Shown here: piece by piece, positions 1 to 64,000 of the stretch
How positions within the stretch are numbered: position 1 is the stretch's first letter
Layout of the letters: every line of letters begins with the position of its first letter
Source of the DNA: Monocercomonoides exilis PA203
Lineage: Eukaryota; Protista; Preaxostyla
Assembly (NCBI GenBank): GCA_001643675.2
Contig: LSRY02000023.1
Coordinates: 1,178,001 to 1,242,000, forward strand
DNA length: 64,000 nucleotides
Direction of reading: 5' to 3'
Program-made: the position numbers and the translations under genes
Notes under the pieces: model-generated
Databases searched by the model: none
What the model was told of the DNA's origin: nothing
What the model saw: only the letters and a program-made list of their open reading frames with translations

Positions 1-3000
1 GGGACGTTTGTTGAACTTCCAAATCAAACGGGATTATTTGTTTTGGAAGGAATGGAATTTGAGGGGTGCAATGCCTGGAAAGGGAAGAATGTGTTTGTTT
101 CTGGATGGGATCTGAGTGAGATTGTGAACAAAGAGAACTTCAAATGGGAGATGAGCCCACAGGAGTTGGGATCATTGGATGAGTTGTGTGGATGGGAGAG
201 GAAGACAACAGGAGAGGGATATGTGATTCCACTGGTTGTGTATTTGTGGAGGAACTGGAGTGGAAATGGGTTTGTTTCGAAGGAAAAAGGAGGAGACTTC
301 AGTGGGTGTGGGTATTCAGAAGCTCCATGTTCATCAGTTGATCACTTATTTTCTCTGAGATATGGAACACTTGGAGGAAGTGAATCACATGTGATAATTG
401 TTGATTTAGCTCTCCTTCAAAATTCATTGCATTTGATTCAGACAGATTCAGACACACAAAAAATATCAATAGAAGGAGAAGAAAATGGAACAGTGCTGAG
501 GGTTGAAGAAGAAAATGAAGAAGAGATGGAAGAAGCAATGGTTGCCTCAGAAGTGATTCTCTCATTTGTGAATGTTTCATTTGTTCTGCCAAATGTGCTT
601 GTTCATCATCTGGCATTCCTCAAATCATCATCAGGGGGTGGGGCACTTTCTGTGAGAAGCTGCTCATTTGTGAGTGAGGATGCTTCAAAAGAAACGAATT
701 TCTGCTTGGTGAGAGTGGATGGAGGGAGCGTAGCGATCGAAGACTGTGCCCTGAAAGAATTCCATTTGTTGCAAGGATTTATGGAATTGTCCTCAGATGT
801 GAGAGTGGCAGATGTGATGAATCTGTCGATCAGTTACACGAGTGTTTCTGGAAGAAGTCTGATACCTATCAGTGAATCTGCTCTCTTATCAGAAAGATCT
901 TTGAAAGAAGCAACGATGTTGAAAAACAAAGTGAATGGAGATGAAGATGGAATGCTATCGATGAGCGTAAACAGCTCAACATTCACAAACATCACACTCA
1001 GTGAAAATAGAGCCACAATTGTGAGTGCTTGTTCATTTGAATGTAAAATGAGATGCTTGGTGGAAGGGTGTGTGATGACGAAGTGTCTGAGTGAGTGGAG
1101 CGAAGAGGGAGGAGGGATGAAGGTGAGTTTGAAGAGCAGAGGGAGTGAGTTGAGAGTGAATGGTTGCATGTTTGGGATGTGCTCGTGCTCAGTGGTGAAG
1201 GGGAGAGGAGGAGGGCTGATGATAGATGCATCTGGCCTGGGTGAAACACAAGCAGGCACAGAGGATGCACCGCCTTTGGGGATAATGATCGAGAGCACCA
1301 GATTCACAATGAATGATGCGCTTGTGGGGAAGGATGTGTTCATCCGGTGCAAGTGGATTGAAAAGCAGATCAATGAGAAGCTGTTCTCGCTGGACTTCAG
1401 CCAGGAGTCATTGAAGTCGAGCAACTCGATTTGTGGAAGCGATGAAGAGAAAACAGATATTGATCTGATCCCGCTGATTACATTTTATTATGGGCAGCAG
1501 GTGTTTGTGAATGCGAACGGGAGGGATATGCGACAGTGTGGAGAGCAGACGAATCCGTGCAAAAGCATCAGCTGCAGTGTGGATCACATTCAAAGAGGTG
1601 TTGTGAATATTGTTTTTATTGATGAAGAAGGAGATATTGGAGGAGAATGTGCGATTGGAGATTTGAGTGTGAAGTCAATGAAGAAGATGAAGGCGACAGT
1701 CCATTTCAATGAAGCAATTCAAGAGATAGGAAACGAAAGGAGTGTGATTGTGTTTGCGAATGAGTGTGTTGTGGAGCGGTGTGTGTTTGAGTTTGGGGAG
1801 TTGCACGAAGCAAATCACAGCCACATCATGAAAGTGAAGAACGGAACAACCATGATGAGGGAGTGCGAATGCTTGTCATCCACAACTGAATTAATCATTA
1901 CCAGCACAATAATGGCAGTTGAAGGGGGAGAACTGGAGATGAACAAGTGTGCACACACAAGAATGAAATTATCGGCACCTTTGATAGAATTTGTTGGGGA
2001 ATCTGAAGCAACAATATCAGAAACAAGAATAGATAATTTGGAATCAGAGGGAAATGTGATTGAAGTTGGAGACAGAGCAAGAGTGGAGATGAAAGAGTTG
2101 GATATTCAGAATATCACTCTCTCAAAAAGTGGAAGTGTGGTGAAAATGAAGAATGTTGTGAAAAATGTTGATTTGTCGAACTGTTCATTTGGAAAGTGTT
2201 TGAGCCCAAAAGAGAAAGGATCGATTGTGTCTGTGGATAATTGTGTTGATTTGGATTTTGATTCATGTAGCTTCCTTGGGAATTTTGAAGACGAGACAAG
2301 AGAAGAATGGGGAAAAAATGGCAGAATGGAAGAGATGTGCAGATGGAATGGGTCAATTGTGGACGTTCAATCCAGCAATGTTGGGATGAAAGACACCACA
2401 ATCAGCAACTCGAAGAACGGCGGGCTTTCATTGTCAGGAGGAAGTGTGGAGATATATGATGGGAGATTTGAGAACAACAACCCGTCGATAGTGAATTATG
2501 GATCGGCACGAAGAAACATTCTGTGTGGAGGCTCAGGAAGATTGAGGGTTGTGAGCTTGAAGGGAGGTGATGGAGTGAAGGACAATACCTCTTTGTGGAT
2601 ATTGGATGAAGGATGCACACTGGAAGGGATTGCCGGAGAAAGAGAATCACCATTTTTCATCCCGAGGGTGGAGAGTGTGTCATCGGAAAAGTCAGGGGAG
2701 GTGGTGGATGTTGTGTTCAGAGGATCAGTTCTCCTTCCGTGCAACCTCTCGTTCAAGACCGTTGCAGCAGTTGGGGATGAGGAAGTGGTTGAGAAATATT
2801 TGTTTGATGAAAGTGGTTTCATATCAGAAGAAGAGGTGCATGGGTTTGTTCCTGTCAAGACAGTTGAAGGGGTGGCAAGCGAAGCAGAAGTGAGGGTGAG
2901 TATTCTGTTTGGGAGCGCTGATTCTCCATCAGCCACTGATTCTTTCGTTCTGAAGAACAGGAGTGAATCCAAAACAAGTGGAGATGAAAGGATTGCCGAA

Positions 3001-4344
3001 GGAGGAAAGAAAGAAAGATCGATATGGCCAATAATTGTGATTGTGATGGCAATTATTCTTTTGATTGTTCTGATTATTTCTGTAATATTTATTGTTCGAT
3101 GGAGAAAAGCTAAAAATGAGAACGAAGATCTGAGAGAGATTGTGAATGACAATATCAAAAAGGATCCAAAGCTGATTGAGATGATGACGATGGAGATGTC
3201 GCCTGAGGAACAGTGGCGAAGAGCCGAAAGAGAGGCAGAGAAGAAGAATGAGGAGAGGATAAAGAAAAGAGTGTATGCGAAAAGCCTTGGACATTCGGAG
3301 TCATCTGAGCATCTTCTATCTGAGAGTGGCTCAACTGAATATATTCTGGGGAGAGATTCAGACAAGATTCCAGATTGGGCTCTGGAGAAAGTGGACGAGG
3401 AGGAGGAAGAAGAGACAAGAAAGAGAACGCCATCACCTTCCATTTCATCCACTTCAACAACTTCAACAACTAATTCAGATTCCACTTTTGTTCGGGGAGA
3501 TGATCTGTGTCCAACCACCTCATCGATGTCGAATCTGGTGGATGCCATGGCATGCTCGTCTCCACATGAAAAGCTGATTGTTGACTTGAGGGATTCTCTG
3601 TTCATGTTGTTGCATGGGAGGAATGAGAAGAAAGAGATGGCGATTGGGAGTCTTCAGCAAAGAGAGCAGACAGCTGCTCAAATCCTGTTCTGGGTGGCGA
3701 ATGGAGCTCTCCATTCATTTGACGAGATGGAAAATACTCTTTCATCACTTTCCAATCTGAGTCCTCACATTGTGTTGTTTTCAGAACATATGGTGATCTG
3801 CATTGTGATGCATTCAGACTTCTCGTCTGATGATTCTGATTCCTCGTCCATCTCTTCATCAACAGTTGTGACATCTGCCAGTGATGATGATGATGATGAA
3901 AGTGACTCTCTGCCCTCATCGGCGTTTGAGGATGAGGAAGACAATCGATATGAGTGTTTGCGGTGGAAAGCGCCCGAGTTGCTGATGAACAGGAAAATGG
4001 GGGCAACAAAGGAGTCGGTGGTGTTTTCGATTGGGATGATGCTGTGGGAGTGTCTGACGCTGCAGATCCCGTTTGGGGAGTATGAGGCAGAAATGGCGGG
4101 GAAGAAGATCAAAGATGGGGAGAGGCCGAAGATGTTGGTGGGTTGTGAGTCGTCTCTTGGGGAGGTTGCGAGCAAAGGGATGGCGCAGAAGGCAGAGGAG
4201 AGGCCTGGGCTGGAAGATCTGAAAAGAGAGTTTTTCATGCGATTTCCGGAAGGGGCGATTGTGTTCACGATGTCGGATGCGGTTGATCTTGTGGGAGAAT
4301 TGAGCAAGAAGGACAGCGCTGATGAGAAGAAAGAGGATGAGTGA
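1..4344 (+). CDS. Receptor copy A (5'-truncated by the window): Cys/Gly-rich beta-helix-like ectodomain, single TM, degenerate TK/TKL-type pseudokinase
   Basis: Frame is open from base 1 (GTFVELPNQTGLFVLEGMEF). Repeated F..C/GGG and 'CG....PC.S' modules; TM IWPIIVIVMAIILLIVLIISVIFIV-RWRK; kinase C-lobe motifs LRWKAPELL, VFSIGMMLWECLT..IPF, ERP. Confidence 0.85.
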   Translation, partial: GTFVELPNQTGLFVLEGMEFEGCNAWKGKNVFVSGWDLSEIVNKENFKWEMSPQELGSLDELCGWERKTTGEGYVIPLVVYLWRNWSGNGFVSKEKGGDFSGCGYSEAPCSSVDHLFSLRYGTLGGSESHVIIVDLALLQNSLHLIQTDSDTQKISIEGEENGTVLRVEEENEEEMEEAMVASEVILSFVNVSFVLPNVLVHHLAFLKSSSGGGALSVRSCSFVSEDASKETNFCLVRVDGGSVAIEDCALKEFHLLQGFMELSSDVRVADVMNLSISYTSVSGRSLIPISESALLSERSLKEATMLKNKVNGDEDGMLSMSVNSSTFTNITLSENRATIVSACSFECKMRCLVEGCVMTKCLSEWSEEGGGMKVSLKSRGSELRVNGCMFGMCSCSVVKGRGGGLMIDASGLGETQAGTEDAPPLGIMIESTRFTMNDALVGKDVFIRCKWIEKQINEKLFSLDFSQESLKSSNSICGSDEEKTDIDLIPLITFYYGQQVFVNANGRDMRQCGEQTNPCKSISCSVDHIQRGVVNIVFIDEEGDIGGECAIGDLSVKSMKKMKATVHFNEAIQEIGNERSVIVFANECVVERCVFEFGELHEANHSHIMKVKNGTTMMRECECLSSTTELIITSTIMAVEGGELEMNKCAHTRMKLSAPLIEFVGESEATISETRIDNLESEGNVIEVGDRARVEMKELDIQNITLSKSGSVVKMKNVVKNVDLSNCSFGKCLSPKEKGSIVSVDNCVDLDFDSCSFLGNFEDETREEWGKNGRMEEMCRWNGSIVDVQSSNVGMKDTTISNSKNGGLSLSGGSVEIYDGRFENNNPSIVNYGSARRNILCGGSGRLRVVSLKGGDGVKDNTSLWILDEGCTLEGIAGERESPFFIPRVESVSSEKSGEVVDVVFRGSVLLPCNLSFKTVAAVGDEEVVEKYLFDESGFISEEEVHGFVPVKTVEGVASEAEVRVSILFGSADSPSATDSFVLKNRSESKTSGDERIAEGGKKERSIWPIIVIVMAIILLIVLIISVIFIVRWRKAKNENEDLREIVNDNIKKDPKLIEMMTMEMSPEEQWRRAEREAEKKNEERIKKRVYAKSLGHSESSEHLLSESGSTEYILGRDSDKIPDWALEKVDEEEEEETRKRTPSPSISSTSTTSTTNSDSTFVRGDDLCPTTSSMSNLVDAMACSSPHEKLIVDLRDSLFMLLHGRNEKKEMAIGSLQQREQTAAQILFWVANGALHSFDEMENTLSSLSNLSPHIVLFSEHMVICIVMHSDFSSDDSDSSSISSSTVVTSASDDDDDESDSLPSSAFEDEEDNRYECLRWKAPELLMNRKMGATKESVVFSIGMMLWECLTLQIPFGEYEAEMAGKKIKDGERPKMLVGCESSLGEVASKGMAQKAEERPGLEDLKREFFMRFPEGAIVFTMSDAVDLVGELSKKDSADEKKEDE

Positions 4345-7300
4345 TGGGAAACAACACACCAGAGAGATTGTGCTTAAAGAAGGATTAGAAGAAGAAGAAG
4401 AAGAAGATAAGAGCGAGCGAAACATTGGGATAACACGAGCTTTTCAATCTGACTTGTTGGCACTTTTCAGAATATTTTTCTGGAGTTTGAGCCATGATGA
4501 TATGATGATGGCAATGAATGCAAAAAAACAATTTTTTTTTTCAAAAAAAACTTTTCATTTCTTTTTATTCCTTTTTTGTTTATTTTTATAAGTTATGGAA
4601 AGGAAATTGGGGTTTGTCATCCATTTTTGTGGGGTTGTTTGAATAATATTTGACTCATTGACTCGTTTGTGCTCGTTGTTCTGTTTTTCTTTTTTATTCT
4701 TTTCCATTCCTTTTATGTTTTCCTTTTGAAGTTTTATAATTCTTTTTTAAAAAAGATCACTGGCATTTTCTGTTGAAGCAACAATTCATAAATATGTGTG
4801 TTTTTTCAGCATTTCACAAATTCGTTCCCAAAAATAAATGAGAAAAATACGAGAGAGAAATGATGCAGTTGCGATTGGCAAGCTCACTGTCTTTTCTGGC
4901 AAAGTTGCTGATTAATCTCCCACATGGAAATATGGTTCATGAATGGTCGAAGCATGAAAAAATGCAGCAGGAGTTATGGAACAGCAGCACAAGGAAGATA
5001 AAAAAGAAAATAAATGAAATCGTCTCTGACTTGAGTAATCAATGCAAAGCACATGGATGAGATATATAGCTGACTTTTTTTTTCCTGACTTTCCACAAAC
5101 ACTCTCACTGGAAGCAATGGACATCTTTGAAAGTCTTCAAATGGACATTTGATTTTTTTTTTTTTGCAGAGCATGTATTTTCTGGTTTGTTAAGCAGGAA
5201 AAGAGATGTTTTATGAACTCTTTGAAACCAAATTCAATTTGTTAGATAATTTTCAATTTGACAAAAAATTTAGTGGGAATTAATTGTTGATTTTATTCAG
5301 ATAAGAAATCGGTTCAAATTGGACAACAAGGTGATCACAAAACATCTCTCTTCCTGCTGCACAAACCAGAAAATACATGCTCTGCAAAAAAAAAAAAAAT
5401 CAAATGTCCATTTGAAGACTTTCAAAGATGTCCATTGCTTCCAGTGAGAGTGTTTGTGGAAAGTCAGGAAAAAAAAAGTCAGCTATATATCTCATCCATG
5501 TGCTTTGCATTGATTACTCAAGTCAGAGACGATTTCATTTATTTTCTTTTTTATCTTCCTTGTGCTGCTGTTCCATAACTCCTGCTGCATTTTTTCATGC
5601 TTCGACCATTCATGAACCATATTTCCATGTGGGAGATTAATCAGCAACTTTGCCAGAAAAGACAGTGAGCTTGCCAATCGCAACTGCATCATTTCTCTCT
5701 CGTATTTTTCTCATTTATTTTTGGGAACGAATTTGTGAAATGCTGAAAAAACACACATATTTATGAATTGTTGCTTCAACAGAAAATGCCAGTGATCTTT
5801 TTTAAAAAAGAATTATAAAACTTCAAAAGGAAAACATAAAAGGAATGGAAAAGAATAAAAAAGAAAAACAGAACAACGAGCACAAACGAGTCAATGAGTC
5901 AAATATTATTCAAACAACCCCACAAAAATGGATGACAAACCCCAATTTCCTTTCCATAACTTATAAAAATAAACAAAAAAGGAATAAAAAGAAATGAAAA
6001 GTTTTTTTTGAAAAAAAAAATTGTTTTTTTTGCATTCATTGCCATCATCATATCATCATGGCTCAAACTCCAGAAAAATATTCTGAAAAGTGCCAACAAG
6101 TCAGATTGAAAAGCTCGTGTTATCCCAATGTTTCGCTCGCTCTTATCTTCTTCTTCTTCTTCTTCTAATCCTTCTTTAAGCACAATCTCTCTGGTGTGTT
6201 GTTTCCCATCACTCATCCTCTTTCTTCTCATCAGCGCTGTCCTTCTTGCTCAATTCTCCCACAAGATCAACCGCATCCGACATCGTGAACACAATCGCCC
6301 CTTCCGGAAATCGCATGAAAAACTCTCTTTTCAGATCTTCCAGCCCAGGCCTCTCCTTGCCTTCTGCGCCATCCCGCTCGCAACCTCCCCAAGAGACGAC
6401 TCACAACCCACCAACATCTTCGGCCTCTCCCCATCTTTGATCTTCTTCCCCGCCATTTCTGCCTCATACTCCCCAAACGGGATCTGCAGCGTCAGACACT
6501 CCCACAGCATCATCCCAATCGAAAACACCACCGACTCCTTTGTTGCCCCCATTTTCCTGTTCATCAGCAACTCGGGCGCTTTCCACCGCAAACACTCATA
6601 TCGATTGTCTTCCTCATCCTCAAACGCCGATGAGGGCAGAGAGTCACTTTCATCATCATCATCATCACTGGCAGATGTCACAACTGTTGATGAAGAGATG
6701 GACGAGGAATCAGAATCATCAGACGAGAAGTCTGAATGCATCACAATGCAGATCACCATATGTTCTGAAAACAACACAATGTGAGGACTCAGATTGGAAA
6801 GTGATGAAAGAGTATTTTCCATCTCGTCAAATGAATGGAGAGCTCCATTCGCCACCCAGAACAGGATTTGAGCAGCTGTCTGCTCTCTTTGCTGAAGACT
6901 CCCAATCGCCATCTCTTTCTTCTCATTCCTCCCATGCAACAACATGAACAGAGAATCCCTCAAGTCAACAATCAGCTTTTCATGTGGAGACGAGCATGCC
7001 ATGGCATCCACCAGATTCGACATCGATGAGGTGGTTGGACACAGATCATCTCCCCGAACAAAAGTGGAATCTGAATTAGTTGTTGAAGTTGTTGAAGTGG
7101 ATGAAATGGAAGGTGATGGCGTTCTCTTTCTTGTCTCTTCTTCCTCCTCCTCGTCCACTTTCTCCAGAGCCCAATCTGGAATCTTGTCTGAATCTCTCCC
7201 CAGAATATATTCAGTTGAGCCACTCTCAGATAGAAGATGCTCAGATGACTCCGAATGTCCAAGGCTTTTCGCATACACTCTTTTCTTTATCCTCTCCTCA

Positions 7301-10300
7301 TTCTTCTTCTCTGCCTCTCTTTCGGCTCTTCGCCACTGTTCCTCAGGCGACATCTCCATCGTCATCATCTCAATCAGCTTTGGATCCTTTTTGATATTGT
7401 CATTCACAATCTCTCTCAGATCTTCGTTCTCATTTTTAGCTTTTCTCCATCGAACAATAAATATTACAGAAATAATCAGAACAATCAAAAGAATAATTGC
7501 CATCACAATCACAATTATTGGCCATATCGATCTTTCTTTCTTTCCTCCTTCGGCAATCCTTTCATCTCCACTTGTTTTGGATTCACTCCTGTTCTTCAGA
7601 ACGAAAGAATCAGTGGCTGATGGAGAATCAGCGCTCCCAAACAGAATACTCACCCTCACTTCTGCTTCGCTTGCCACCCCTTCAACTGTCTTGACAGGAA
7701 CAAACCCATGCACCTCTTCTTCTGATATGAAACCACTTTCATCAAACAAATATTTCTCAACCACTTCCTCATCCCCAACTGCTGCAACGGTCTTGAACGA
7801 GAGGTTGCACGGAAGGAGAACTGATCCTCTGAACACAACATCCACCACCTCCCCTGACTTTTCCGATGACACACTCTCCACCCTCGGGATGAAAAATGGT
7901 GATTCTCTTTCTCCGGCAATCCCTTCCAGTGTGCATCCTTCATCCAATATCCACAAAGAGGTATTGTCCTTCACTCCATCACCTCCCTTCAAGCTCACAA
8001 CCCTCAATCTTCCTGAGCCTCCACACAGAATGTTTCTTCGTGCCGATCCATAATTCACTATCGACGGGTTGTTGTTCTCAAATCTCCCATCATATATCTC
8101 CACACTTCCTCCTGACAATGAAAGCCCGCCGTTCTTCGAGTTGCTGATTGTGGTGTCTTTCATCCCAACATTGCTGGATTGAACGTCCACAATTGACCCA
8201 TTCCATCTGCACATCTCTTCCATTCTGCCATTTTTTCCCCATTCTTCTCTTGTCTCGTCTTCAAAATTCCCAAGGAAGCTACATGAATCAAAATCCAAAT
8301 CAACACAATTATCCACAGACACAATCGATCCTTTCTCTTTTGGGCTCAAACACTTTCCAAATGAACAGTTCGACAAATCAACATTTTTCACAACATTCTT
8401 CATTTTCACCACACTTCCACTTTTTGAGAGAGTGATATTCTGAATATCCAACTCTTTCATCTCCACTCTTGCTCTGTCTCCAACTTCAATCACATTTCCC
8501 TCTGATTCCAAATTATCTATTCTTGTTTCTGATATTGTTGCTTCAGATTCCCCAACAAATTCTATCAAAGGTGCCGATAATTTCATTCTTGTGTGTGCAC
8601 ACTTGTTCATCTCCAGTTCTCCCCCTTCAACTGCCATTATTGTGCTGGTAATGATTAATTCAGTTGTGGATGACAAGCATTCGCACTCCCTCATCATGGT
8701 TGTTCCGTTCTTCACTTTCATGATGTGGCTGTGATTTGCTTCGTGCAACTCCCCAAACTCAAACACACACCGCTCCACAACACACTCATTCGCAAACACA
8801 ATCACACTCCTTTCGTTTCCTATCTCTTGAATTGCTTCATTGAAATGGACTGTCGCCTTCATCTTCTTCATTGACTTCACACTCAAATCTCCAATCGCAC
8901 ATTCTCCTCCAATATCTCCTTCTTCATCAATAAAAACAATATTCACAACACCTCTTTGAATGTGATCCACACTGCAGCTGATGCTTTTGCACGGATTCGT
9001 CTGCTCTCCACACTGTCGCATATCCCTCCCGTTCGCATTCACAAACACCTGCTGCCCATAATAAAATGTAATCAGCGGGATCAGATCAATATCTGTTTTC
9101 TCTTCATCGCTTCCACAAATCGAGTTGCTCGACTTCAATGACTCCTGGCTGAAGTCCAGCGAGAACAGCTTCTCATTGATCTGCTTTTCAATCCACTTGC
9201 ACCGGATGAACACATCCTTCCCCACAAGCGCATCATTCATTGTGAATCTGGTGCTCTCGATCATTATCCCCAAAGGCGGTGCATCCTCTGTGCCTGCTTG
9301 TGTTTCACCCAGGCCAGATGCATCTATCATCAGCCCTCCTCCTCTCCCCTTCACCACTGAGCACGAGCACATCCCAAACATGCAACCATTCACTCTCAAC
9401 TCACTCCCTCTGCTCTTCAAACTCACCTTCATCCCTCCTCCCTCTTCGCTCCACTCACTCAGACACTTCGTCATCACACACCCTTCCACCAAGCATCTCA
9501 TTTTACATTCAAATGAACAAGCACTCACAATTGTGGCTCTATTTTCACTGAGTGTGATGTTTGTGAATGTTGAGCTGTTTACGCTCATCGATAGCATTCC
9601 ATCTTCATCTCCATTCACTTTGTTTTTCAACATCGTTGCTTCTTTCAAAGATCTTTCTGATAAGAGAGCAGATTCACTGATAGGTATCAGACTTCTTCCA
9701 GAAACACTCGTGTAACTGATCGACAGATTCATCACATCTGCCACTCTCACATCTGAGGACAATTCCATAAATCCTTGCAACAAATGGAATTCTTTCAGGG
9801 CACAGTCTTCGATCGCTACGCTCCCTCCATCCACTCTCACCAAGCAGAAATTCGTTTCTTTTGAAGCATCCTCACTCACAAATGAGCAGCTTCTCACAGA
9901 AAGTGCCCCACCCCCTGATGATGATTTGAGGAATGCCAGATGATGAACAAGCACATTTGGCAGAACAAATGAAACATTCACAAATGAGAGAATCACTTCT
10001 GAGGCAACCATTGCTTCTTCCATCTCTTCTTCATTTTCTTCTTCAACCCTCAGCACTGTTCCATTTTCTTCTCCTTCTATTGATATTTTTTGTGTGTCTG
10101 AATCTGTCTGAATCAAATGCAATGAATTTTGAAGGAGAGCTAAATCAACAATTATCACATGTGATTCACTTCCTCCAAGTGTTCCATATCTCAGAGAAAA
10201 TAAGTGATCAACTGATGAACATGGAGCTTCTGAATACCCACACCCACTGAAGTCTCCTCCTTTTTCCTTCGAAACAAACCCATTTCCACTCCAGTTCCTC

Positions 10301-10506
10301 CACAAATACACAACCAGTGGAATCACATATCCCTCTCCTGTTGTCTTCCTCTCCCATCCACACAACTCATCCAATGATCCCAACTCCTGTGGGCTCATCT
10401 CCCATTTGAAGTTCTCTTTGTTCACAATCTCACTCAGATCCCATCCAGAAACAAACACATTCTTCCCTTTCCAGGCATTGCACCCCTCAAATTCCATTCC
10501 TTCCAA
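43..10506. repeat. Giant inverted repeat: arms ~43-5190 and ~5361-10506, imperfect inner extension to ~5212/5339, spacer ~126 bp
   Basis: Mirror-image ORF track (e.g. 299..616- / 9933..10250+, 4860..5060+ / 5492..5692-). Direct comparison shows only a 3+1 nt deletion near 6355-6378 and homopolymer length differences. Confidence 0.97.
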
Positions 10507-13500
10507 CACAAATATACCAATCTCCTCTGAAAACTTCACAAATATCCCTCCTCCTAATCCTTTTCCCCCTCTTTCATCCTCACTTGATGACACTTTACAT
10601 CTTTCAAACTTCACTCCCTTCATCTTCAAGCTCCCTCCATTTCCAACTCCTATCATCATTCCTCCTCCTCCTCCTCCTCCATTTCCTCCATTATTCTCTG
10701 CCTTGCATCCATCAAACGTGGTCGATCCATTTATTTCAACCTCTTCATCTTTTCCAATTGAAATCTTCATTCCTCCACCACATCCATCTTTCTCCTCAAT
10801 ACAACATTCACTGAATGTGCAACCAGAAACAACAATAATAACAGCAGCAGAAGCATCTCCACTCTCACTTTCACTTTCACTTTCCTCACATATTCTTTCC
10901 AAACAGCTTCCCCCTCCAGTTCTCCTCGTAATTCCAGTTAGAACACAATTCGAAAGTTCAGCAATGCCATCTCCAGTGCATTTAATAATTGGATTTGACA
11001 AGGTGTTTATTTGACCTTTGTTCGAAAAGCCTGCCATGTGCAGCACTCCTCCATCAACATGAAAAACACAGTATTCAATTTCATTCAACAAATTTCTAGC
11101 GGAAGGCTCAACTGAACAATCACTGACACTCAATGCATTTGAAGAGGAAAAGACGAATGATGAGGCTGGAGAAAGAGTTGATGGAAGAGAAAAGCACATA
11201 TCTTTCAGCAATGCTCCGGATGAAATGCAAATCAAACAATCTGAGTCAAACAGAGGAGAAGGCACAACAACATCAACGGCAGTGTCTCCAATCGTTCCTG
11301 TCACATTCCAAAAATGTCTTTCCATCACAATCTCTTCACAGAGCACAAATCCATTTTTGATTCTGATTGTTCTTGTTTCATCCCCATACCACACCTCAAC
11401 CACTTTGTTGATCGATGAGCACGGATACTGCTCCATTCCACATCTGCTGAAGTCCAAGCTTTTCTCTCCTCCCACAAATCCAACATCCCCGTCCTCCATC
11501 AAAAATGGAAGAAGTGGTGCACACTCCTCCCGGCACCCATCCTCATATCCCAATAAGTCACTGTCTATCATCCCTTCACACTCAAAGCCAAATGTGGCCT
11601 TGTTCACAACATCTCTCAAACACTGTGCATTCACAAATATATTGTTCCCTTTCTCTGCTTGGCAACTCTCAAAAGAAGCACAATGGATACAAATAGCACA
11701 ATTCCCATCACACACATCCAAATAGATTGCTCCGCCAAACCCCCCAACTCTATTTCCCTTCCCCGCACAGCAACAATTGATGAATGAAACATTATCAACA
11801 TTCTCATCACCACTTTCACTTGAGACATTCCCAATCTCCATCTGTGAGCCTTCGTTGAGCTGAATCCACATCCCTCCTCCGCACCCATCTTCACACTCAC
11901 AATTCTTTATCATTCCTCCTGAGATGTTCACATTCATCCCATTCACCAGATTCCCACAAATCACACTCCCATCTCCACTCATCCGAGAAATCTCATTAAC
12001 CTCGACGCTCTTCATCTGGAAAGATAATGAGCTTTCGCCTCTGATGTTGAATGCAGGAACTGATGAAAACGATATTCCACTGATCTCAACTGAGTCAAAA
12101 ATGACGGATCCCATCTGGACGATCATTAGTGATGCTGTTAACACACAGCTTTCATCGTTTCTCAATGAAGTGATTACACACTCACACATATTCAGAACTC
12201 CTTCTTTTGCCAACATTTCCATCAGATGAGAAGATGGATTCTCTCCACAAACAAATGTGATTTTTCTGAAATTTCCCGTTCCTGTTCCAATGACCACCAA
12301 CGATTCTCCATTTGGTGATCTGTTGTGAACAATCACTTGAGTTTTGTCTTTCCCTTCAAATGATATCTTCAATTTTCCAACTTCAACTTTGTTTTCTTCA
12401 TAATTCCCAACTTCAATAATCACTTCATTGCTGCTTCCATCAGTATCCAGCACTCTCATTCCAAACTCGATTGTTTTGCATCTCCTTCCATATTCATCTC
12501 CTGTCCTCACAAACCCACAGGCCATGTGATCCAGTCCTTCCATTGAGTTCACAAACACTGGATTGAAGAAGATCTTTGGAATCCATTTGTTGTATTCTGT
12601 TGATCCTTTGACCACTCGATTGCTGTTTGCACTTGTGCTTGAACGACAATGTACAAACGAATTTTCATTGATGCTTGTCCATCCCTCAACAACATAAACA
12701 TCATGGCCCAGATTCACTGCTATGTTATTTGAAAAGAAGCAAAACAAAGTTGGCGACTCATTTTCTCCTGGGATGTTATCCCAACTTATTCCTGCTCCAT
12801 TATTCTCGCTGAATCCACCACAAAATGAGCAATCAGAAATCACAGCAGTTCCGTGATTATATAATCCAACGCAACCACCACCATTATGTAATGTTGTGTT
12901 CTTTCTGCAGCAGTGAAATGCACAATTTTCAATTATCCCTTGATATTCATTGTATTCAATGAAAATTCCTCCTCCAACTTGTTTGGTTGAACTTTTCGAG
13001 AAATTTGTGTTCTTCATCGAAAATGTTGAAACATAATAAAAATCAATACAGCCTGATGATGCTTCTGCTGAACAATAATCAAAACTGGATGAAGTTATCT
13101 CGAAATTTTTACCATCTATTCGAGAAGAAATCGCTCCACCACACCTAGAAGAATGGCACTTATAAAAACCACACAGTGACACATTTAAGAGACCAGAAGA
13201 AGTGAATAAAATTGCGCCACCGTCAATTTTTGATGAATTTTCAGTTGAAAGGTTGTTGAAATCACAATCCACAAATGTTGCATCACCTGAGTCAACAACT
13301 TGACTTTTCATTGTCTTGTTTCCAATCATAGGATCTGCATTTTCCCTCCGAACGCATTGAGAATAACTCGAATTCCAAGCAAAGAAATGATGATATCCTG
13401 AATGCATCCCTTCGACCAATCCTCCACCAAGTGGAGAATTCACTTTCTCGACAATACATCCAACAAAAGAATAATCATTTTTCGAGTTGCCCATTGAATT

Positions 13501-14307
13501 GTAATTGTTTTGGATTTTTGCGCTTTGTGAGATATTCGAAAAATGGCAGTTGAAAACTGATATTTTCCAAATGTCTGTACTTGCCAAAAGAGAAGTCGAT
13601 CTTCCAAGAGAAAATGAAGAAAAATCAGAATCAATGATTTTCAAGTCTTTTTTCATTTTCTCTGAACTCATTTTTTCGCAACCAACAAATGGTTCAATAA
13701 TTTCTGCACATCCAGCACTCAAATAAGAAGTGTTGCTCAGAATCAAATGGCCTTCATTCAATGTGAATAAATAGCCATTTTTTGCTCCTCTTTGATGGAT
13801 TGAACAACAATGAACAAGAACTGTGGATAAGTCGTTGATGAGCATGAGAGATCTTCTCTCTTCTTTGACAAATGACAAATATTTCATTTCACAACTCGAA
13901 TTTCCAAAATTGACCATCGCCATCACAGTGGATCTTTGATTGCGAAAAACTCTTTTTGAATCACCAATTGTCTTTAACTGACAATTCTCATTGACCAAAT
14001 GATTGTCAATATCGTTCAATACTCTTCTTTTTTCTTTTGAAAAATATCCTCTCTGTTTTCGCATCAACCCTGATGCTTCATCATCTTTATCAGTTATTTT
14101 GTCTTCATTTTCATTATCACTTGCATTGAAACCATGAAAATGAAAGGATCCAAGATTTTCGTCTGAATGGTCGGAAGATAATCCTTGATTCAAAATAAGT
14201 GCATTTTGAGAATCAATAGCACATTTGAAGCCATTGAGTTTGAATTCATCATCAATATCTGATCCATTCAACGCTGAAATAAAAGCTAACAAAAACACCA
14301 AATTCAT
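6331..14307 (-). CDS. Receptor copy B (~2660 aa): signal peptide, beta-helix-like ectodomain with GGAI/F..C repeats, TM, pseudokinase; frameshift truncates the last ~40 aa relative to copy A
   Basis: 2680 aa ORF; likely ATG at 14307 (MNLVFLLAFISALNG, signal-like). The C-terminal ~1370 aa match copy A, then B ends GMAQKARRGLGWKI where A continues KAEERPGLEDLKREF. Confidence 0.85.
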   Translation of the reverse strand: MNLVFLLAFISALNGSDIDDEFKLNGFKCAIDSQNALILNQGLSSDHSDENLGSFHFHGFNASDNENEDKITDKDDEASGLMRKQRGYFSKEKRRVLNDIDNHLVNENCQLKTIGDSKRVFRNQRSTVMAMVNFGNSSCEMKYLSFVKEERRSLMLINDLSTVLVHCCSIHQRGAKNGYLFTLNEGHLILSNTSYLSAGCAEIIEPFVGCEKMSSEKMKKDLKIIDSDFSSFSLGRSTSLLASTDIWKISVFNCHFSNISQSAKIQNNYNSMGNSKNDYSFVGCIVEKVNSPLGGGLVEGMHSGYHHFFAWNSSYSQCVRRENADPMIGNKTMKSQVVDSGDATFVDCDFNNLSTENSSKIDGGAILFTSSGLLNVSLCGFYKCHSSRCGGAISSRIDGKNFEITSSSFDYCSAEASSGCIDFYYVSTFSMKNTNFSKSSTKQVGGGIFIEYNEYQGIIENCAFHCCRKNTTLHNGGGCVGLYNHGTAVISDCSFCGGFSENNGAGISWDNIPGENESPTLFCFFSNNIAVNLGHDVYVVEGWTSINENSFVHCRSSTSANSNRVVKGSTEYNKWIPKIFFNPVFVNSMEGLDHMACGFVRTGDEYGRRCKTIEFGMRVLDTDGSSNEVIIEVGNYEENKVEVGKLKISFEGKDKTQVIVHNRSPNGESLVVIGTGTGNFRKITFVCGENPSSHLMEMLAKEGVLNMCECVITSLRNDESCVLTASLMIVQMGSVIFDSVEISGISFSSVPAFNIRGESSLSFQMKSVEVNEISRMSGDGSVICGNLVNGMNVNISGGMIKNCECEDGCGGGMWIQLNEGSQMEIGNVSSESGDENVDNVSFINCCCAGKGNRVGGFGGAIYLDVCDGNCAICIHCASFESCQAEKGNNIFVNAQCLRDVVNKATFGFECEGMIDSDLLGYEDGCREECAPLLPFLMEDGDVGFVGGEKSLDFSRCGMEQYPCSSINKVVEVWYGDETRTIRIKNGFVLCEEIVMERHFWNVTGTIGDTAVDVVVPSPLFDSDCLICISSGALLKDMCFSLPSTLSPASSFVFSSSNALSVSDCSVEPSARNLLNEIEYCVFHVDGGVLHMAGFSNKGQINTLSNPIIKCTGDGIAELSNCVLTGITRRTGGGSCLERICEESESESESGDASAAVIIVVSGCTFSECCIEEKDGCGGGMKISIGKDEEVEINGSTTFDGCKAENNGGNGGGGGGGMMIGVGNGGSLKMKGVKFERCKVSSSEDERGGKGLGGGIFVKFSEEIGIFVLEGMEFEGCNAWKGKNVFVSGWDLSEIVNKENFKWEMSPQELGSLDELCGWERKTTGEGYVIPLVVYLWRNWSGNGFVSKEKGGDFSGCGYSEAPCSSVDHLFSLRYGTLGGSESHVIIVDLALLQNSLHLIQTDSDTQKISIEGEENGTVLRVEEENEEEMEEAMVASEVILSFVNVSFVLPNVLVHHLAFLKSSSGGGALSVRSCSFVSEDASKETNFCLVRVDGGSVAIEDCALKEFHLLQGFMELSSDVRVADVMNLSISYTSVSGRSLIPISESALLSERSLKEATMLKNKVNGDEDGMLSMSVNSSTFTNITLSENRATIVSACSFECKMRCLVEGCVMTKCLSEWSEEGGGMKVSLKSRGSELRVNGCMFGMCSCSVVKGRGGGLMIDASGLGETQAGTEDAPPLGIMIESTRFTMNDALVGKDVFIRCKWIEKQINEKLFSLDFSQESLKSSNSICGSDEEKTDIDLIPLITFYYGQQVFVNANGRDMRQCGEQTNPCKSISCSVDHIQRGVVNIVFIDEEGDIGGECAIGDLSVKSMKKMKATVHFNEAIQEIGNERSVIVFANECVVERCVFEFGELHEANHSHIMKVKNGTTMMRECECLSSTTELIITSTIMAVEGGELEMNKCAHTRMKLSAPLIEFVGESEATISETRIDNLESEGNVIEVGDRARVEMKELDIQNITLSKSGSVVKMKNVVKNVDLSNCSFGKCLSPKEKGSIVSVDNCVDLDFDSCSFLGNFEDETREEWGKNGRMEEMCRWNGSIVDVQSSNVGMKDTTISNSKNGGLSLSGGSVEIYDGRFENNNPSIVNYGSARRNILCGGSGRLRVVSLKGGDGVKDNTSLWILDEGCTLEGIAGERESPFFIPRVESVSSEKSGEVVDVVFRGSVLLPCNLSFKTVAAVGDEEVVEKYLFDESGFISEEEVHGFVPVKTVEGVASEAEVRVSILFGSADSPSATDSFVLKNRSESKTSGDERIAEGGKKERSIWPIIVIVMAIILLIVLIISVIFIVRWRKAKNENEDLREIVNDNIKKDPKLIEMMTMEMSPEEQWRRAEREAEKKNEERIKKRVYAKSLGHSESSEHLLSESGSTEYILGRDSDKIPDWALEKVDEEEEEETRKRTPSPSISSTSTTSTTNSDSTFVRGDDLCPTTSSMSNLVDAMACSSPHEKLIVDLRDSLFMLLHGRNEKKEMAIGSLQQREQTAAQILFWVANGALHSFDEMENTLSSLSNLSPHIVLFSEHMVICIVMHSDFSSDDSDSSSISSSTVVTSASDDDDDESDSLPSSAFEDEEDNRYECLRWKAPELLMNRKMGATKESVVFSIGMMLWECLTLQIPFGEYEAEMAGKKIKDGERPKMLVGCESSLGEVASGMAQKARRGLGWKI

Positions 14308-15505
14308 CTTGAATGTGAATATGGGTTTCGAAATGTTTTTCTTTTGCATTATTAACAACAACAACATATTCAAAGGTTCACCAAATGTGCATCAAAGTTA
14401 TTGTTGAGAAGAATTATACAGACCATTATTGTTTGAATTGAAATTAACAGATTCTATGAAAATTGGATCAAATTATTCAAATTGAAAATTTCAAAAAGAT
14501 GTAGTGGCGGTAATTTGAAATAACCCTTGTTTATTAAAATTGACTTGCTTCTTTTTTTGAATCTTCATCCAATTTTGAATTAAATAAATCATTATTTTTG
14601 AAATCATAACTGTTTTCGTGGTGACAATTTTTCAATTATTGTTTGTCTCTTTAAAGAAATGTTGCATTCAAATTTAAATTTTTTCATTACTTTTTTTAAA
14701 ATCAACTGCTTAGGCTCAAATAAGGATAAAGGTGTCTTGAATAAGCGGTATCAATTATCAGTGCTTTTTAACTGATATTCAAAAGAAATTTTCGAACCGA
14801 AATTTTTGAAAGAAAAAATGTGATTCCAAAAATTATCACCCAATTGTTCAAAATATGAAAATAGATAACATTTAATAATTAATATAAAAGTTAGATAAAA
14901 AATACAAAAGTTTTTTTTTTATTCTCTTATTAAAAAATTTTTGTTCTTTTAATAATCTTCTTCGAAAAAATGAACAATTCAAAAAATTGTTTCAAAGGTT
15001 ATTCCAACTTTCATAGTACAAAAAGTGAATTTTATTGTGAAAGTTTAAAAGGTTATAACAATTGAAAATTCATTTATTTCGATTTTCAAATCATTAATAC
15101 GTCTGATAACTATTCGTTTTTTTTCCTTCACGATTGTGAGTTGTTTTTTTTTAATTGTGGCCCAACAATAATTCTAATGCAATCTTTATCAATTCCATTT
15201 GGATTTCCTTGCTTTGTTAGTTTTGAGCAAAGGTTATTTTCAATTGATGTCGTTTTTCATTTTTGTCTTGTTGAAAAACGATGTTAAAAATCATTAGCAA
15301 AGAATATTTTAAACACAAAATGTTTAAAGGAATATATGGTTATTATTCAAGATTTGTATTGAGTGTTGAACATTTCTGTTTTTTCCAAATTTAACTTTTT
15401 CGTTTTTCTTCTTTTTATGAAGCCGATAACGTATTTTCTTACAGTTCTGAATTCTGTAAACCTTTTGTCTTTGAATATCCCACATTTATAACACTCTCCG
15501 TTCTC

Positions 15506-17425
15506 ATGATTACTCACATCATAATATGTAATGTCTACAATCACATCTATTTATTCTCTCGTATCTATATCAACAGCTTTCGCTTCCAGCACACTAAAAA
15601 AACTATCAACTGTTCCATCGTCTCTTCCATCAACAACTCCGACACCTCTCTTTCTGACTTCAACACTTATTTCCTCCATCAAACTTGATCTTTATCAAAT
15701 GCTGCTGTGATAATCGAAGAAAGTGAATCTCAAAGAGCGAAACTTGGAAGATTGATTTCATTCGATTTAAACAGCCATCGTTTCGAATGGTGCGAATAGG
15801 AAAACACAACTGACAGGCCAGATTGAGGAGGAGCACTTTATGTGGATTGTGCAAATGCTAATCTTGCAATCATATCGTGTTCATTCAACAATTGCTCATG
15901 CAATTGGGATAGCGGAGCATTGTTTTGTAATAGTTCGTTGATGTTAACCATCATTCAGTCTAATTTCACAAGTTGTTCGGCTGCCCATGGAGGAGTGGTC
16001 ACTTCATGGAATCCACAATCAAATTCTGTTTATTCATTCTCAGAAAACATAGTTGAAAGTTGCTCAACAACAAGTTGATGTGGAACTGTTTGTGTTATCG
16101 TGATCGACAACATGACATCTGATGTTAAATTCTTGTTCAAAAATTACACCTGTATTGCAAATACTGGTGGAAATGCAGCTGGAGCAGTTGCATTAAATTG
16201 GCATCGACAACAAAAACCAAAACAATGCTTGCTCCAAGAGTGCCAGTTCATCAACAACAAAGTCGAAAATCCAATTTCCTATGATGGTGCTGCGTTATGT
16301 TGCGCCAGAACATATGATTGGATGAATGCAATGAAATTCATCACTTTTTGTTTCTTCCATGGCAACACTGCAACAAACGGAAGAGGAAACGATGTGTTCT
16401 TCACTGGCAATGCAGTCACTCATTCTCCATTCAGTCAGTGTGGATCAACAACCCCATCAAAAAGAGTGTGGTATGCAGAAACTGCAGATAATGCGATGTA
16501 CAACAGTTGGCTTCCAATCATCAACCAGAATAAAATAGTCTCAAATGGTGGAACTGATGTCGATGTCTGTGGCAAAACACAGCAAAGCCCATGTGCCACG
16601 GTGGAGTATGCCCTCGGATGCGTTGCTCCCTTCAGCGATGCCTCCCTTTCTCTTCTTGACTCCACTTTCACTCCTGCAAAGACTCTCACATTCCGTGCCC
16701 CAAATACAAAAATTAGTGGAAATGGAACAATTGCCACCACCATCGCATCCAGTGGCATACCTCAACCTCCATCATCATTTTCCTCTTCATCATCATCCCT
16801 CGATCCATCTGCCACTTCTACCCTCTTTCAACAGACCCAGGGCTCCCTCACAGTCTCCGCCCTCGCCATCTCCCACAACTCCTCAAACCCCATCACCCCC
16901 ATCCTCTTCCACCTCTCCAATAACCCCCCTTCCCTCAACCTCAACACAACCACCATCACCGGAACAACCTCCATAACTATAAAAACTCCACTCTTCTTCC
17001 TCACTGCTGGCTCCCTCGCCCTCAACCACACAGCAATCACCAGTCTCACCCGCAACAGCCAAAGCATCTTCCACCTCACCTCCCTCACAGCTCCCCTCAC
17101 CCTCAACTCCTCCAACATCACTGACATCACCTCCGCAGCCACCCCCACCAGCTGTGTCCTCTCCTCTGCCACCTCCCCTGCCCTCTCCCTCTCCCTCGCC
17201 AACTGCACCATCACCAACATCGACTCAGCTCCACAAAGCCAACAGAATTTCACCAATGGCGGGTGCATCTCATTCGCATCGTCTTCCTCTGCCAATGCAT
17301 TTTTGGTGAGCAGCATCATCTTAGCTAGATGTCTAATTAGAAAAGAAGAAAAAGGTGTGTTTGAAATCGAAGAGCTGATAAATATTAAGAAAAAAAATTC
17401 AAATGGAAATAGAAGCAAAAGCTAA
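15506..17425 (+). pseudogene. Pseudogene of a beta-helix ectodomain surface protein related to the receptor family; 3' truncated or chimeric
   Basis: One frame from 15506 with in-frame stops at 15686 (TGA), 15797 (TAG), 15824 (TGA) and 16076 (TGA). Motifs GGALYV, FCFFHGNTATNGRGNDVF, DVCGKTQQSPCATV. Similarity ends at ~17315. Confidence 0.8.
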
Positions 17426-18119
17426 AACAAGTATATGCTCTTCTTTTGAAAAGAAGAAGGATAGATATATTCGATGAGGTTAAATATGAAAAGGAAGAAA
17501 GAAATGATGATTAAAATATAGATGATGTGCGAGGTGAAAAGAACGAGAAAATGAAACAGAAAGAACAATTCAAAAATATGAGACAACGATAAAAGAGATG
17601 ATATGCGTGAAAATATGAAAGAAAATTAGGAAAATGAAAAAGGAATAGGAAATATGCTTACGATTCTGCAACTACAAATTCGAAGTGCGGTGTTTATTGT
17701 GATTATGGATTCTGTGTAATGAAACACGCGAACGAAACTAATAATTTTTCAGAATCTTCAGAATATTGTTGTTTACTTTTTATTATTTATACAAATACTA
17801 TTAAAATTATCTTCGAAGTGAATCATTCTTCACATAATATTCAAAACAAATAATGATTAAACATTGCTGACAAATTATTCATTTGACATTTATTTGATTT
17901 ATTCTTGTTAACACTCTTCCGTCAATTAATCATCATTTCATCACTAAAAATACTTTCAAAAAATGTTTGATTCTTCATTTTTATCATATTTTCTTCAAGA
18001 GTTCCTCTTGTTTGTTTTTCTTTCCACCCACAATTATTGTTAATAAAAAAGATCTTTTCTAATTAAAAATCTCATGTTGATTTTTAATTTTTCCCCTTTT
18101 GTTTGAATAATGCGGTCTT

Positions 18120-19502
18120 CGCAAGATGCAACAAATTGGGTCCCGAATTATCTCAATAAAATTGAACCTAATTATTTCCAATTGATAAAAAAGTTTATGC
18201 AAAACATTTATATGTAACACTTTTTTTCGTTTTCTTTATTAAATTTAAAAAATTTATTTTTTGAATAATAGGTTTTGATCATTGTTTATGTTGAGATCGA
18301 AATCTTTGATATTTTTCTGTGTCAGTTTTTGATCTTCAATCTCAATTTTTTTCGAAAAATGATTGTTGGAATTGGTTTTTTTGTTGCATTGAACGAGGGA
18401 ATTAATAATTTTGTACGAAAGCCAGAGTATTTTTTCCGTGAATCAAAAAGGTCCGAAATGCATCACATTGGAAATGAGAAAAATGAAGATTGAAAAAATC
18501 TTTGTTTTTAACATCAGTTTTCAAGCAATGCAAAATAGGGTTAGGAAAGATTATGCTGTTGATTTTTTGTTTCGACTTGGGGATACCAAACAAAACTGCT
18601 AAAGATCTATTGGATTTATCATATAACAGCGTTGATCATTGGTACAGTATTTGTCGCGAAGCATGTTAGAATTTCTTGATCGAACATCCAATCATTTTAG
18701 GGGGATCTGGATTTTCTGTAGAAATCGATGAAGCAATTAAAAGGAGAAGAACGTTCAAAAGAGAAAGCTCATAACAATAACAACGGGTTTTTGGAGCTAT
18801 TGATCGGAAAATGGATGGAACAGTTCAGAAAAAATGATGAAGATTGTTAAATCGAGAAAAATAAAACATTTGCTTCCTATAATTCAAGCATGCATTTCAC
18901 AAGGATCTACGATAATGAGTGATGAATGGGTTCCACAAAAAGTGTAACCGGATTTTGGTTGAGAATACAAAATTGAAACTCATAAAACATGTTTTTGAGA
19001 TCCCATCACAGGGGCTTGTACTGATTCCGAAAAAAGGATGTGGCACCATATGAGATCATTTTTCCTTTAATCATGGTTTCGCCATAAGTTTCTACAAGAT
19101 TATTATTCTACTATTGTCGTTAAAAGATAATTATAAAGTTGATTTTATTCAGTCAGTTGGAATGATTTATCTATTTGAGCCTTTGGAAATTACAGAAGAA
19201 GTTGACACAGAAGTTGAAACATCTGTTGTTTCAGATTTTGATGATATATATGAAGTACAAATTCATCAAGTGGAGAAACTGACACTGACAGTTAAAATGC
19301 TTGTGATGGCTCTTCTGCTTCAAGGAACACAGAAAATAGAAAAACACAAAACTTTCAATTAATTTTTTATTACTCAATTTAAACATATTTTTCACTCATT
19401 TTTAACAACAATCAATCATTCTTTGAACAAAATATAGAAAAATAGTCATTGGAAGTAGCTTTTTCTGTCAAAAAAGTCGGACCCAATATGTTACACTTGA
19501 CC
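18120..19502 (+). mobile_element. Degenerate Merlin (IS1016/IS1595-related) DNA transposon
   Basis: Interrupted transposase motifs GGSGFSVEIDEA (~18700), QRVFGAIDRK, LLPIIQACISQGSTIMSDEW, DPITGACTDSEKRMW. Imperfect TIRs 18120-18146 and 19477-19502; 8 bp TSD gcggtctt (18112-18119) / gtggtctt (19503-19510). Confidence 0.85.
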
Positions 19503-19874
19503 GTGGTCTTTATTTATATGAACATTGGGTTTTTTAAAAAACCTCCATTTATTCGAATTTCCCAACTTTATCTGCATTGTATCTTATTTAAAAAAAATGA
19601 AACGAATGATTTCATAACACAGTTTCAAGGAAAGCCATTCTGTCATTTAGCCTTGTTATTATATCCATTTACTTTGTTATAAAATCATCTTCATAAAATA
19701 TAACCATTATTTAACAATCTTATAACAATGTCTTTATATGCATCACTAAAATTCGATTAGAAACATGAAAGAAAAAAAAATGTGAGAAAGAATTTGTTAA
19801 AAAAATCAAAAAAAAAAATCAGTCTCAAATTTTTATAGAAAAAAATAGCAAATTGAAATGAACTATCCTTCTAT

Positions 19875-20645
19875 TTAATCCAGCTTGACCTTTTCGATTC
19901 CATCCTTTGTGATAATCTTTACAATCCATGAATTTTGTTGCATGACAAATCTCTTTTTTATTTGTGCAATGCTTGCCTTTAACATTTTCATTCCATCTTC
20001 TCTTGACATATCTTTCTTCCACATGTGATCCCACAATCCATATAACAGGTATCCGCAGTATCCGTGTGCGCAAAATGGAATTTCACACAACGTTCCAAGA
20101 TAATCGAGATAATATAAATGAGGTGTAACATCTTTTTCTAAAACAGGAGCAATAGGAGCAGAAGATGATGCGGATGAGGATGACGAAGCTGAAGCAGAAG
20201 GTGAACTGACTAACACTTGTGGCTCTGCTGTGATATCCTGAAAGGCAGACGGTAAATCAACTCCACCAACAACACAATTACATTGATATGGGGATTTTCT
20301 AAGGTTCTCCGCAAGCACGTATCTCATCCAACTCGCATTTGCATGAGTTGTTGATGAATAACCATTTCTTTGTAATGTAAAAAAAATGTTTTCAAATAAA
20401 TTTCAAAATTATCAGATATAATATAACGAAACAAACCTAAATTTATTTAATTGTATGTTACGCACAATATAATCCGAATAAGCATCATCGTCACCTGGCT
20501 CTCCAACACAAGCAAAAGCAAAGCGATCGTCAGCTTCGTAAATTCTATCCAAATCATCTTTTATACGAAGGATAGAACTTTGTGAAGAAGACTCGGCTGC
20601 AATCATTACATAATCCTTGCCCGCAAAACCGAAAATACTTTGCAT
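19875..20645 (-). CDS. PSMB2: 20S proteasome subunit beta type-2 (beta4/PRE1), one intron ~20369-20436
   Basis: MQSIFGFAGKDYVMIAA, LRKSPYQCN, LYYLDYLG..PFCAHGY, IKKRF and IVKIITKDG match beta4. A GTTTGT...AG intron joins the two ORFs. Confidence 0.92.
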
Positions 20646-20883
20646 CTTAGTGAAAATTCATTAAAAATTATCAAATTGTGCAATTCAAAAATAAAGAATT
20701 TGATATAAAGTGGAAAGTTAACATGAAAAGGCGTCATAAAATATAAATGAAATATTCAACAAAACGTTTGCCTTTTTAAAACGAAAAAATTCACACTTAA
20801 ACGGAGAAACAAGTTGTCAACCTATATAGTGGGTTTGATCAATAAATTTAGATAAAAGTTTTAAAAATTCACTTATATAATAT

Positions 20884-22935
20884 TTACTTCGAAAAAGTAT
20901 CGCTATCAAATGAAGTGATATAAATTCTCGAATTGTTCGACAACGAAGTCGCAAAAACATCAACAAGCAAAGGTAATTCATTAAATTTTGAAAAATCAGG
21001 ATTTAGAGGATTATAGATAACAATAGTTGGAACACCTAAATCCTCGCTGCAATATGCTCTATGGCAAGCGCCTGAGAATGAAATGGGAGCACAGAAGTTG
21101 CTTGGGGATAACGGATTATATGAGAAAAGAGCTGAGCCAATTCCTCGATAAGACACAAAATTGATTAGCAGTTGATTTGAATCAGCAGAGTAAGTTTCAC
21201 GATCCTCTGGTGTTTGAATGGTTGTAGCTGCATGAAATGAAGAAGAAGGAGAAGAAGAAAATGTCAAAGCTGATAAGGGCATCTCGGAAAAATTTTGAGT
21301 CAAGTGCTCAAAGTTAAACTGGACATGATTGAAAGGTGAATGAGGATTCAGTGAAATAGATTGGCTTTGCCTCTTCCCATTTTCTGTGATGATTTTCCCG
21401 CTTGCAAACAATGAAACCTCTGTTGGTTCTTGCTTAACTCTTTTTTTGTGTCGTGTTATAGTTGAAGGAGAAGTAGAAGGAGGAGAAGGAGATGATGATG
21501 AAGAAGGAGATGAAGACAATGACGAAGAATGAGAAAATGAAACGGCAGACGCCGCATCTCCAATCACAGCCAGACTGTCATCGACAGCAGCACTTCCCAC
21601 TGCAAGCGCCGTTTCGTCCCTCGCCGCGCTAGCCCCAACCGCCACCGATGCTCCCACAGCAGCTCTGCCCTTGACACGCAGATCCGACAGCGCATACGGC
21701 GCTTCTGTGTTTCTCTGCTTTGCGAGGCTTCGGCGGAATTTTGGGGCGGCTTTGAGCGCCACACTCGACGCAGGCTGAGGCGCTCCGATCGACAGCACGC
21801 CGTCCACAGGCAGCATGCGGACCTTCGAGCGAGAGGAGGCTTTGCCTCTTTTTTGCGCTTTTGCTTCTTCGCTTGAAATAGCAAAGTCCACACTTGGTGA
21901 AGTGACAGCGCCTTCAACACTGATTTTGCTTGCGCTTAGCGTTTCGATCACTGCTCTTTCAGCTTCGATAGAAGATGCCTCCACTTCCTCTGCCCGGAGG
22001 CTCTGAACGGTCATCATGTCCTCGCTTTCCAACCCCAGCGAACCAACATTCCGCAGTCGCCCTCCTTTTAGGTCCAAATCCATGTTCTCCACTTCCACAG
22101 AGCCTCTTCCTGCTGCATCTGCATCTCCGCGGATTGTCATCTTGTCTTTTCTCACAGAAACGGTCTTGCTGCTGCCATCAATCAATGCTCCTCCAAAAAG
22201 AACTTGTGCACCTGTGAATTGTAGCTCGTCGTCTCCTGTAAGATGCCCAGCGGTGAGAACAGATACTTTGAGTGAATTTCCATTCAGACCTGTAGCATTA
22301 ACCATCATTGGATAATTGATTTGTCGAGACTTATAAGAAATCATTTCATCGTGACAGGTTTTATCTTTTGAAGCTTGATCTATACGGAAATACTCGTAAA
22401 TATCAGATTTTGGATAAATAACAACATTTGGAGATTTTCTTTCTGAAATCTTCATAATTCCTTTCAATGAAAGTTTCGGATTAAAAGTTGGGAAGATTCC
22501 ACCAAACAGTATGATCATATAAAATATTACAACAAAGACAGTGATGCAAGAGAAAATTATTAAGCAAATTAAGAGAACCATCTCTGGGGTGCAAACGGTT
22601 GGCTTTAAATGCTTTTCATCCTTTTTATCAATACCATTAGAAGATATTTTTTTCTCGTAAACATGTACACCACTTGAACGTAAGTGTTTCAAAATTATAG
22701 ATAAGTCATGAAATAAATCATTGACGGAACAAGGATTCGGTGAAAGCTCAAGTTCAGAAGAACAGTCATCGTCTCCAGCAAAATTTGTTGATTCATCGCA
22801 ACTATATTTTTCGGAAGAAGATTCATTAATATTTAAATGATTCTCATCTGAGATTAATTGTTCTTCTTTAAGAAGAAATACATTTTGAAGCAAAGCATTG
22901 TTTGAGGAATCTAACAACTGAACACAGTCTGTCAT
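20884..22935 (-). CDS. Hypothetical 683 aa protein with one predicted TM segment (type II-like) and Ser-rich tracts
   Basis: Long uninterrupted ORF; hydrophobic VLLICLIIFSCITVFVVIFYMIILFGGIF at ~aa 120-148; no family recognised. Confidence 0.7.
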   Translation of the reverse strand: MTDCVQLLDSSNNALLQNVFLLKEEQLISDENHLNINESSSEKYSCDESTNFAGDDDCSSELELSPNPCSVNDLFHDLSIILKHLRSSGVHVYEKKISSNGIDKKDEKHLKPTVCTPEMVLLICLIIFSCITVFVVIFYMIILFGGIFPTFNPKLSLKGIMKISERKSPNVVIYPKSDIYEYFRIDQASKDKTCHDEMISYKSRQINYPMMVNATGLNGNSLKVSVLTAGHLTGDDELQFTGAQVLFGGALIDGSSKTVSVRKDKMTIRGDADAAGRGSVEVENMDLDLKGGRLRNVGSLGLESEDMMTVQSLRAEEVEASSIEAERAVIETLSASKISVEGAVTSPSVDFAISSEEAKAQKRGKASSRSKVRMLPVDGVLSIGAPQPASSVALKAAPKFRRSLAKQRNTEAPYALSDLRVKGRAAVGASVAVGASAARDETALAVGSAAVDDSLAVIGDAASAVSFSHSSSLSSSPSSSSSPSPPSTSPSTITRHKKRVKQEPTEVSLFASGKIITENGKRQSQSISLNPHSPFNHVQFNFEHLTQNFSEMPLSALTFSSSPSSSFHAATTIQTPEDRETYSADSNQLLINFVSYRGIGSALFSYNPLSPSNFCAPISFSGACHRAYCSEDLGVPTIVIYNPLNPDFSKFNELPLLVDVFATSLSNNSRIYITSFDSDTFSK

Positions 22936-23216
22936 TAAATGTTTTTATTAGCAAAAATTACTTTGAATTTCGCAGCAACCTTACGATTCGCAATGTCAAA
23001 TTTTTCAATTCATTCGTATTTAATAAGGAAGCATTTATTGTGGCACTGATCAAAAAGAAAAAAAGACTGAAGAAAATCGTCATTTTAATGTTGATTGATA
23101 ATGAACATTCTTTTTGAGAGAAAAGTAGCTCTCTAAAAGTGATTTTGATAAAACTGAGACTTTGATTGAACCATTATACATAACTTTGTACCCATACATT
23201 CTAATATAGTATTATC

Positions 23217-23550
23217 ATGGGTTTGATTCTTTCTTATTATCACTTGTTTTATGTATTTTTTGCATTATATAATTATATTTCATGTTTTGATGCGTATTTG
23301 CACAAAATCAAATGATGATTAATTGCTTCACTTCGATTTTTTAGGAAAAGTACACGGAGCTCTTTCTCGCGCAGGAAAAGTTAGAGATCACACACCAAAA
23401 GTTCCAAAGACAGCAACACAAAAGAAGCCAACAGGAAGAAATAAGATTCGTCTTCTGTACAAGAAGAGATTCACAAATGTTGTTGTTGGCGCAAGAAAGG
23501 AAGGTCCAAACAAGCAAAAGACCAAAGGAGCAAATGCAAATCTCCTTTAA
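23217..23550 (+). CDS. RPS30: 40S ribosomal protein eS30 without ubiquitin-like leader; intron 23221-23344
   Basis: ATGG|gtttga...ttag|GAAAAGTACAC gives [21 protein letters not shown]...[13 protein letters not shown], the canonical eS30 pattern. Confidence 0.95.
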
Positions 23551-24016
23551 ATGAAATAGTCTTTTTTGTTTCCCATTTCTTTTGAAGTGGCTTGCAATTG
23601 ACAAGGACACAGATTTCATTTCCAAAATAAACATGCTGTGTCATTGTTTGGCTGGCTCATCACTTATTATTTTATATGAAAAAAATCATTAATCAAATGA
23701 ATGTGAAATTTTCTATAAATGTATTTTAAAGATTAATTTGTATTTTGGATTGATAAATGCTCTAAATAAAAAATTAAATAATGAATTAAAGGTTATTTGA
23801 ATCATTTGATTTTCTTGATCTATTGCTGTATATTGTAAAAGTAGTTAAATTTGTAATATTTATTCGCAGAGATTTTGTTTTCGAGAGCTTTTAAAGGAAA
23901 ATCTTTGAATGATTGATAGGAAAAAAGCTGTTGAGAGGTTATCAAAATTATTATTATTAACTGTTGTTTGTGATTAATATATTATTTTCAATGTATTTTT
24001 CTAAAAAATAATTCAT

Positions 24017-24018
<2 letters not shown>

Positions 24019-24071
<53 letters not shown>
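24019..24071. repeat. (AT)n microsatellite
   Basis: Uninterrupted AT dinucleotide run of ~26 units. Confidence 0.97.
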
Positions 24072-24075
<4 letters not shown>

Positions 24076-24139
24076 TTTTTGTGAACTGACATTTGATCTA
24101 TTCTATAATTGAGAAGTTTTTAATTCAGATCCAAAACTT

Positions 24140-25409
24140 ATGATCATCCTCAACGACAAGTGCTACGGGCTTGAAGTTTTCTTGAAAGAATACTTCTCAA
24201 AGTTTGATTAAAATATTATTTGATAGTTTTAAGTTCTGTTTTTAGCCCGAAAGATATCAAGAACGGAACTGAAATGTGCTTCACAGATTTTGATGATGCT
24301 TTAATAAATGTCAAGGTTCTTGAAAATAAAGATCTTGTAATTGAGATATCATGGTCATGCGCAAAAGATTTTCTCTCGAATGGTTCAAAGGATGTTATTG
24401 AAAAAGTTTATGCTGGCCACAATCTTCTTTTTGGTGAAAATGGATTCACTATTGTTGTAAAAGCTGAATCAATACCCAGCGACGATGCAGCAAAAGGTTT
24501 TGCTCATTCTTGAATTTTATTTAAATGAAAAATTATTTTTAAATTTATTCAAACAGATGAATTAATCGCTAAGCTTTCTTTGATCAAGCGTCATTTGTTT
24601 TCTGGACCTTTTATTGCTATCATGGAAGGGGATGCAGCATCTGTATCTAAACTTAAGCCTCTTCAAATTCAACTCAAGCCCGGAGAGTATATGTGGATCA
24701 TTCCCAACACAGACAAATCATTTACGTGCGGATTTTCAAATACTGTCGGGGACAAGACAGATCTTCCCATCGCAAAAGTCATGTATCATGTTTGAAATGC
24801 TATTAAAGGAAAGAATTAGCTTTTATTTTATTTTGTTATAATTTTCACAAATATTATAATAACATCACCTTCACTGCAATGTGACTTTATGAATAATTGC
24901 GATTTTTTTAATAGGAATTTGATGCAACACGAACTCAAACAGCATTGAGCTCGTGTCCGACTGCTATCTCTTCTGAGGGGTGTCCAAAGGATATTGAACA
25001 GTTTGATTTCAGAAGAATCGGAATTGACGGGTACTTCTTGTTCACTGTTCATCCAAGACATTACTCGCCTCCTGGAATGAAAGAGCGTATCATTGCGCAA
25101 TTGATGCTCTTCCGTCCATATTTGGACTATCACTTCAAATGTGCAAAGGCTTTCACTCACTACAGAATGAGAACATGCCACGACAACTTGGTCCAGGTGC
25201 TTAACAGAGCAAAAGGTGAAATTAAAATGGGAAGAGGTTTGACTTAACGTTAATATAATTTGCACTGTTTAAGAATTCATTTTATTTTATTTTTTTCTCT
25301 TTCCATTTCTTTTGTTTTTATTTTCACTTACAAAAAAATGTAATAATGATTAAATTTACCAGGTACAAAGACATTCTCAGGTCGCAACATGGTTCCAAAG
25401 AGAGTTTAA
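24140..25409 (+). CDS. ARPC2: Arp2/3 complex 34 kDa subunit, about five exons (introns ~24202-24245, 24497-24556, 24790-24915, 25238-25362)
   Basis: Motifs MIILN, FTDFDD, LIKRHLFSGPF, YLDYHFKCAKAFTHYRMR...VQVLNRAK and KTFSGR match ARPC2; GT...AG introns separate the ORF pieces. Confidence 0.9.
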
Positions 25410-26451
25410 TTTTTCTATTTTTCTTTTTCCTTTCTTGTTACAGTTATCCATTTTTGAATCGCTTGTCTCTTTTGCTGTATCTATCTCTACTGTTTATCTT
25501 TTCTTCCTTTTTTAAAACACTAAATCATTTTCTTTCAAAAGGGGCTTTATTTGAAATGGTTAAAGATCATTTTATATGAACGATTAACATTCAGAAACAA
25601 ATTTTATCTAAAATAGAAATGAAATGTACTTTTCATTAATTGGTGAAATAGTAAACGAACTTTTGAACATTCATTTATTACTTAAAAGGTTGTTTGGAAG
25701 AGAAAGGATTAATTCTTGTCCATGAATTTTGAGCCAAACTTTTTTTTAAGAATTCATTTTGACTAACGAGTTTCGAAAATATTATCTTAATGATTTTTTC
25801 TTGTTGCATATTGGAATTTAACATATCCATCCATGAACAAAATTAAAAAAATAATCATAATTATAAAAAAATTTATAAAATTCAATCTATTTTAACACAC
25901 TAATTCAGTTTCCCGAGTCAATCCTTCTGAAACATGGTGTGACCAACATCACCTGCTTTTTCATCCAGTGGCTCCTTCAGAACGAGAACAGATTTGTCAA
26001 ATTCTGATTGCAAGTTCGCTATCGCGCCAGAAATATTCACATGGACAAGCACATTCTCCATACCACAGGAGCTAAAGGAATCTTCGGAACGATCAGTCAG
26101 GAATGAAACTGAGGGGATGGAGAGAGAGAGAATGAACAGATGAATGAGAGAGAAAGAGAAAGAGGAAGAGGAAGAGGAAGAGGAAAAAAGAAATACCAAT
26201 TTAATGAAAGCTGCGTTTCTTTCTCTTCTCGAATGTTTGTGATTTCTGATTGAAAAAGCATGCTGAAATTTTTTTTTTTGACCAAATGTGATTGTCCTTC
26301 GAAATGTTATTTTGCACTTCTGTTAAAAGTTTCTTTTAATTTTTGATTTTTATTGTTTTGTTCCATTTCGAAGTTGTGAAAAAAAGACTTTAAAATAACA
26401 TTCAAATGAGCGATTGCTTCGATATAGTGAAATGATGAAAAAAGAAAAATA

Positions 26452-28471
26452 TGGTGATTTATTAACCCGAACATTTTTTTGAAAATAAGTTTAATCAAAT
26501 CACTCTTCATATAACATAAATTGTTTTCAGCATTTAAAGAAAAGAAGCCAAACAGAAATAAAGATCAAATTACAATACCTAATCTCTGATTGTGGGATGT
26601 GGAGATGGGAGGTTAGCTCCTCTATCTGTGATTAGTGCCTCCTCTGAGGAGATTAGGTCATAGCAACGGGGCTTATTAAGTTTGATTTAGATTGTAAAAA
26701 TTTTTTTATTATTTTTTTCATCAGAAAAAAACTTTTTTCAAAAAATCAAAAAAGATCATAACCAGAATTTTTTTGAAATGAGTGTTGTCGAAAATAAAAA
26801 ATAACAAGGATGAAAGAAAATTAGAAGTTTGATGAGATCCTTTCAATATCGGCATATTGAAAGTAGATTAGAACGAGTTGCAACAATTATCGCAAATGGA
26901 GAAGCTCGGGTTGCAGATGCTACAAACATGAAAGAATTTACTCGCTCGGCAATTGACAGGGCAGTTACAGCTGTGGAAAAATGAAGAAAGGAAAGATAAT
27001 ATGGAAAACCAGAATTACTCTAGCCGGAAGAAAAGGAAACTATATTTGGAGTGCTGAAAATGGAATGTGAAAGTGGGGCAAGTTTCAGTGCTACGCAAAT
27101 GAGGAAATTGGTTTGTCACAAATTATAATTTGTTGTATTTATCTATATTTTATATATTCAGATGAGCACTGTTATTAATGATAAGAAAATAGATGACATT
27201 GACGAAGAAGATGAAGAAGTCAACATTTCAAAAGCCTATCTTTATCAATACTCCAAAAAAATCCTGAGCCATAGGTTTCTCACCTTCGAAATGCAGATAT
27301 CCAGGGCTATCTGAATCAAATCAGCAAACTCTTTGTCCATTTTTCATTCTTCTTCAAATCCTTCATGATCAACATCATTATTCTCACTCTCTTATCTTAA
27401 ACATTGATGAATCTTCTCTTCGACTCTCTGATTCTTTCTCTTCTCTTGTTTTCCATCATTCCGACATACCTGTTGGTTTCTCCAAAACACCGATGAATAT
27501 GCCTAATGCAACTCTCGTCGTTGCAGCTGCAGCTGATGGCTACTCCCTAAAAAGCGTCGTTCTGTGGCCTTGTCACAAATTACCTGATGAACTGCGCCTT
27601 GTTCTGAGTTCGCAGTTGGATGTTTGGGGTGAAAATGAAGGCTGGATGACTGAAGCGCTATTTCTCAAATATGCTGAAGAAGTGTTGCTTCCAGGGATCA
27701 CACAAAGAAGAGAAACTTTGAAGAAGAGTGATGAACGTTGCCTTCTCCTTCTTGATTCGCATTCATCGAGAGCGCAGCCTGACTTATGGAAAAGGTTTGC
27801 CGATTCTTTAATAGATGTCGTCACCTTCGTGCCCCATACCACTCACATCGCACAGCAATTAAATCGTGGCGTATTTGCTGTTTTTAAAAAGACAATAAAT
27901 GCTAATTATGAAGCGCCTTCTTCTTCTTCTGTTGTTTTGCGACGAGAAGCACTGGCTGATGTGCTTCCACAAGCTTTGCAAACTTCTTTGTTTCCTTCAA
28001 CGATCAAATCTTCATTTGCGAAGAGCGGAGTACTGTGACATCAGTGGCACGAAGTGTTAGCCAAGCTGCCAAAAGAACCTTCCGTGACTCTGAAGAAAAG
28101 AACAAAAAGGTTTGATTATTTTGGAAAACTAATTACCGATGAAGAATTTTTATTAGAATGGAAAAAAGAAAAGGATGAAAGAAAAGAGTCAAAAAATGAA
28201 TAAAAAGATAATGAAGAAATTGAAAAGGCTTTGTTTGAAGATGAAAAACCGAAAAAAAGAAAATTCAACCCATTGAAAATTTTAAATGATGATTTTTCTG
28301 ATGATGAAAAAAAAGAAAGAAATACTCGAAAAATTGTGAAACGAGAGCTTGTTGATTATATTTATTATTAATATTTTTTTTTAAAACAAAATCAATACAC
28401 AATAAACAAAAATAAATTCATTTATTTTTTGTTCGGGTTTTCAAAAAAATATTCGGGTTTATAAATCACCC
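26452..28471 (+). mobile_element. Inactive pogo-like (DDE_1, DD35D-type) transposon with a putative intron at 27111-27160
   Basis: 34 bp TIRs (26452-26485 tggtgatttattaacccgaacatttttttgaaaa; 28438-28471, 3 mismatches) flanked by TA. Motifs LNIDES, GWMT..LF, LLLDSHSSR, PHTTHIAQQLNRGVF (third Asp replaced by Asn). Stops and frameshifts present. Confidence 0.9.
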
Positions 28472-28514
28472 TACACAATTTTTGAATTTCAAAATGTTAA
28501 GAATTTCATTTCAT

Positions 28515-29981
28515 TAAATATTCACAAGATAATCTGAAATATTCAACAACAACAGATAATATTTATATTTTTTTTTTTGTCAATAAAATAAAATATTTCA
28601 TGAAAGCTTATGATTAAATCTTCATATCCTTCCACTTCCATCTTTTCAAATATTTTCCGTTTTTCCAATTTTCTTTTCGCTTCATCAGTTTCTCCATCCG
28701 CCTCTTCTTTCAATCTTCTTGAAACATTCGTAAAGAATTGCAAGCTTTCAAATGCAATTTTGCCATTCAACGTTGGTCGCTGAATCTCCTCCAAAACAGC
28801 ATCAACTGCTCTGCCTTTCAGCAAGTCATCAACTTTCACGTCTCTATTTTGTGCTGCATTTCTCAAGGAAGAAATGCATCCCTTACAAATTTCTCTGTAT
28901 TTATCCTTTGATGCTCGAAATACCCTCACAATACTCCCAATGATCTCTTCATATTCTTCATTCCACAATGAGCATGATAGAAAAAATTTTTCAAATGTTT
29001 GGATCCATCTCTTTATTATCCGAACTTCTTTCGCTTCTTTCCTTCTTCTTCCCTCTTTTTTCCTCTTCCAGTCAATGCATCTTGTCAGTTCTTCGATTTC
29101 TCTTCTTGCTTCTCTCGCAAAATGCAGTTTATTCGCAATCACTTCTTCCAAGCTGTCATCATTGAAGAATCTGTATATAAAAAATTGCCAAGCAGATTGA
29201 TACGCAAGTCGTGTCAGATTGTGATGCTTTTGATGATAATTGATGATATCTTTCATCTCCTTCAAATACAGTTCTTCTTCTAATTCCTAATCAGAAATAA
29301 GGGGGGAAATGTAATTCAACAATATCAAAACGGGAAAAAGGTTCTCAAACCCAAAATCCAATATTGCCCAAAGCCAGCAACGCTGTTTCCACTTCCTTCT
29401 GAATTTCTTCGGTCTTGTCTTTCTTCGAGGCAATCTTCAGAAGGCAAGGCACAATGATTGAAAGCAATTCATCAGGAATTTCTTCATCGTTCAGCAAAAG
29501 ATAGCATTCACAGAGATCAATCAGACGCCTTTCGTTCTTTTCTTCTTTTTTCTTCTCTTCATTAATTATCAACTTTTGAAATATTTTAATCAGCGGAGGT
29601 TCTTCAAACCATATACTCCGTATGTATTTCATTTCTTTGCAATATCCAATATTCTTCAACAGCACAAGAGCATTTTCCAGTGTCAATTTCTTTTCATCTA
29701 TCATTTTGTCAATAACAATGAACAGATGAAATGCTAAAACACAACATAATTCCTTCCTGTCCATTTCTTCCATTAGCGAGCTTATTTCAAGGATCTTCTG
29801 TTTTTGCTCACGTTCAGCGCAATCTTCAAGACCATCAAACATTTCTTCAAAAAAGGAAAAGAAAGAAATACTATCATCAAAAAATAGAAAATAACAATGC
29901 TTGGAAACCTATGAAATTTTCTGCAACGCTCTTTACTTGCGTCTTCACAACCGCAGTGCAGCCAGCAAATATCTTTATCAT
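28515..29981 (-). CDS. Lineage-specific helical E/K-rich family protein, copy 1 (three exons)
   Basis: Exons ~29981-29909, ~29844-29351, ~29284-28543. Family motifs HHNLTRLAYQSAWQF and VDAVLEEIQRPTL. The family-type ending LNISDYLVNI* at ~28515 is out of frame after a long T run, a likely homopolymer indel. Confidence 0.75.
28635..29551. repeat. 917 bp tract identical in inverted orientation to 45582-46498
   Basis: Identical shadow ORFs on opposite strands and an identical intron; flanks are homologous but diverged. Confidence 0.93.
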
Positions 29982-32686
29982 TTCAATTCAAATGAAAAAC
30001 AGTTCATATTAAACAGAAAAAATCCAAAAAAACAAAAACTTATTACAAATATATCCAATTGCGAACACGCCATTCTTAAAGATATAAGTATTTTGACAAG
30101 TTATAGAAAATAAAAGAAGATAGATTAATCATATTTGTTTGTTGTTATGGTTGTTTTGATCAAGTTGTTTTCAAAATACGAAAATTTTTCTTCAAAAATT
30201 CAGGATCGAGGGATGAAATTCTGTTTCGGAATTAGAACAATTATTTCCTTTAGTTATGCTTGACATTGAAAACGATTCTTTTTTTTGTAGTTCCATATGA
30301 TAATTTTTGAAAATAGGCTGACAAAGGAAATTCAACAATTTTATAATCAATGAAAAAATCTGCATGTTTGCATTTTATCACTGTTCTATGGATTGTGAAA
30401 ATATCTATATGTAACCTTCTTAGAATCCAGAAATATGAAGAATTAATTAAATGGTTAATATTTCATTTAAATGAGATGAATTTAAGAAGAGATCTGATTA
30501 TTGTATAGCGATTGAGAAATAAAGGAATATGTGCAACTTTCACACTTTTCATAATTTTTGTTTGGAGCAAGAGGTGAAGATAAATTCGACTGTTGCTTTT
30601 TTGAATGAAGATTTATGGATGAAATTCTGTGAAGGACAAAATCTGCACAAAATTATATAGCATTTTGGAGCATAAGGCAAAGGAGAAGCTTTTTTGGCAA
30701 GGAAAGTGGCAGGCAATATCGAGGGAAGGACATTTATTACTTAAAACAGGCAAGAATTCAATGGAAAAAGGAGAACCCCAAAATATCAGTTTTATTTATA
30801 AGGTTTTCCTGTTTCTCGGACTGCGCCAGGCAGACATGGAAGGCTGCGAATTTCTATTTCTGATTCCGCTTTTGCTTCAAAAGAGTGGAGAAACGCCAAC
30901 TACGAGACATCCAATTATCAAGTATTTTTTGGTAATCGAAGAGTATTCACGTCAGCAGCTTTTGGATTTCATTTTTCGAAGGTTCAGCCATTTTGAGCAA
31001 AAGAGGCAATTTTATATTGAAACATATTTCCTTCAGCGTTGGGACGATGGAAAAGAAATTGGAGATCATCATCTTTTTCAATCTTCATCATCATTCAACA
31101 GAATGCTTATTATTGCATCCTTTTTGTATGTTTGTGCATGTGCCATTGGCTTTCTCCTCTTGAACGTCGAAGAACGAGTTTCTTCCAGACTGTGATATGC
31201 AACACAAGCACCGCTGAATGAATGCCGACTTTTTTCATCCATCTTCGTCAGAGTTGAAATGAAGAACAGCAAACTCCTTCAATTCATATTCATCGCATCT
31301 TTCCTTCGTCTTCCAAGCATTTCATCGGTTTCTGATTGTTTTCACTCAAACAGATCGAAGAGTTATATGCTTCAAATACAAAAGACGAATTTCTTCATTC
31401 TTCTTCAACAGCTTCACTTCATCTTCCTTTATCGTCCAATTTTCTTTTTCTCCAACTTTTCCGTCATTCACTCGAAATCCTCAACTTAAACAGTAATTTT
31501 CTGTTTCTGTGTATTTCTTCGAAACTTCTTCATTTTCTTCTTCTTAGTTGTCTTTTTCTCCATTTCCATTTTTTATCTTTTCCCTTCGCTGAATGGCAAA
31601 GCGTCTATTTCAGTTCTATTTTCTGTTCAATCAGCAGACAATAAAACCTCCCCAAACTGATTTCTTCTTCTTCTCATCATCATCATGCTTAACATCTTCA
31701 AATAATTCCCCCAAACCACCTGAAATTAATTTTTCTGCGTAGTGCTGCTCTGTTTTTTCGGAGGATAATTCCGCAAATCGGTTGAAAAAAAAGACATTTC
31801 AAATCAAAATTTCGTGAAGCATGCCAAATTGATAGAAGAAGGAAAAAAGAGAGAAGAAGGAAATAAGATGGACATTGGAGGAGAGAAAGAGGAATTGGTC
31901 AGTGAAATGCTGTGAAAATTGGAGGAAGTTTTGAAAAGAGGAGAGCAGTTGAGCATCAGAAGAGAGGAAGAAAGAGACTGTGAATGAACATTTGAAACAA
32001 CAAGAGCAAAGCGTTGAATGAAGATTGATTGTCTGATATATTTAGAGAAAATCAGAGCAGCTGGTGAAGAAAGACTTGCTGTTTTATTGCAATGGACAGG
32101 GAGAAACTTGATGATTCGAAACAACACATTTTCAAAGGCAATTCTAAGGGTATGCATTTTGATGTGGTATTTTTGACTTTTTCAATGTTTTTATTGGACA
32201 GATGTTTCTATTTGATGAGTTTCTTTTTATTTGTTATCTGTTCATTACAAATATGAAGAATTCAACATTTCCGAAAAACTCAATCTCTCTCAAATAATGC
32301 AATGTTTTAATATTACTGTGAAAGCAATGCATGGCAGATTCTTTTGATGCGTAAAATGAATCCAAACCTATCGCACTCTCATCTTTGCCCTTCTTTTTAT
32401 GAGTATTTCTTATTTTTTCAAACTTCGCATCTTATTATTTTGATTTTTTTATCTGGACATGATTTGATAATTCCTCACCTACACCAACAAATACTGGTTC
32501 ATTCCTCCAAACAGCCGTAGAAATAGCAATGTTTTGGAAGGGTCTCAGAAGTTTTCCAAATGCCACTAAATATTTATCGAAAGAAGGCTTTTACTCTTTA
32601 AAAATGTTCTCAAAACAAATATTAAGGGCTATTTGATCAAATAAAAAATACTCAATTTTTCAAATCAAAATTGACATTCTTTTAGC

Positions 32687-35600
32687 ATGAGAATGCATTT
32701 GTTTCTTTTGGCATGCTTGCTCCTTGCAGATACATTTCAAGTGCAACATTCCTCTTCCGCTGCCACATCCAGCAATCACGATTATCGGAAAAACACCTAT
32801 TTTCACAATTTCATCATTGATCCGGATCGAATTATTGAACAAGATGAGCATTATCCCACAAATAACAATGATCATTATTTATTTGAACGAAATATATTAT
32901 TTGGAGCAGAAAGACAGCAGTCAGGAATTTCGACAGTAATTAATGCATTTTTGGGATTCTCCAATTCATCAGTTGGACTGAAAAATGTGGCACTTGAACA
33001 TTCATCATCATCTTTTGTGCTTCTAACAGAATACTCAACTCTGATGATGGACTCCTGCATATCCAACCAAAAGTCAGATTCTCCTTTTCATCTTCAAAGT
33101 GGGTCAATCAACATGGCAAACTTGAGTGTGATTCCTCAAATGAACGTTAACTCTTCCAGTCTCATATTTTCATCTGATGATTCCAATTCTGCCATTTTGA
33201 GAAATTCCATCATTGCTGACCTGGTTGTCTCATCATCAGACAATTTTCTATTGTCTGGAAAGAGCCAAAGTGAACAGATTATTAATTGTGCCTTCAGGAA
33301 CATGTCTGTGAAATATGCCTCGAATAGCTATCATTTTGCGGAACATTCATGTTTTCGCAGTTCAATGGAGAATACATTTATTTATTCGTGTGTGAATGCC
33401 TTTGAAGGAGGGATCTCGAGTGGATCCTATTCTTCACAAGAGTTTATCTGCAAAAACACAACAATTAACTTTGGGAAAAGAGAAATGAATGATCTTGAAA
33501 GAAAACAACGAATGGACACAACAGAAGGCCAATCGTTTTCGTTGTGCGAATGGGTTGACTGCACGGCACCGCAAGGAGGTGCCCTTTATGTGCATGAAAA
33601 TGAAAATGCTATTTTGACTGTTGAGAATTGTTCATTCACGAGATGCAATGCTTCCTCAACAAAAGGGGGAGGAATATATGCATTGAAAATTTCGGAATGC
33701 ATTGTGATCCATACAATGTTTGCTCAATGCTCGGCGCTTGCAACCACCGATTGTGGAGGAGGAGGAATTATGGCAGAGAATGTGCATGTTCAATCATTTG
33801 TTGATGACTGCTCATTTAAAAACTGCTCTTCAGGAAGCGATGCTGGAGCTTTAAATTTCCGTCCAACAAAAACTGAAAGGCAGAAGGAATGCATTATCAA
33901 TTCCTTTTTCATCAGTTGCAGATGTAATGGATCATCTACTGGTACGGGAGGTGCTGTTGAACATTTTTTTGGAACAGATAAGGTTGTAATTTCAAATTGT
34001 TTGTTTTGTCATTGCTATTCAATGAGAGGAGGAGGAGCAGTTTCGCAGAATGTTAATGAATATAATAATGGAATTTTATTGTATTTTTGCTTTTTCCACA
34101 ATAATACATGCGAGCTTGCAGGTCATGATATTGTTCTTCATGATTCAACATCAAACAACATTGATTCAAGTTGCTATACAACCAGGCAAACATTAAATAG
34201 AGTCAGCTTGAGTTATATAAATAAAAAGGACCAAAGCGATTGGTTGCAAAACAATTTTGGAAGAATCAGATTTGCTTCTTCAACTGATTCAAAACAAAAA
34301 GGAATTGACACATATGCATGTGGCTTGGATAAAAGCCATCCGTGCAACACTATCAGCCATTGCTTGACTCAACTTATTCCTAACTATGTGACTGACATCG
34401 AGATTCTCACAGGAAAAATAAAAGAGACCAAGAGTGTGGACTGCAGTTCCAACACTTTCACAATATATGGCCAAAGTGATATGAGCACAGCAATCCAAAC
34501 AGAATTTGAAGAATCAAGCTTATCTCTTTTTTCAGTCTCTACAGGCACATTTTCAGTGAGAGACTTTGTTCTTGTGCATGACTCGGCTCATCCGAATAAT
34601 CGTGCCTCAAGGCTGTTTGAGATAACTGGAACAGGAGAGATGAGGATAAGTGCGCTGAACATATCTTTTGGGAGTGAGCAATCAGCAGAAACAGCATTCA
34701 CCACAGAGTTGATAAATGTTCAGAGTGGGATCCTTCAGATGAATAATGTAAACTGGGCAAAGACTATCTCCACTGTCTCGTTGTTTTCGCTTTCTTCAGC
34801 AAATGGAATTTCATTGACTCTTTCTGAATGCACCTTTGATGAGATTGAGAGAACAAACAGTGGAGCAGCTGTGATGTCGTTTTCCAACGACAAGGCAAAC
34901 ATCGATCTGAATTCTTGTTCATTTTCTGGATGTGGAAGCGCAACATCAACTGATGGAGGATCAATGATGCTTTGTGTGGGAGAGGCGAATGAAGTGAAAG
35001 TGAAAGGCGGATCTTTTGATGGTTGCTTTTGCTCAACATCCAATGGTCTTGGGGGAGGAATTCTTCTTCGATTGATGAACGACAATCCCGATTTCCTGAT
35101 TTCTTCTTCCTTTGGCACAAACACAGCCAAGTGGGGAAAAGATATCTTCGTCATTTCACCTAATCTGGAAGAAACAGCAAAATCAGAAAATATAACATGT
35201 GTGACAGATTCATTGGATTCTGTTGACAAAGTGAGAGGATATGACAATGGAAACAACAGTGTTGCCATCCCTCTGTGCATCTATCTCCTCCCTACCACAG
35301 AAGAAATACATTTGAGCAATGTCGAGGCATCCAATCACTCACGCTGTGGAGTAGTCCAATTCCCTTGTTTAACTTTGAAGCACTCGCTCACTCGTCAAAC
35401 AGAAACAAGGAAAGTTGTTGTGAGCGGAATGATTTCAATGGGCGATGAATTGGCCTTTTCTGAACAGAAGCATGAAATCAGAGGAAGCAATGATCAAAGT
35501 GGCTGGACAGTCTCTGATTCAAGTGAAACATCAAACTTAGCGATGATAACAACAAGTGTTGAAACAGAATTATCAAAACTTATCTTCTCTCTTCCTCCTT

Positions 35601-38600
35601 CTTTCTCTTCACACTCCACTTTTATTTCATCATCTTCGCAACTGACTTTGTCTCAATGTTCTCTTTCTCTTCAAAATCCATCATTAGAATTGACAATTCT
35701 GTTCTTGTCCGTTGAATCAGGAATTTTGACAATCGACAAATTCTCAGCTTTATCAATTGTCTTGAATGGAAATCCGTTGATCTTATTATCAGGAAGTTGT
35801 CCAAAGGATGAGTTGATGAGCACCAAATGGTTGAACATGACAAACTGCCGTTTCACAGAAATTGAAAGAACTGATGGAAATGGAGGCTGTGTGAGCATTG
35901 ATAATTGCAACGATGAAAATTCAAATGGCGAAATAAATATTGAAGAATGTGATTTTGATGGGTGTTCTGTGCTGGCTGATGAAAGCAGAGGAGGGGCTAT
36001 TGATGCTCAGTTGAAAGGGAGCATTCAAATAAATATTATTTCATGCACATTCACAGGATGCACAGCACCAGCTGGAGAAGGGAAGATTGGGTTTGGTGGA
36101 GGAATGGCACTGAAGCTGATTGATGATTGTTCTTCATTTGTGATGTCATCTCCTGTTTTTGATTCAGACAAGCCAAATGTTGCGAGATATGGAAATGACC
36201 TCTTTATTGAATCATCCAACTTGACAAAGAGCATCACAAATGCCTCTCTTCCATTTGTATCCAAACATCTGGCAGATATTTCATTGGATTCATTGAGAGG
36301 CTTTGATGGGAATGACACAACGAATGCTATTCCATTGGCGTATTTTTGGAGAACATTTGGTTCTGAAATATTTATTGGAGGTGGTGGAAAAGATGTGTGC
36401 GTTTGTGGGCTTTCTGATTATCCTTGCCAATCAATTGATTATTGTTTGGATCGATTGCCTGAAGGAAATGAAAGGCATGTCAACATCATTGGAAAAGGAA
36501 TTCTTCAGAAAAGTGTTGATGTGAGCGGAGTTTGCATAAAATCAAATGATGAAGAAATGTGCTCTTTGGAATGTCACTCTTCAATTGAAGGAGCCGAGGA
36601 AACAGCAATGAAGACTCAGGGCATCACAAATCTCGAACTGATGAAGTTTGTGATTCCATCTTCATTCGCAAGTGGAGTGAATGTTCTGATCCATGTTGGA
36701 TCAAGTGAAGGACTGCTGACTCTGAAAGACTGTTTATTCTCAAAAAATGAAGAAAGCAGAGAAGAAATAATGAATTACGGGATAATCAAGGCAGATGGAG
36801 GAACAGTTGTGTTGGACATTGTTTCAATGCAATCACTCAGCTTTTCAAAAGATGTCATTTCTATGTTGTCAACAACGATATTGAATGTTAAAAATCTGAC
36901 GATGAAGAATATTGAGCTGGATGGGGCAAGTGGATTGAGCATATCAAAGAGTTCAAGAAGAGAAAAAAATGAAGCTGAACAAGATGTTGTTATTGAGTGG
37001 AGTATATTCGAAGAAGTTGCCCAGAACACAACAGATGATATTCCCATCATTCGAAATGTGAACGATGAGCCATTGAAAATGGTGATTCGAAACACAACGA
37101 TGAAGAAGTGTGGTGGAACAAGGTGTGGAAAGGGAGGAGGGATGTTTTATGTGTTGAATGAGGAAGGAAACTTTGATTTCTCATTTTGCACGATTTCTGG
37201 GTGTTTCTGCTCAACAACAGGAAGAGGCGGGTGGCTGTTTCTCGAATGTCCATCGACTACAGAACATCCTCTGAATTTTGTTCTCTCAAATATCACATTC
37301 AGAGACAACTCAGCATTGAAAGGGAGAGATGTGTATGTTCGATGCCACTCAATCGAAACACAAATTGTTGAAGAGCAATTTCTTTTGGATTTCAGAGCAC
37401 CGTTTGTGAAGGAGCTGGCGATATGGGGTTGCACAACAGACTCATTTGAAGGAGAAGAAGATCTTCTCCTGAGAGTCGTGAAATATCTGAGCGAGACGAT
37501 CTTTGTATCTTCAGTTTCTGAAAATCACAAAAATAGCAAGCAATGTGGAGAGTTCAGCATGCCTTGCCAATCACTGGATGTTGGAGTGCAACACATCATT
37601 CCTTCGTCGTATTCGCAGCTGTTGATCTCGAAGGAGACAGTTATTGTTGGGGAATGCGAAGCAATGGATTTGATCATCCGCTCATTGCAATCTTCCTCAG
37701 CTGCTCTGGTCCATCTGAACTCAACAATTAATATCAATGAGGGAAATCTGATCACAACCTCAGAGACTGTTCGGATTGAAAAATTGAAATTCGATTTTGG
37801 CCAGTCATTTTCATATTCTGGAAGTTCAATCATCCATGAAGCAAATGCCCAGCTGTCTCTTTCATCTGTTGATTTCTCTTCTGTTGGCCAATCAGAGAAC
37901 ATTGAATCTGTTGTTCTCAATTCAACGTTGCTGTGCATCGAAAATGGAATTCTTCATATTGACAACTGCTCAGTGTCACTCATTTCATTCAAGAAGCCTT
38001 CATTTCTGCTTAGTGGCAAAGAGATATCATTGGCAAATGTGAAACTGGAACATATTGACTCAATGGCAAATGTGTTTGAGATTGCTGACTTCAAAGAAGT
38101 TGTATTCAATGGAATATCTGCAGATGGGGTGAGTCTATCTGAGGGTTGTGTCTTTTCAATGAACGAAAAGACTTCAGGGACTGTTTCTGTTGGAAGCTCC
38201 TCGTTCAACAACTGTTCAAGGAATTCGGAAAGAGCTTCTATTCTCTCTGTTTCTTCATCCTCTGCTCAAATTGTTCTTTCAAATTGCTCTTGTTCAAACT
38301 GCCATTCTCTCTCTGAAAAAGGGAGCATCGTGAAGATAGGAAATGCAAGAGATGTTTCAATGAGTCTGTGTCGATTTGACGGAGAACTTGAAGATGAAAA
38401 TGAAAACGAGAACAGAAATGAATTCAAAGAAATATGCAAATGGAATGGGTCAGTTGTGGATGTTCAATCCAGCAATGTTGGGATGAAAGACGCAACAATC
38501 AGCAACTCGAAGAAAGGGGGACTTTCGTTGTCAGGTGGAAGTGTGGAGATTGAGAAAGGGGAATTCATGAACAACAATCCTTCGATAGCGAATTATGGAT

Positions 38601-40441
38601 CGGCACGAAGAAACATTCTGTGTGGAGGTTCAGCAAAATTGAAGGTTGTGAGCTTGAAGGGAGGGGATGGAGTGAAGGACAATACCTCTTTGTGGATATT
38701 GGATGAAGGATGCACACTGGAAGGGATTGCCGGAGAAAGAGAATCACCATTTTTCATCCCGAGGGTGGAGAGTGTGTCATCGGAAAAGTCAGGGGAGGTG
38801 GTGGATGTTGTGTTCAGAGGATCAGTTCTCCTTCCGTGCAACCTCTCGTTCAAGACAGTTGCAGCAGTTGGGGATGAGGAAGTGGTTGAGAAATATTTGT
38901 TTGATGAAAGTGGTTTCATATCAGAAGAAGAGGTGCATGGGTTTGTTCCTGTCAAGACAGTTGAAGGGGTGGCAAGCGAAGCAGAAGTGAGGGTGAGTAT
39001 TCTGTTTGGGAGCGCTGATTCTCCATCAGCCACTGATTCTTTCGTTCTGAAGAACAGGAGTGAATCCAAAACAAGTGGAGATGAAAGGATTGCCGAAGGA
39101 GGAAAGAAAGAAAGATCGATATGGCCAATAATTGTGATTGTGATGGCAATTATTCTTTTGATTGTTCTGATTATTTCTGTAATATTTATTGTTCGATGGA
39201 GAAAAGCTAAAAATGAGAACGAAGATCTGAGAGAGATTGTGAATGACAATATCAAAAAGGATCCAAAGCTGATTGAGATGATGACGATGGAGATGTCGCC
39301 TGAGGAACAGTGGCGAAGAGCCGAAAGAGAGGCAGAGAAGAAGAATGAGGAGAGGATAAAGAAAAGAGTGTATGCGAAAAGCCTTGGACATTCGGAGTCA
39401 TCTGAGCATCTTCTATCTGAGAGTGGCTCAACTGAATATATTCTGGGGAGAGATTCAGACAAGATTCCAGATTGGGCTCTGGAGAAAGTGGACGAGGAGG
39501 AGGAAGAAGAGACAAGAAAGAGAACGCCATCACCTTCCATTTCATCCACTTCAACAACTTCAACAACTAATTCAGATTCCACTTTTGTTCGGGGAGATGA
39601 TCTGTGTCCAACCACCTCATCGATGTCGAATCTGGTGGATGCCATGGCATGCTCATCACCACATGAAAAGCTGATTGTTGACTTGAGGGATTCTCTGTTC
39701 ATGTTGTTGCATGGGAGGAATGAGAAGAAAGAGATGGCGATTGGGAGTCTTCAGCAAAGAGAGCAGACAGCTGCTCAAATCCTGTTCTGGGTGGCGAATG
39801 GAGCTCTCCATTCATTTGACGAGATGGAAAATACTCTTTCATCACTTTCCAATCTGAGTCCTCACATTGTGTTGCTTTCAGAACACATGGTGATCTGCAT
39901 TGTGATGCATTCAGACTTCTCGTCTGATGATTCTGATTCCTCATCCATCTCTTCATCAACAGTGGTGACATCTGCCAGTGATGATGATGATGATGAAAGT
40001 GACTCTCTGCCCTCATCGGCGTTTGAGGATGAGGAAGACAACCGATATGAGTGTTTGCGGTGGAAAGCGCCCGAGTTGCTGATGAACAGGAAAATGGGGG
40101 CAACAAAGGAGTCGGTGGTGTTTTCGATTGGGATGATGCTGTGGGAGTGTCTGACGCTGCAGATCCCGTTTGGGGAGTATGAGGCAGAGGTTGCAGGAAA
40201 GAAGATTGTGAATGGAGTGAGACCAGAGATTGGGATGGCTGAAGAGTCGACGTTGGGAGAGGTCTCGAAGAATTGCATGCTCCAAACACCTTCGGAGCGT
40301 CCATCGTTGGTGACACTGAAGCGAGAGTTTATTCAGAGGTTTCCAGCAGGTGCCGTTGTGATGACAATTTCTGATGCAGTGGACGTTGAAGATGAGACAG
40401 ACGACTGCGAAGAGAGCAATAACAGTAGCTTGGAAGAATAG
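32687..40441 (+). CDS. Receptor copy C (2584 aa): signal peptide, beta-helix-like ectodomain, TM, pseudokinase
   Basis: Intact ORF starting MRMHLFLLACLLLADT; GGAL/GGGI and 'CG...PC.TI' modules. TM and kinase-like region near-identical to copies A and B; ectodomain and last ~84 aa divergent. Confidence 0.9.
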   Translation: MRMHLFLLACLLLADTFQVQHSSSAATSSNHDYRKNTYFHNFIIDPDRIIEQDEHYPTNNNDHYLFERNILFGAERQQSGISTVINAFLGFSNSSVGLKNVALEHSSSSFVLLTEYSTLMMDSCISNQKSDSPFHLQSGSINMANLSVIPQMNVNSSSLIFSSDDSNSAILRNSIIADLVVSSSDNFLLSGKSQSEQIINCAFRNMSVKYASNSYHFAEHSCFRSSMENTFIYSCVNAFEGGISSGSYSSQEFICKNTTINFGKREMNDLERKQRMDTTEGQSFSLCEWVDCTAPQGGALYVHENENAILTVENCSFTRCNASSTKGGGIYALKISECIVIHTMFAQCSALATTDCGGGGIMAENVHVQSFVDDCSFKNCSSGSDAGALNFRPTKTERQKECIINSFFISCRCNGSSTGTGGAVEHFFGTDKVVISNCLFCHCYSMRGGGAVSQNVNEYNNGILLYFCFFHNNTCELAGHDIVLHDSTSNNIDSSCYTTRQTLNRVSLSYINKKDQSDWLQNNFGRIRFASSTDSKQKGIDTYACGLDKSHPCNTISHCLTQLIPNYVTDIEILTGKIKETKSVDCSSNTFTIYGQSDMSTAIQTEFEESSLSLFSVSTGTFSVRDFVLVHDSAHPNNRASRLFEITGTGEMRISALNISFGSEQSAETAFTTELINVQSGILQMNNVNWAKTISTVSLFSLSSANGISLTLSECTFDEIERTNSGAAVMSFSNDKANIDLNSCSFSGCGSATSTDGGSMMLCVGEANEVKVKGGSFDGCFCSTSNGLGGGILLRLMNDNPDFLISSSFGTNTAKWGKDIFVISPNLEETAKSENITCVTDSLDSVDKVRGYDNGNNSVAIPLCIYLLPTTEEIHLSNVEASNHSRCGVVQFPCLTLKHSLTRQTETRKVVVSGMISMGDELAFSEQKHEIRGSNDQSGWTVSDSSETSNLAMITTSVETELSKLIFSLPPSFSSHSTFISSSSQLTLSQCSLSLQNPSLELTILFLSVESGILTIDKFSALSIVLNGNPLILLSGSCPKDELMSTKWLNMTNCRFTEIERTDGNGGCVSIDNCNDENSNGEINIEECDFDGCSVLADESRGGAIDAQLKGSIQINIISCTFTGCTAPAGEGKIGFGGGMALKLIDDCSSFVMSSPVFDSDKPNVARYGNDLFIESSNLTKSITNASLPFVSKHLADISLDSLRGFDGNDTTNAIPLAYFWRTFGSEIFIGGGGKDVCVCGLSDYPCQSIDYCLDRLPEGNERHVNIIGKGILQKSVDVSGVCIKSNDEEMCSLECHSSIEGAEETAMKTQGITNLELMKFVIPSSFASGVNVLIHVGSSEGLLTLKDCLFSKNEESREEIMNYGIIKADGGTVVLDIVSMQSLSFSKDVISMLSTTILNVKNLTMKNIELDGASGLSISKSSRREKNEAEQDVVIEWSIFEEVAQNTTDDIPIIRNVNDEPLKMVIRNTTMKKCGGTRCGKGGGMFYVLNEEGNFDFSFCTISGCFCSTTGRGGWLFLECPSTTEHPLNFVLSNITFRDNSALKGRDVYVRCHSIETQIVEEQFLLDFRAPFVKELAIWGCTTDSFEGEEDLLLRVVKYLSETIFVSSVSENHKNSKQCGEFSMPCQSLDVGVQHIIPSSYSQLLISKETVIVGECEAMDLIIRSLQSSSAALVHLNSTININEGNLITTSETVRIEKLKFDFGQSFSYSGSSIIHEANAQLSLSSVDFSSVGQSENIESVVLNSTLLCIENGILHIDNCSVSLISFKKPSFLLSGKEISLANVKLEHIDSMANVFEIADFKEVVFNGISADGVSLSEGCVFSMNEKTSGTVSVGSSSFNNCSRNSERASILSVSSSSAQIVLSNCSCSNCHSLSEKGSIVKIGNARDVSMSLCRFDGELEDENENENRNEFKEICKWNGSVVDVQSSNVGMKDATISNSKKGGLSLSGGSVEIEKGEFMNNNPSIANYGSARRNILCGGSAKLKVVSLKGGDGVKDNTSLWILDEGCTLEGIAGERESPFFIPRVESVSSEKSGEVVDVVFRGSVLLPCNLSFKTVAAVGDEEVVEKYLFDESGFISEEEVHGFVPVKTVEGVASEAEVRVSILFGSADSPSATDSFVLKNRSESKTSGDERIAEGGKKERSIWPIIVIVMAIILLIVLIISVIFIVRWRKAKNENEDLREIVNDNIKKDPKLIEMMTMEMSPEEQWRRAEREAEKKNEERIKKRVYAKSLGHSESSEHLLSESGSTEYILGRDSDKIPDWALEKVDEEEEEETRKRTPSPSISSTSTTSTTNSDSTFVRGDDLCPTTSSMSNLVDAMACSSPHEKLIVDLRDSLFMLLHGRNEKKEMAIGSLQQREQTAAQILFWVANGALHSFDEMENTLSSLSNLSPHIVLLSEHMVICIVMHSDFSSDDSDSSSISSSTVVTSASDDDDDESDSLPSSAFEDEEDNRYECLRWKAPELLMNRKMGATKESVVFSIGMMLWECLTLQIPFGEYEAEVAGKKIVNGVRPEIGMAEESTLGEVSKNCMLQTPSERPSLVTLKREFIQRFPAGAVVMTISDAVDVEDETDDCEESNNSSLEE

Positions 40442-42089
40442 GGAGCATAGAGCGAGCGTTAAAGGACAGAGAATGGAAACCGTTGGATTGTTGTCTAGTC
40501 AAGATACCACAAACAGAATTATGAGGGGAAAATGATTATTTGCAGAATTCAGGTCTGATGGAGTGGAATGAAAAGGAAGAGTTTGGAGACGAACACTGAT
40601 CAAAGCTGATGTGCTGCGCAAGGCGAACAGAAGAAGTGGAGATGAGTGTGCACGAGAATGTCTGTCTCAAATATGGATGGACACATGGATATACAAAGGC
40701 ATTTTCTTCAATTTTCAGTTGAAACGTTTGTGTTTGTTTCCCAGTCTAACGATTTCTTCTTGATATTGCTGTTTTTATTTGAAGGTTGAAAAAGAGTTTC
40801 ACTTCGTTTGCCTATTCAGCATATTACATTTCCTTGAGTAGCATTGCTTGAATTTATATATTCATGCTTTATATTAGCTTTACTTCCACTTCACATTTAT
40901 TTTGCATGAATTTTGTATCTCCATTTTTTCTTTTATCTTTAATTCCACTTTTCAGTTTGTATTTTTTTCGTTTTGTTATTAATATTCACAATTACATTTT
41001 CCTTTCTCTTTTTGTCAAACTCCAGTTTGCCTGGCCATTTCTATTTGTTGAAATACCCCTTTCATCATCATCTTTTTCTTTTTCTTTTTCTTTTCTTTTC
41101 GTTTCTTTTTCTTTTTTTTAGACAAAAGCACTATTTCTTAATTCCTGCAACATGCAAAAAATTCAAATTTCATTTGAAGCAGAAATATATTCATGATTGT
41201 TTTCTCATCGAACACATCTCCTGTGCCCAGAAAATGATGATAAATCCTCATTTTCTCCTTTTGGATCGCCACAGTTTGTCGAATTGCTTTCTGAAAGAAT
41301 TTTGTTTTTTCCTCTTTTGAAGAAAAGCATTCACTCCGTTCCACGAATATCCGCTGCATCGATATCAAAAGCCTTTCTCTTCCTTCTCCTCCTCCTTTAT
41401 CCTTATTCAAATCATATTTTTTCAGAGCAATCCATTCTTTCACCAAAGATCAATGCTTAACATCATAATTGGCACATGCTTATCAAAACTTTGCAAGATC
41501 GTCTTCTCCAGCTCACTTGCAGCGGTCTGCATCACAACCCAAATAGACTGTTTTCACTTCCTACAAACCCATCATTCTCTGTGATGAGATGCCCTTTAAC
41601 AGCATCTGAATATCACAACTTTCTTTCCCAGTCAAACGTGATGGTGTTCTCCCAAAAGAATGCTAATAACCACCTCTGAAACACACGCGACAGCTCCGGC
41701 TGGTTAACCAGGTGGATAATCACAAAAGTGCGCGTTGCCTCCAGAGAAAGAAAGGCATACGCTTATGCAGGGACATCAAATGAGCCAGAAGCTGGCAAAG
41801 GAGACACTCTAGGTGAACATTTATTTCCTGGCACGACGAGGCTGACCCGTAAGCTCCGCTCAAAGAGCCCTGAGGCCGAGCACAGGCAGAATGCGCAGAA
41901 TCAGAGGAGGGAGAGCGCACGTGCAAAGCAGCAGTGCGGAAGGAGGTTGTTTTCAGGCGCTATCTCGATGCCCCCCTGCAGGAGATACGACATCCATAAG
42001 AATGCTAACAACGCTGCCAGCGACTCTCACTCGTCCACAAACACACCATACGAAATACAAAATACAAAAATCATCTTTTTTTCGTGACA

Positions 42090-43600
42090 TACTTGCCCGA
42101 TTGCATATGTCGCATGAAGTTAGGATATCTTTTGCGTTCATTTCTGTTCCACAGCGTCCCCAATTGCAACAAACTCTTCCATCGTCTCTCTCTGCCTGTC
42201 CGAGTTCAAATTCAGCAATCCTTCATCTGATACCAAGGACCCATTCTCCTCTTTTTTTCTTCTCTCTTCCATCTCTCACAAACAGCCTCTCTCCAACAAA
42301 CGTATTGCTCATCATCCCGTCCGACTGTATCATCCCTTCCACAATTAACTTCTTCACAATTTACTCCCGCTCTGCACACAGCTCCACCAACATCCCCGTC
42401 ACCGTCATCGTCACCAGATAATCCTGCCAACTCCCTCTTGCACTCTCGTCAACCAGCCTCAAAAACCTCAAATGCAGCCATTCAACTTCCAGAATCTGCA
42501 CCTATTCTTCTTCCTCTTCCTCTTCCTTCTCCAAATCAATAGAGCCGCCCTTTCCTCCTTGTTCCTCATTCATCCCCAAATCATTCGTCAATATTTGCAT
42601 CTGTTCCACATCTTTCCCCACACTTCTTTCACTTCCATCTGAAATCATACCAAAAGATCCATCTTCTGAGTCTTCTTCTGCTCTCCTGTTCTCCAGTTGG
42701 GTTCCACCGGATGGAGAAGAACTGCACACTTCAGGTTTCGCTGAATGCTGCTTGTCTGCCTCCATCCCCGCCTTCACAAGCCTCAGCCCACTCGGCCCAA
42801 GCGCCTCCACAACCAACAGTACCATTGCACTTTCCAACTTCCCCTGCTTCTCTTTGATTCTCTCCATAAACTCTCTGTGCACTGTCCGATACCCGCCTTT
42901 CACTCCATTTCCTCCTCCTTCCTCTGCCTTTTCTCACTTCTCCAGCACTGCCAACAAAAGGGCCACATCCTCCATTCTCGTCCCCGCTGCCGACAGCCCC
43001 TTCCCCACAATCTCCCCCACTTCACACACTGCAACCCCTCGCCCCAACACTTCGCCGTCCAGCTTCACCACCACACGCCTCTACCACGGAGATCACCATA
43101 TCTGCAGTGACAGGTCAAACAAATCGTAGATTGAAGGGAACGCATTCACATCTGCTGCCGCAAAGATCCACTTACTCCCCGACTTAGTTCCGACTGATAC
43201 TGCAAGCGACGGAAGCGGTGTCACCAGCGGAACCGAAAGCATCTCCGGAAGTTCCATAACGCAAGCACACACAACACCTCCAGACAGAACTGCACGCTGC
43301 GCCTTAGCATAACCTCGCGGAGCTCATTGCAACCGCAGTGATGGTTTCTTGTGATTTGCACACATCCCAGCCGCCGCTAGATATCGTCCATCACTGCTGC
43401 AGATGTGAATAACACCTCCACAGCCGAGGTATCTGAAGTGTCAATCGCAGGTGCTGATGACGAAGATGATGGCTGCCCAACCCGTTCCGCCTTCTTCTCT
43501 TCGTTTCCCTGCAATTGAAATGGCGAAGCAACAATGTTTGCAGTTTCAAACGAGAAAGACGAGGCAGATAAGATGAGATGAAAGAATGCGAAGAAGAAAA
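42090..43600 (-). pseudogene. Decayed hypothetical gene
   Basis: GC-richer coding-like sequence with scattered in-frame stops, e.g. ...VALLLAVLEK*EKAEEEEME...; no family recognised. Confidence 0.4.
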
Positions 43601-45158
43601 ATTCGATTAAATACCTCTCTCATCAAGCATGTTCAATGAATAAGATCTTTTTTTTTCCTTCTTTTCCTCTTCCCCTTCCTCTTTCTCCTCTTCCTCCTCT
43701 TCCTCTGCTTCTTATTTCTCGCGCATTTCATTCTTTCTTTTTAAAATATGTTCTGAAGACAAATATGATGCATCTAAAACACTCAAAAAGAACTGAATTC
43801 ACACAAAGCAGAAGCAAATGAACAGTTTCTATTTCATAATTGCCTCACTCTCATGTTAACTTTGCTCATTGACTCACAATAGTTCAAAAGTTTGTCAATA
43901 CGTTTATTGTCCTCTTTCACTCTCATAAAGGATATTTCGACTTCTTCTTCTTAGCATTCGTTTTCTTCTTTTCTTTTGTTAAATTGTTGAAAATAAAAAA
44001 GAAACATAAATGAAATAAATACTGGATAACACACTTCAATTTAACCAAATACTTCAATTGTTGTCTGGTTGCTCTTGTTAGACTTATCTCAGCATCGCTC
44101 GATTTGTGTCCGCCTTTACTCCGAAATCCGCACTGATTTTGGAGAATCAACAACAATCATCAAAACAACCCTAAATGATGATTATCCTAGAAACGAAACA
44201 AACGAACTTACAGATAAAAACACGGCAAGTGGCAATCACCATTGAATGATTAAAATGTTGAAATAATCTTTAAAAATTCGATTGTAATTTGATTCCAACA
44301 TTGCATTAACTTCAGTTCGCCTTCTCAAATTTTTTCCATCTTCGCTTGGCCTCAAAGCCTTTTGGAATAGAATCTCTTTCATTGATCCATTAACAATGTC
44401 GTCCGTTATTTCCTGATAAGGTCTCTTATGCGTTCAATTATCATGCGCTAAACCAATTAAAAACTGTGAATTGATGAAAGCTTCATCCACTCCTTCATTT
44501 TTCATTCAGCTTGAACAACCCATCAAGAGACGAACTCATAATAATAATTTCCCGATAGTTAATAACTATGCTCAGCACATGAAATTTGAAATGTCCACGG
44601 AAACTTGCAAACATTTTGAAATGACAGTTAACATTATCTCGATGAAGAAAAGCTTCCAGACAACTGTAATTGTGAGCGCCAAAATCTAAATACGAAAATT
44701 TGAATTTTCAATTGCATTGGTGATAAAATGCACAGTTTAATGTGCAAATTGTTGCTTTTTTGTCACTTTTTTGTAAAGTTCAAAAAAGCACCAAATTTCC
44801 CCCTCTTTGTTCAACTCAGAATGTTAAAATAGATATTTTTTTAACACTTAATGTAAACTATATATGGCATATATTCCAATGTGTTCATAATTTCACGAAA
44901 TTCAATTCAGATCTTTTGAATAAATTACTGTTGGTTCGATCAGACAGAAATTTAACTCTTTCGTATTTGACTCAATATAGCATGTACCGTTGACTTTTTT
45001 GTGATTTGTTTTTTAACATAGATTTTCACAAAGCAAAGGAATTGAGTTTGGCCTTTATCTTTGTTTTGTCAATTATCAGCAATGTTTGTTTTTCTGTTTG
45101 TTTTTCTATTTTTCATTTGAAATTTTGCGCAAATTGATCTTTGCTAATAATAGACAGA

Positions 45159-46611
45159 ATGGAAATGTTTGATGAAGACAAATTTAATGGTGATATTAAG
45201 GAGCCGTCTCTTGCAAGCAAGTTTTCAAGTTTGTGAATTTTTTCTATTTTTTGAGTGTTCAGCGCTTTCTGTCATAAATAAATTCATTGAAGAATTGCTT
45301 TCTGAACTGAAAGAATGCAATGAAGATGAACAGAGAAAGAAAATCGGAGAAATGAATGAAATAGTTGATGAAATGAATATGAAAGAATTCGACTCCATTT
45401 TAACGATAGAATTGTTCAATAAAATTAACAATTTGATGAAAGAAAAGAAGCCATCATTTGATAATCCCTCAGTATGCTGAAACATTTTGGATATCACAAA
45501 ACGTTGTTGAATTTCCGGAATGACAGTTTTAACTATTCTTTACTTGATGACAAAGTTCAAAATATGATTGAAGAAGAGGATAAAAAAGAAGAAAAGAACG
45601 AAAGGCGTCTGATTGATCTCTGTGAATGCTATCTTTTGCTGAACGATGAAGAAATTCCTGATGAATTGCTTTCAATCATTGTGCCTTGCCTTCTGAAGAT
45701 TGCCTCGAAGAAAGACAAGACCGAAGAAATTCAGAAGGAAGTGGAAACAGCGTTGCTGGCTTTGGGCAATATTGGATTTTGGGTTTGAGAACCTTTTTCC
45801 CGTTTTGATATTGTTGAATTACATTTCCCCCCTTATTTCTGATTAGGAATTAGAAGAAGAACTGTATTTGAAGGAGATGAAAGATATCATCAATTATCAT
45901 CAAAAGCATCACAATCTGACACGACTTGCGTATCAATCTGCTTGGCAATTTTTTATATACAGATTCTTCAATGATGACAGCTTGGAAGAAGTGATTGCGA
46001 ATAAACTGCATTTTGCGAGAGAAGCAAGAAGAGAAATCGAAGAACTGACAAGATGCATTGACTGGAAGAGGAAAAAAGAGGGAAGAAGAAGGAAAGAAGC
46101 GAAAGAAGTTCGGATAATAAAGAGATGGATCCAAACATTTGAAAAATTTTTTCTATCATGCTCATTGTGGAATGAAGAATATGAAGAGATCATTGGGAGT
46201 ATTGTGAGGGTATTTCGAGCATCAAAGGATAAATACAGAGAAATTTGTAAGGGATGCATTTCTTCCTTGAGAAATGCAGCACAAAATAGAGACGTGAAAG
46301 TTGATGACTTGCTGAAAGGCAGAGCAGTTGATGCTGTTTTGGAGGAGATTCAGCGACCAACGTTGAATGGCAAAATTGCATTTGAAAGCTTGCAATTCTT
46401 TACGAATGTTTCAAGAAGATTGAAAGAAGAGGCGGATGGAGAAACTGATGAAGCGAAAAGAAAATTGGAAAAACGGAAAATATTTGAAAAGATGGAAGAA
46501 GATGGATACAAAGATAACATTTCATGCTTTCTTGAAACTTTAGAGCGTTTTAAAGGAAATAATAATTTTTTCGTATCTTTGAATATTTGTGATTATCTTG
46601 TGTATATTTGA
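45159..46611 (+). pseudogene. Helical E/K-rich family copy 2, frameshifted near 45470
   Basis: MEMFDEDKF...KFS|intron|LLSELKECNEDEQRKK; frame change between ...FDNPSV and LKHFGYHK; intron ~45783-45848; ends LNICDYLVYI*. Confidence 0.7.
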
Positions 46612-47042
46612 GGAAAAAAGAGGAATTTCACTTTGAATGCTAAAAATCAGAAGAACTGTAAAATAACAAACATTTTTTCCTTATCTAAAATTATTTTATA
46701 AAGGAAATTTCAGATTTGAAACAACAGAGTTTTTTTATTGAATGAGTTTGACGAATATTGGATTTTTTTTTAAAAAGCTGAAAATATTTCTTTCACAAAA
46801 AAATTAAATGAATATACCAAATTTAATTCTTTTGCTATTTCAGTTCTTATTTCTTATTTTAAATTATATTCTTTTTTACAAATGTTCCTTTTTCTTGAAA
46901 AGTCTTGATATTCTTTGAGAAAACATTTTCATCTATTTTTCATATCATAATTCCTTTATTTCTCAAGTGAATGAGTGTTCTTCACAAAAAATAATAAAAT
47001 GGAAATGCAAAAAGATGAAGTGAATGAAAGAAATCAGATAAA

Positions 47043-48480
47043 CTACAAATACACAAAATAATTCGAACAATTCTTAATCAAATGAATATCGCCAAACTCC
47101 CATTTATAAATACGATAGCACAATCTGATGATGATATCTTCATATCCTTCTTCTTCCAATTTGTCAAATACCTTCCTTTTCAACTCTTTTCTTTCCTCTT
47201 CTTCCATTTCGCCTTCAACCTTCACAATAAATAACCTTGAAATAGATTCAAAAATTTCCATGAAATCTTTTCTCATTTCGTCATCCAGTGTTGGCCGCTG
47301 AACCTCCTCCAAAATAATATTAACAGCTCCTCCTTTCAATAAGTCTACAACCTCCGCTGTTCTGTTTTTCACTGATCTGTTAAACGTTTCGACACATTGC
47401 AAGCAAATATCCTGACAATTATTCTTCACTGCTCGATATGCACTTGCGATGCTTCCAATGAGCCTATCACGCTCTTCACTCAATTCGAATAACGATAAGT
47501 AATAACCAATTGCAGCCAGCCATCTCATCAATGCAAGCTCTTCTTTCGCTTCTTTTCCTCTTTCCTCTACTTTTTTTCTTTCCCAATCAATACACCTTGC
47601 CAGCTCTTCCAACTCTCTTGCTACTTCATTCACAAAATGCAGTTCATTCACAATCACTTCTTTCAAGCTTTCGTCTTTGTTTAATCTGTATATTAAAAAT
47701 TGCCAAGCAGACTGATAGGCGAGTCGTGTCATATTGCGATGCTTCTGATGATATTTAATGATTTCTGTTATTTCCTTCAAATACACTTTTTGTTCGATAT
47801 ACTTACAAGAAATTAGATTTAAAAAAAGCAAACATGATAAAAATGAAAAAGAAGTGTTCAGACATGACATAGTGGAGCGTTCCTCAAAGCTAGCATAGCT
47901 ATTTCTACTTCTTTTTGCATTTCCATGTTCTCTTCTTTCCTCAATGCAACTTTCAGAAGGTAAGAAACACAGACTGAATTTAATTCTGGTGGGAAATAGA
48001 AGCTCAAAGAGGTATAGAATTCACAAAGATCAACAAGAAGCTTTTCGTTTTTTCCTTCTTTTTTCTGTTCTTCATTAATAATCATCTTCTCAATTCTTCT
48101 GCTCAGCGAAGATTCTTTAAAGTGTATATTCCATATATATTTCATCACTTTGTTATATCCAATGCGCTTCAATAACAACAATGCATTTTCCATTGACATT
48201 TTCTTTTCTTCAATCACGTTGTCTATTTTATTGAACAATTCTTCTGTGAAAATAGATTCAAATTCTTCTTCATTCATTTCATCTAATGTATTGCTCATTT
48301 CTTCGATTTTTTGTTTCTGCTCAGCGTCGGTGCATTTTTCCAATTGCAACAGTTTTTCTTTAAAATTGGAAAATAAAGCAATAAATCATCTTAACAATCG
48401 TTTTCTCATAATATAGACATACCAAGAAATACACGTTTTGCTGAAAAAGACTGTGCAATGGTTAAATGATTTCAAAACAA
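47043..48480 (-). CDS. Helical E/K-rich family copy 3, diverged, intron-containing
   Basis: QLEKCTDAEQKQKIEEM, KYHQKHRNMTRLAYQSAWQF, EEVQRPTL; intron ~47804-47863. Start codon uncertain. Confidence 0.75.
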
Positions 48481-48699
48481 TTTATAAATTCATTTTCAAA
48501 ATATTCGTTGAATATTCGCATCAAATGAATTAAAAATACCAAGCCAAAATTGTTAAAAAAAACACAGGATTCGAAACCTCTTTTGGCATCACTGATTTTT
48601 GCATCAAAACAAGAAAATCTATGAAACAAAATAATCTTCTTTCTTGGAAAGTAAATAAGGGTTCACAACCTATAATTTTATAAGTGAAGATTTTTAATT

Positions 48700-49900
48700 T
48701 TTGATTGTCTGCAGCCAGAGCATGTTTGAGTGATTGGACACAAGCCCACGAATGCATCCATGCGAATTATAGCATTGCAGAAGAATAGGAATTTTATTTG
48801 CAGATGGAGGAGCGAGTGGCTGTATGCATCGATTGTTTGCGAAAAGGAAATTGATAGGGGAAACTGCACGAAATTTGAACTTGGTTGTATATTGCAAAAC
48901 ATATGGTGTAACATCTGCTGCGATGTTTTGAATGAGGAACAACTCAAGCAAGATGCAGAAAAAACGGGCAGAATGCGAGAGAGATAGAATTGAACCGCTT
49001 GTTCATTTTGTGGGAAATATTGTGTACTTGGCATATCTTTTGCCCAGGACTTGTTTGACATGGGCTTATTGGGGGGAAGATTTTATTTGTGGAAAAGGAA
49101 AGGGAATTTGGGATTAAACAATGAAGGAAGCGAGTTGAACAAAGCACTCAACAGGCCTTGACAACAAACGCATTGCCATTTACACGAATCCTACTGGCAT
49201 GCTGTCAGCAAAGACATGACGTTGAATAAGTCTTTGAAAAGGAGTTCATTACTTTATCATTTGGATAATATAATCTTTCAGTTGCATCATTATCGGTTTC
49301 ATAAAGGATTTTCTGCTTTCGATGATGTTCTTTGCCAACCATTTGTTATCCAGTAGTCTGTTTTTTTATGTGGTGAAAGGCAATTTTGGAGAGCAAAAAA
49401 GCCAGCTGGGCTGATAATTACCAATCCATTGGAGATGGGAAAATATTTCAAGACCACAAAAATGGTTTGACTGTTTTTGTTTTGTTCATTTTTCTTTTAA
49501 GATGTTCTTTGAATGAATACAGATTGGTTACGAACAGGAATACCATTGAATGAAGCCTTTTTATCCTTTTTCAAAAGATTCAGAAGTTTTGGAATTATTC
49601 ATGTTTGGATTGCTTTCAACGACTTCATTCATGGCTTCCTCCATCTGTCTTGCATACTGCATAACCAGACAACGTTTAAGATAAGCTTTAAAGAGAGAAA
49701 AAGCAGTTTGTTTGGTTTTTTTGTTGAGAATGTTTGTCAGAAGCGACTCATTTGTTGGGGCTGATGATCTGGCTGGGCATTCACATTCAGAAAGCATCCA
49801 ACTTTTTTGTGATTCATCATTTCTCCGTCATTTCCAAGAATTGTTAGATGTGAACAGCCATTTTAATGCTTTCATTACAAGATTCAAAATTCTGTGAAAA
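48700..49900 (+). mobile_element. Possible heavily decayed KDZ (Kyakuja-Dileera-Zisupton)-like transposase relic
   Basis: Motif order across frameshifts: IVC..EIDRGNCTK, TACSF, KYCVLGISFA..TC.*HGL, HHYRFHK, CGERQFW. Reminiscent of KDZ DGN / C.RHG / FH..H / GE..ER.W. No termini found. Confidence 0.3.
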
Positions 49901-50703
49901 TTACAGAATTGGATGAAATGCGATAGGAATAATGTAATTTTTAACAGAAGAAATAATTGGAATACTTCCAAAAAGAGAAGAGAAAAAGGGGGGAAGATGC
50001 AGCGATTGACAAGAAAACTACGGAAAAATCATTGAGGATGAAGAGAAAGAGGAAGAAGAAGAAGAAAGAAAAGATAAACCTTCATTTTTGAAGATTACTC
50101 CACTTTTCATGAAGCGAAGATCGAAAAGTACAAAAGAGAAGAAACAGAATACTTCGAAATCAGCTTTGAGAAAAGAAGAAGAAAAATATTTGAATTAATT
50201 TAAAATGTGAGCTTCCAAACAGATCAGCAGAAAAGGGGAATTTTCATGGAGAAAAATGAAAAAAGTTGAAAAGAAGAAAAAATATCATTAAAACAATAGC
50301 GGGGAAAATCAAGTGAAGAGGTATGTTTATCCGGATGCTGCTAATTCTCAGGATGTGGTTCTCGAATATTTACAAGCAGGATTTTGAGGATGTCAGCAGA
50401 AGAAGCATGAAAGATGAAGGAAAATGAGAAAGAATACGCATTTTCCATATTGAGGGATGTGATGGGGAACAGAATTTACTGAGAAAAGAGAGATAGAGAG
50501 GAAAGATTGAACTGATAAAGTTGAAGAAAGAAGGGGGGAAATGAATGGAAATGAGGATAAGGAAGAAGAAAAGAAAGAAAAATGGAAATGGAAAAAGAGA
50601 AAGAGAATGATAAACAAAAGGAATTTGCATATTTCTTTCAACCAAACAGCATTTATATGCTCAGAAAAATGCATTTCCTTTCCAATTACACTTCGTAATC
50701 AAA

Positions 50704-50811
50704 TCTTCTTCTTCCTCTTCCTCCTCCTCCTCTTCTTCCTCTTCTTCCTCTTCCTCCTCCTCTTATTCTTCTTCTTCTTCCTCCTCCTCTTCTTCTTCTT
50801 CTTCTTCTTCT

Positions 50812-50843
<32 letters not shown>
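50704..50843. repeat. Compound trinucleotide repeat (CTT/CTC)n followed by (CTG)9
   Basis: Directly visible; further (CAT)n(CTT)n at ~50890-50950. Confidence 0.95.
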
Positions 50844-50844
<1 letters not shown>

Positions 50845-51807
50845 TACTCTGCTCCTATTTGACGTGTTACATCTGATTGAAATGCTATTTCATCATCATC
50901 ATCATCTTCTTCTTCTTCTTCTTCAAATTCTTCAAATTCTTCTTCTTCTCGTCCTCTTTCTTGTACCTCTCTCCGATTTTATTCTCCTTTTTCTTCGATC
51001 GCTGCTGGTTAAGCCCAGCCTTCCCGTTCTGCATCGAAGGAATGAAGGCGTACATGTAAATGGGGGAATAATAAGTAAATAAAGAAAGAAAGAAAATATT
51101 GTTTTTAATTTATTTTATTTTTTTTTTCAATAAGAAAATAAAGAAAAGTTTATTTATTCGTTTCTTTCTTTCTTTTGAGTGATAAAAAATACAAAGATTC
51201 AAAACAAAATAAATTAAAATTCATTTTAAAGCAATTTTTTTCGAAGATTCATGATTCATTTCGTTTTCAAAAATGAATATTTTCCTCCAATGCAATTATA
51301 AAACTGACTGTTTGCAACAAATTTTCAAAATAATTCATAAATTCCTATGTTTTCGTTGTTGTATGTTGATAAACCTTCGACAAATTCATTCATTTGCATT
51401 GTTTTTTACATTTTTTTTTGAAAAAAAATAAGATTCAATAAAAATGTTGTCTCTTCATGTTCAGCCACAATACATTGAGACATTCACAAGTACTAGCAAA
51501 AGGCACTTATAAAAAAAGAAAAAGGCATCACAACTTCAACTTAATGTCACATAAAATATGAAACAAGAAAAATGTTCAATACTTTGAACAAATAACTGCA
51601 AAATCATAAAATACTGACATACATAAAATATCGCAATGAGAAGAAATTTAAATGTGTCAAATTAAGAAAATATCAACAGTGAATATTTTTGATTTCGAAA
51701 CAAAAACATTCCATTCACACGATATTTTCAAAAATTATTAATGAAGAAATCTTTTTAAAAAAGAGATCTTCAATAAATATGAACTTAAATGAATATACAT
51801 AGAAATT

Positions 51808-54800
51808 CTATTCACTTAGACTTTGGATAAGACCATTAAATGCGGAACTTGGATTTGCCAATAGGTTCGCAGGAGAGTCAAGCTCAGAAACATGCCCTTG
51901 GTCCATCACCATGATTCTATCACAATTCATAATGGTGTTCAGACGGTGAGCAATGATAATCATCGTTTGGCTGCTAAAGACTCTGCGAATGGTCTTCTGT
52001 ATTTTGGCATCAGTCTCCACATCCACATTTGCTGTTGCCTCGTCCATCACAACAATCTTGCATTGATTCAGCATCGCCCTTCCAAAGCAAATAAGTTGGC
52101 GCTGCCCGCAGCTGAAGTTGTTTCCTCCCTCAGACATTTGCGTGTCTAGCCCAAACTCCATTCCCAAAACAACTTCTTTCATCTCAATCAGATCAAGCAC
52201 TTCCCATATCTCATCGTCGCTGCACTTGCTCCCAATGTCCAAATTATATCTGAGTGTCCCTGTGAATAGCGTGGGGTCCTGTGGTATAATTGCAATTGAT
52301 CTCCGCACTCTGCCAAGGTCGACCTTAGAGATGTCGATGCCATCGATTAAAACCCTTCCTTTGTTAGGCTCTTCATCGGGCGCATCCACAGGCTTTCCTG
52401 TCTCCATATCTATCATTATGGGCTGCAGCGAAGGATCCAACTCTACAAGTCTAAACAGCGCAAACAGCAGAGATGTCTTCCCGGCACCTGTCCTCCCGCA
52501 CACCCCAATCTTTTCTCCGCCAGCAAACGAGAAGTTCACATCCTGCAGAACATACGGAAGGCCAGGACGATATCTGAACGTCACATGCTCAAAGTTGACA
52601 TTCCCTTTCTGCGGCCAGTCAGCAGGAGGTTCAATAGCAACCTTCTTGTTGATCTTTGAATACTCCAATTCCTGAGGCAGATGTGAAGAATAGAAATCCA
52701 ATCTCTGGTATGAAGTCATTCTTGACTCAAGATCAACAGATTCCATCACCATAAACGAGCCCAAGAACGAAAATGTCATCGAAGCGGTGATAGCTACACT
52801 CAGAATGGACGGCTCCATGTAGAACCATCCCAGAATAATCACGCCAGTTGAGAATATGATTGTTACAAGCTGCGTGTACATATCAGCCCAGGATTTTCCT
52901 TCCAAGTACAGCACATACCGTACTGACCAATCATCATTTGCCTTGTAGAACTTCTGTCTCCAGCTTTCTTCCAAATGGAATGCTCGAATTGTAGACAAAC
53001 CTGCTCCATTAACGGTCTCACCGAAGATTGAAAGCACAGGCGAGCGAGAAATAGCTTCCAGTCTTTGAAGGTTACGAGCTGCACGTGCGTAAAGAACATA
53101 AATCACAAAGTACGCCAATACCGCTGGCAGCCCAACTGCCAGGAAGACCGGAGTGTCAATTGCAATAATCACAACTTGTCCAATGATTCCTATCACCAGG
53201 TTTATCACTTGGATTAACAGTCCAAACAGAGATGTATCCACCTGGGACATATCTCCTGTGAATCTATTCAGGATTCTTCCCATCGGAGTTGTGTCGAAGA
53301 AAGAAGGCGGACAGTGCATAACATTCTTCAGCAGCGTGTTGTGAATGATATGAACAGAACGAACAACTGCAAAGCCAGAGACAACTGCCCTCAGCGATTG
53401 GAAGATGAACCCAAACACGCACATTAATCCATACATTCCAATCTTCCATCCATAAGGAATCACATCCAACTTTAAAGGATTCCCCACAATGCCCAGCCAG
53501 TATGACTGGAATATCTGTGTTCCTTCAGCAATAATAGCCAAAAGAATGTAGATAATAAATCCCCACCATGGGAACAACGAGCTCACATAGGAGACGTAGT
53601 TGGAAATAGGCACTGCTTCCGTCTCGAACTCTTCCTCTGTGATAATCTGCTTTCCTGCTTCTGCTCCTTTTCCCTCCAAATCTTTCGCTGTGGCACCAGT
53701 CGATTGGTCACTCTTTGCATGATGCTTATAATGGTCTGAATGTTTGTGTGTCTTTCCCGTTTTCTTCTCCATCTTCTCGCCTTCTTTGCCTTCTTCTCCT
53801 TCTTGCTTCTCATTTCCTTCCTCTTCTTCCTCTTCCCCATCGCTTTCGCTATCTTCTTCGTCTTCTCCTTCTTTGTGCTTCTTATCCTTCTTGCCCTTCT
53901 TTTTGATGATGAATTGGCTAAAATCAATCCCTTGTGCCAGCAAATCTTCGTATTTCCCCTGTGCAGAAATATGCCCATGCTTCAAAAGAATAATGTTATC
54001 AGCACGATCCAAAAATTGCAGCTGGTTCGTCATCAGCAGTCTCGTCTTATCCTTCAGCTGGCCGCAAATGCATTCCTCCAGCAGATACCTCCCCACATGT
54101 GCATCGACTGCTGAAAGAGGATCATCCAAAATGTAGATGTCTCTGTCTGAATACACAGCACGCGCTAGTTGAATACGAGCTTTTTGCCCACCGCTCAGAT
54201 TCACTCCTTTCTCTCCAATGGCTGTTTGGTCGCCAGCAGACAAAGTCCTGAAATCAGGCTCCAACGCACACACACGCACCACATTCAGATACTTCTCTTC
54301 CTCATAAAACGATCCAAAGATGATATTGCCTCTAACAGTGCTGTTGTTGATCCACGCCACTTGTGGGCAATACGCAATAGAGCCACGATATCTCACTTCT
54401 CCTTCCAATCTGTCCATATCTCCTATGATCGCTGCCCCGATAGAAGACTTGCCAGACCCCACTCCGCCCACAACCATCGTCAAAGATCCCTTTGGAAGGG
54501 TGATGTTCACAGACTGCAGAGCAATCTTGTTGCGACTCGACGGTGTGGCTGAAGGAGAAGGTGAAGGAGATGGAGAACTTGATGGTGCTGTTGAAGGGGA
54601 TAGCGTCGAAGACTGAGCAGAAATGACAGGTGTTGTGTTTTCTTGAGCGCTTCCTTTCTCATCTTTTGGTTGATCTGAGAGAGTGAATACAGAAGGCTGC
54701 GCATCTGAAGCTGTTGTTGCAACTGGCGCAGAAATTGTTGTTGATTGGGTCACAACAGCTGGCTCATTGTTCTCCTCTGGAGCTGATTCAGAAGTCTTAG

Positions 54801-56750
54801 CTAAGCCAGATGCTGTTTCTGTATTTGTTTCCTCTTTCTTTTCCTCTTTCTTTTCCTCTTTTGTTTCTTCTACCTTCTCAGCTGTTGAAGAGGAAGAAGA
54901 AGTTGATGATGATGCTTTGTCCTCGTCAAAGATAGTTGGAATTGGAGTCTGTTCTGATTTAACGTTATCCTTCTGATCTCCTTGATTATCGTTGTTTGCC
55001 TTTGCGCCATCTTTTTTCTCCGCAATTTGCTTCGCATTCTCCATTTTCCTGCGTTCCGCTTCTTCCTTCAATTTCATCTTCTCGTCCATTGATAAAGGAA
55101 TTTCTGGAAAATCGCCCCATTTGAACGTTCCGTTTGTGATTGTCAAAGCAACTTCTGCGTCACTTGGCTCGTTGATCACTTCCTTCTTCAATTCTGGTAA
55201 AATGAGGAAATCTCTAATACGTTTTTGGCTAACATGAACCATTGCTGTGCCTTGCAAATACGTTGGAATCATATTCGTTTCTCGTGTCATCATTGTCAAA
55301 AACCCGATGTTCGGCATCACTTTCACAGGGAAGTCGAACTGGTCAACATTGTAAATTGCAATGTATGTGCCGAATGTAGCAATGTTCACCAAAGGCGGCA
55401 TAGCTCTTATCATCCCTGACATGAATTGTTGCCAGAATGTAAAGACGAAAACATCTCTCTCTTGCTTTCTTCTTGGAATTTCAATTTTATTGATAAACAC
55501 TTGCTCTAACCCTGTGAACTTCACCACGCGCATCCCTTGCAAGGTTTCGTTGGTGACTTTGTTTCTATCATCGTTGTGGCTCAGATACTTCTTCAAGCTT
55601 CCAGCCAAAAGTGATGATAAAAACACTTGGACGGGGAAGAATAAAAATAGTATTATAAGAGACATAATACCTACCCATCCAAAATCAATGCACACAAAAA
55701 CGAATGGTATGATGAGTTCAATGGGAATAAAAGCAAGCATAAACGGCATCCAAATCATATAACAAATATTTTGAGTATCTGCAGCAAGTAATGACAAAAG
55801 TCGCCCCGTATCAACATTGCTTTGCGATGTTATGTTCAGCAAAAGGGTTTTGTTGTAAATCATTCCACTTAATGCTGACTTTGCATTTGCGCAATAATGG
55901 AAAAAAAATCTTAATTTAAATGAATTAATTATGTTCATGAAAGGGAAAAGGATAAGAATGATAGCCGGTGCATAAGGAAATGTTTCATTAGGATTGAAAA
56001 CTTTCCGTGCAACAACTTCAAGAATAAGTTTCATCATGTAAGGTTGAACGAAATAACTTGCATAGCTTGAGAACGAAAAAAATTACTTTTTGATTATTAA
56101 AAAAAAAAATAGTGAATTCAAACATAAGAACAATCAAAGACGTTGCTGCAACCAATTTATATGTTCCAACTCCAAAAAGCAATGCTGCAGCAAGTGACGG
56201 CTTTGAAGGTTCTTTCATCTTTGTGCTATAAAGAATAAATACTAAGATTGAAAAATATCGCAATTAAATTCATATCATCATACTTAGGATTCCTGGATTT
56301 TTCTTGATCGTACTCCTCAAACTTTTTAACATAATCAGTATATCGTTTCATCCAGTATTCTTCCGCATTTTTTGTTGTTACTGATGTAAGATCTGATTTT
56401 TGTGTTTCATAAATATCTTCATCCTCAATAGGCTTGCAACGGAACACAAATTGAAAGTAGAAACAGTAAAACACGTTGCAGCAACACCAATGCGCTTCTT
56501 CAGTGTTCCTCCTGCGTTTGATCTCAGTCTTTGAAGTTTGTGATTTCTTCTTTTCTTCAATGAATACATGTTCAGGAGGTGCGGACATCGATGGCTCTTG
56601 ATTTGTCATTGAAGAAGGAGAAGAAGGGGGTGTTATTTTCGATCGTTCCTGGAACTTTTGTGGGGCATATTGAACTATTGATATTTCAGACGTTGCAGAT
56701 TCTGAATCGTGTTCTTGAACATCTGTAAATGCTGCGGATGGTTCATGCAT
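51808..56750 (-). CDS. ABC transporter, subfamily C (MRP-like; TMD-NBD-TMD-NBD), two 5' introns (~56227-56282, ~56067-56121)
   Basis: NBD1: GGVGSGKSS, NLSGGQKAR, YILDDPLSAVDAHVG. NBD2: GRTGAGKTS, NFSCGQRQL, VMDEATANVD, IAHRL. FFDTTPMGRILNRF is ABCC-typical. Confidence 0.95.
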
Positions 56751-57157
56751 CTTCTGCAAAAATATTTTTGAATTATTAAACCAATTTAAAAGCTTGTTTT
56801 AAAAATTCGTTTTCCTTATAATCTAATAATGGGCCCATTCCCATAAACGAAATTAATTCCATTTCAAGTTTCGATTTCAGTTTTATTCATCAATTCGTCC
56901 TGAAAATAAAATTTTTATCGATATTGAAAGTTATTATCGTTTTAAAAAATTCTTTTTCTTATTTTAAGTTCAATCACAGAAAGAAATTGTTTCTTTTCTT
57001 TATTTGAGAAAATATCATTTCGTCATGATAACCAAGGAATTAATAAAGTTCTCAAAAGTGACTCTTATAACTTTCTATTAATAAAACATTATTGGTGTAA
57101 ATTTTTTCACAATGAAACGAAATCCAATAATTTTTTTATAAATAAAGATGCTTCACC

Positions 57158-58186
57158 ATTTATTATTCAAATTTGGTAAACTTATAATTCGAAATTGGAC
57201 AACAAATTATTCAAAATTAATAAAATTGTGTATTTTTTGAGAAAAATTTTTGTGAAAAATCTGTTTTTGGATGAGTGTTGGAAAGTGATTAAAATATTAA
57301 ATTTTTTCATTCTTGATAAAAAGGATGAGAAAATGAACCTCTATTTTTGTAATTTGTGAATATACATGAAGTTTTTTGATATTTCAGAAAAATATCATCT
57401 TCATGGGAATCGGATAATTTTCAAATGATTTCACCACACATTGTGAGATTACACATTAAACAATCACGATTTGTTATTAATATTTAAACATATTTAAAAA
57501 ATCAATAAAAAACAAATAAAAAATTCTGGAGGCGCATTCATGGATTTATTCAATAATGAAAATTATTAAAATTCAGTTTGTGGAATAGATGCAACTAATA
57601 TGGGGGAAAATATGGACTTTCAAGCTTTTTTTGCACCAGGCATAGAAAAATTGCTTCGCTAATAACTTTATTTCACTTTCTCAGATTTCATTATAAATTT
57701 GATTTTCAGATCCGTTAACAGGCATCATTGAAATCAAAACAAAAAGTTTTCCAACATTTCACGAATGTCAAAAAATGAACTCAGTTTTGTTGTGTTTTTT
57801 GATCTCAAAAAATCAATGAAAAGTGCATAATTTTTCAATGAAAATGCATGAAATGAAATATTTTGTCCCATATATTTTGATTATGCAATGTGTAATCTCA
57901 CAATGTGTGGTGAAATCATTTGAAAATTATCCGATTCCCATGAAGATGATATTTTTCTGAAATATCAAAAAACTTCATGTATATTCACAAATTACAAAAA
58001 TAGAGGTTCATTTTCTCATCCTTTTTATCAAGAATGAAAAAATTTAATATTTTAATCACTTTCCAACACTCATCCAAAAACAGATTTTTCACAAAAATTT
58101 TTCTCAAAAAATACACAATTTTATTAATTTTGAATAATTTGTTGTCCAATTTCGAATTATAAGTTTACCAAATTTGAATAATAAAT
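57158..58186. repeat. 300 bp inverted repeat (57158-57457 / 57887-58186) with 429 bp spacer; foldback or MITE-like
   Basis: No mismatch found between the arms on reading; non-coding and AT-rich; no clear TSD. Confidence 0.93.
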
Positions 58187-59265
58187 TGTGTAAATTCTTT
58201 CATTCAATTAAATTTTATTTTCACTCTTATTAAATAAAAATGTGATATTAATTTTTCAAAATGATGATAATGATCGTTGTTGTCTTTTGAAATGAAATAT
58301 TTTATAATTTGTTTGATTATTTTTGAAATAATAAAGATTTTTGTTGTTTTGATTTTATTTAAAGTGTGTGGGCTTTTGCAAACGTGCGGGTTTTGCACCA
58401 AACTATTAGAGTATTTTGTCTTTAACTTGTTGTATTAATGAGAATGAGAAATGCATTTCAACTGATATAAAAAAAAAGTGATTGAGATGAGTTCATAATT
58501 GAAATATCAGACTATGTGGTTGACACCTTTCAGTGTTCATTAATAATTGTTCAAGGCAAATTTCGGAACAGATTTTTTTTCAGAAATATATTTGATGCCC
58601 AAAATTATCACCAGAATAGCTAATCGTTTTATAAATTTACCTTTCATTCGGCTTTTGATTAAAATTTCAATCTCAATGGTATTTTTAATAATTGAACTAA
58701 ACTGATAATTCACGTTGTATATGATATTGTTATTACAGAAACGAATTTTTTACAAAAATCCCGTTGAGATTAAAATTTTTATCAAAACTCGAAAGTGAGT
58801 TTAAATTCCAAAAGGATCAACCATGTGTTTACTTTGTTTGAATTAAAAGATTATAAAATGTTGGTAAGAGGGAACATAGCGACCGGTATAAAAATTGTGT
58901 TAAAGAAGAACTATTGACCTTGAAAACCCTATTTTCCGATGTTAAATTCTCAAATAGGAGAAACATTCAATTAAAAACTGAAAATTTTTAGTATTTAAAA
59001 GCAGGAGTTATCAAAAATTAATGATCAAACCACTAAGATATATTAGAGAAATAATTTCTATTAGGTTTTTATTGGAAATAAAGATTTTCTCCTTGTCAAT
59101 GTGGTTATTAGTGTTGTTTTAAAACGAAAATTTATAATTTAATCAACTTATTTGGGTTTTTTTATTTTATGTGGGGAAGTTTTCTAAATTAAAATTCTTG
59201 TTGGATTTGAAAAATAGGTTTTCTCAGTTTTGAATCACTGTAATTCTAAAATCACTTTAGAAATA

Positions 59266-59707
59266 CAGTCTAAACCGGATATAATCACATCGGTTTTTGC
59301 ACAACTTTTTGTGACTATATCCGATTGTGATTATACACGATGATGCTTTACACAAAAATAAATAAAAATTAATTTTTGAAATTATAAAATTTGGGTCAAT
59401 TTTTTAGGAAATTCTTCACAAAAACACATTTTTCACTTGCTTGAACAATTTTGATCATAAAAACACATTATTTAGACTGACATAAGCATAATTTTGAAAA
59501 ATCAAAAAATTGAAAATTTTGATCAAAATATTGATTTTTCATTGAAAAAACTGATTGAAAAGAAATAAAATGTGATTACACATTTAGTCCTGTGATAATA
59601 TCCGATTGAAATTGAATGAAAAATAAGCAAGAAATGTCGATGCATGGAAAAATGTGACTATAAACGAATGTGATTGTATTCGACGTGATTATATCCGGTT
59701 TAGACTG
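59266..59707. mobile_element. Non-autonomous Tc1/mariner/pogo-type MITE (442 bp)
   Basis: Perfect 23 bp TIRs CAGTCTAAACCGGATATAATCAC; TA on both sides (59264-65, 59708-09); internal repeats of a TGTGAYTATA.CCGA-like motif. Confidence 0.92.
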
Positions 59708-60402
59708 TATCGTAAATGTATTCATTGGTGATAGAAAAATTTAATTAAAACATTTGAATCGAATTTTTTTTACAGTTCATTATCTACCTACTTACCCATA
59801 TTTTTTTTTGTTAAAACTCACGGCAATTTAAAAAAACTGTATCTGATAAAAAAAAATATAAATGCAACAACAAATTAATAATTTAAACTTTCTTTTTTCT
59901 TGATAAACCTTTAAATGAAGTGTTCTCAGAAAAAATATTTGGATAAAAAAATATCCAATAAAAATAGTATTAATCCTTTTCTTTATCTCAGATTTTACAA
60001 ACTGAGAAGCATTCTTTTATTGGAATGCTTTATTGATTCAGATTTTTTTAAAAGAGAAGAGAAAATTAATTGTTACAACAAGTTCCTGGTGTAATCAAAA
60101 GAAAAAAGAAAAATATTGGGAAAAAATTGAAAAGCAAAGGAAAGGTTAAAAAAAATGTCAACATCTTAATAATAATAACAACATTTTTTAAAAGCTAGCT
60201 CAGAAATAAACTTTTTGTTATCGCATCAAAGCAATGCACAAATTCAAGATCAACATAATTTTCATAAAAACTCTTTGAAAGGCTATTGAAAATTCGAATC
60301 ATGTTCATTCGATGGTACAAATGCATATGTCAGTTAAATTCAATACATTTTAATGCAGCGCAAAAAGTCCGAACTATTTTAAAGAATTTTTAACATTTTC
60401 AT

Positions 60403-63400
60403 TCAATCCTGTTCAGCTTCAATAATCTGTGCTCTGACTGGAATTGAGCACAAATCAGAAAAACCCGGAACAGAAATTTGAATTGTGCCTTCCAGATCTT
60501 TCTCTCCAGCAAATGAGTGCTGCACATACAGTTCAACCCATGCAATGGTACGCATCCCTGGCCCAAGCTGAACAAAAGAGAAAATGGCAATACAAAAAAA
60601 TTCATGAACATGGCGATAAAGCATCATTATCACAAATACACAGCAATAATCAGTTCAAAATTCATTGGAAATTTTGAAAATAAATTGATACACATAAACA
60701 TATGAATAAATTCAAAAACATATTGCTGAATTAAAAAAGTGTGCATACCATTATTGGTTCGTAACTCACAGAAAACCATTCGTTTGTAGGCTGCGTAATG
60801 CGGAAAGAATGAGACTCAGCAGAAGTGTTAAGCACCACAACACGCCGCTTTTGGATAAGCCCCTTTCCAGCGACAACGCTGCCAAAATCAACAATTTCAG
60901 GCGATATGCTCAGCGGAAATGGAAGCAACTGAGTATCAACCACTTTCGCAGTCAAAGGCATTGCAGCTACGGCAGATGTTCCGAGAGCATTTGGCATCTT
61001 TGGCTTGATGGTGGAGTATTGGGGCATATTTGCATTGCTCTGTTTTGAGGTTGCTGGATATTTGTATCCAATGGGCAAAGCACGAGATGTAGTCGTGCTT
61101 GGTGACATGCCTCTGGTTCTTGTTGAGGCAGACAGAGGAGGAAGAGGTGAAGAAGACGTACGCCGTGTGGAAGAATATGGCGATTGATGTCTGTTTGATG
61201 CAGCCTGCTGAGCAGAAGCTGCAGGTGATGAAGGATTCGGCTTTGTGGCGGTCGAAGCAGAGTTTGGTATTTTCGTCAAGCGAATTGTTTGTCGCATTGT
61301 GTGAAGTGGCATAACAGCTTGGGCGCTCAATCCTTTTGTTGGCTTGTCAAAAATCCCTTTTTCTCCTTTTGTCAGCTTGTAGGAGCTGATTTCCCTGTCT
61401 CTCAAAAGATCCTGTTTTTGCTTTGGAGCTAGTGAAGATGATTGAAGAAGCATTGAGCTATTCCCAACTCCATCTTCTGCATTTCTTTGCTCTTTGAAAG
61501 CATCTTTTTCTCTGTAGCTTTCCTCTTGTTGTTGAAGTTGTCTTTGACTTTGCTGCGAGTCAGCAATTCCGTAATCAGCTTCTTCTCCTTCTTCCACTTC
61601 TCCTTCTTCTCTATGATATTCTCTGTTGAATCTATTCTGCTGTCTGCCTCTCATCTGTTCTCTCTTCCGCTGCCTCTCTTCCCTCAGCTTTTCTTTCTCT
61701 CTCATTTTTCTATCTCTTTCTTCGAGTCTCGCATTGATGGTGATAGCAGCCCTCAGCTGTTCTGTTGTTCTCTTTTCAGTATTCCGAACAGTTGCCTTGT
61801 ATCTGCTTCGGTTAAGCTTCCAAATCGCATAATTCTTCAGACAGGAAGACAAAGCAGCAAAATCTTCAGAGACCAAACTGCGTTGCTTGTGAATACGCTG
61901 CACACTCACACCGAGTGGTGCATGAGACATTGCAGCTGGCTGACCTGCTGTTGATGGTGATTCAATTGATTGATAAGATGGGCTGATTGCATTTGAAGCA
62001 AGAGGAGAAAGAGCAGATGATTTTGGAGATGCCTTGATGGCTTGCTGCGAGGCATGAAGAGAGGATGGAATAAACGAAGCCACATGATCTCCATAGCAGG
62101 CAAACATTGCTGTTCTTCCAGATGTCACTCCATCGTCAAAAGTTGAAATGAAAGGCGAGTTCAAAAGAGGCACCGAAGAAGGCGAAGGTGAATGCATCGT
62201 CTTCCACGGATTCAGCTGTGTCGATATTGTTGTGCAAAGTACAGTCGCTGCGTTGCGATCTTTCCTCCCGTTCCCATTCACTCCTCCGCTTTCTCCTTCT
62301 CTCTCTCTTCTGCCAGCAGACCCAACTGCAATGCTCCTGTCTCCTATTCCCATTCCTCCAACATTGCTGGCGATGCTTCCAGGTCTGATTGCACTGCGCT
62401 GAGCAGTCATATCCTTCGCCACATCCTTCAGCCCATCATCAGACACCACTTTCAGCCCATCTGCATCGCTTCCAACTTCTGCTGCTTCGCCTGACAGCTT
62501 CTCTGCATCGCGAATGGTTGTGTGCAGAAGATGCTTCGAATCCAAAACACAAAGCGCTGCGTCGCTTTCGCCCAGAAGCTCCAACCCACTTCCGTCTCTT
62601 CGAACTACAAACAAACGAGGAGACAGATATGCAGCCTCATCGCGGGTTGTGCTGCTTTCGTAATCATCCTCCTCCTCATAATCATCCTCCTCATTATCTT
62701 CGGCTTCTTCCTTTTTGTTGTCTTCATCAAGTTCATCAATGCTTATCTCTTCTGCTTTCTCTTTTTCCTTCATAACTTTTGGTTTTGTTTCCTTGACTTT
62801 TTCTAATGCCATCTTTTCCTTTCTCTTTTCTTCCATTTCTTTTTTAATTTCTTCTTCGGAAACGCCCAACTTTCGCAGAATTTCTGCTTCTGCTTCGAAT
62901 TCATCTTTTTCTTCTCCTTTTGCGTTTGCTCCAATCTGACTATCATTCACAGCTGGAGCAGAACTGCTTTGTTGGATCATTCTAAGCTTAGCCGTTATTT
63001 TGGAGTCTGTGCCAAATATGGAAGATGGAACCTCGCCTTCATCCAAGAAAAGACGAGACGATGGATGAACAACAATCTTTTGGTAAGAAGGAATTCGTTT
63101 GACTTTCAAACTTTTAAGAGCAATTTGCATAAATGATTGATTTTCGAAGAATGAGTTGTTTTTCTGATCATGAGTGCACATTCTTTTATCAGCAGCGCCA
63201 TTGCCATTCACCACAAAGGCATCCAGATTCTCATCCTGAGAAGATAACGAAGAGTGAAATGACTGAAGAAGAGATGTGAGTTGTGTGTTTTGAGGATCAG
63301 AATCTGTCTTTGAAAGCTTCTGAAGCTTTGGAACTGCGATTGGATTTTCACAGCTGATCTTTTCGAGCAAAGAGCAAAGGCACAAACACGGCTGTGAAGT

Positions 63401-64000
63401 GATGGATGCCACAGACTGGCAGAGATGCCGTGTAGACAAAGCAGAAGAAGCAGAAGAAACAAATTGAGAGATTGAAGAAGAGAAAGAAGAAGAAGAAGAA
63501 GAATTGATAAGTTGCTCGCCTTTTTCCACAATGCATCTGATAAGTGTGGATAAGCGGCATGGAACGCCAATTGAAGAATATTTCTGCGAATACGAATCTG
63601 ATCGATCGCTTTCCATTTCTTTCTCTCTTTTGCTTCCATCTTCTCCTTTTCCCTCTTCTTCTCCACATTTTCTGAGCAAGTTCAGTGTGTTTGCCGAGAA
63701 CACATCTCCTTCCCTTGTCACGACGAATGTGCGCGGCTCCCAATCAGATACGAACAGAGCACCTGGAGGCAGACACATCGCATCCGACGACAGAAGCGCA
63801 GAGCGTGGAGGGAAGCAAGGCGTGTTGTGAATGCGAGAGAGAAGCGAAGAAGATGCTGAAGATGACACTGAAGACGAGTCGATGGATGAATCCGATGAAT
63901 TGCTCTGAAGTGCCTGGCGTATCAGAGGATGCTCTGTTGTAGCTGCTGCAATCTGCAGCATTGTCTCGTTTGTCATACGGCCTAGCACAAACAAATAGGA
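60403..64000 (-). CDS. SPAG17: 3' part of a large flagellar central-pair protein, probable SPAG17/PF6 homolog with C-terminal PapD/ASH-like Ig domain; last intron ~60568-60747
   Basis: RLFVVRRDGSGLELL resembles a conserved SPAG17/PF6 motif. C-terminus ISPEIVDFGSV...VLNTS...FRI...YEPIM|LGPGMRTIAWVEL is PapD/ASH-like. Gene continues beyond the window. Confidence 0.6.

Follow-up and report, generated by a model that had tools for sequence, protein, structure and literature searches.

The window, a stretch of 64,000 nucleotides of contig LSRY02000023.1 from Monocercomonoides exilis PA203, contains three related receptor genes: A and B, which converge in a palindrome, and C (Table 1). Paralogous loci used for comparison are designated P1, P2, and so on. 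The original prediction described three receptors of the ~2600 aa type. This description fits the product of gene C, with 2584 aa, but not gene A, whose open frame (−1781..4341) has only 2041 codons and in which no signal peptide was seen. Gene A is chimeric, with a fragment of an x-type ectodomain upstream, b-type sequence from base 43, and then the shared 3′ module. The module in A comprises ~235 extracellular juxtamembrane codons, a transmembrane (TM) helix at 3031–3105, and most of the cytoplasmic part. In the tail of gene B, AAA is absent between 6375 and 6376 and G is absent between 6357 and 6358 as compared with A, P1, and P2. Because of these 3-nt and 1-nt deletions, B lacks ~65 C-terminal residues and has a frameshifted tail. 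Chimera A is probably non-functional, and B would appear to be so as well. In gene C, the TM helix was located at ~39128–39202 and a kinase-like C-lobe at ~40031–40327; an exact look-up of the gene C product found no record.

Table 1. Features of the A/B/C locus, in window coordinates.
Feature	Position	Strand	Remarks
Gene A, 3′ 4.3 kb	1..4344	+	open frame −1781..4341, 2041 codons
Left arm of the 10.46-kb palindrome	43..5216	.	10 differing columns in 5174
Unique loop at the palindrome centre, 118 nt	5217..5334	.	
Right arm of the palindrome	5335..10506	.	
Gene B, full-length b-type receptor with signal peptide	6331..14391	−	
Shared 3′ module (cassette) in A	2330..4109	+	near-identical core 2547–4091
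Shared 3′ module in B, inverted repeat of the module in C	6440..8219	−	core 6458–8002
Gene C, intact c-type receptor with signal peptide	32687..40441	+	2584 aa
5′ part of the module in C, unconverted	38427..38643	+	P5c closest, 96.8%; 86.6% to A/B
Conversion patch in C	38644..40188	+	99.4% identical to A/B, dS 0.027
C's own type 2 tail, 83 codons and stop	40189..40441	+	P4c 94.4%; A/B ~55%
Segmental-duplication unit with C	30494..43747	.	colinear with the P4 locus, C18:1103002-1116264, 91.4%

The trio belongs to the TKL-like "tyrosine kinases", which occur in hundreds of copies; kinases have been reported as the largest gene family of M. exilis (PMC6759080). A family search returned 584 proteins at E ≤ 0.001, the matches being named Monocercomonoides exilis, and a profile search of the window's genome using the cytoplasmic domain returned 1410 candidates. 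Members are type I membrane proteins of ~2000–4000 aa with a fast-evolving ectodomain of β-helix repeats. Their conserved part is the 3′ module, in which a juxtamembrane segment is followed by a single TM helix and by a cytoplasmic part of ~410 aa with a degenerate, C-lobe-only kinase-like end; its amino-acid identity is ~70% across hundreds of paralogs. The match to Pfam PF07714 (PK_Tyr_Ser-Thr) was significant (27.9–43.1 bits versus a cut-off of 23.1), the alignment being limited to profile positions 160–257 of 258. Similarly, the family profile matched the C-lobes of BTK, EGFR, ILK, TAK1, and CTR1 over ~95 residues (E ~1e-7). Nothing before profile position 160 aligned, and no N-lobe (Gly-rich loop, VAIK Lys), HRD Asp, or DFG was recognized. 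By manual placement, the expected site of the catalytic loop holds the family-invariant SPHIVLFSEHMV...HSDF, in which, again on manual reading, the consensus HRDLKPEN seems to be replaced by HIVLFSEH. These features are consistent with the tail being a pseudokinase remnant. An AlphaFold2 model of the cytoplasmic domain, based on a 21-sequence alignment, was too poor for a fold check (pLDDT 39.9), and a search of the ESM Atlas found only the family's own cluster and generic kinases.

Alignment of the palindrome arms, 43–5216 with 10506–5335, revealed six indel columns and four substitutions, the latter all at 5191–5213. Outside the inner 26 nt, the A/B differences are all indels and may be sequencing errors. 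The non-coding spacer arms are also identical. Upstream of the arm, from −120 to +43, A and B are only ~72% identical; this ungapped comparison places the start of near-identity at 43–44, in agreement with the base 43 originally proposed. Short-read-derived Logan contigs of ≤280 nt matched the centre exactly, spanning 5161–5383 in three DNA runs from one sample, two dated 2022 and one 2016. "Joints" listed among these contigs had sides of ≤26 nt within a Glu-rich low-complexity stretch and were dismissed. The 118-nt loop also occurs in P1 and P2, where it is oriented to the full b gene as in the window, and no small palindromes were found within 5 kb upstream of A. In the window palindrome alone, very recent duplication and ongoing conversion look alike.

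The modules of B (−) and C (+) are, as first described, inverted repeats ~30 kb apart. The cassettes of A and C align at 2330–4109 and 38427–40206 with 97.6% identity. Within them, the predicted core (2547–4091 in A, 38644–40188 in C) was recovered with nine differences in 1545 nt, eight of them synonymous and one not, and includes a 797-nt stretch with zero differences. Immediately 5′ of the core, A and C are 86.6% identical over 217 nt, and the divergent end noted for C corresponds to its last 250 nt (83 codons), which are ~55% identical to A/B. The wider cassette starts, at 2330/38427, on a module border common to the whole family, not on a private breakpoint.

In the core, synonymous divergence was 0.027 between A and C versus 0.203 between C and P4c, the whole-gene sister of C; dS between C and this true sister was 0.20–0.27. 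For B and P1b, dS was 0.137, equal in core and ectodomain. The core tree contradicted the ectodomain types, an AU test rejecting a c-type clade for the core (p 1.4e-39). In a run test, A and C scored 221 concordant polymorphic sites, a value that none of 2000 permutations reached. The borders of identical tracts varied from pair to pair across the 2-kb module. The core of C has C-lineage sequence on both sides, and C and its flanks are colinear with P4 over 13.3 kb, which argues for conversion without crossover. Thus, the core presents a near-identical internal tract, native flanks, a drop in dS, and phylogenetic incongruence, as in ectopic (interlocus) gene conversion. These data indicate that it is a gene-conversion patch from DNA exchange with A/B. 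The direction of transfer can be read either way, since both lineages fit the shared core equally well. The dS contrast, the identical non-coding spacer arms, and the AU test also bear out the proposal that core identity stems from exchange at the DNA level rather than from protein selection.

On contig C18, that of the window, two ectodomain types, b and c, share one 3′ module. This b/c subfamily is arranged in tail-to-tail palindromes, each arm of which takes in the shared module together with the tail and one half of the spacer. Core identity tracked the locus, not the ectodomain type, being 98.4–100% within loci and 90–95% between loci. Specifically, it was 100% for P2b and P2c, 99.8% for P3b and P3c, 98.4% for P1b and P1c, 100% for A and B, and 99.4% for C and A/B, where identities such as 100% may be inflated because an assembly made with ONT/Canu, Nanopolish, and ten rounds of Pilon (PMC8767320) can over-homogenise near-identical repeats. 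P1 and P2 are 5.9-kb palindromes with arms that are 97.9% and 98.8% identical, respectively, whereas the two loci, colinear over 19.4 kb with the palindrome included, match at just 89.5%. With the arms more alike within each palindrome than between the two loci, the palindrome is older than the duplication, and its arms are therefore being homogenised by arm-to-arm conversion. B, the spacer, and the module of A are colinear with P1. One palindrome on another contig had arms of 8014 nt with 99.94% identity. Among the best 99 of the 1410 candidate module copies, pairs within 30 kb of each other were convergent in 10 cases, divergent in two, and tandem in none by hand count, most of the convergent pairs being called from coordinates and identical scores alone; five pairs had identical scores. 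The borders of the duplicated units differ among P1/P2, P1/P3, and the window locus. At four-fold sites, GC was 0.26–0.35 in c-type ectodomains and in the first two thirds of b-type ectodomains versus 0.45–0.49 in the module; in the b-type third adjoining the module, it was ~0.44. GC-biased conversion may underlie the raised values, which could also have another cause.

The analysis shows the mosaic structure, the contrast in dS, the incongruent core tree, the colinearity of the loci with their paralogs, and the recurrence of palindromes. We consider it likely that the trio belongs to a family of tail-to-tail palindromes under gene conversion, with no programmed switch. Non-reciprocal, homology-driven recombination would hold both arms of each palindrome at 98–100% identity and would also carry patches from one locus to another across tens to hundreds of kb. 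C, which stands alone as a c-type gene 30 kb away from the A/B palindrome, would recently have exchanged a 1.55-kb patch with A/B. In the window palindrome, the arms would have gained 2.3 kb of b-type ectodomain, the likeliest cause being inverted-duplication or template-switch repair, and this extension may have stopped within a homeologous repeat belonging to an x-type gene, yielding chimera A. Overall, the signalling module would evolve in concert as the ectodomains grow apart, which is an evolutionary process.

The original prediction instead invoked shufflon-like inversion swapping ectodomains onto different tails. In such a programmed or frequent somatic process, crossovers between the B and C modules would flip 30 kb and re-assort ectodomains and tails. 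The 1.78-kb inverted repeats of B and C, with 797 nt of perfect identity, are sufficient for homologous recombination, and gene A shows that chimeric ectodomains can form. Nevertheless, the identical block of C is internal and natively flanked in a locus colinear with P4; B, the spacer, and the A module follow P1; and the orientation of the loop is unchanged in the window, P1, and P2. The variable tract borders imply that there is no fixed crossover site, and the short conserved crossover sites at fixed positions that characterize a shufflon were not found across the 2-kb module. When 10 of the 15 ORFs of at least 120 aa between B and C, together with larger flanking ORFs, were scanned against Pfam, no recombinase was detected, although such an ORF-based search could miss spliced genes. 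The matches were confined to a fragment of a DDE_1 transposase, one exon of a proteasome subunit, an ABC transporter, and a PapD-like domain. Among bacterial systems, shufflons and invertible segments such as R64 Rci/sfx and Hin/Gin resemble the M. exilis locus in having inverted repeats inside surface-protein genes, where recombination would re-assort variable and constant parts. They differ from it in that the scanned ORFs of M. exilis held no site-specific recombinase, the module has no short fixed sites, the patch is a non-crossover one, and the host is a eukaryote. Overall, we regard such programmed or frequent inversion as very unlikely. Even less probable is a scheme in which each palindrome is a giant transposon with receptor genes inside its long terminal inverted repeats: inverted repeats do surround a spacer, but the spacer is itself palindromic down to the 118-nt loop, which is too small for a transposase, and its ORFs of at least 120 aa lie only antisense over the A and B tails. 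The borders of the duplicated units also vary, and this candidate was rejected.

Two further explanations concern the near-identity itself. Canu correction, fold-back ONT reads, or Pilon might have generated it in the A arm and/or the C core, and both the assembly methods (Canu, Nanopolish, and Pilon; PMC8767320) and the restriction of A/B arm differences to indels outside the inner 26 nt favour an artefact. However, the locus sits 1.18 Mb inside a 1.35-Mb contig, and the centre and loop occur in contigs of the 2016 and 2022 runs and are kept in P1 and P2. In addition, the junction at base 43 falls in ~72% similar sequence, with no long repeat to induce an assembler misjoin; the locus-specific identity pattern recurs, graded from 94.6% to 100%; and C retains nine private differences. 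An artefact is accordingly improbable. Purifying selection on protein or codons, without DNA exchange, might also preserve an identical block. The module is the family's conserved part, and its core has a dN/dS of ~0.15, below the ~0.3 of the ectodomain. Yet divergence between loci is normal at the synonymous sites of the core (dS of 0.137 for B–P1b and 0.20 for C–P4c), non-coding spacer arms are identical, and the core tree conflicts with the ectodomain types. The dS data already contradict selection as the explanation, and we find it scarcely credible.

Gene conversion in palindromes thus remains our preferred reading, and the mechanism itself is ordinary. Like arm-converting palindromes elsewhere, those of M. 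exilis have inverted arms around a short unique spacer, multi-copy gene families in the arms, arms far closer within a palindrome than between copies that postdate its formation, and a GC-biased signature. In contrast to the known examples, they lie on a protist contig of autosomal type, their arms measure 3–8 kb rather than tens to hundreds of kb, and the arms mostly end inside genes, giving a common 3′ module with different 5′ ectodomains. Among metamonads, Giardia lamblia has 14 identical inverted pairs of VSP genes, 10 of them tail to tail, 2–4 kb apart (PMC2996952). In Giardia muris, five VSP pairs are arranged tail to tail and two head to head, and its VSPs undergo recombination or segmental conversion (PMC7641422). 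VSPs and the M. exilis receptors are both large surface-protein families with variable ectodomains, a conserved C-terminal TM/tail, and tail-to-tail pairs ~2–4 kb apart in which identity stops at abrupt divergence points. Giardia pairs are identical over whole ORFs, whereas several M. exilis pairs are heterotypic with identical signalling modules. The M. exilis receptors are also unrelated to VSPs, carry a kinase-like tail, and are known here from sequence, not as an antigenic-variation system. Receptor-like kinases have likewise expanded in other anaerobic protists, as Entamoeba TMKs and in the TKL expansion of Trichomonas (cited in PMC6759080). There, as in M. exilis, the families are large and lineage-specific, and their single-pass receptors combine repeat-rich ectodomains with TK/TKL-like domains in the cytoplasmic part; in M. 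exilis, however, the detectable segment starts only at the APE motif and runs to the C-lobe end, with no recognizable N-lobe.

M. exilis was the first eukaryote shown to be without mitochondria, and no gene family in its genome is larger than this one, which overlaps much of the "unclassified repeat" fraction. Palindromes, inverted repeats, and gene conversion go unmentioned in both genome papers (PMC6759080, PMC8767320). Homogenisation of the module by conversion in recurrent tail-to-tail palindromes would explain why these genes look like repeats. Trees and orthology calls drawn from the kinase-like part will then mislead, and the receptor palindromes are fragile places for assembly. Together with the VSP pairs of Giardia, they also provide a second metamonad case in which surface-protein genes form inverted pairs. 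A broader and unlikely proposition is that convergent, often heterotypic palindromes are the organising principle and recombination scaffold of the whole ~1,400-copy family, keeping the module uniform while ectodomains diverge and occasionally re-assort, as in chimera A. If so, rare mitotic crossovers between inverted modules might vary receptor repertoires from cell to cell, and convergent read-through might provide dsRNA-based control, as proposed for Giardia VSPs.

The window (G000:C18:1178001-1242000) was searched against its own genome, 82.3 Mb in 101 contigs. The published PA203 assembly is based on ONT reads and was produced using Canu, Nanopolish, and ten rounds of Pilon (PMC8767320). 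An ORF scan located a long frame in each of the three large receptor genes, A, B, and C, and 18 kb of upstream sequence was added. B and C have signal-peptide-like N-termini and a single strongly hydrophobic helix ~410 residues before the C-terminus. Their proteins are homologous over the full length (40% identity overall), the ectodomains being unalignable as DNA (~45%), and a profile scan gave a right-handed beta-helix family score for one ectodomain. All database relatives of the proteins were named Monocercomonoides exilis. Compared with A and the paralogs P1b, P1c, P2b, and P2c described below, the tail of gene B is missing AAA and, 18 nt further along, a single G. These two deletions shift the frame, with a loss of ~65 residues, and may be a real pseudogenizing change or an ONT/polishing error.

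Coordinates of features in and beside the window (negative positions lie upstream of window base 1)
Feature	Position	Strand	Details
Gene A, long frame	43..4344	+	ORF scan of window
Gene B, long frame	6331..14373	-	ORF scan of window
Gene C, long frame	32687..40441	+	ORF scan of window
Gene A, open frame with upstream sequence	-1781 to 4341	+	2041 codons
Gene B, open frame	14391 to 6334	-	
Gene C, open frame	32675 to 40438	+	
Palindrome arms, A/B	43-5216 / 10506-5335		gapped alignment
Modules, A/C	2330-4109 / 38427-40206		97.6% identity
Core of module, A/C	2547-4091 / 38644-40188		
Deletions in tail of gene B	6357-6376	-	
x-type fragment upstream of A	-2775..-120		L010:7225-9880
C with flanks, colinear with P4	30494-43747		91.4%
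Exon-like ORF, proteasome subunit	19875-20327	-	C-terminal half
DDE_1 endonuclease-family ORF	27493-28038	+	E 1.4e-12
Inverted repeats flanking C unit	28567-29569 / 45564-46566		~1 kb, 97-98.7%
ABC transporter	51808-56037	-	full length; intronless frame, 1409 codons; two ABC_membrane, two ABC_tran domains
Inverted repeat, AT-rich, non-coding	57129-57466 / 57878-58215		338 nt, 96-98.7%, 411 nt between arms

A and B had been predicted to be near-identical from base 43 and divergent upstream. Base-by-base comparison agreed exactly: true identity starts at window 43-44, and the interval from -120 to +43 is only ~72% identical. The sequence at this outer junction is thus too dissimilar for a repeat-induced misjoin there. 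The palindrome arms differ in 10 of 5174 columns (6 indel columns and 4 substitutions), with every substitution within 26 nt of the unique 118-nt loop at the center. The palindrome lies 1.18 Mb into the 1.35-Mb contig C18. In three DNA runs from one sample (2016 and 2022), exact contigs of 183-223 nt extended across the loop and the inner ends of both arms.

Searches of the same genome using the shared 3' module, which comprises the juxtamembrane domain, TM, and most of the cytoplasmic part, found close copies on C18 only. We compared six paralogous loci on this contig, P1 to P6, in which the genes carry ectodomains of b-type (A from base 43, B, P1b, P2b, P3b, and P6b) or c-type (C, P1c, P2c, P3c, P4c, and P5c). 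A tail-to-tail b/c pair is present at each of P1, P2, and P3. P1 and P2 are 5.9-kb palindromes, 97.9% and 98.8% self-complementary through the center, and on the outside they end at the module's 5' border; the center of the window's palindrome is also found in both. P3 (G000:C18:856001-882000, L017-L019) is a decayed b/c palindrome with arms of only 960 nt (94.6%, 32 gaps). Both its c-type gene (2137 codons) and P5c (2285 codons) are truncated.

Identity in the core, the near-identical part of the module, tracked locus and not ectodomain type: 100% for P2b and P2c and for A and B, 99.8% for P3b and P3c, 99.4% for C and A/B, and 98.4% for P1b and P1c, versus 90-95% between loci. Across a 19.4-kb colinear stretch that takes in the palindrome, P1 and P2 share only 89.5% identity. 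The palindrome is thus older than the duplication, and its arms must have been homogenized afterwards, presumably by arm-to-arm gene conversion. Arms that are more alike than copies duplicated after the palindrome constitute the classical argument for this process. In P1, P2, and the window's palindrome alike, the two halves of the non-coding spacer are identical to each other, which rules out protein selection as the cause of the identity. Identity values of 100% may be inflated by over-homogenization during polishing; a graded, locus-specific pattern cannot be produced in this way.

Synonymous divergence, a run test, and tree comparison similarly bore out the idea that the core was shared through exchange of DNA and not through protein selection. 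Specifically, dS between A and C was 0.027 in the core (ectodomain not alignable). Values for C and P4c, its whole-gene sister, were 0.203 in the core and 0.270 in the ectodomain, and those for B and P1b were 0.137 in both. Synonymous sites in the module thus evolve at an ordinary rate unless overwritten. Across 619 polymorphic columns, A and C had 221 consecutive concordant sites, a run reached in 0 of 2000 permutations; significant tracts with differing borders were also found for many other pairs. The maximum-likelihood tree of the core intermixed b and c types, and holding the c-type modules together cost 123.7 log-likelihood units (AU p 1.4e-39). Together with the spacer halves, these results support DNA exchange as the source of the shared core. 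GC at four-fold sites was 0.26-0.35 in c-type ectodomains and the first two thirds of b-type ones, ~0.44 in the b-type third adjoining the module, and 0.45-0.49 over the final 2 kb in almost every gene examined, a pair on another contig among them. Long-term GC-biased conversion would yield this pattern.

The original prediction held that A and C share a cassette with few, mostly synonymous SNPs and sharp limits, and that B and C carry it as inverted repeats ~30 kb apart. Alignment and repeat comparison confirmed both. The core contains 9 differences in 1545 nt, 8 of them synonymous, and a 797-nt stretch has none. The 217 nt before it contain 29 differences, and identity drops to ~55% past position 4091. 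A further proposal, that crossover between B and C inverts the intervening segment in a shufflon-like manner and swaps ectodomains onto different tails, was not supported. Such a crossover is expected to produce a single breakpoint in each gene and to swap all sequence distal to it. The near-identical block of C lies within the gene: 5' of the block, C is nearest to P5c (96.8% vs 86.6% to A/B), and 3' of it, to P4c (94.4% vs ~55% to A/B). Moreover, colinearity with the P4 locus extends from 2.2 kb upstream to 3.3 kb downstream of C; B, the spacer, and the module of A are colinear with P1; and the window, P1, and P2 agree in the orientation of the loop relative to the full-length b gene. Tract borders are scattered, and no recombinase was detected in the ORFs scanned beside the genes or in 10 of the 15 ORFs of at least 120 aa between B and C. 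The scan between and beside the genes yielded a proteasome exon, a DDE_1 transposase fragment, an ABC transporter, and a PapD-like domain. On these sequence data, non-crossover gene conversion fits the patch, colinearity, loop, and borders, and programmed inversion is not supported; tested as a shufflon, the locus fails. The 797 nt of perfect inverted identity could serve as a substrate for rare inversion, and A and C, as direct repeats, could mediate deletion.

Upstream of base 43, gene A is not b-type: the region from ~-2775 to ~-120 finds its match in x, a third type of ectodomain that occurs at dozens of loci (75-89%). The interval -134..+63, a Gly-rich beta-helix repeat common to both types, is ~70-76% similar to x-type and b-type genes alike. 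The x-type match followed by b-type sequence identifies gene A, as assembled, as an in-frame x/b chimera. No signal peptide is visible in A, whose frame is open from -1781 only. Judged from loop orientation, the arm of A sits where the c-type partner stands in P1 and P2. In the simplest history, the former partner of B would have suffered a break, and repair would have copied B outward from the shared module, lengthening the arms by 2.3 kb, and resolved in the homeologous repeat of an x-type gene. The chimera indicates that ectodomains of this receptor family do become re-assorted over evolutionary time. More than 25 genomic loci match the x-type fragment only from ~window -1240 onward (85-89%), with a sharp common start at which one relative has ~1 kb extra. 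This suggests that x-type ectodomains are polymorphic in repeat number or in modules.

The cytoplasmic part matched a kinase profile above the curated cut-off over positions 160-257 of 258 only, approximately from the APE motif to the end. A 21-member family profile matched those ~95 residues in BTK, EGFR, ILK, TAK1, and CTR1. At the expected place of the catalytic loop, assigned by manual reading, the family has an invariant HIVLFSEH vs HRDLKPEN, and profile comparison detected no N-lobe in the cytoplasmic part. The structure model of this part had a pLDDT of 39.9. With the N-lobe undetectable and the loop consensus apparently replaced, the predicted "pseudokinase" appears to be a fair label. 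Family searches gave 584 database proteins (E<=0.001) and, in the window's own genome, 1410 first-look candidates. This family is known as the largest of M. exilis, with 332 "tyrosine kinases", mostly TKL (PMC6759080), and as overlapping unclassified repeats of the genome (PMC8767320). Neither paper takes up how the family is organized, and the words inverted, palindrome, and gene conversion are absent from both papers.

A tail-to-tail pair on contig C32 (G000:C32:686001-710000, L032-L034) has 8014-nt arms (99.94%) and a 653-nt spacer. Its genes, of 3009 and 3045 codons, differ in the first ~1.5 kb only and belong to a subfamily just 75% similar in the module. Among the best 99 of 1410 module copies, a hand count of pairs within 30 kb gave 10 convergent, 2 divergent, and 0 tandem; scores were identical in five convergent pairs. 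Convergent pairs with identical or near-identical profile scores (C58:236702/245385, C36:537914/542520, C22:982130/988040, C7:602308/609465, C47:296866/323804, C6:726913/731130, and C7:653490/660634) are candidate palindromes, leads known from coordinates and scores. The mechanism matches arm-to-arm conversion in mammalian sex-chromosome palindromes (PMC8600007, PMC8327919, PMC8981503). The nearest biological parallel is the VSP pairs of Giardia, also a metamonad. In G. lamblia, 14 identical inverted pairs are known, of which the 10 in tail-to-tail arrangement lie 2-4 kb apart, and divergence points are abrupt (PMC2996952). G. muris, with 5 pairs tail to tail and 2 head to head, shows signs of segmental conversion (PMC7641422). 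Unlike these, many M. exilis pairs are heterotypic, joining different ectodomains to an identical signaling module. The process, concerted evolution of palindromic gene pairs through gene conversion, is known in kind and undescribed in this instance. Such pairs appear to be the general architecture of the largest M. exilis gene family.

Between B and C, the proteasome-subunit exon shows that the proposed inversion would also turn around a housekeeping gene, and the DDE_1 ORF is probably a pogo/Tc1-type transposase remnant. The repeats flanking the duplicated unit that holds C belong to a ~1.2 kb element family, of which 40 copies out of 1404 candidates were scored, at 71-95%. Each has a ~240-aa ORF without Pfam match. 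A copy at 86% adjoins the P4 locus (C18:1100070-1101282).
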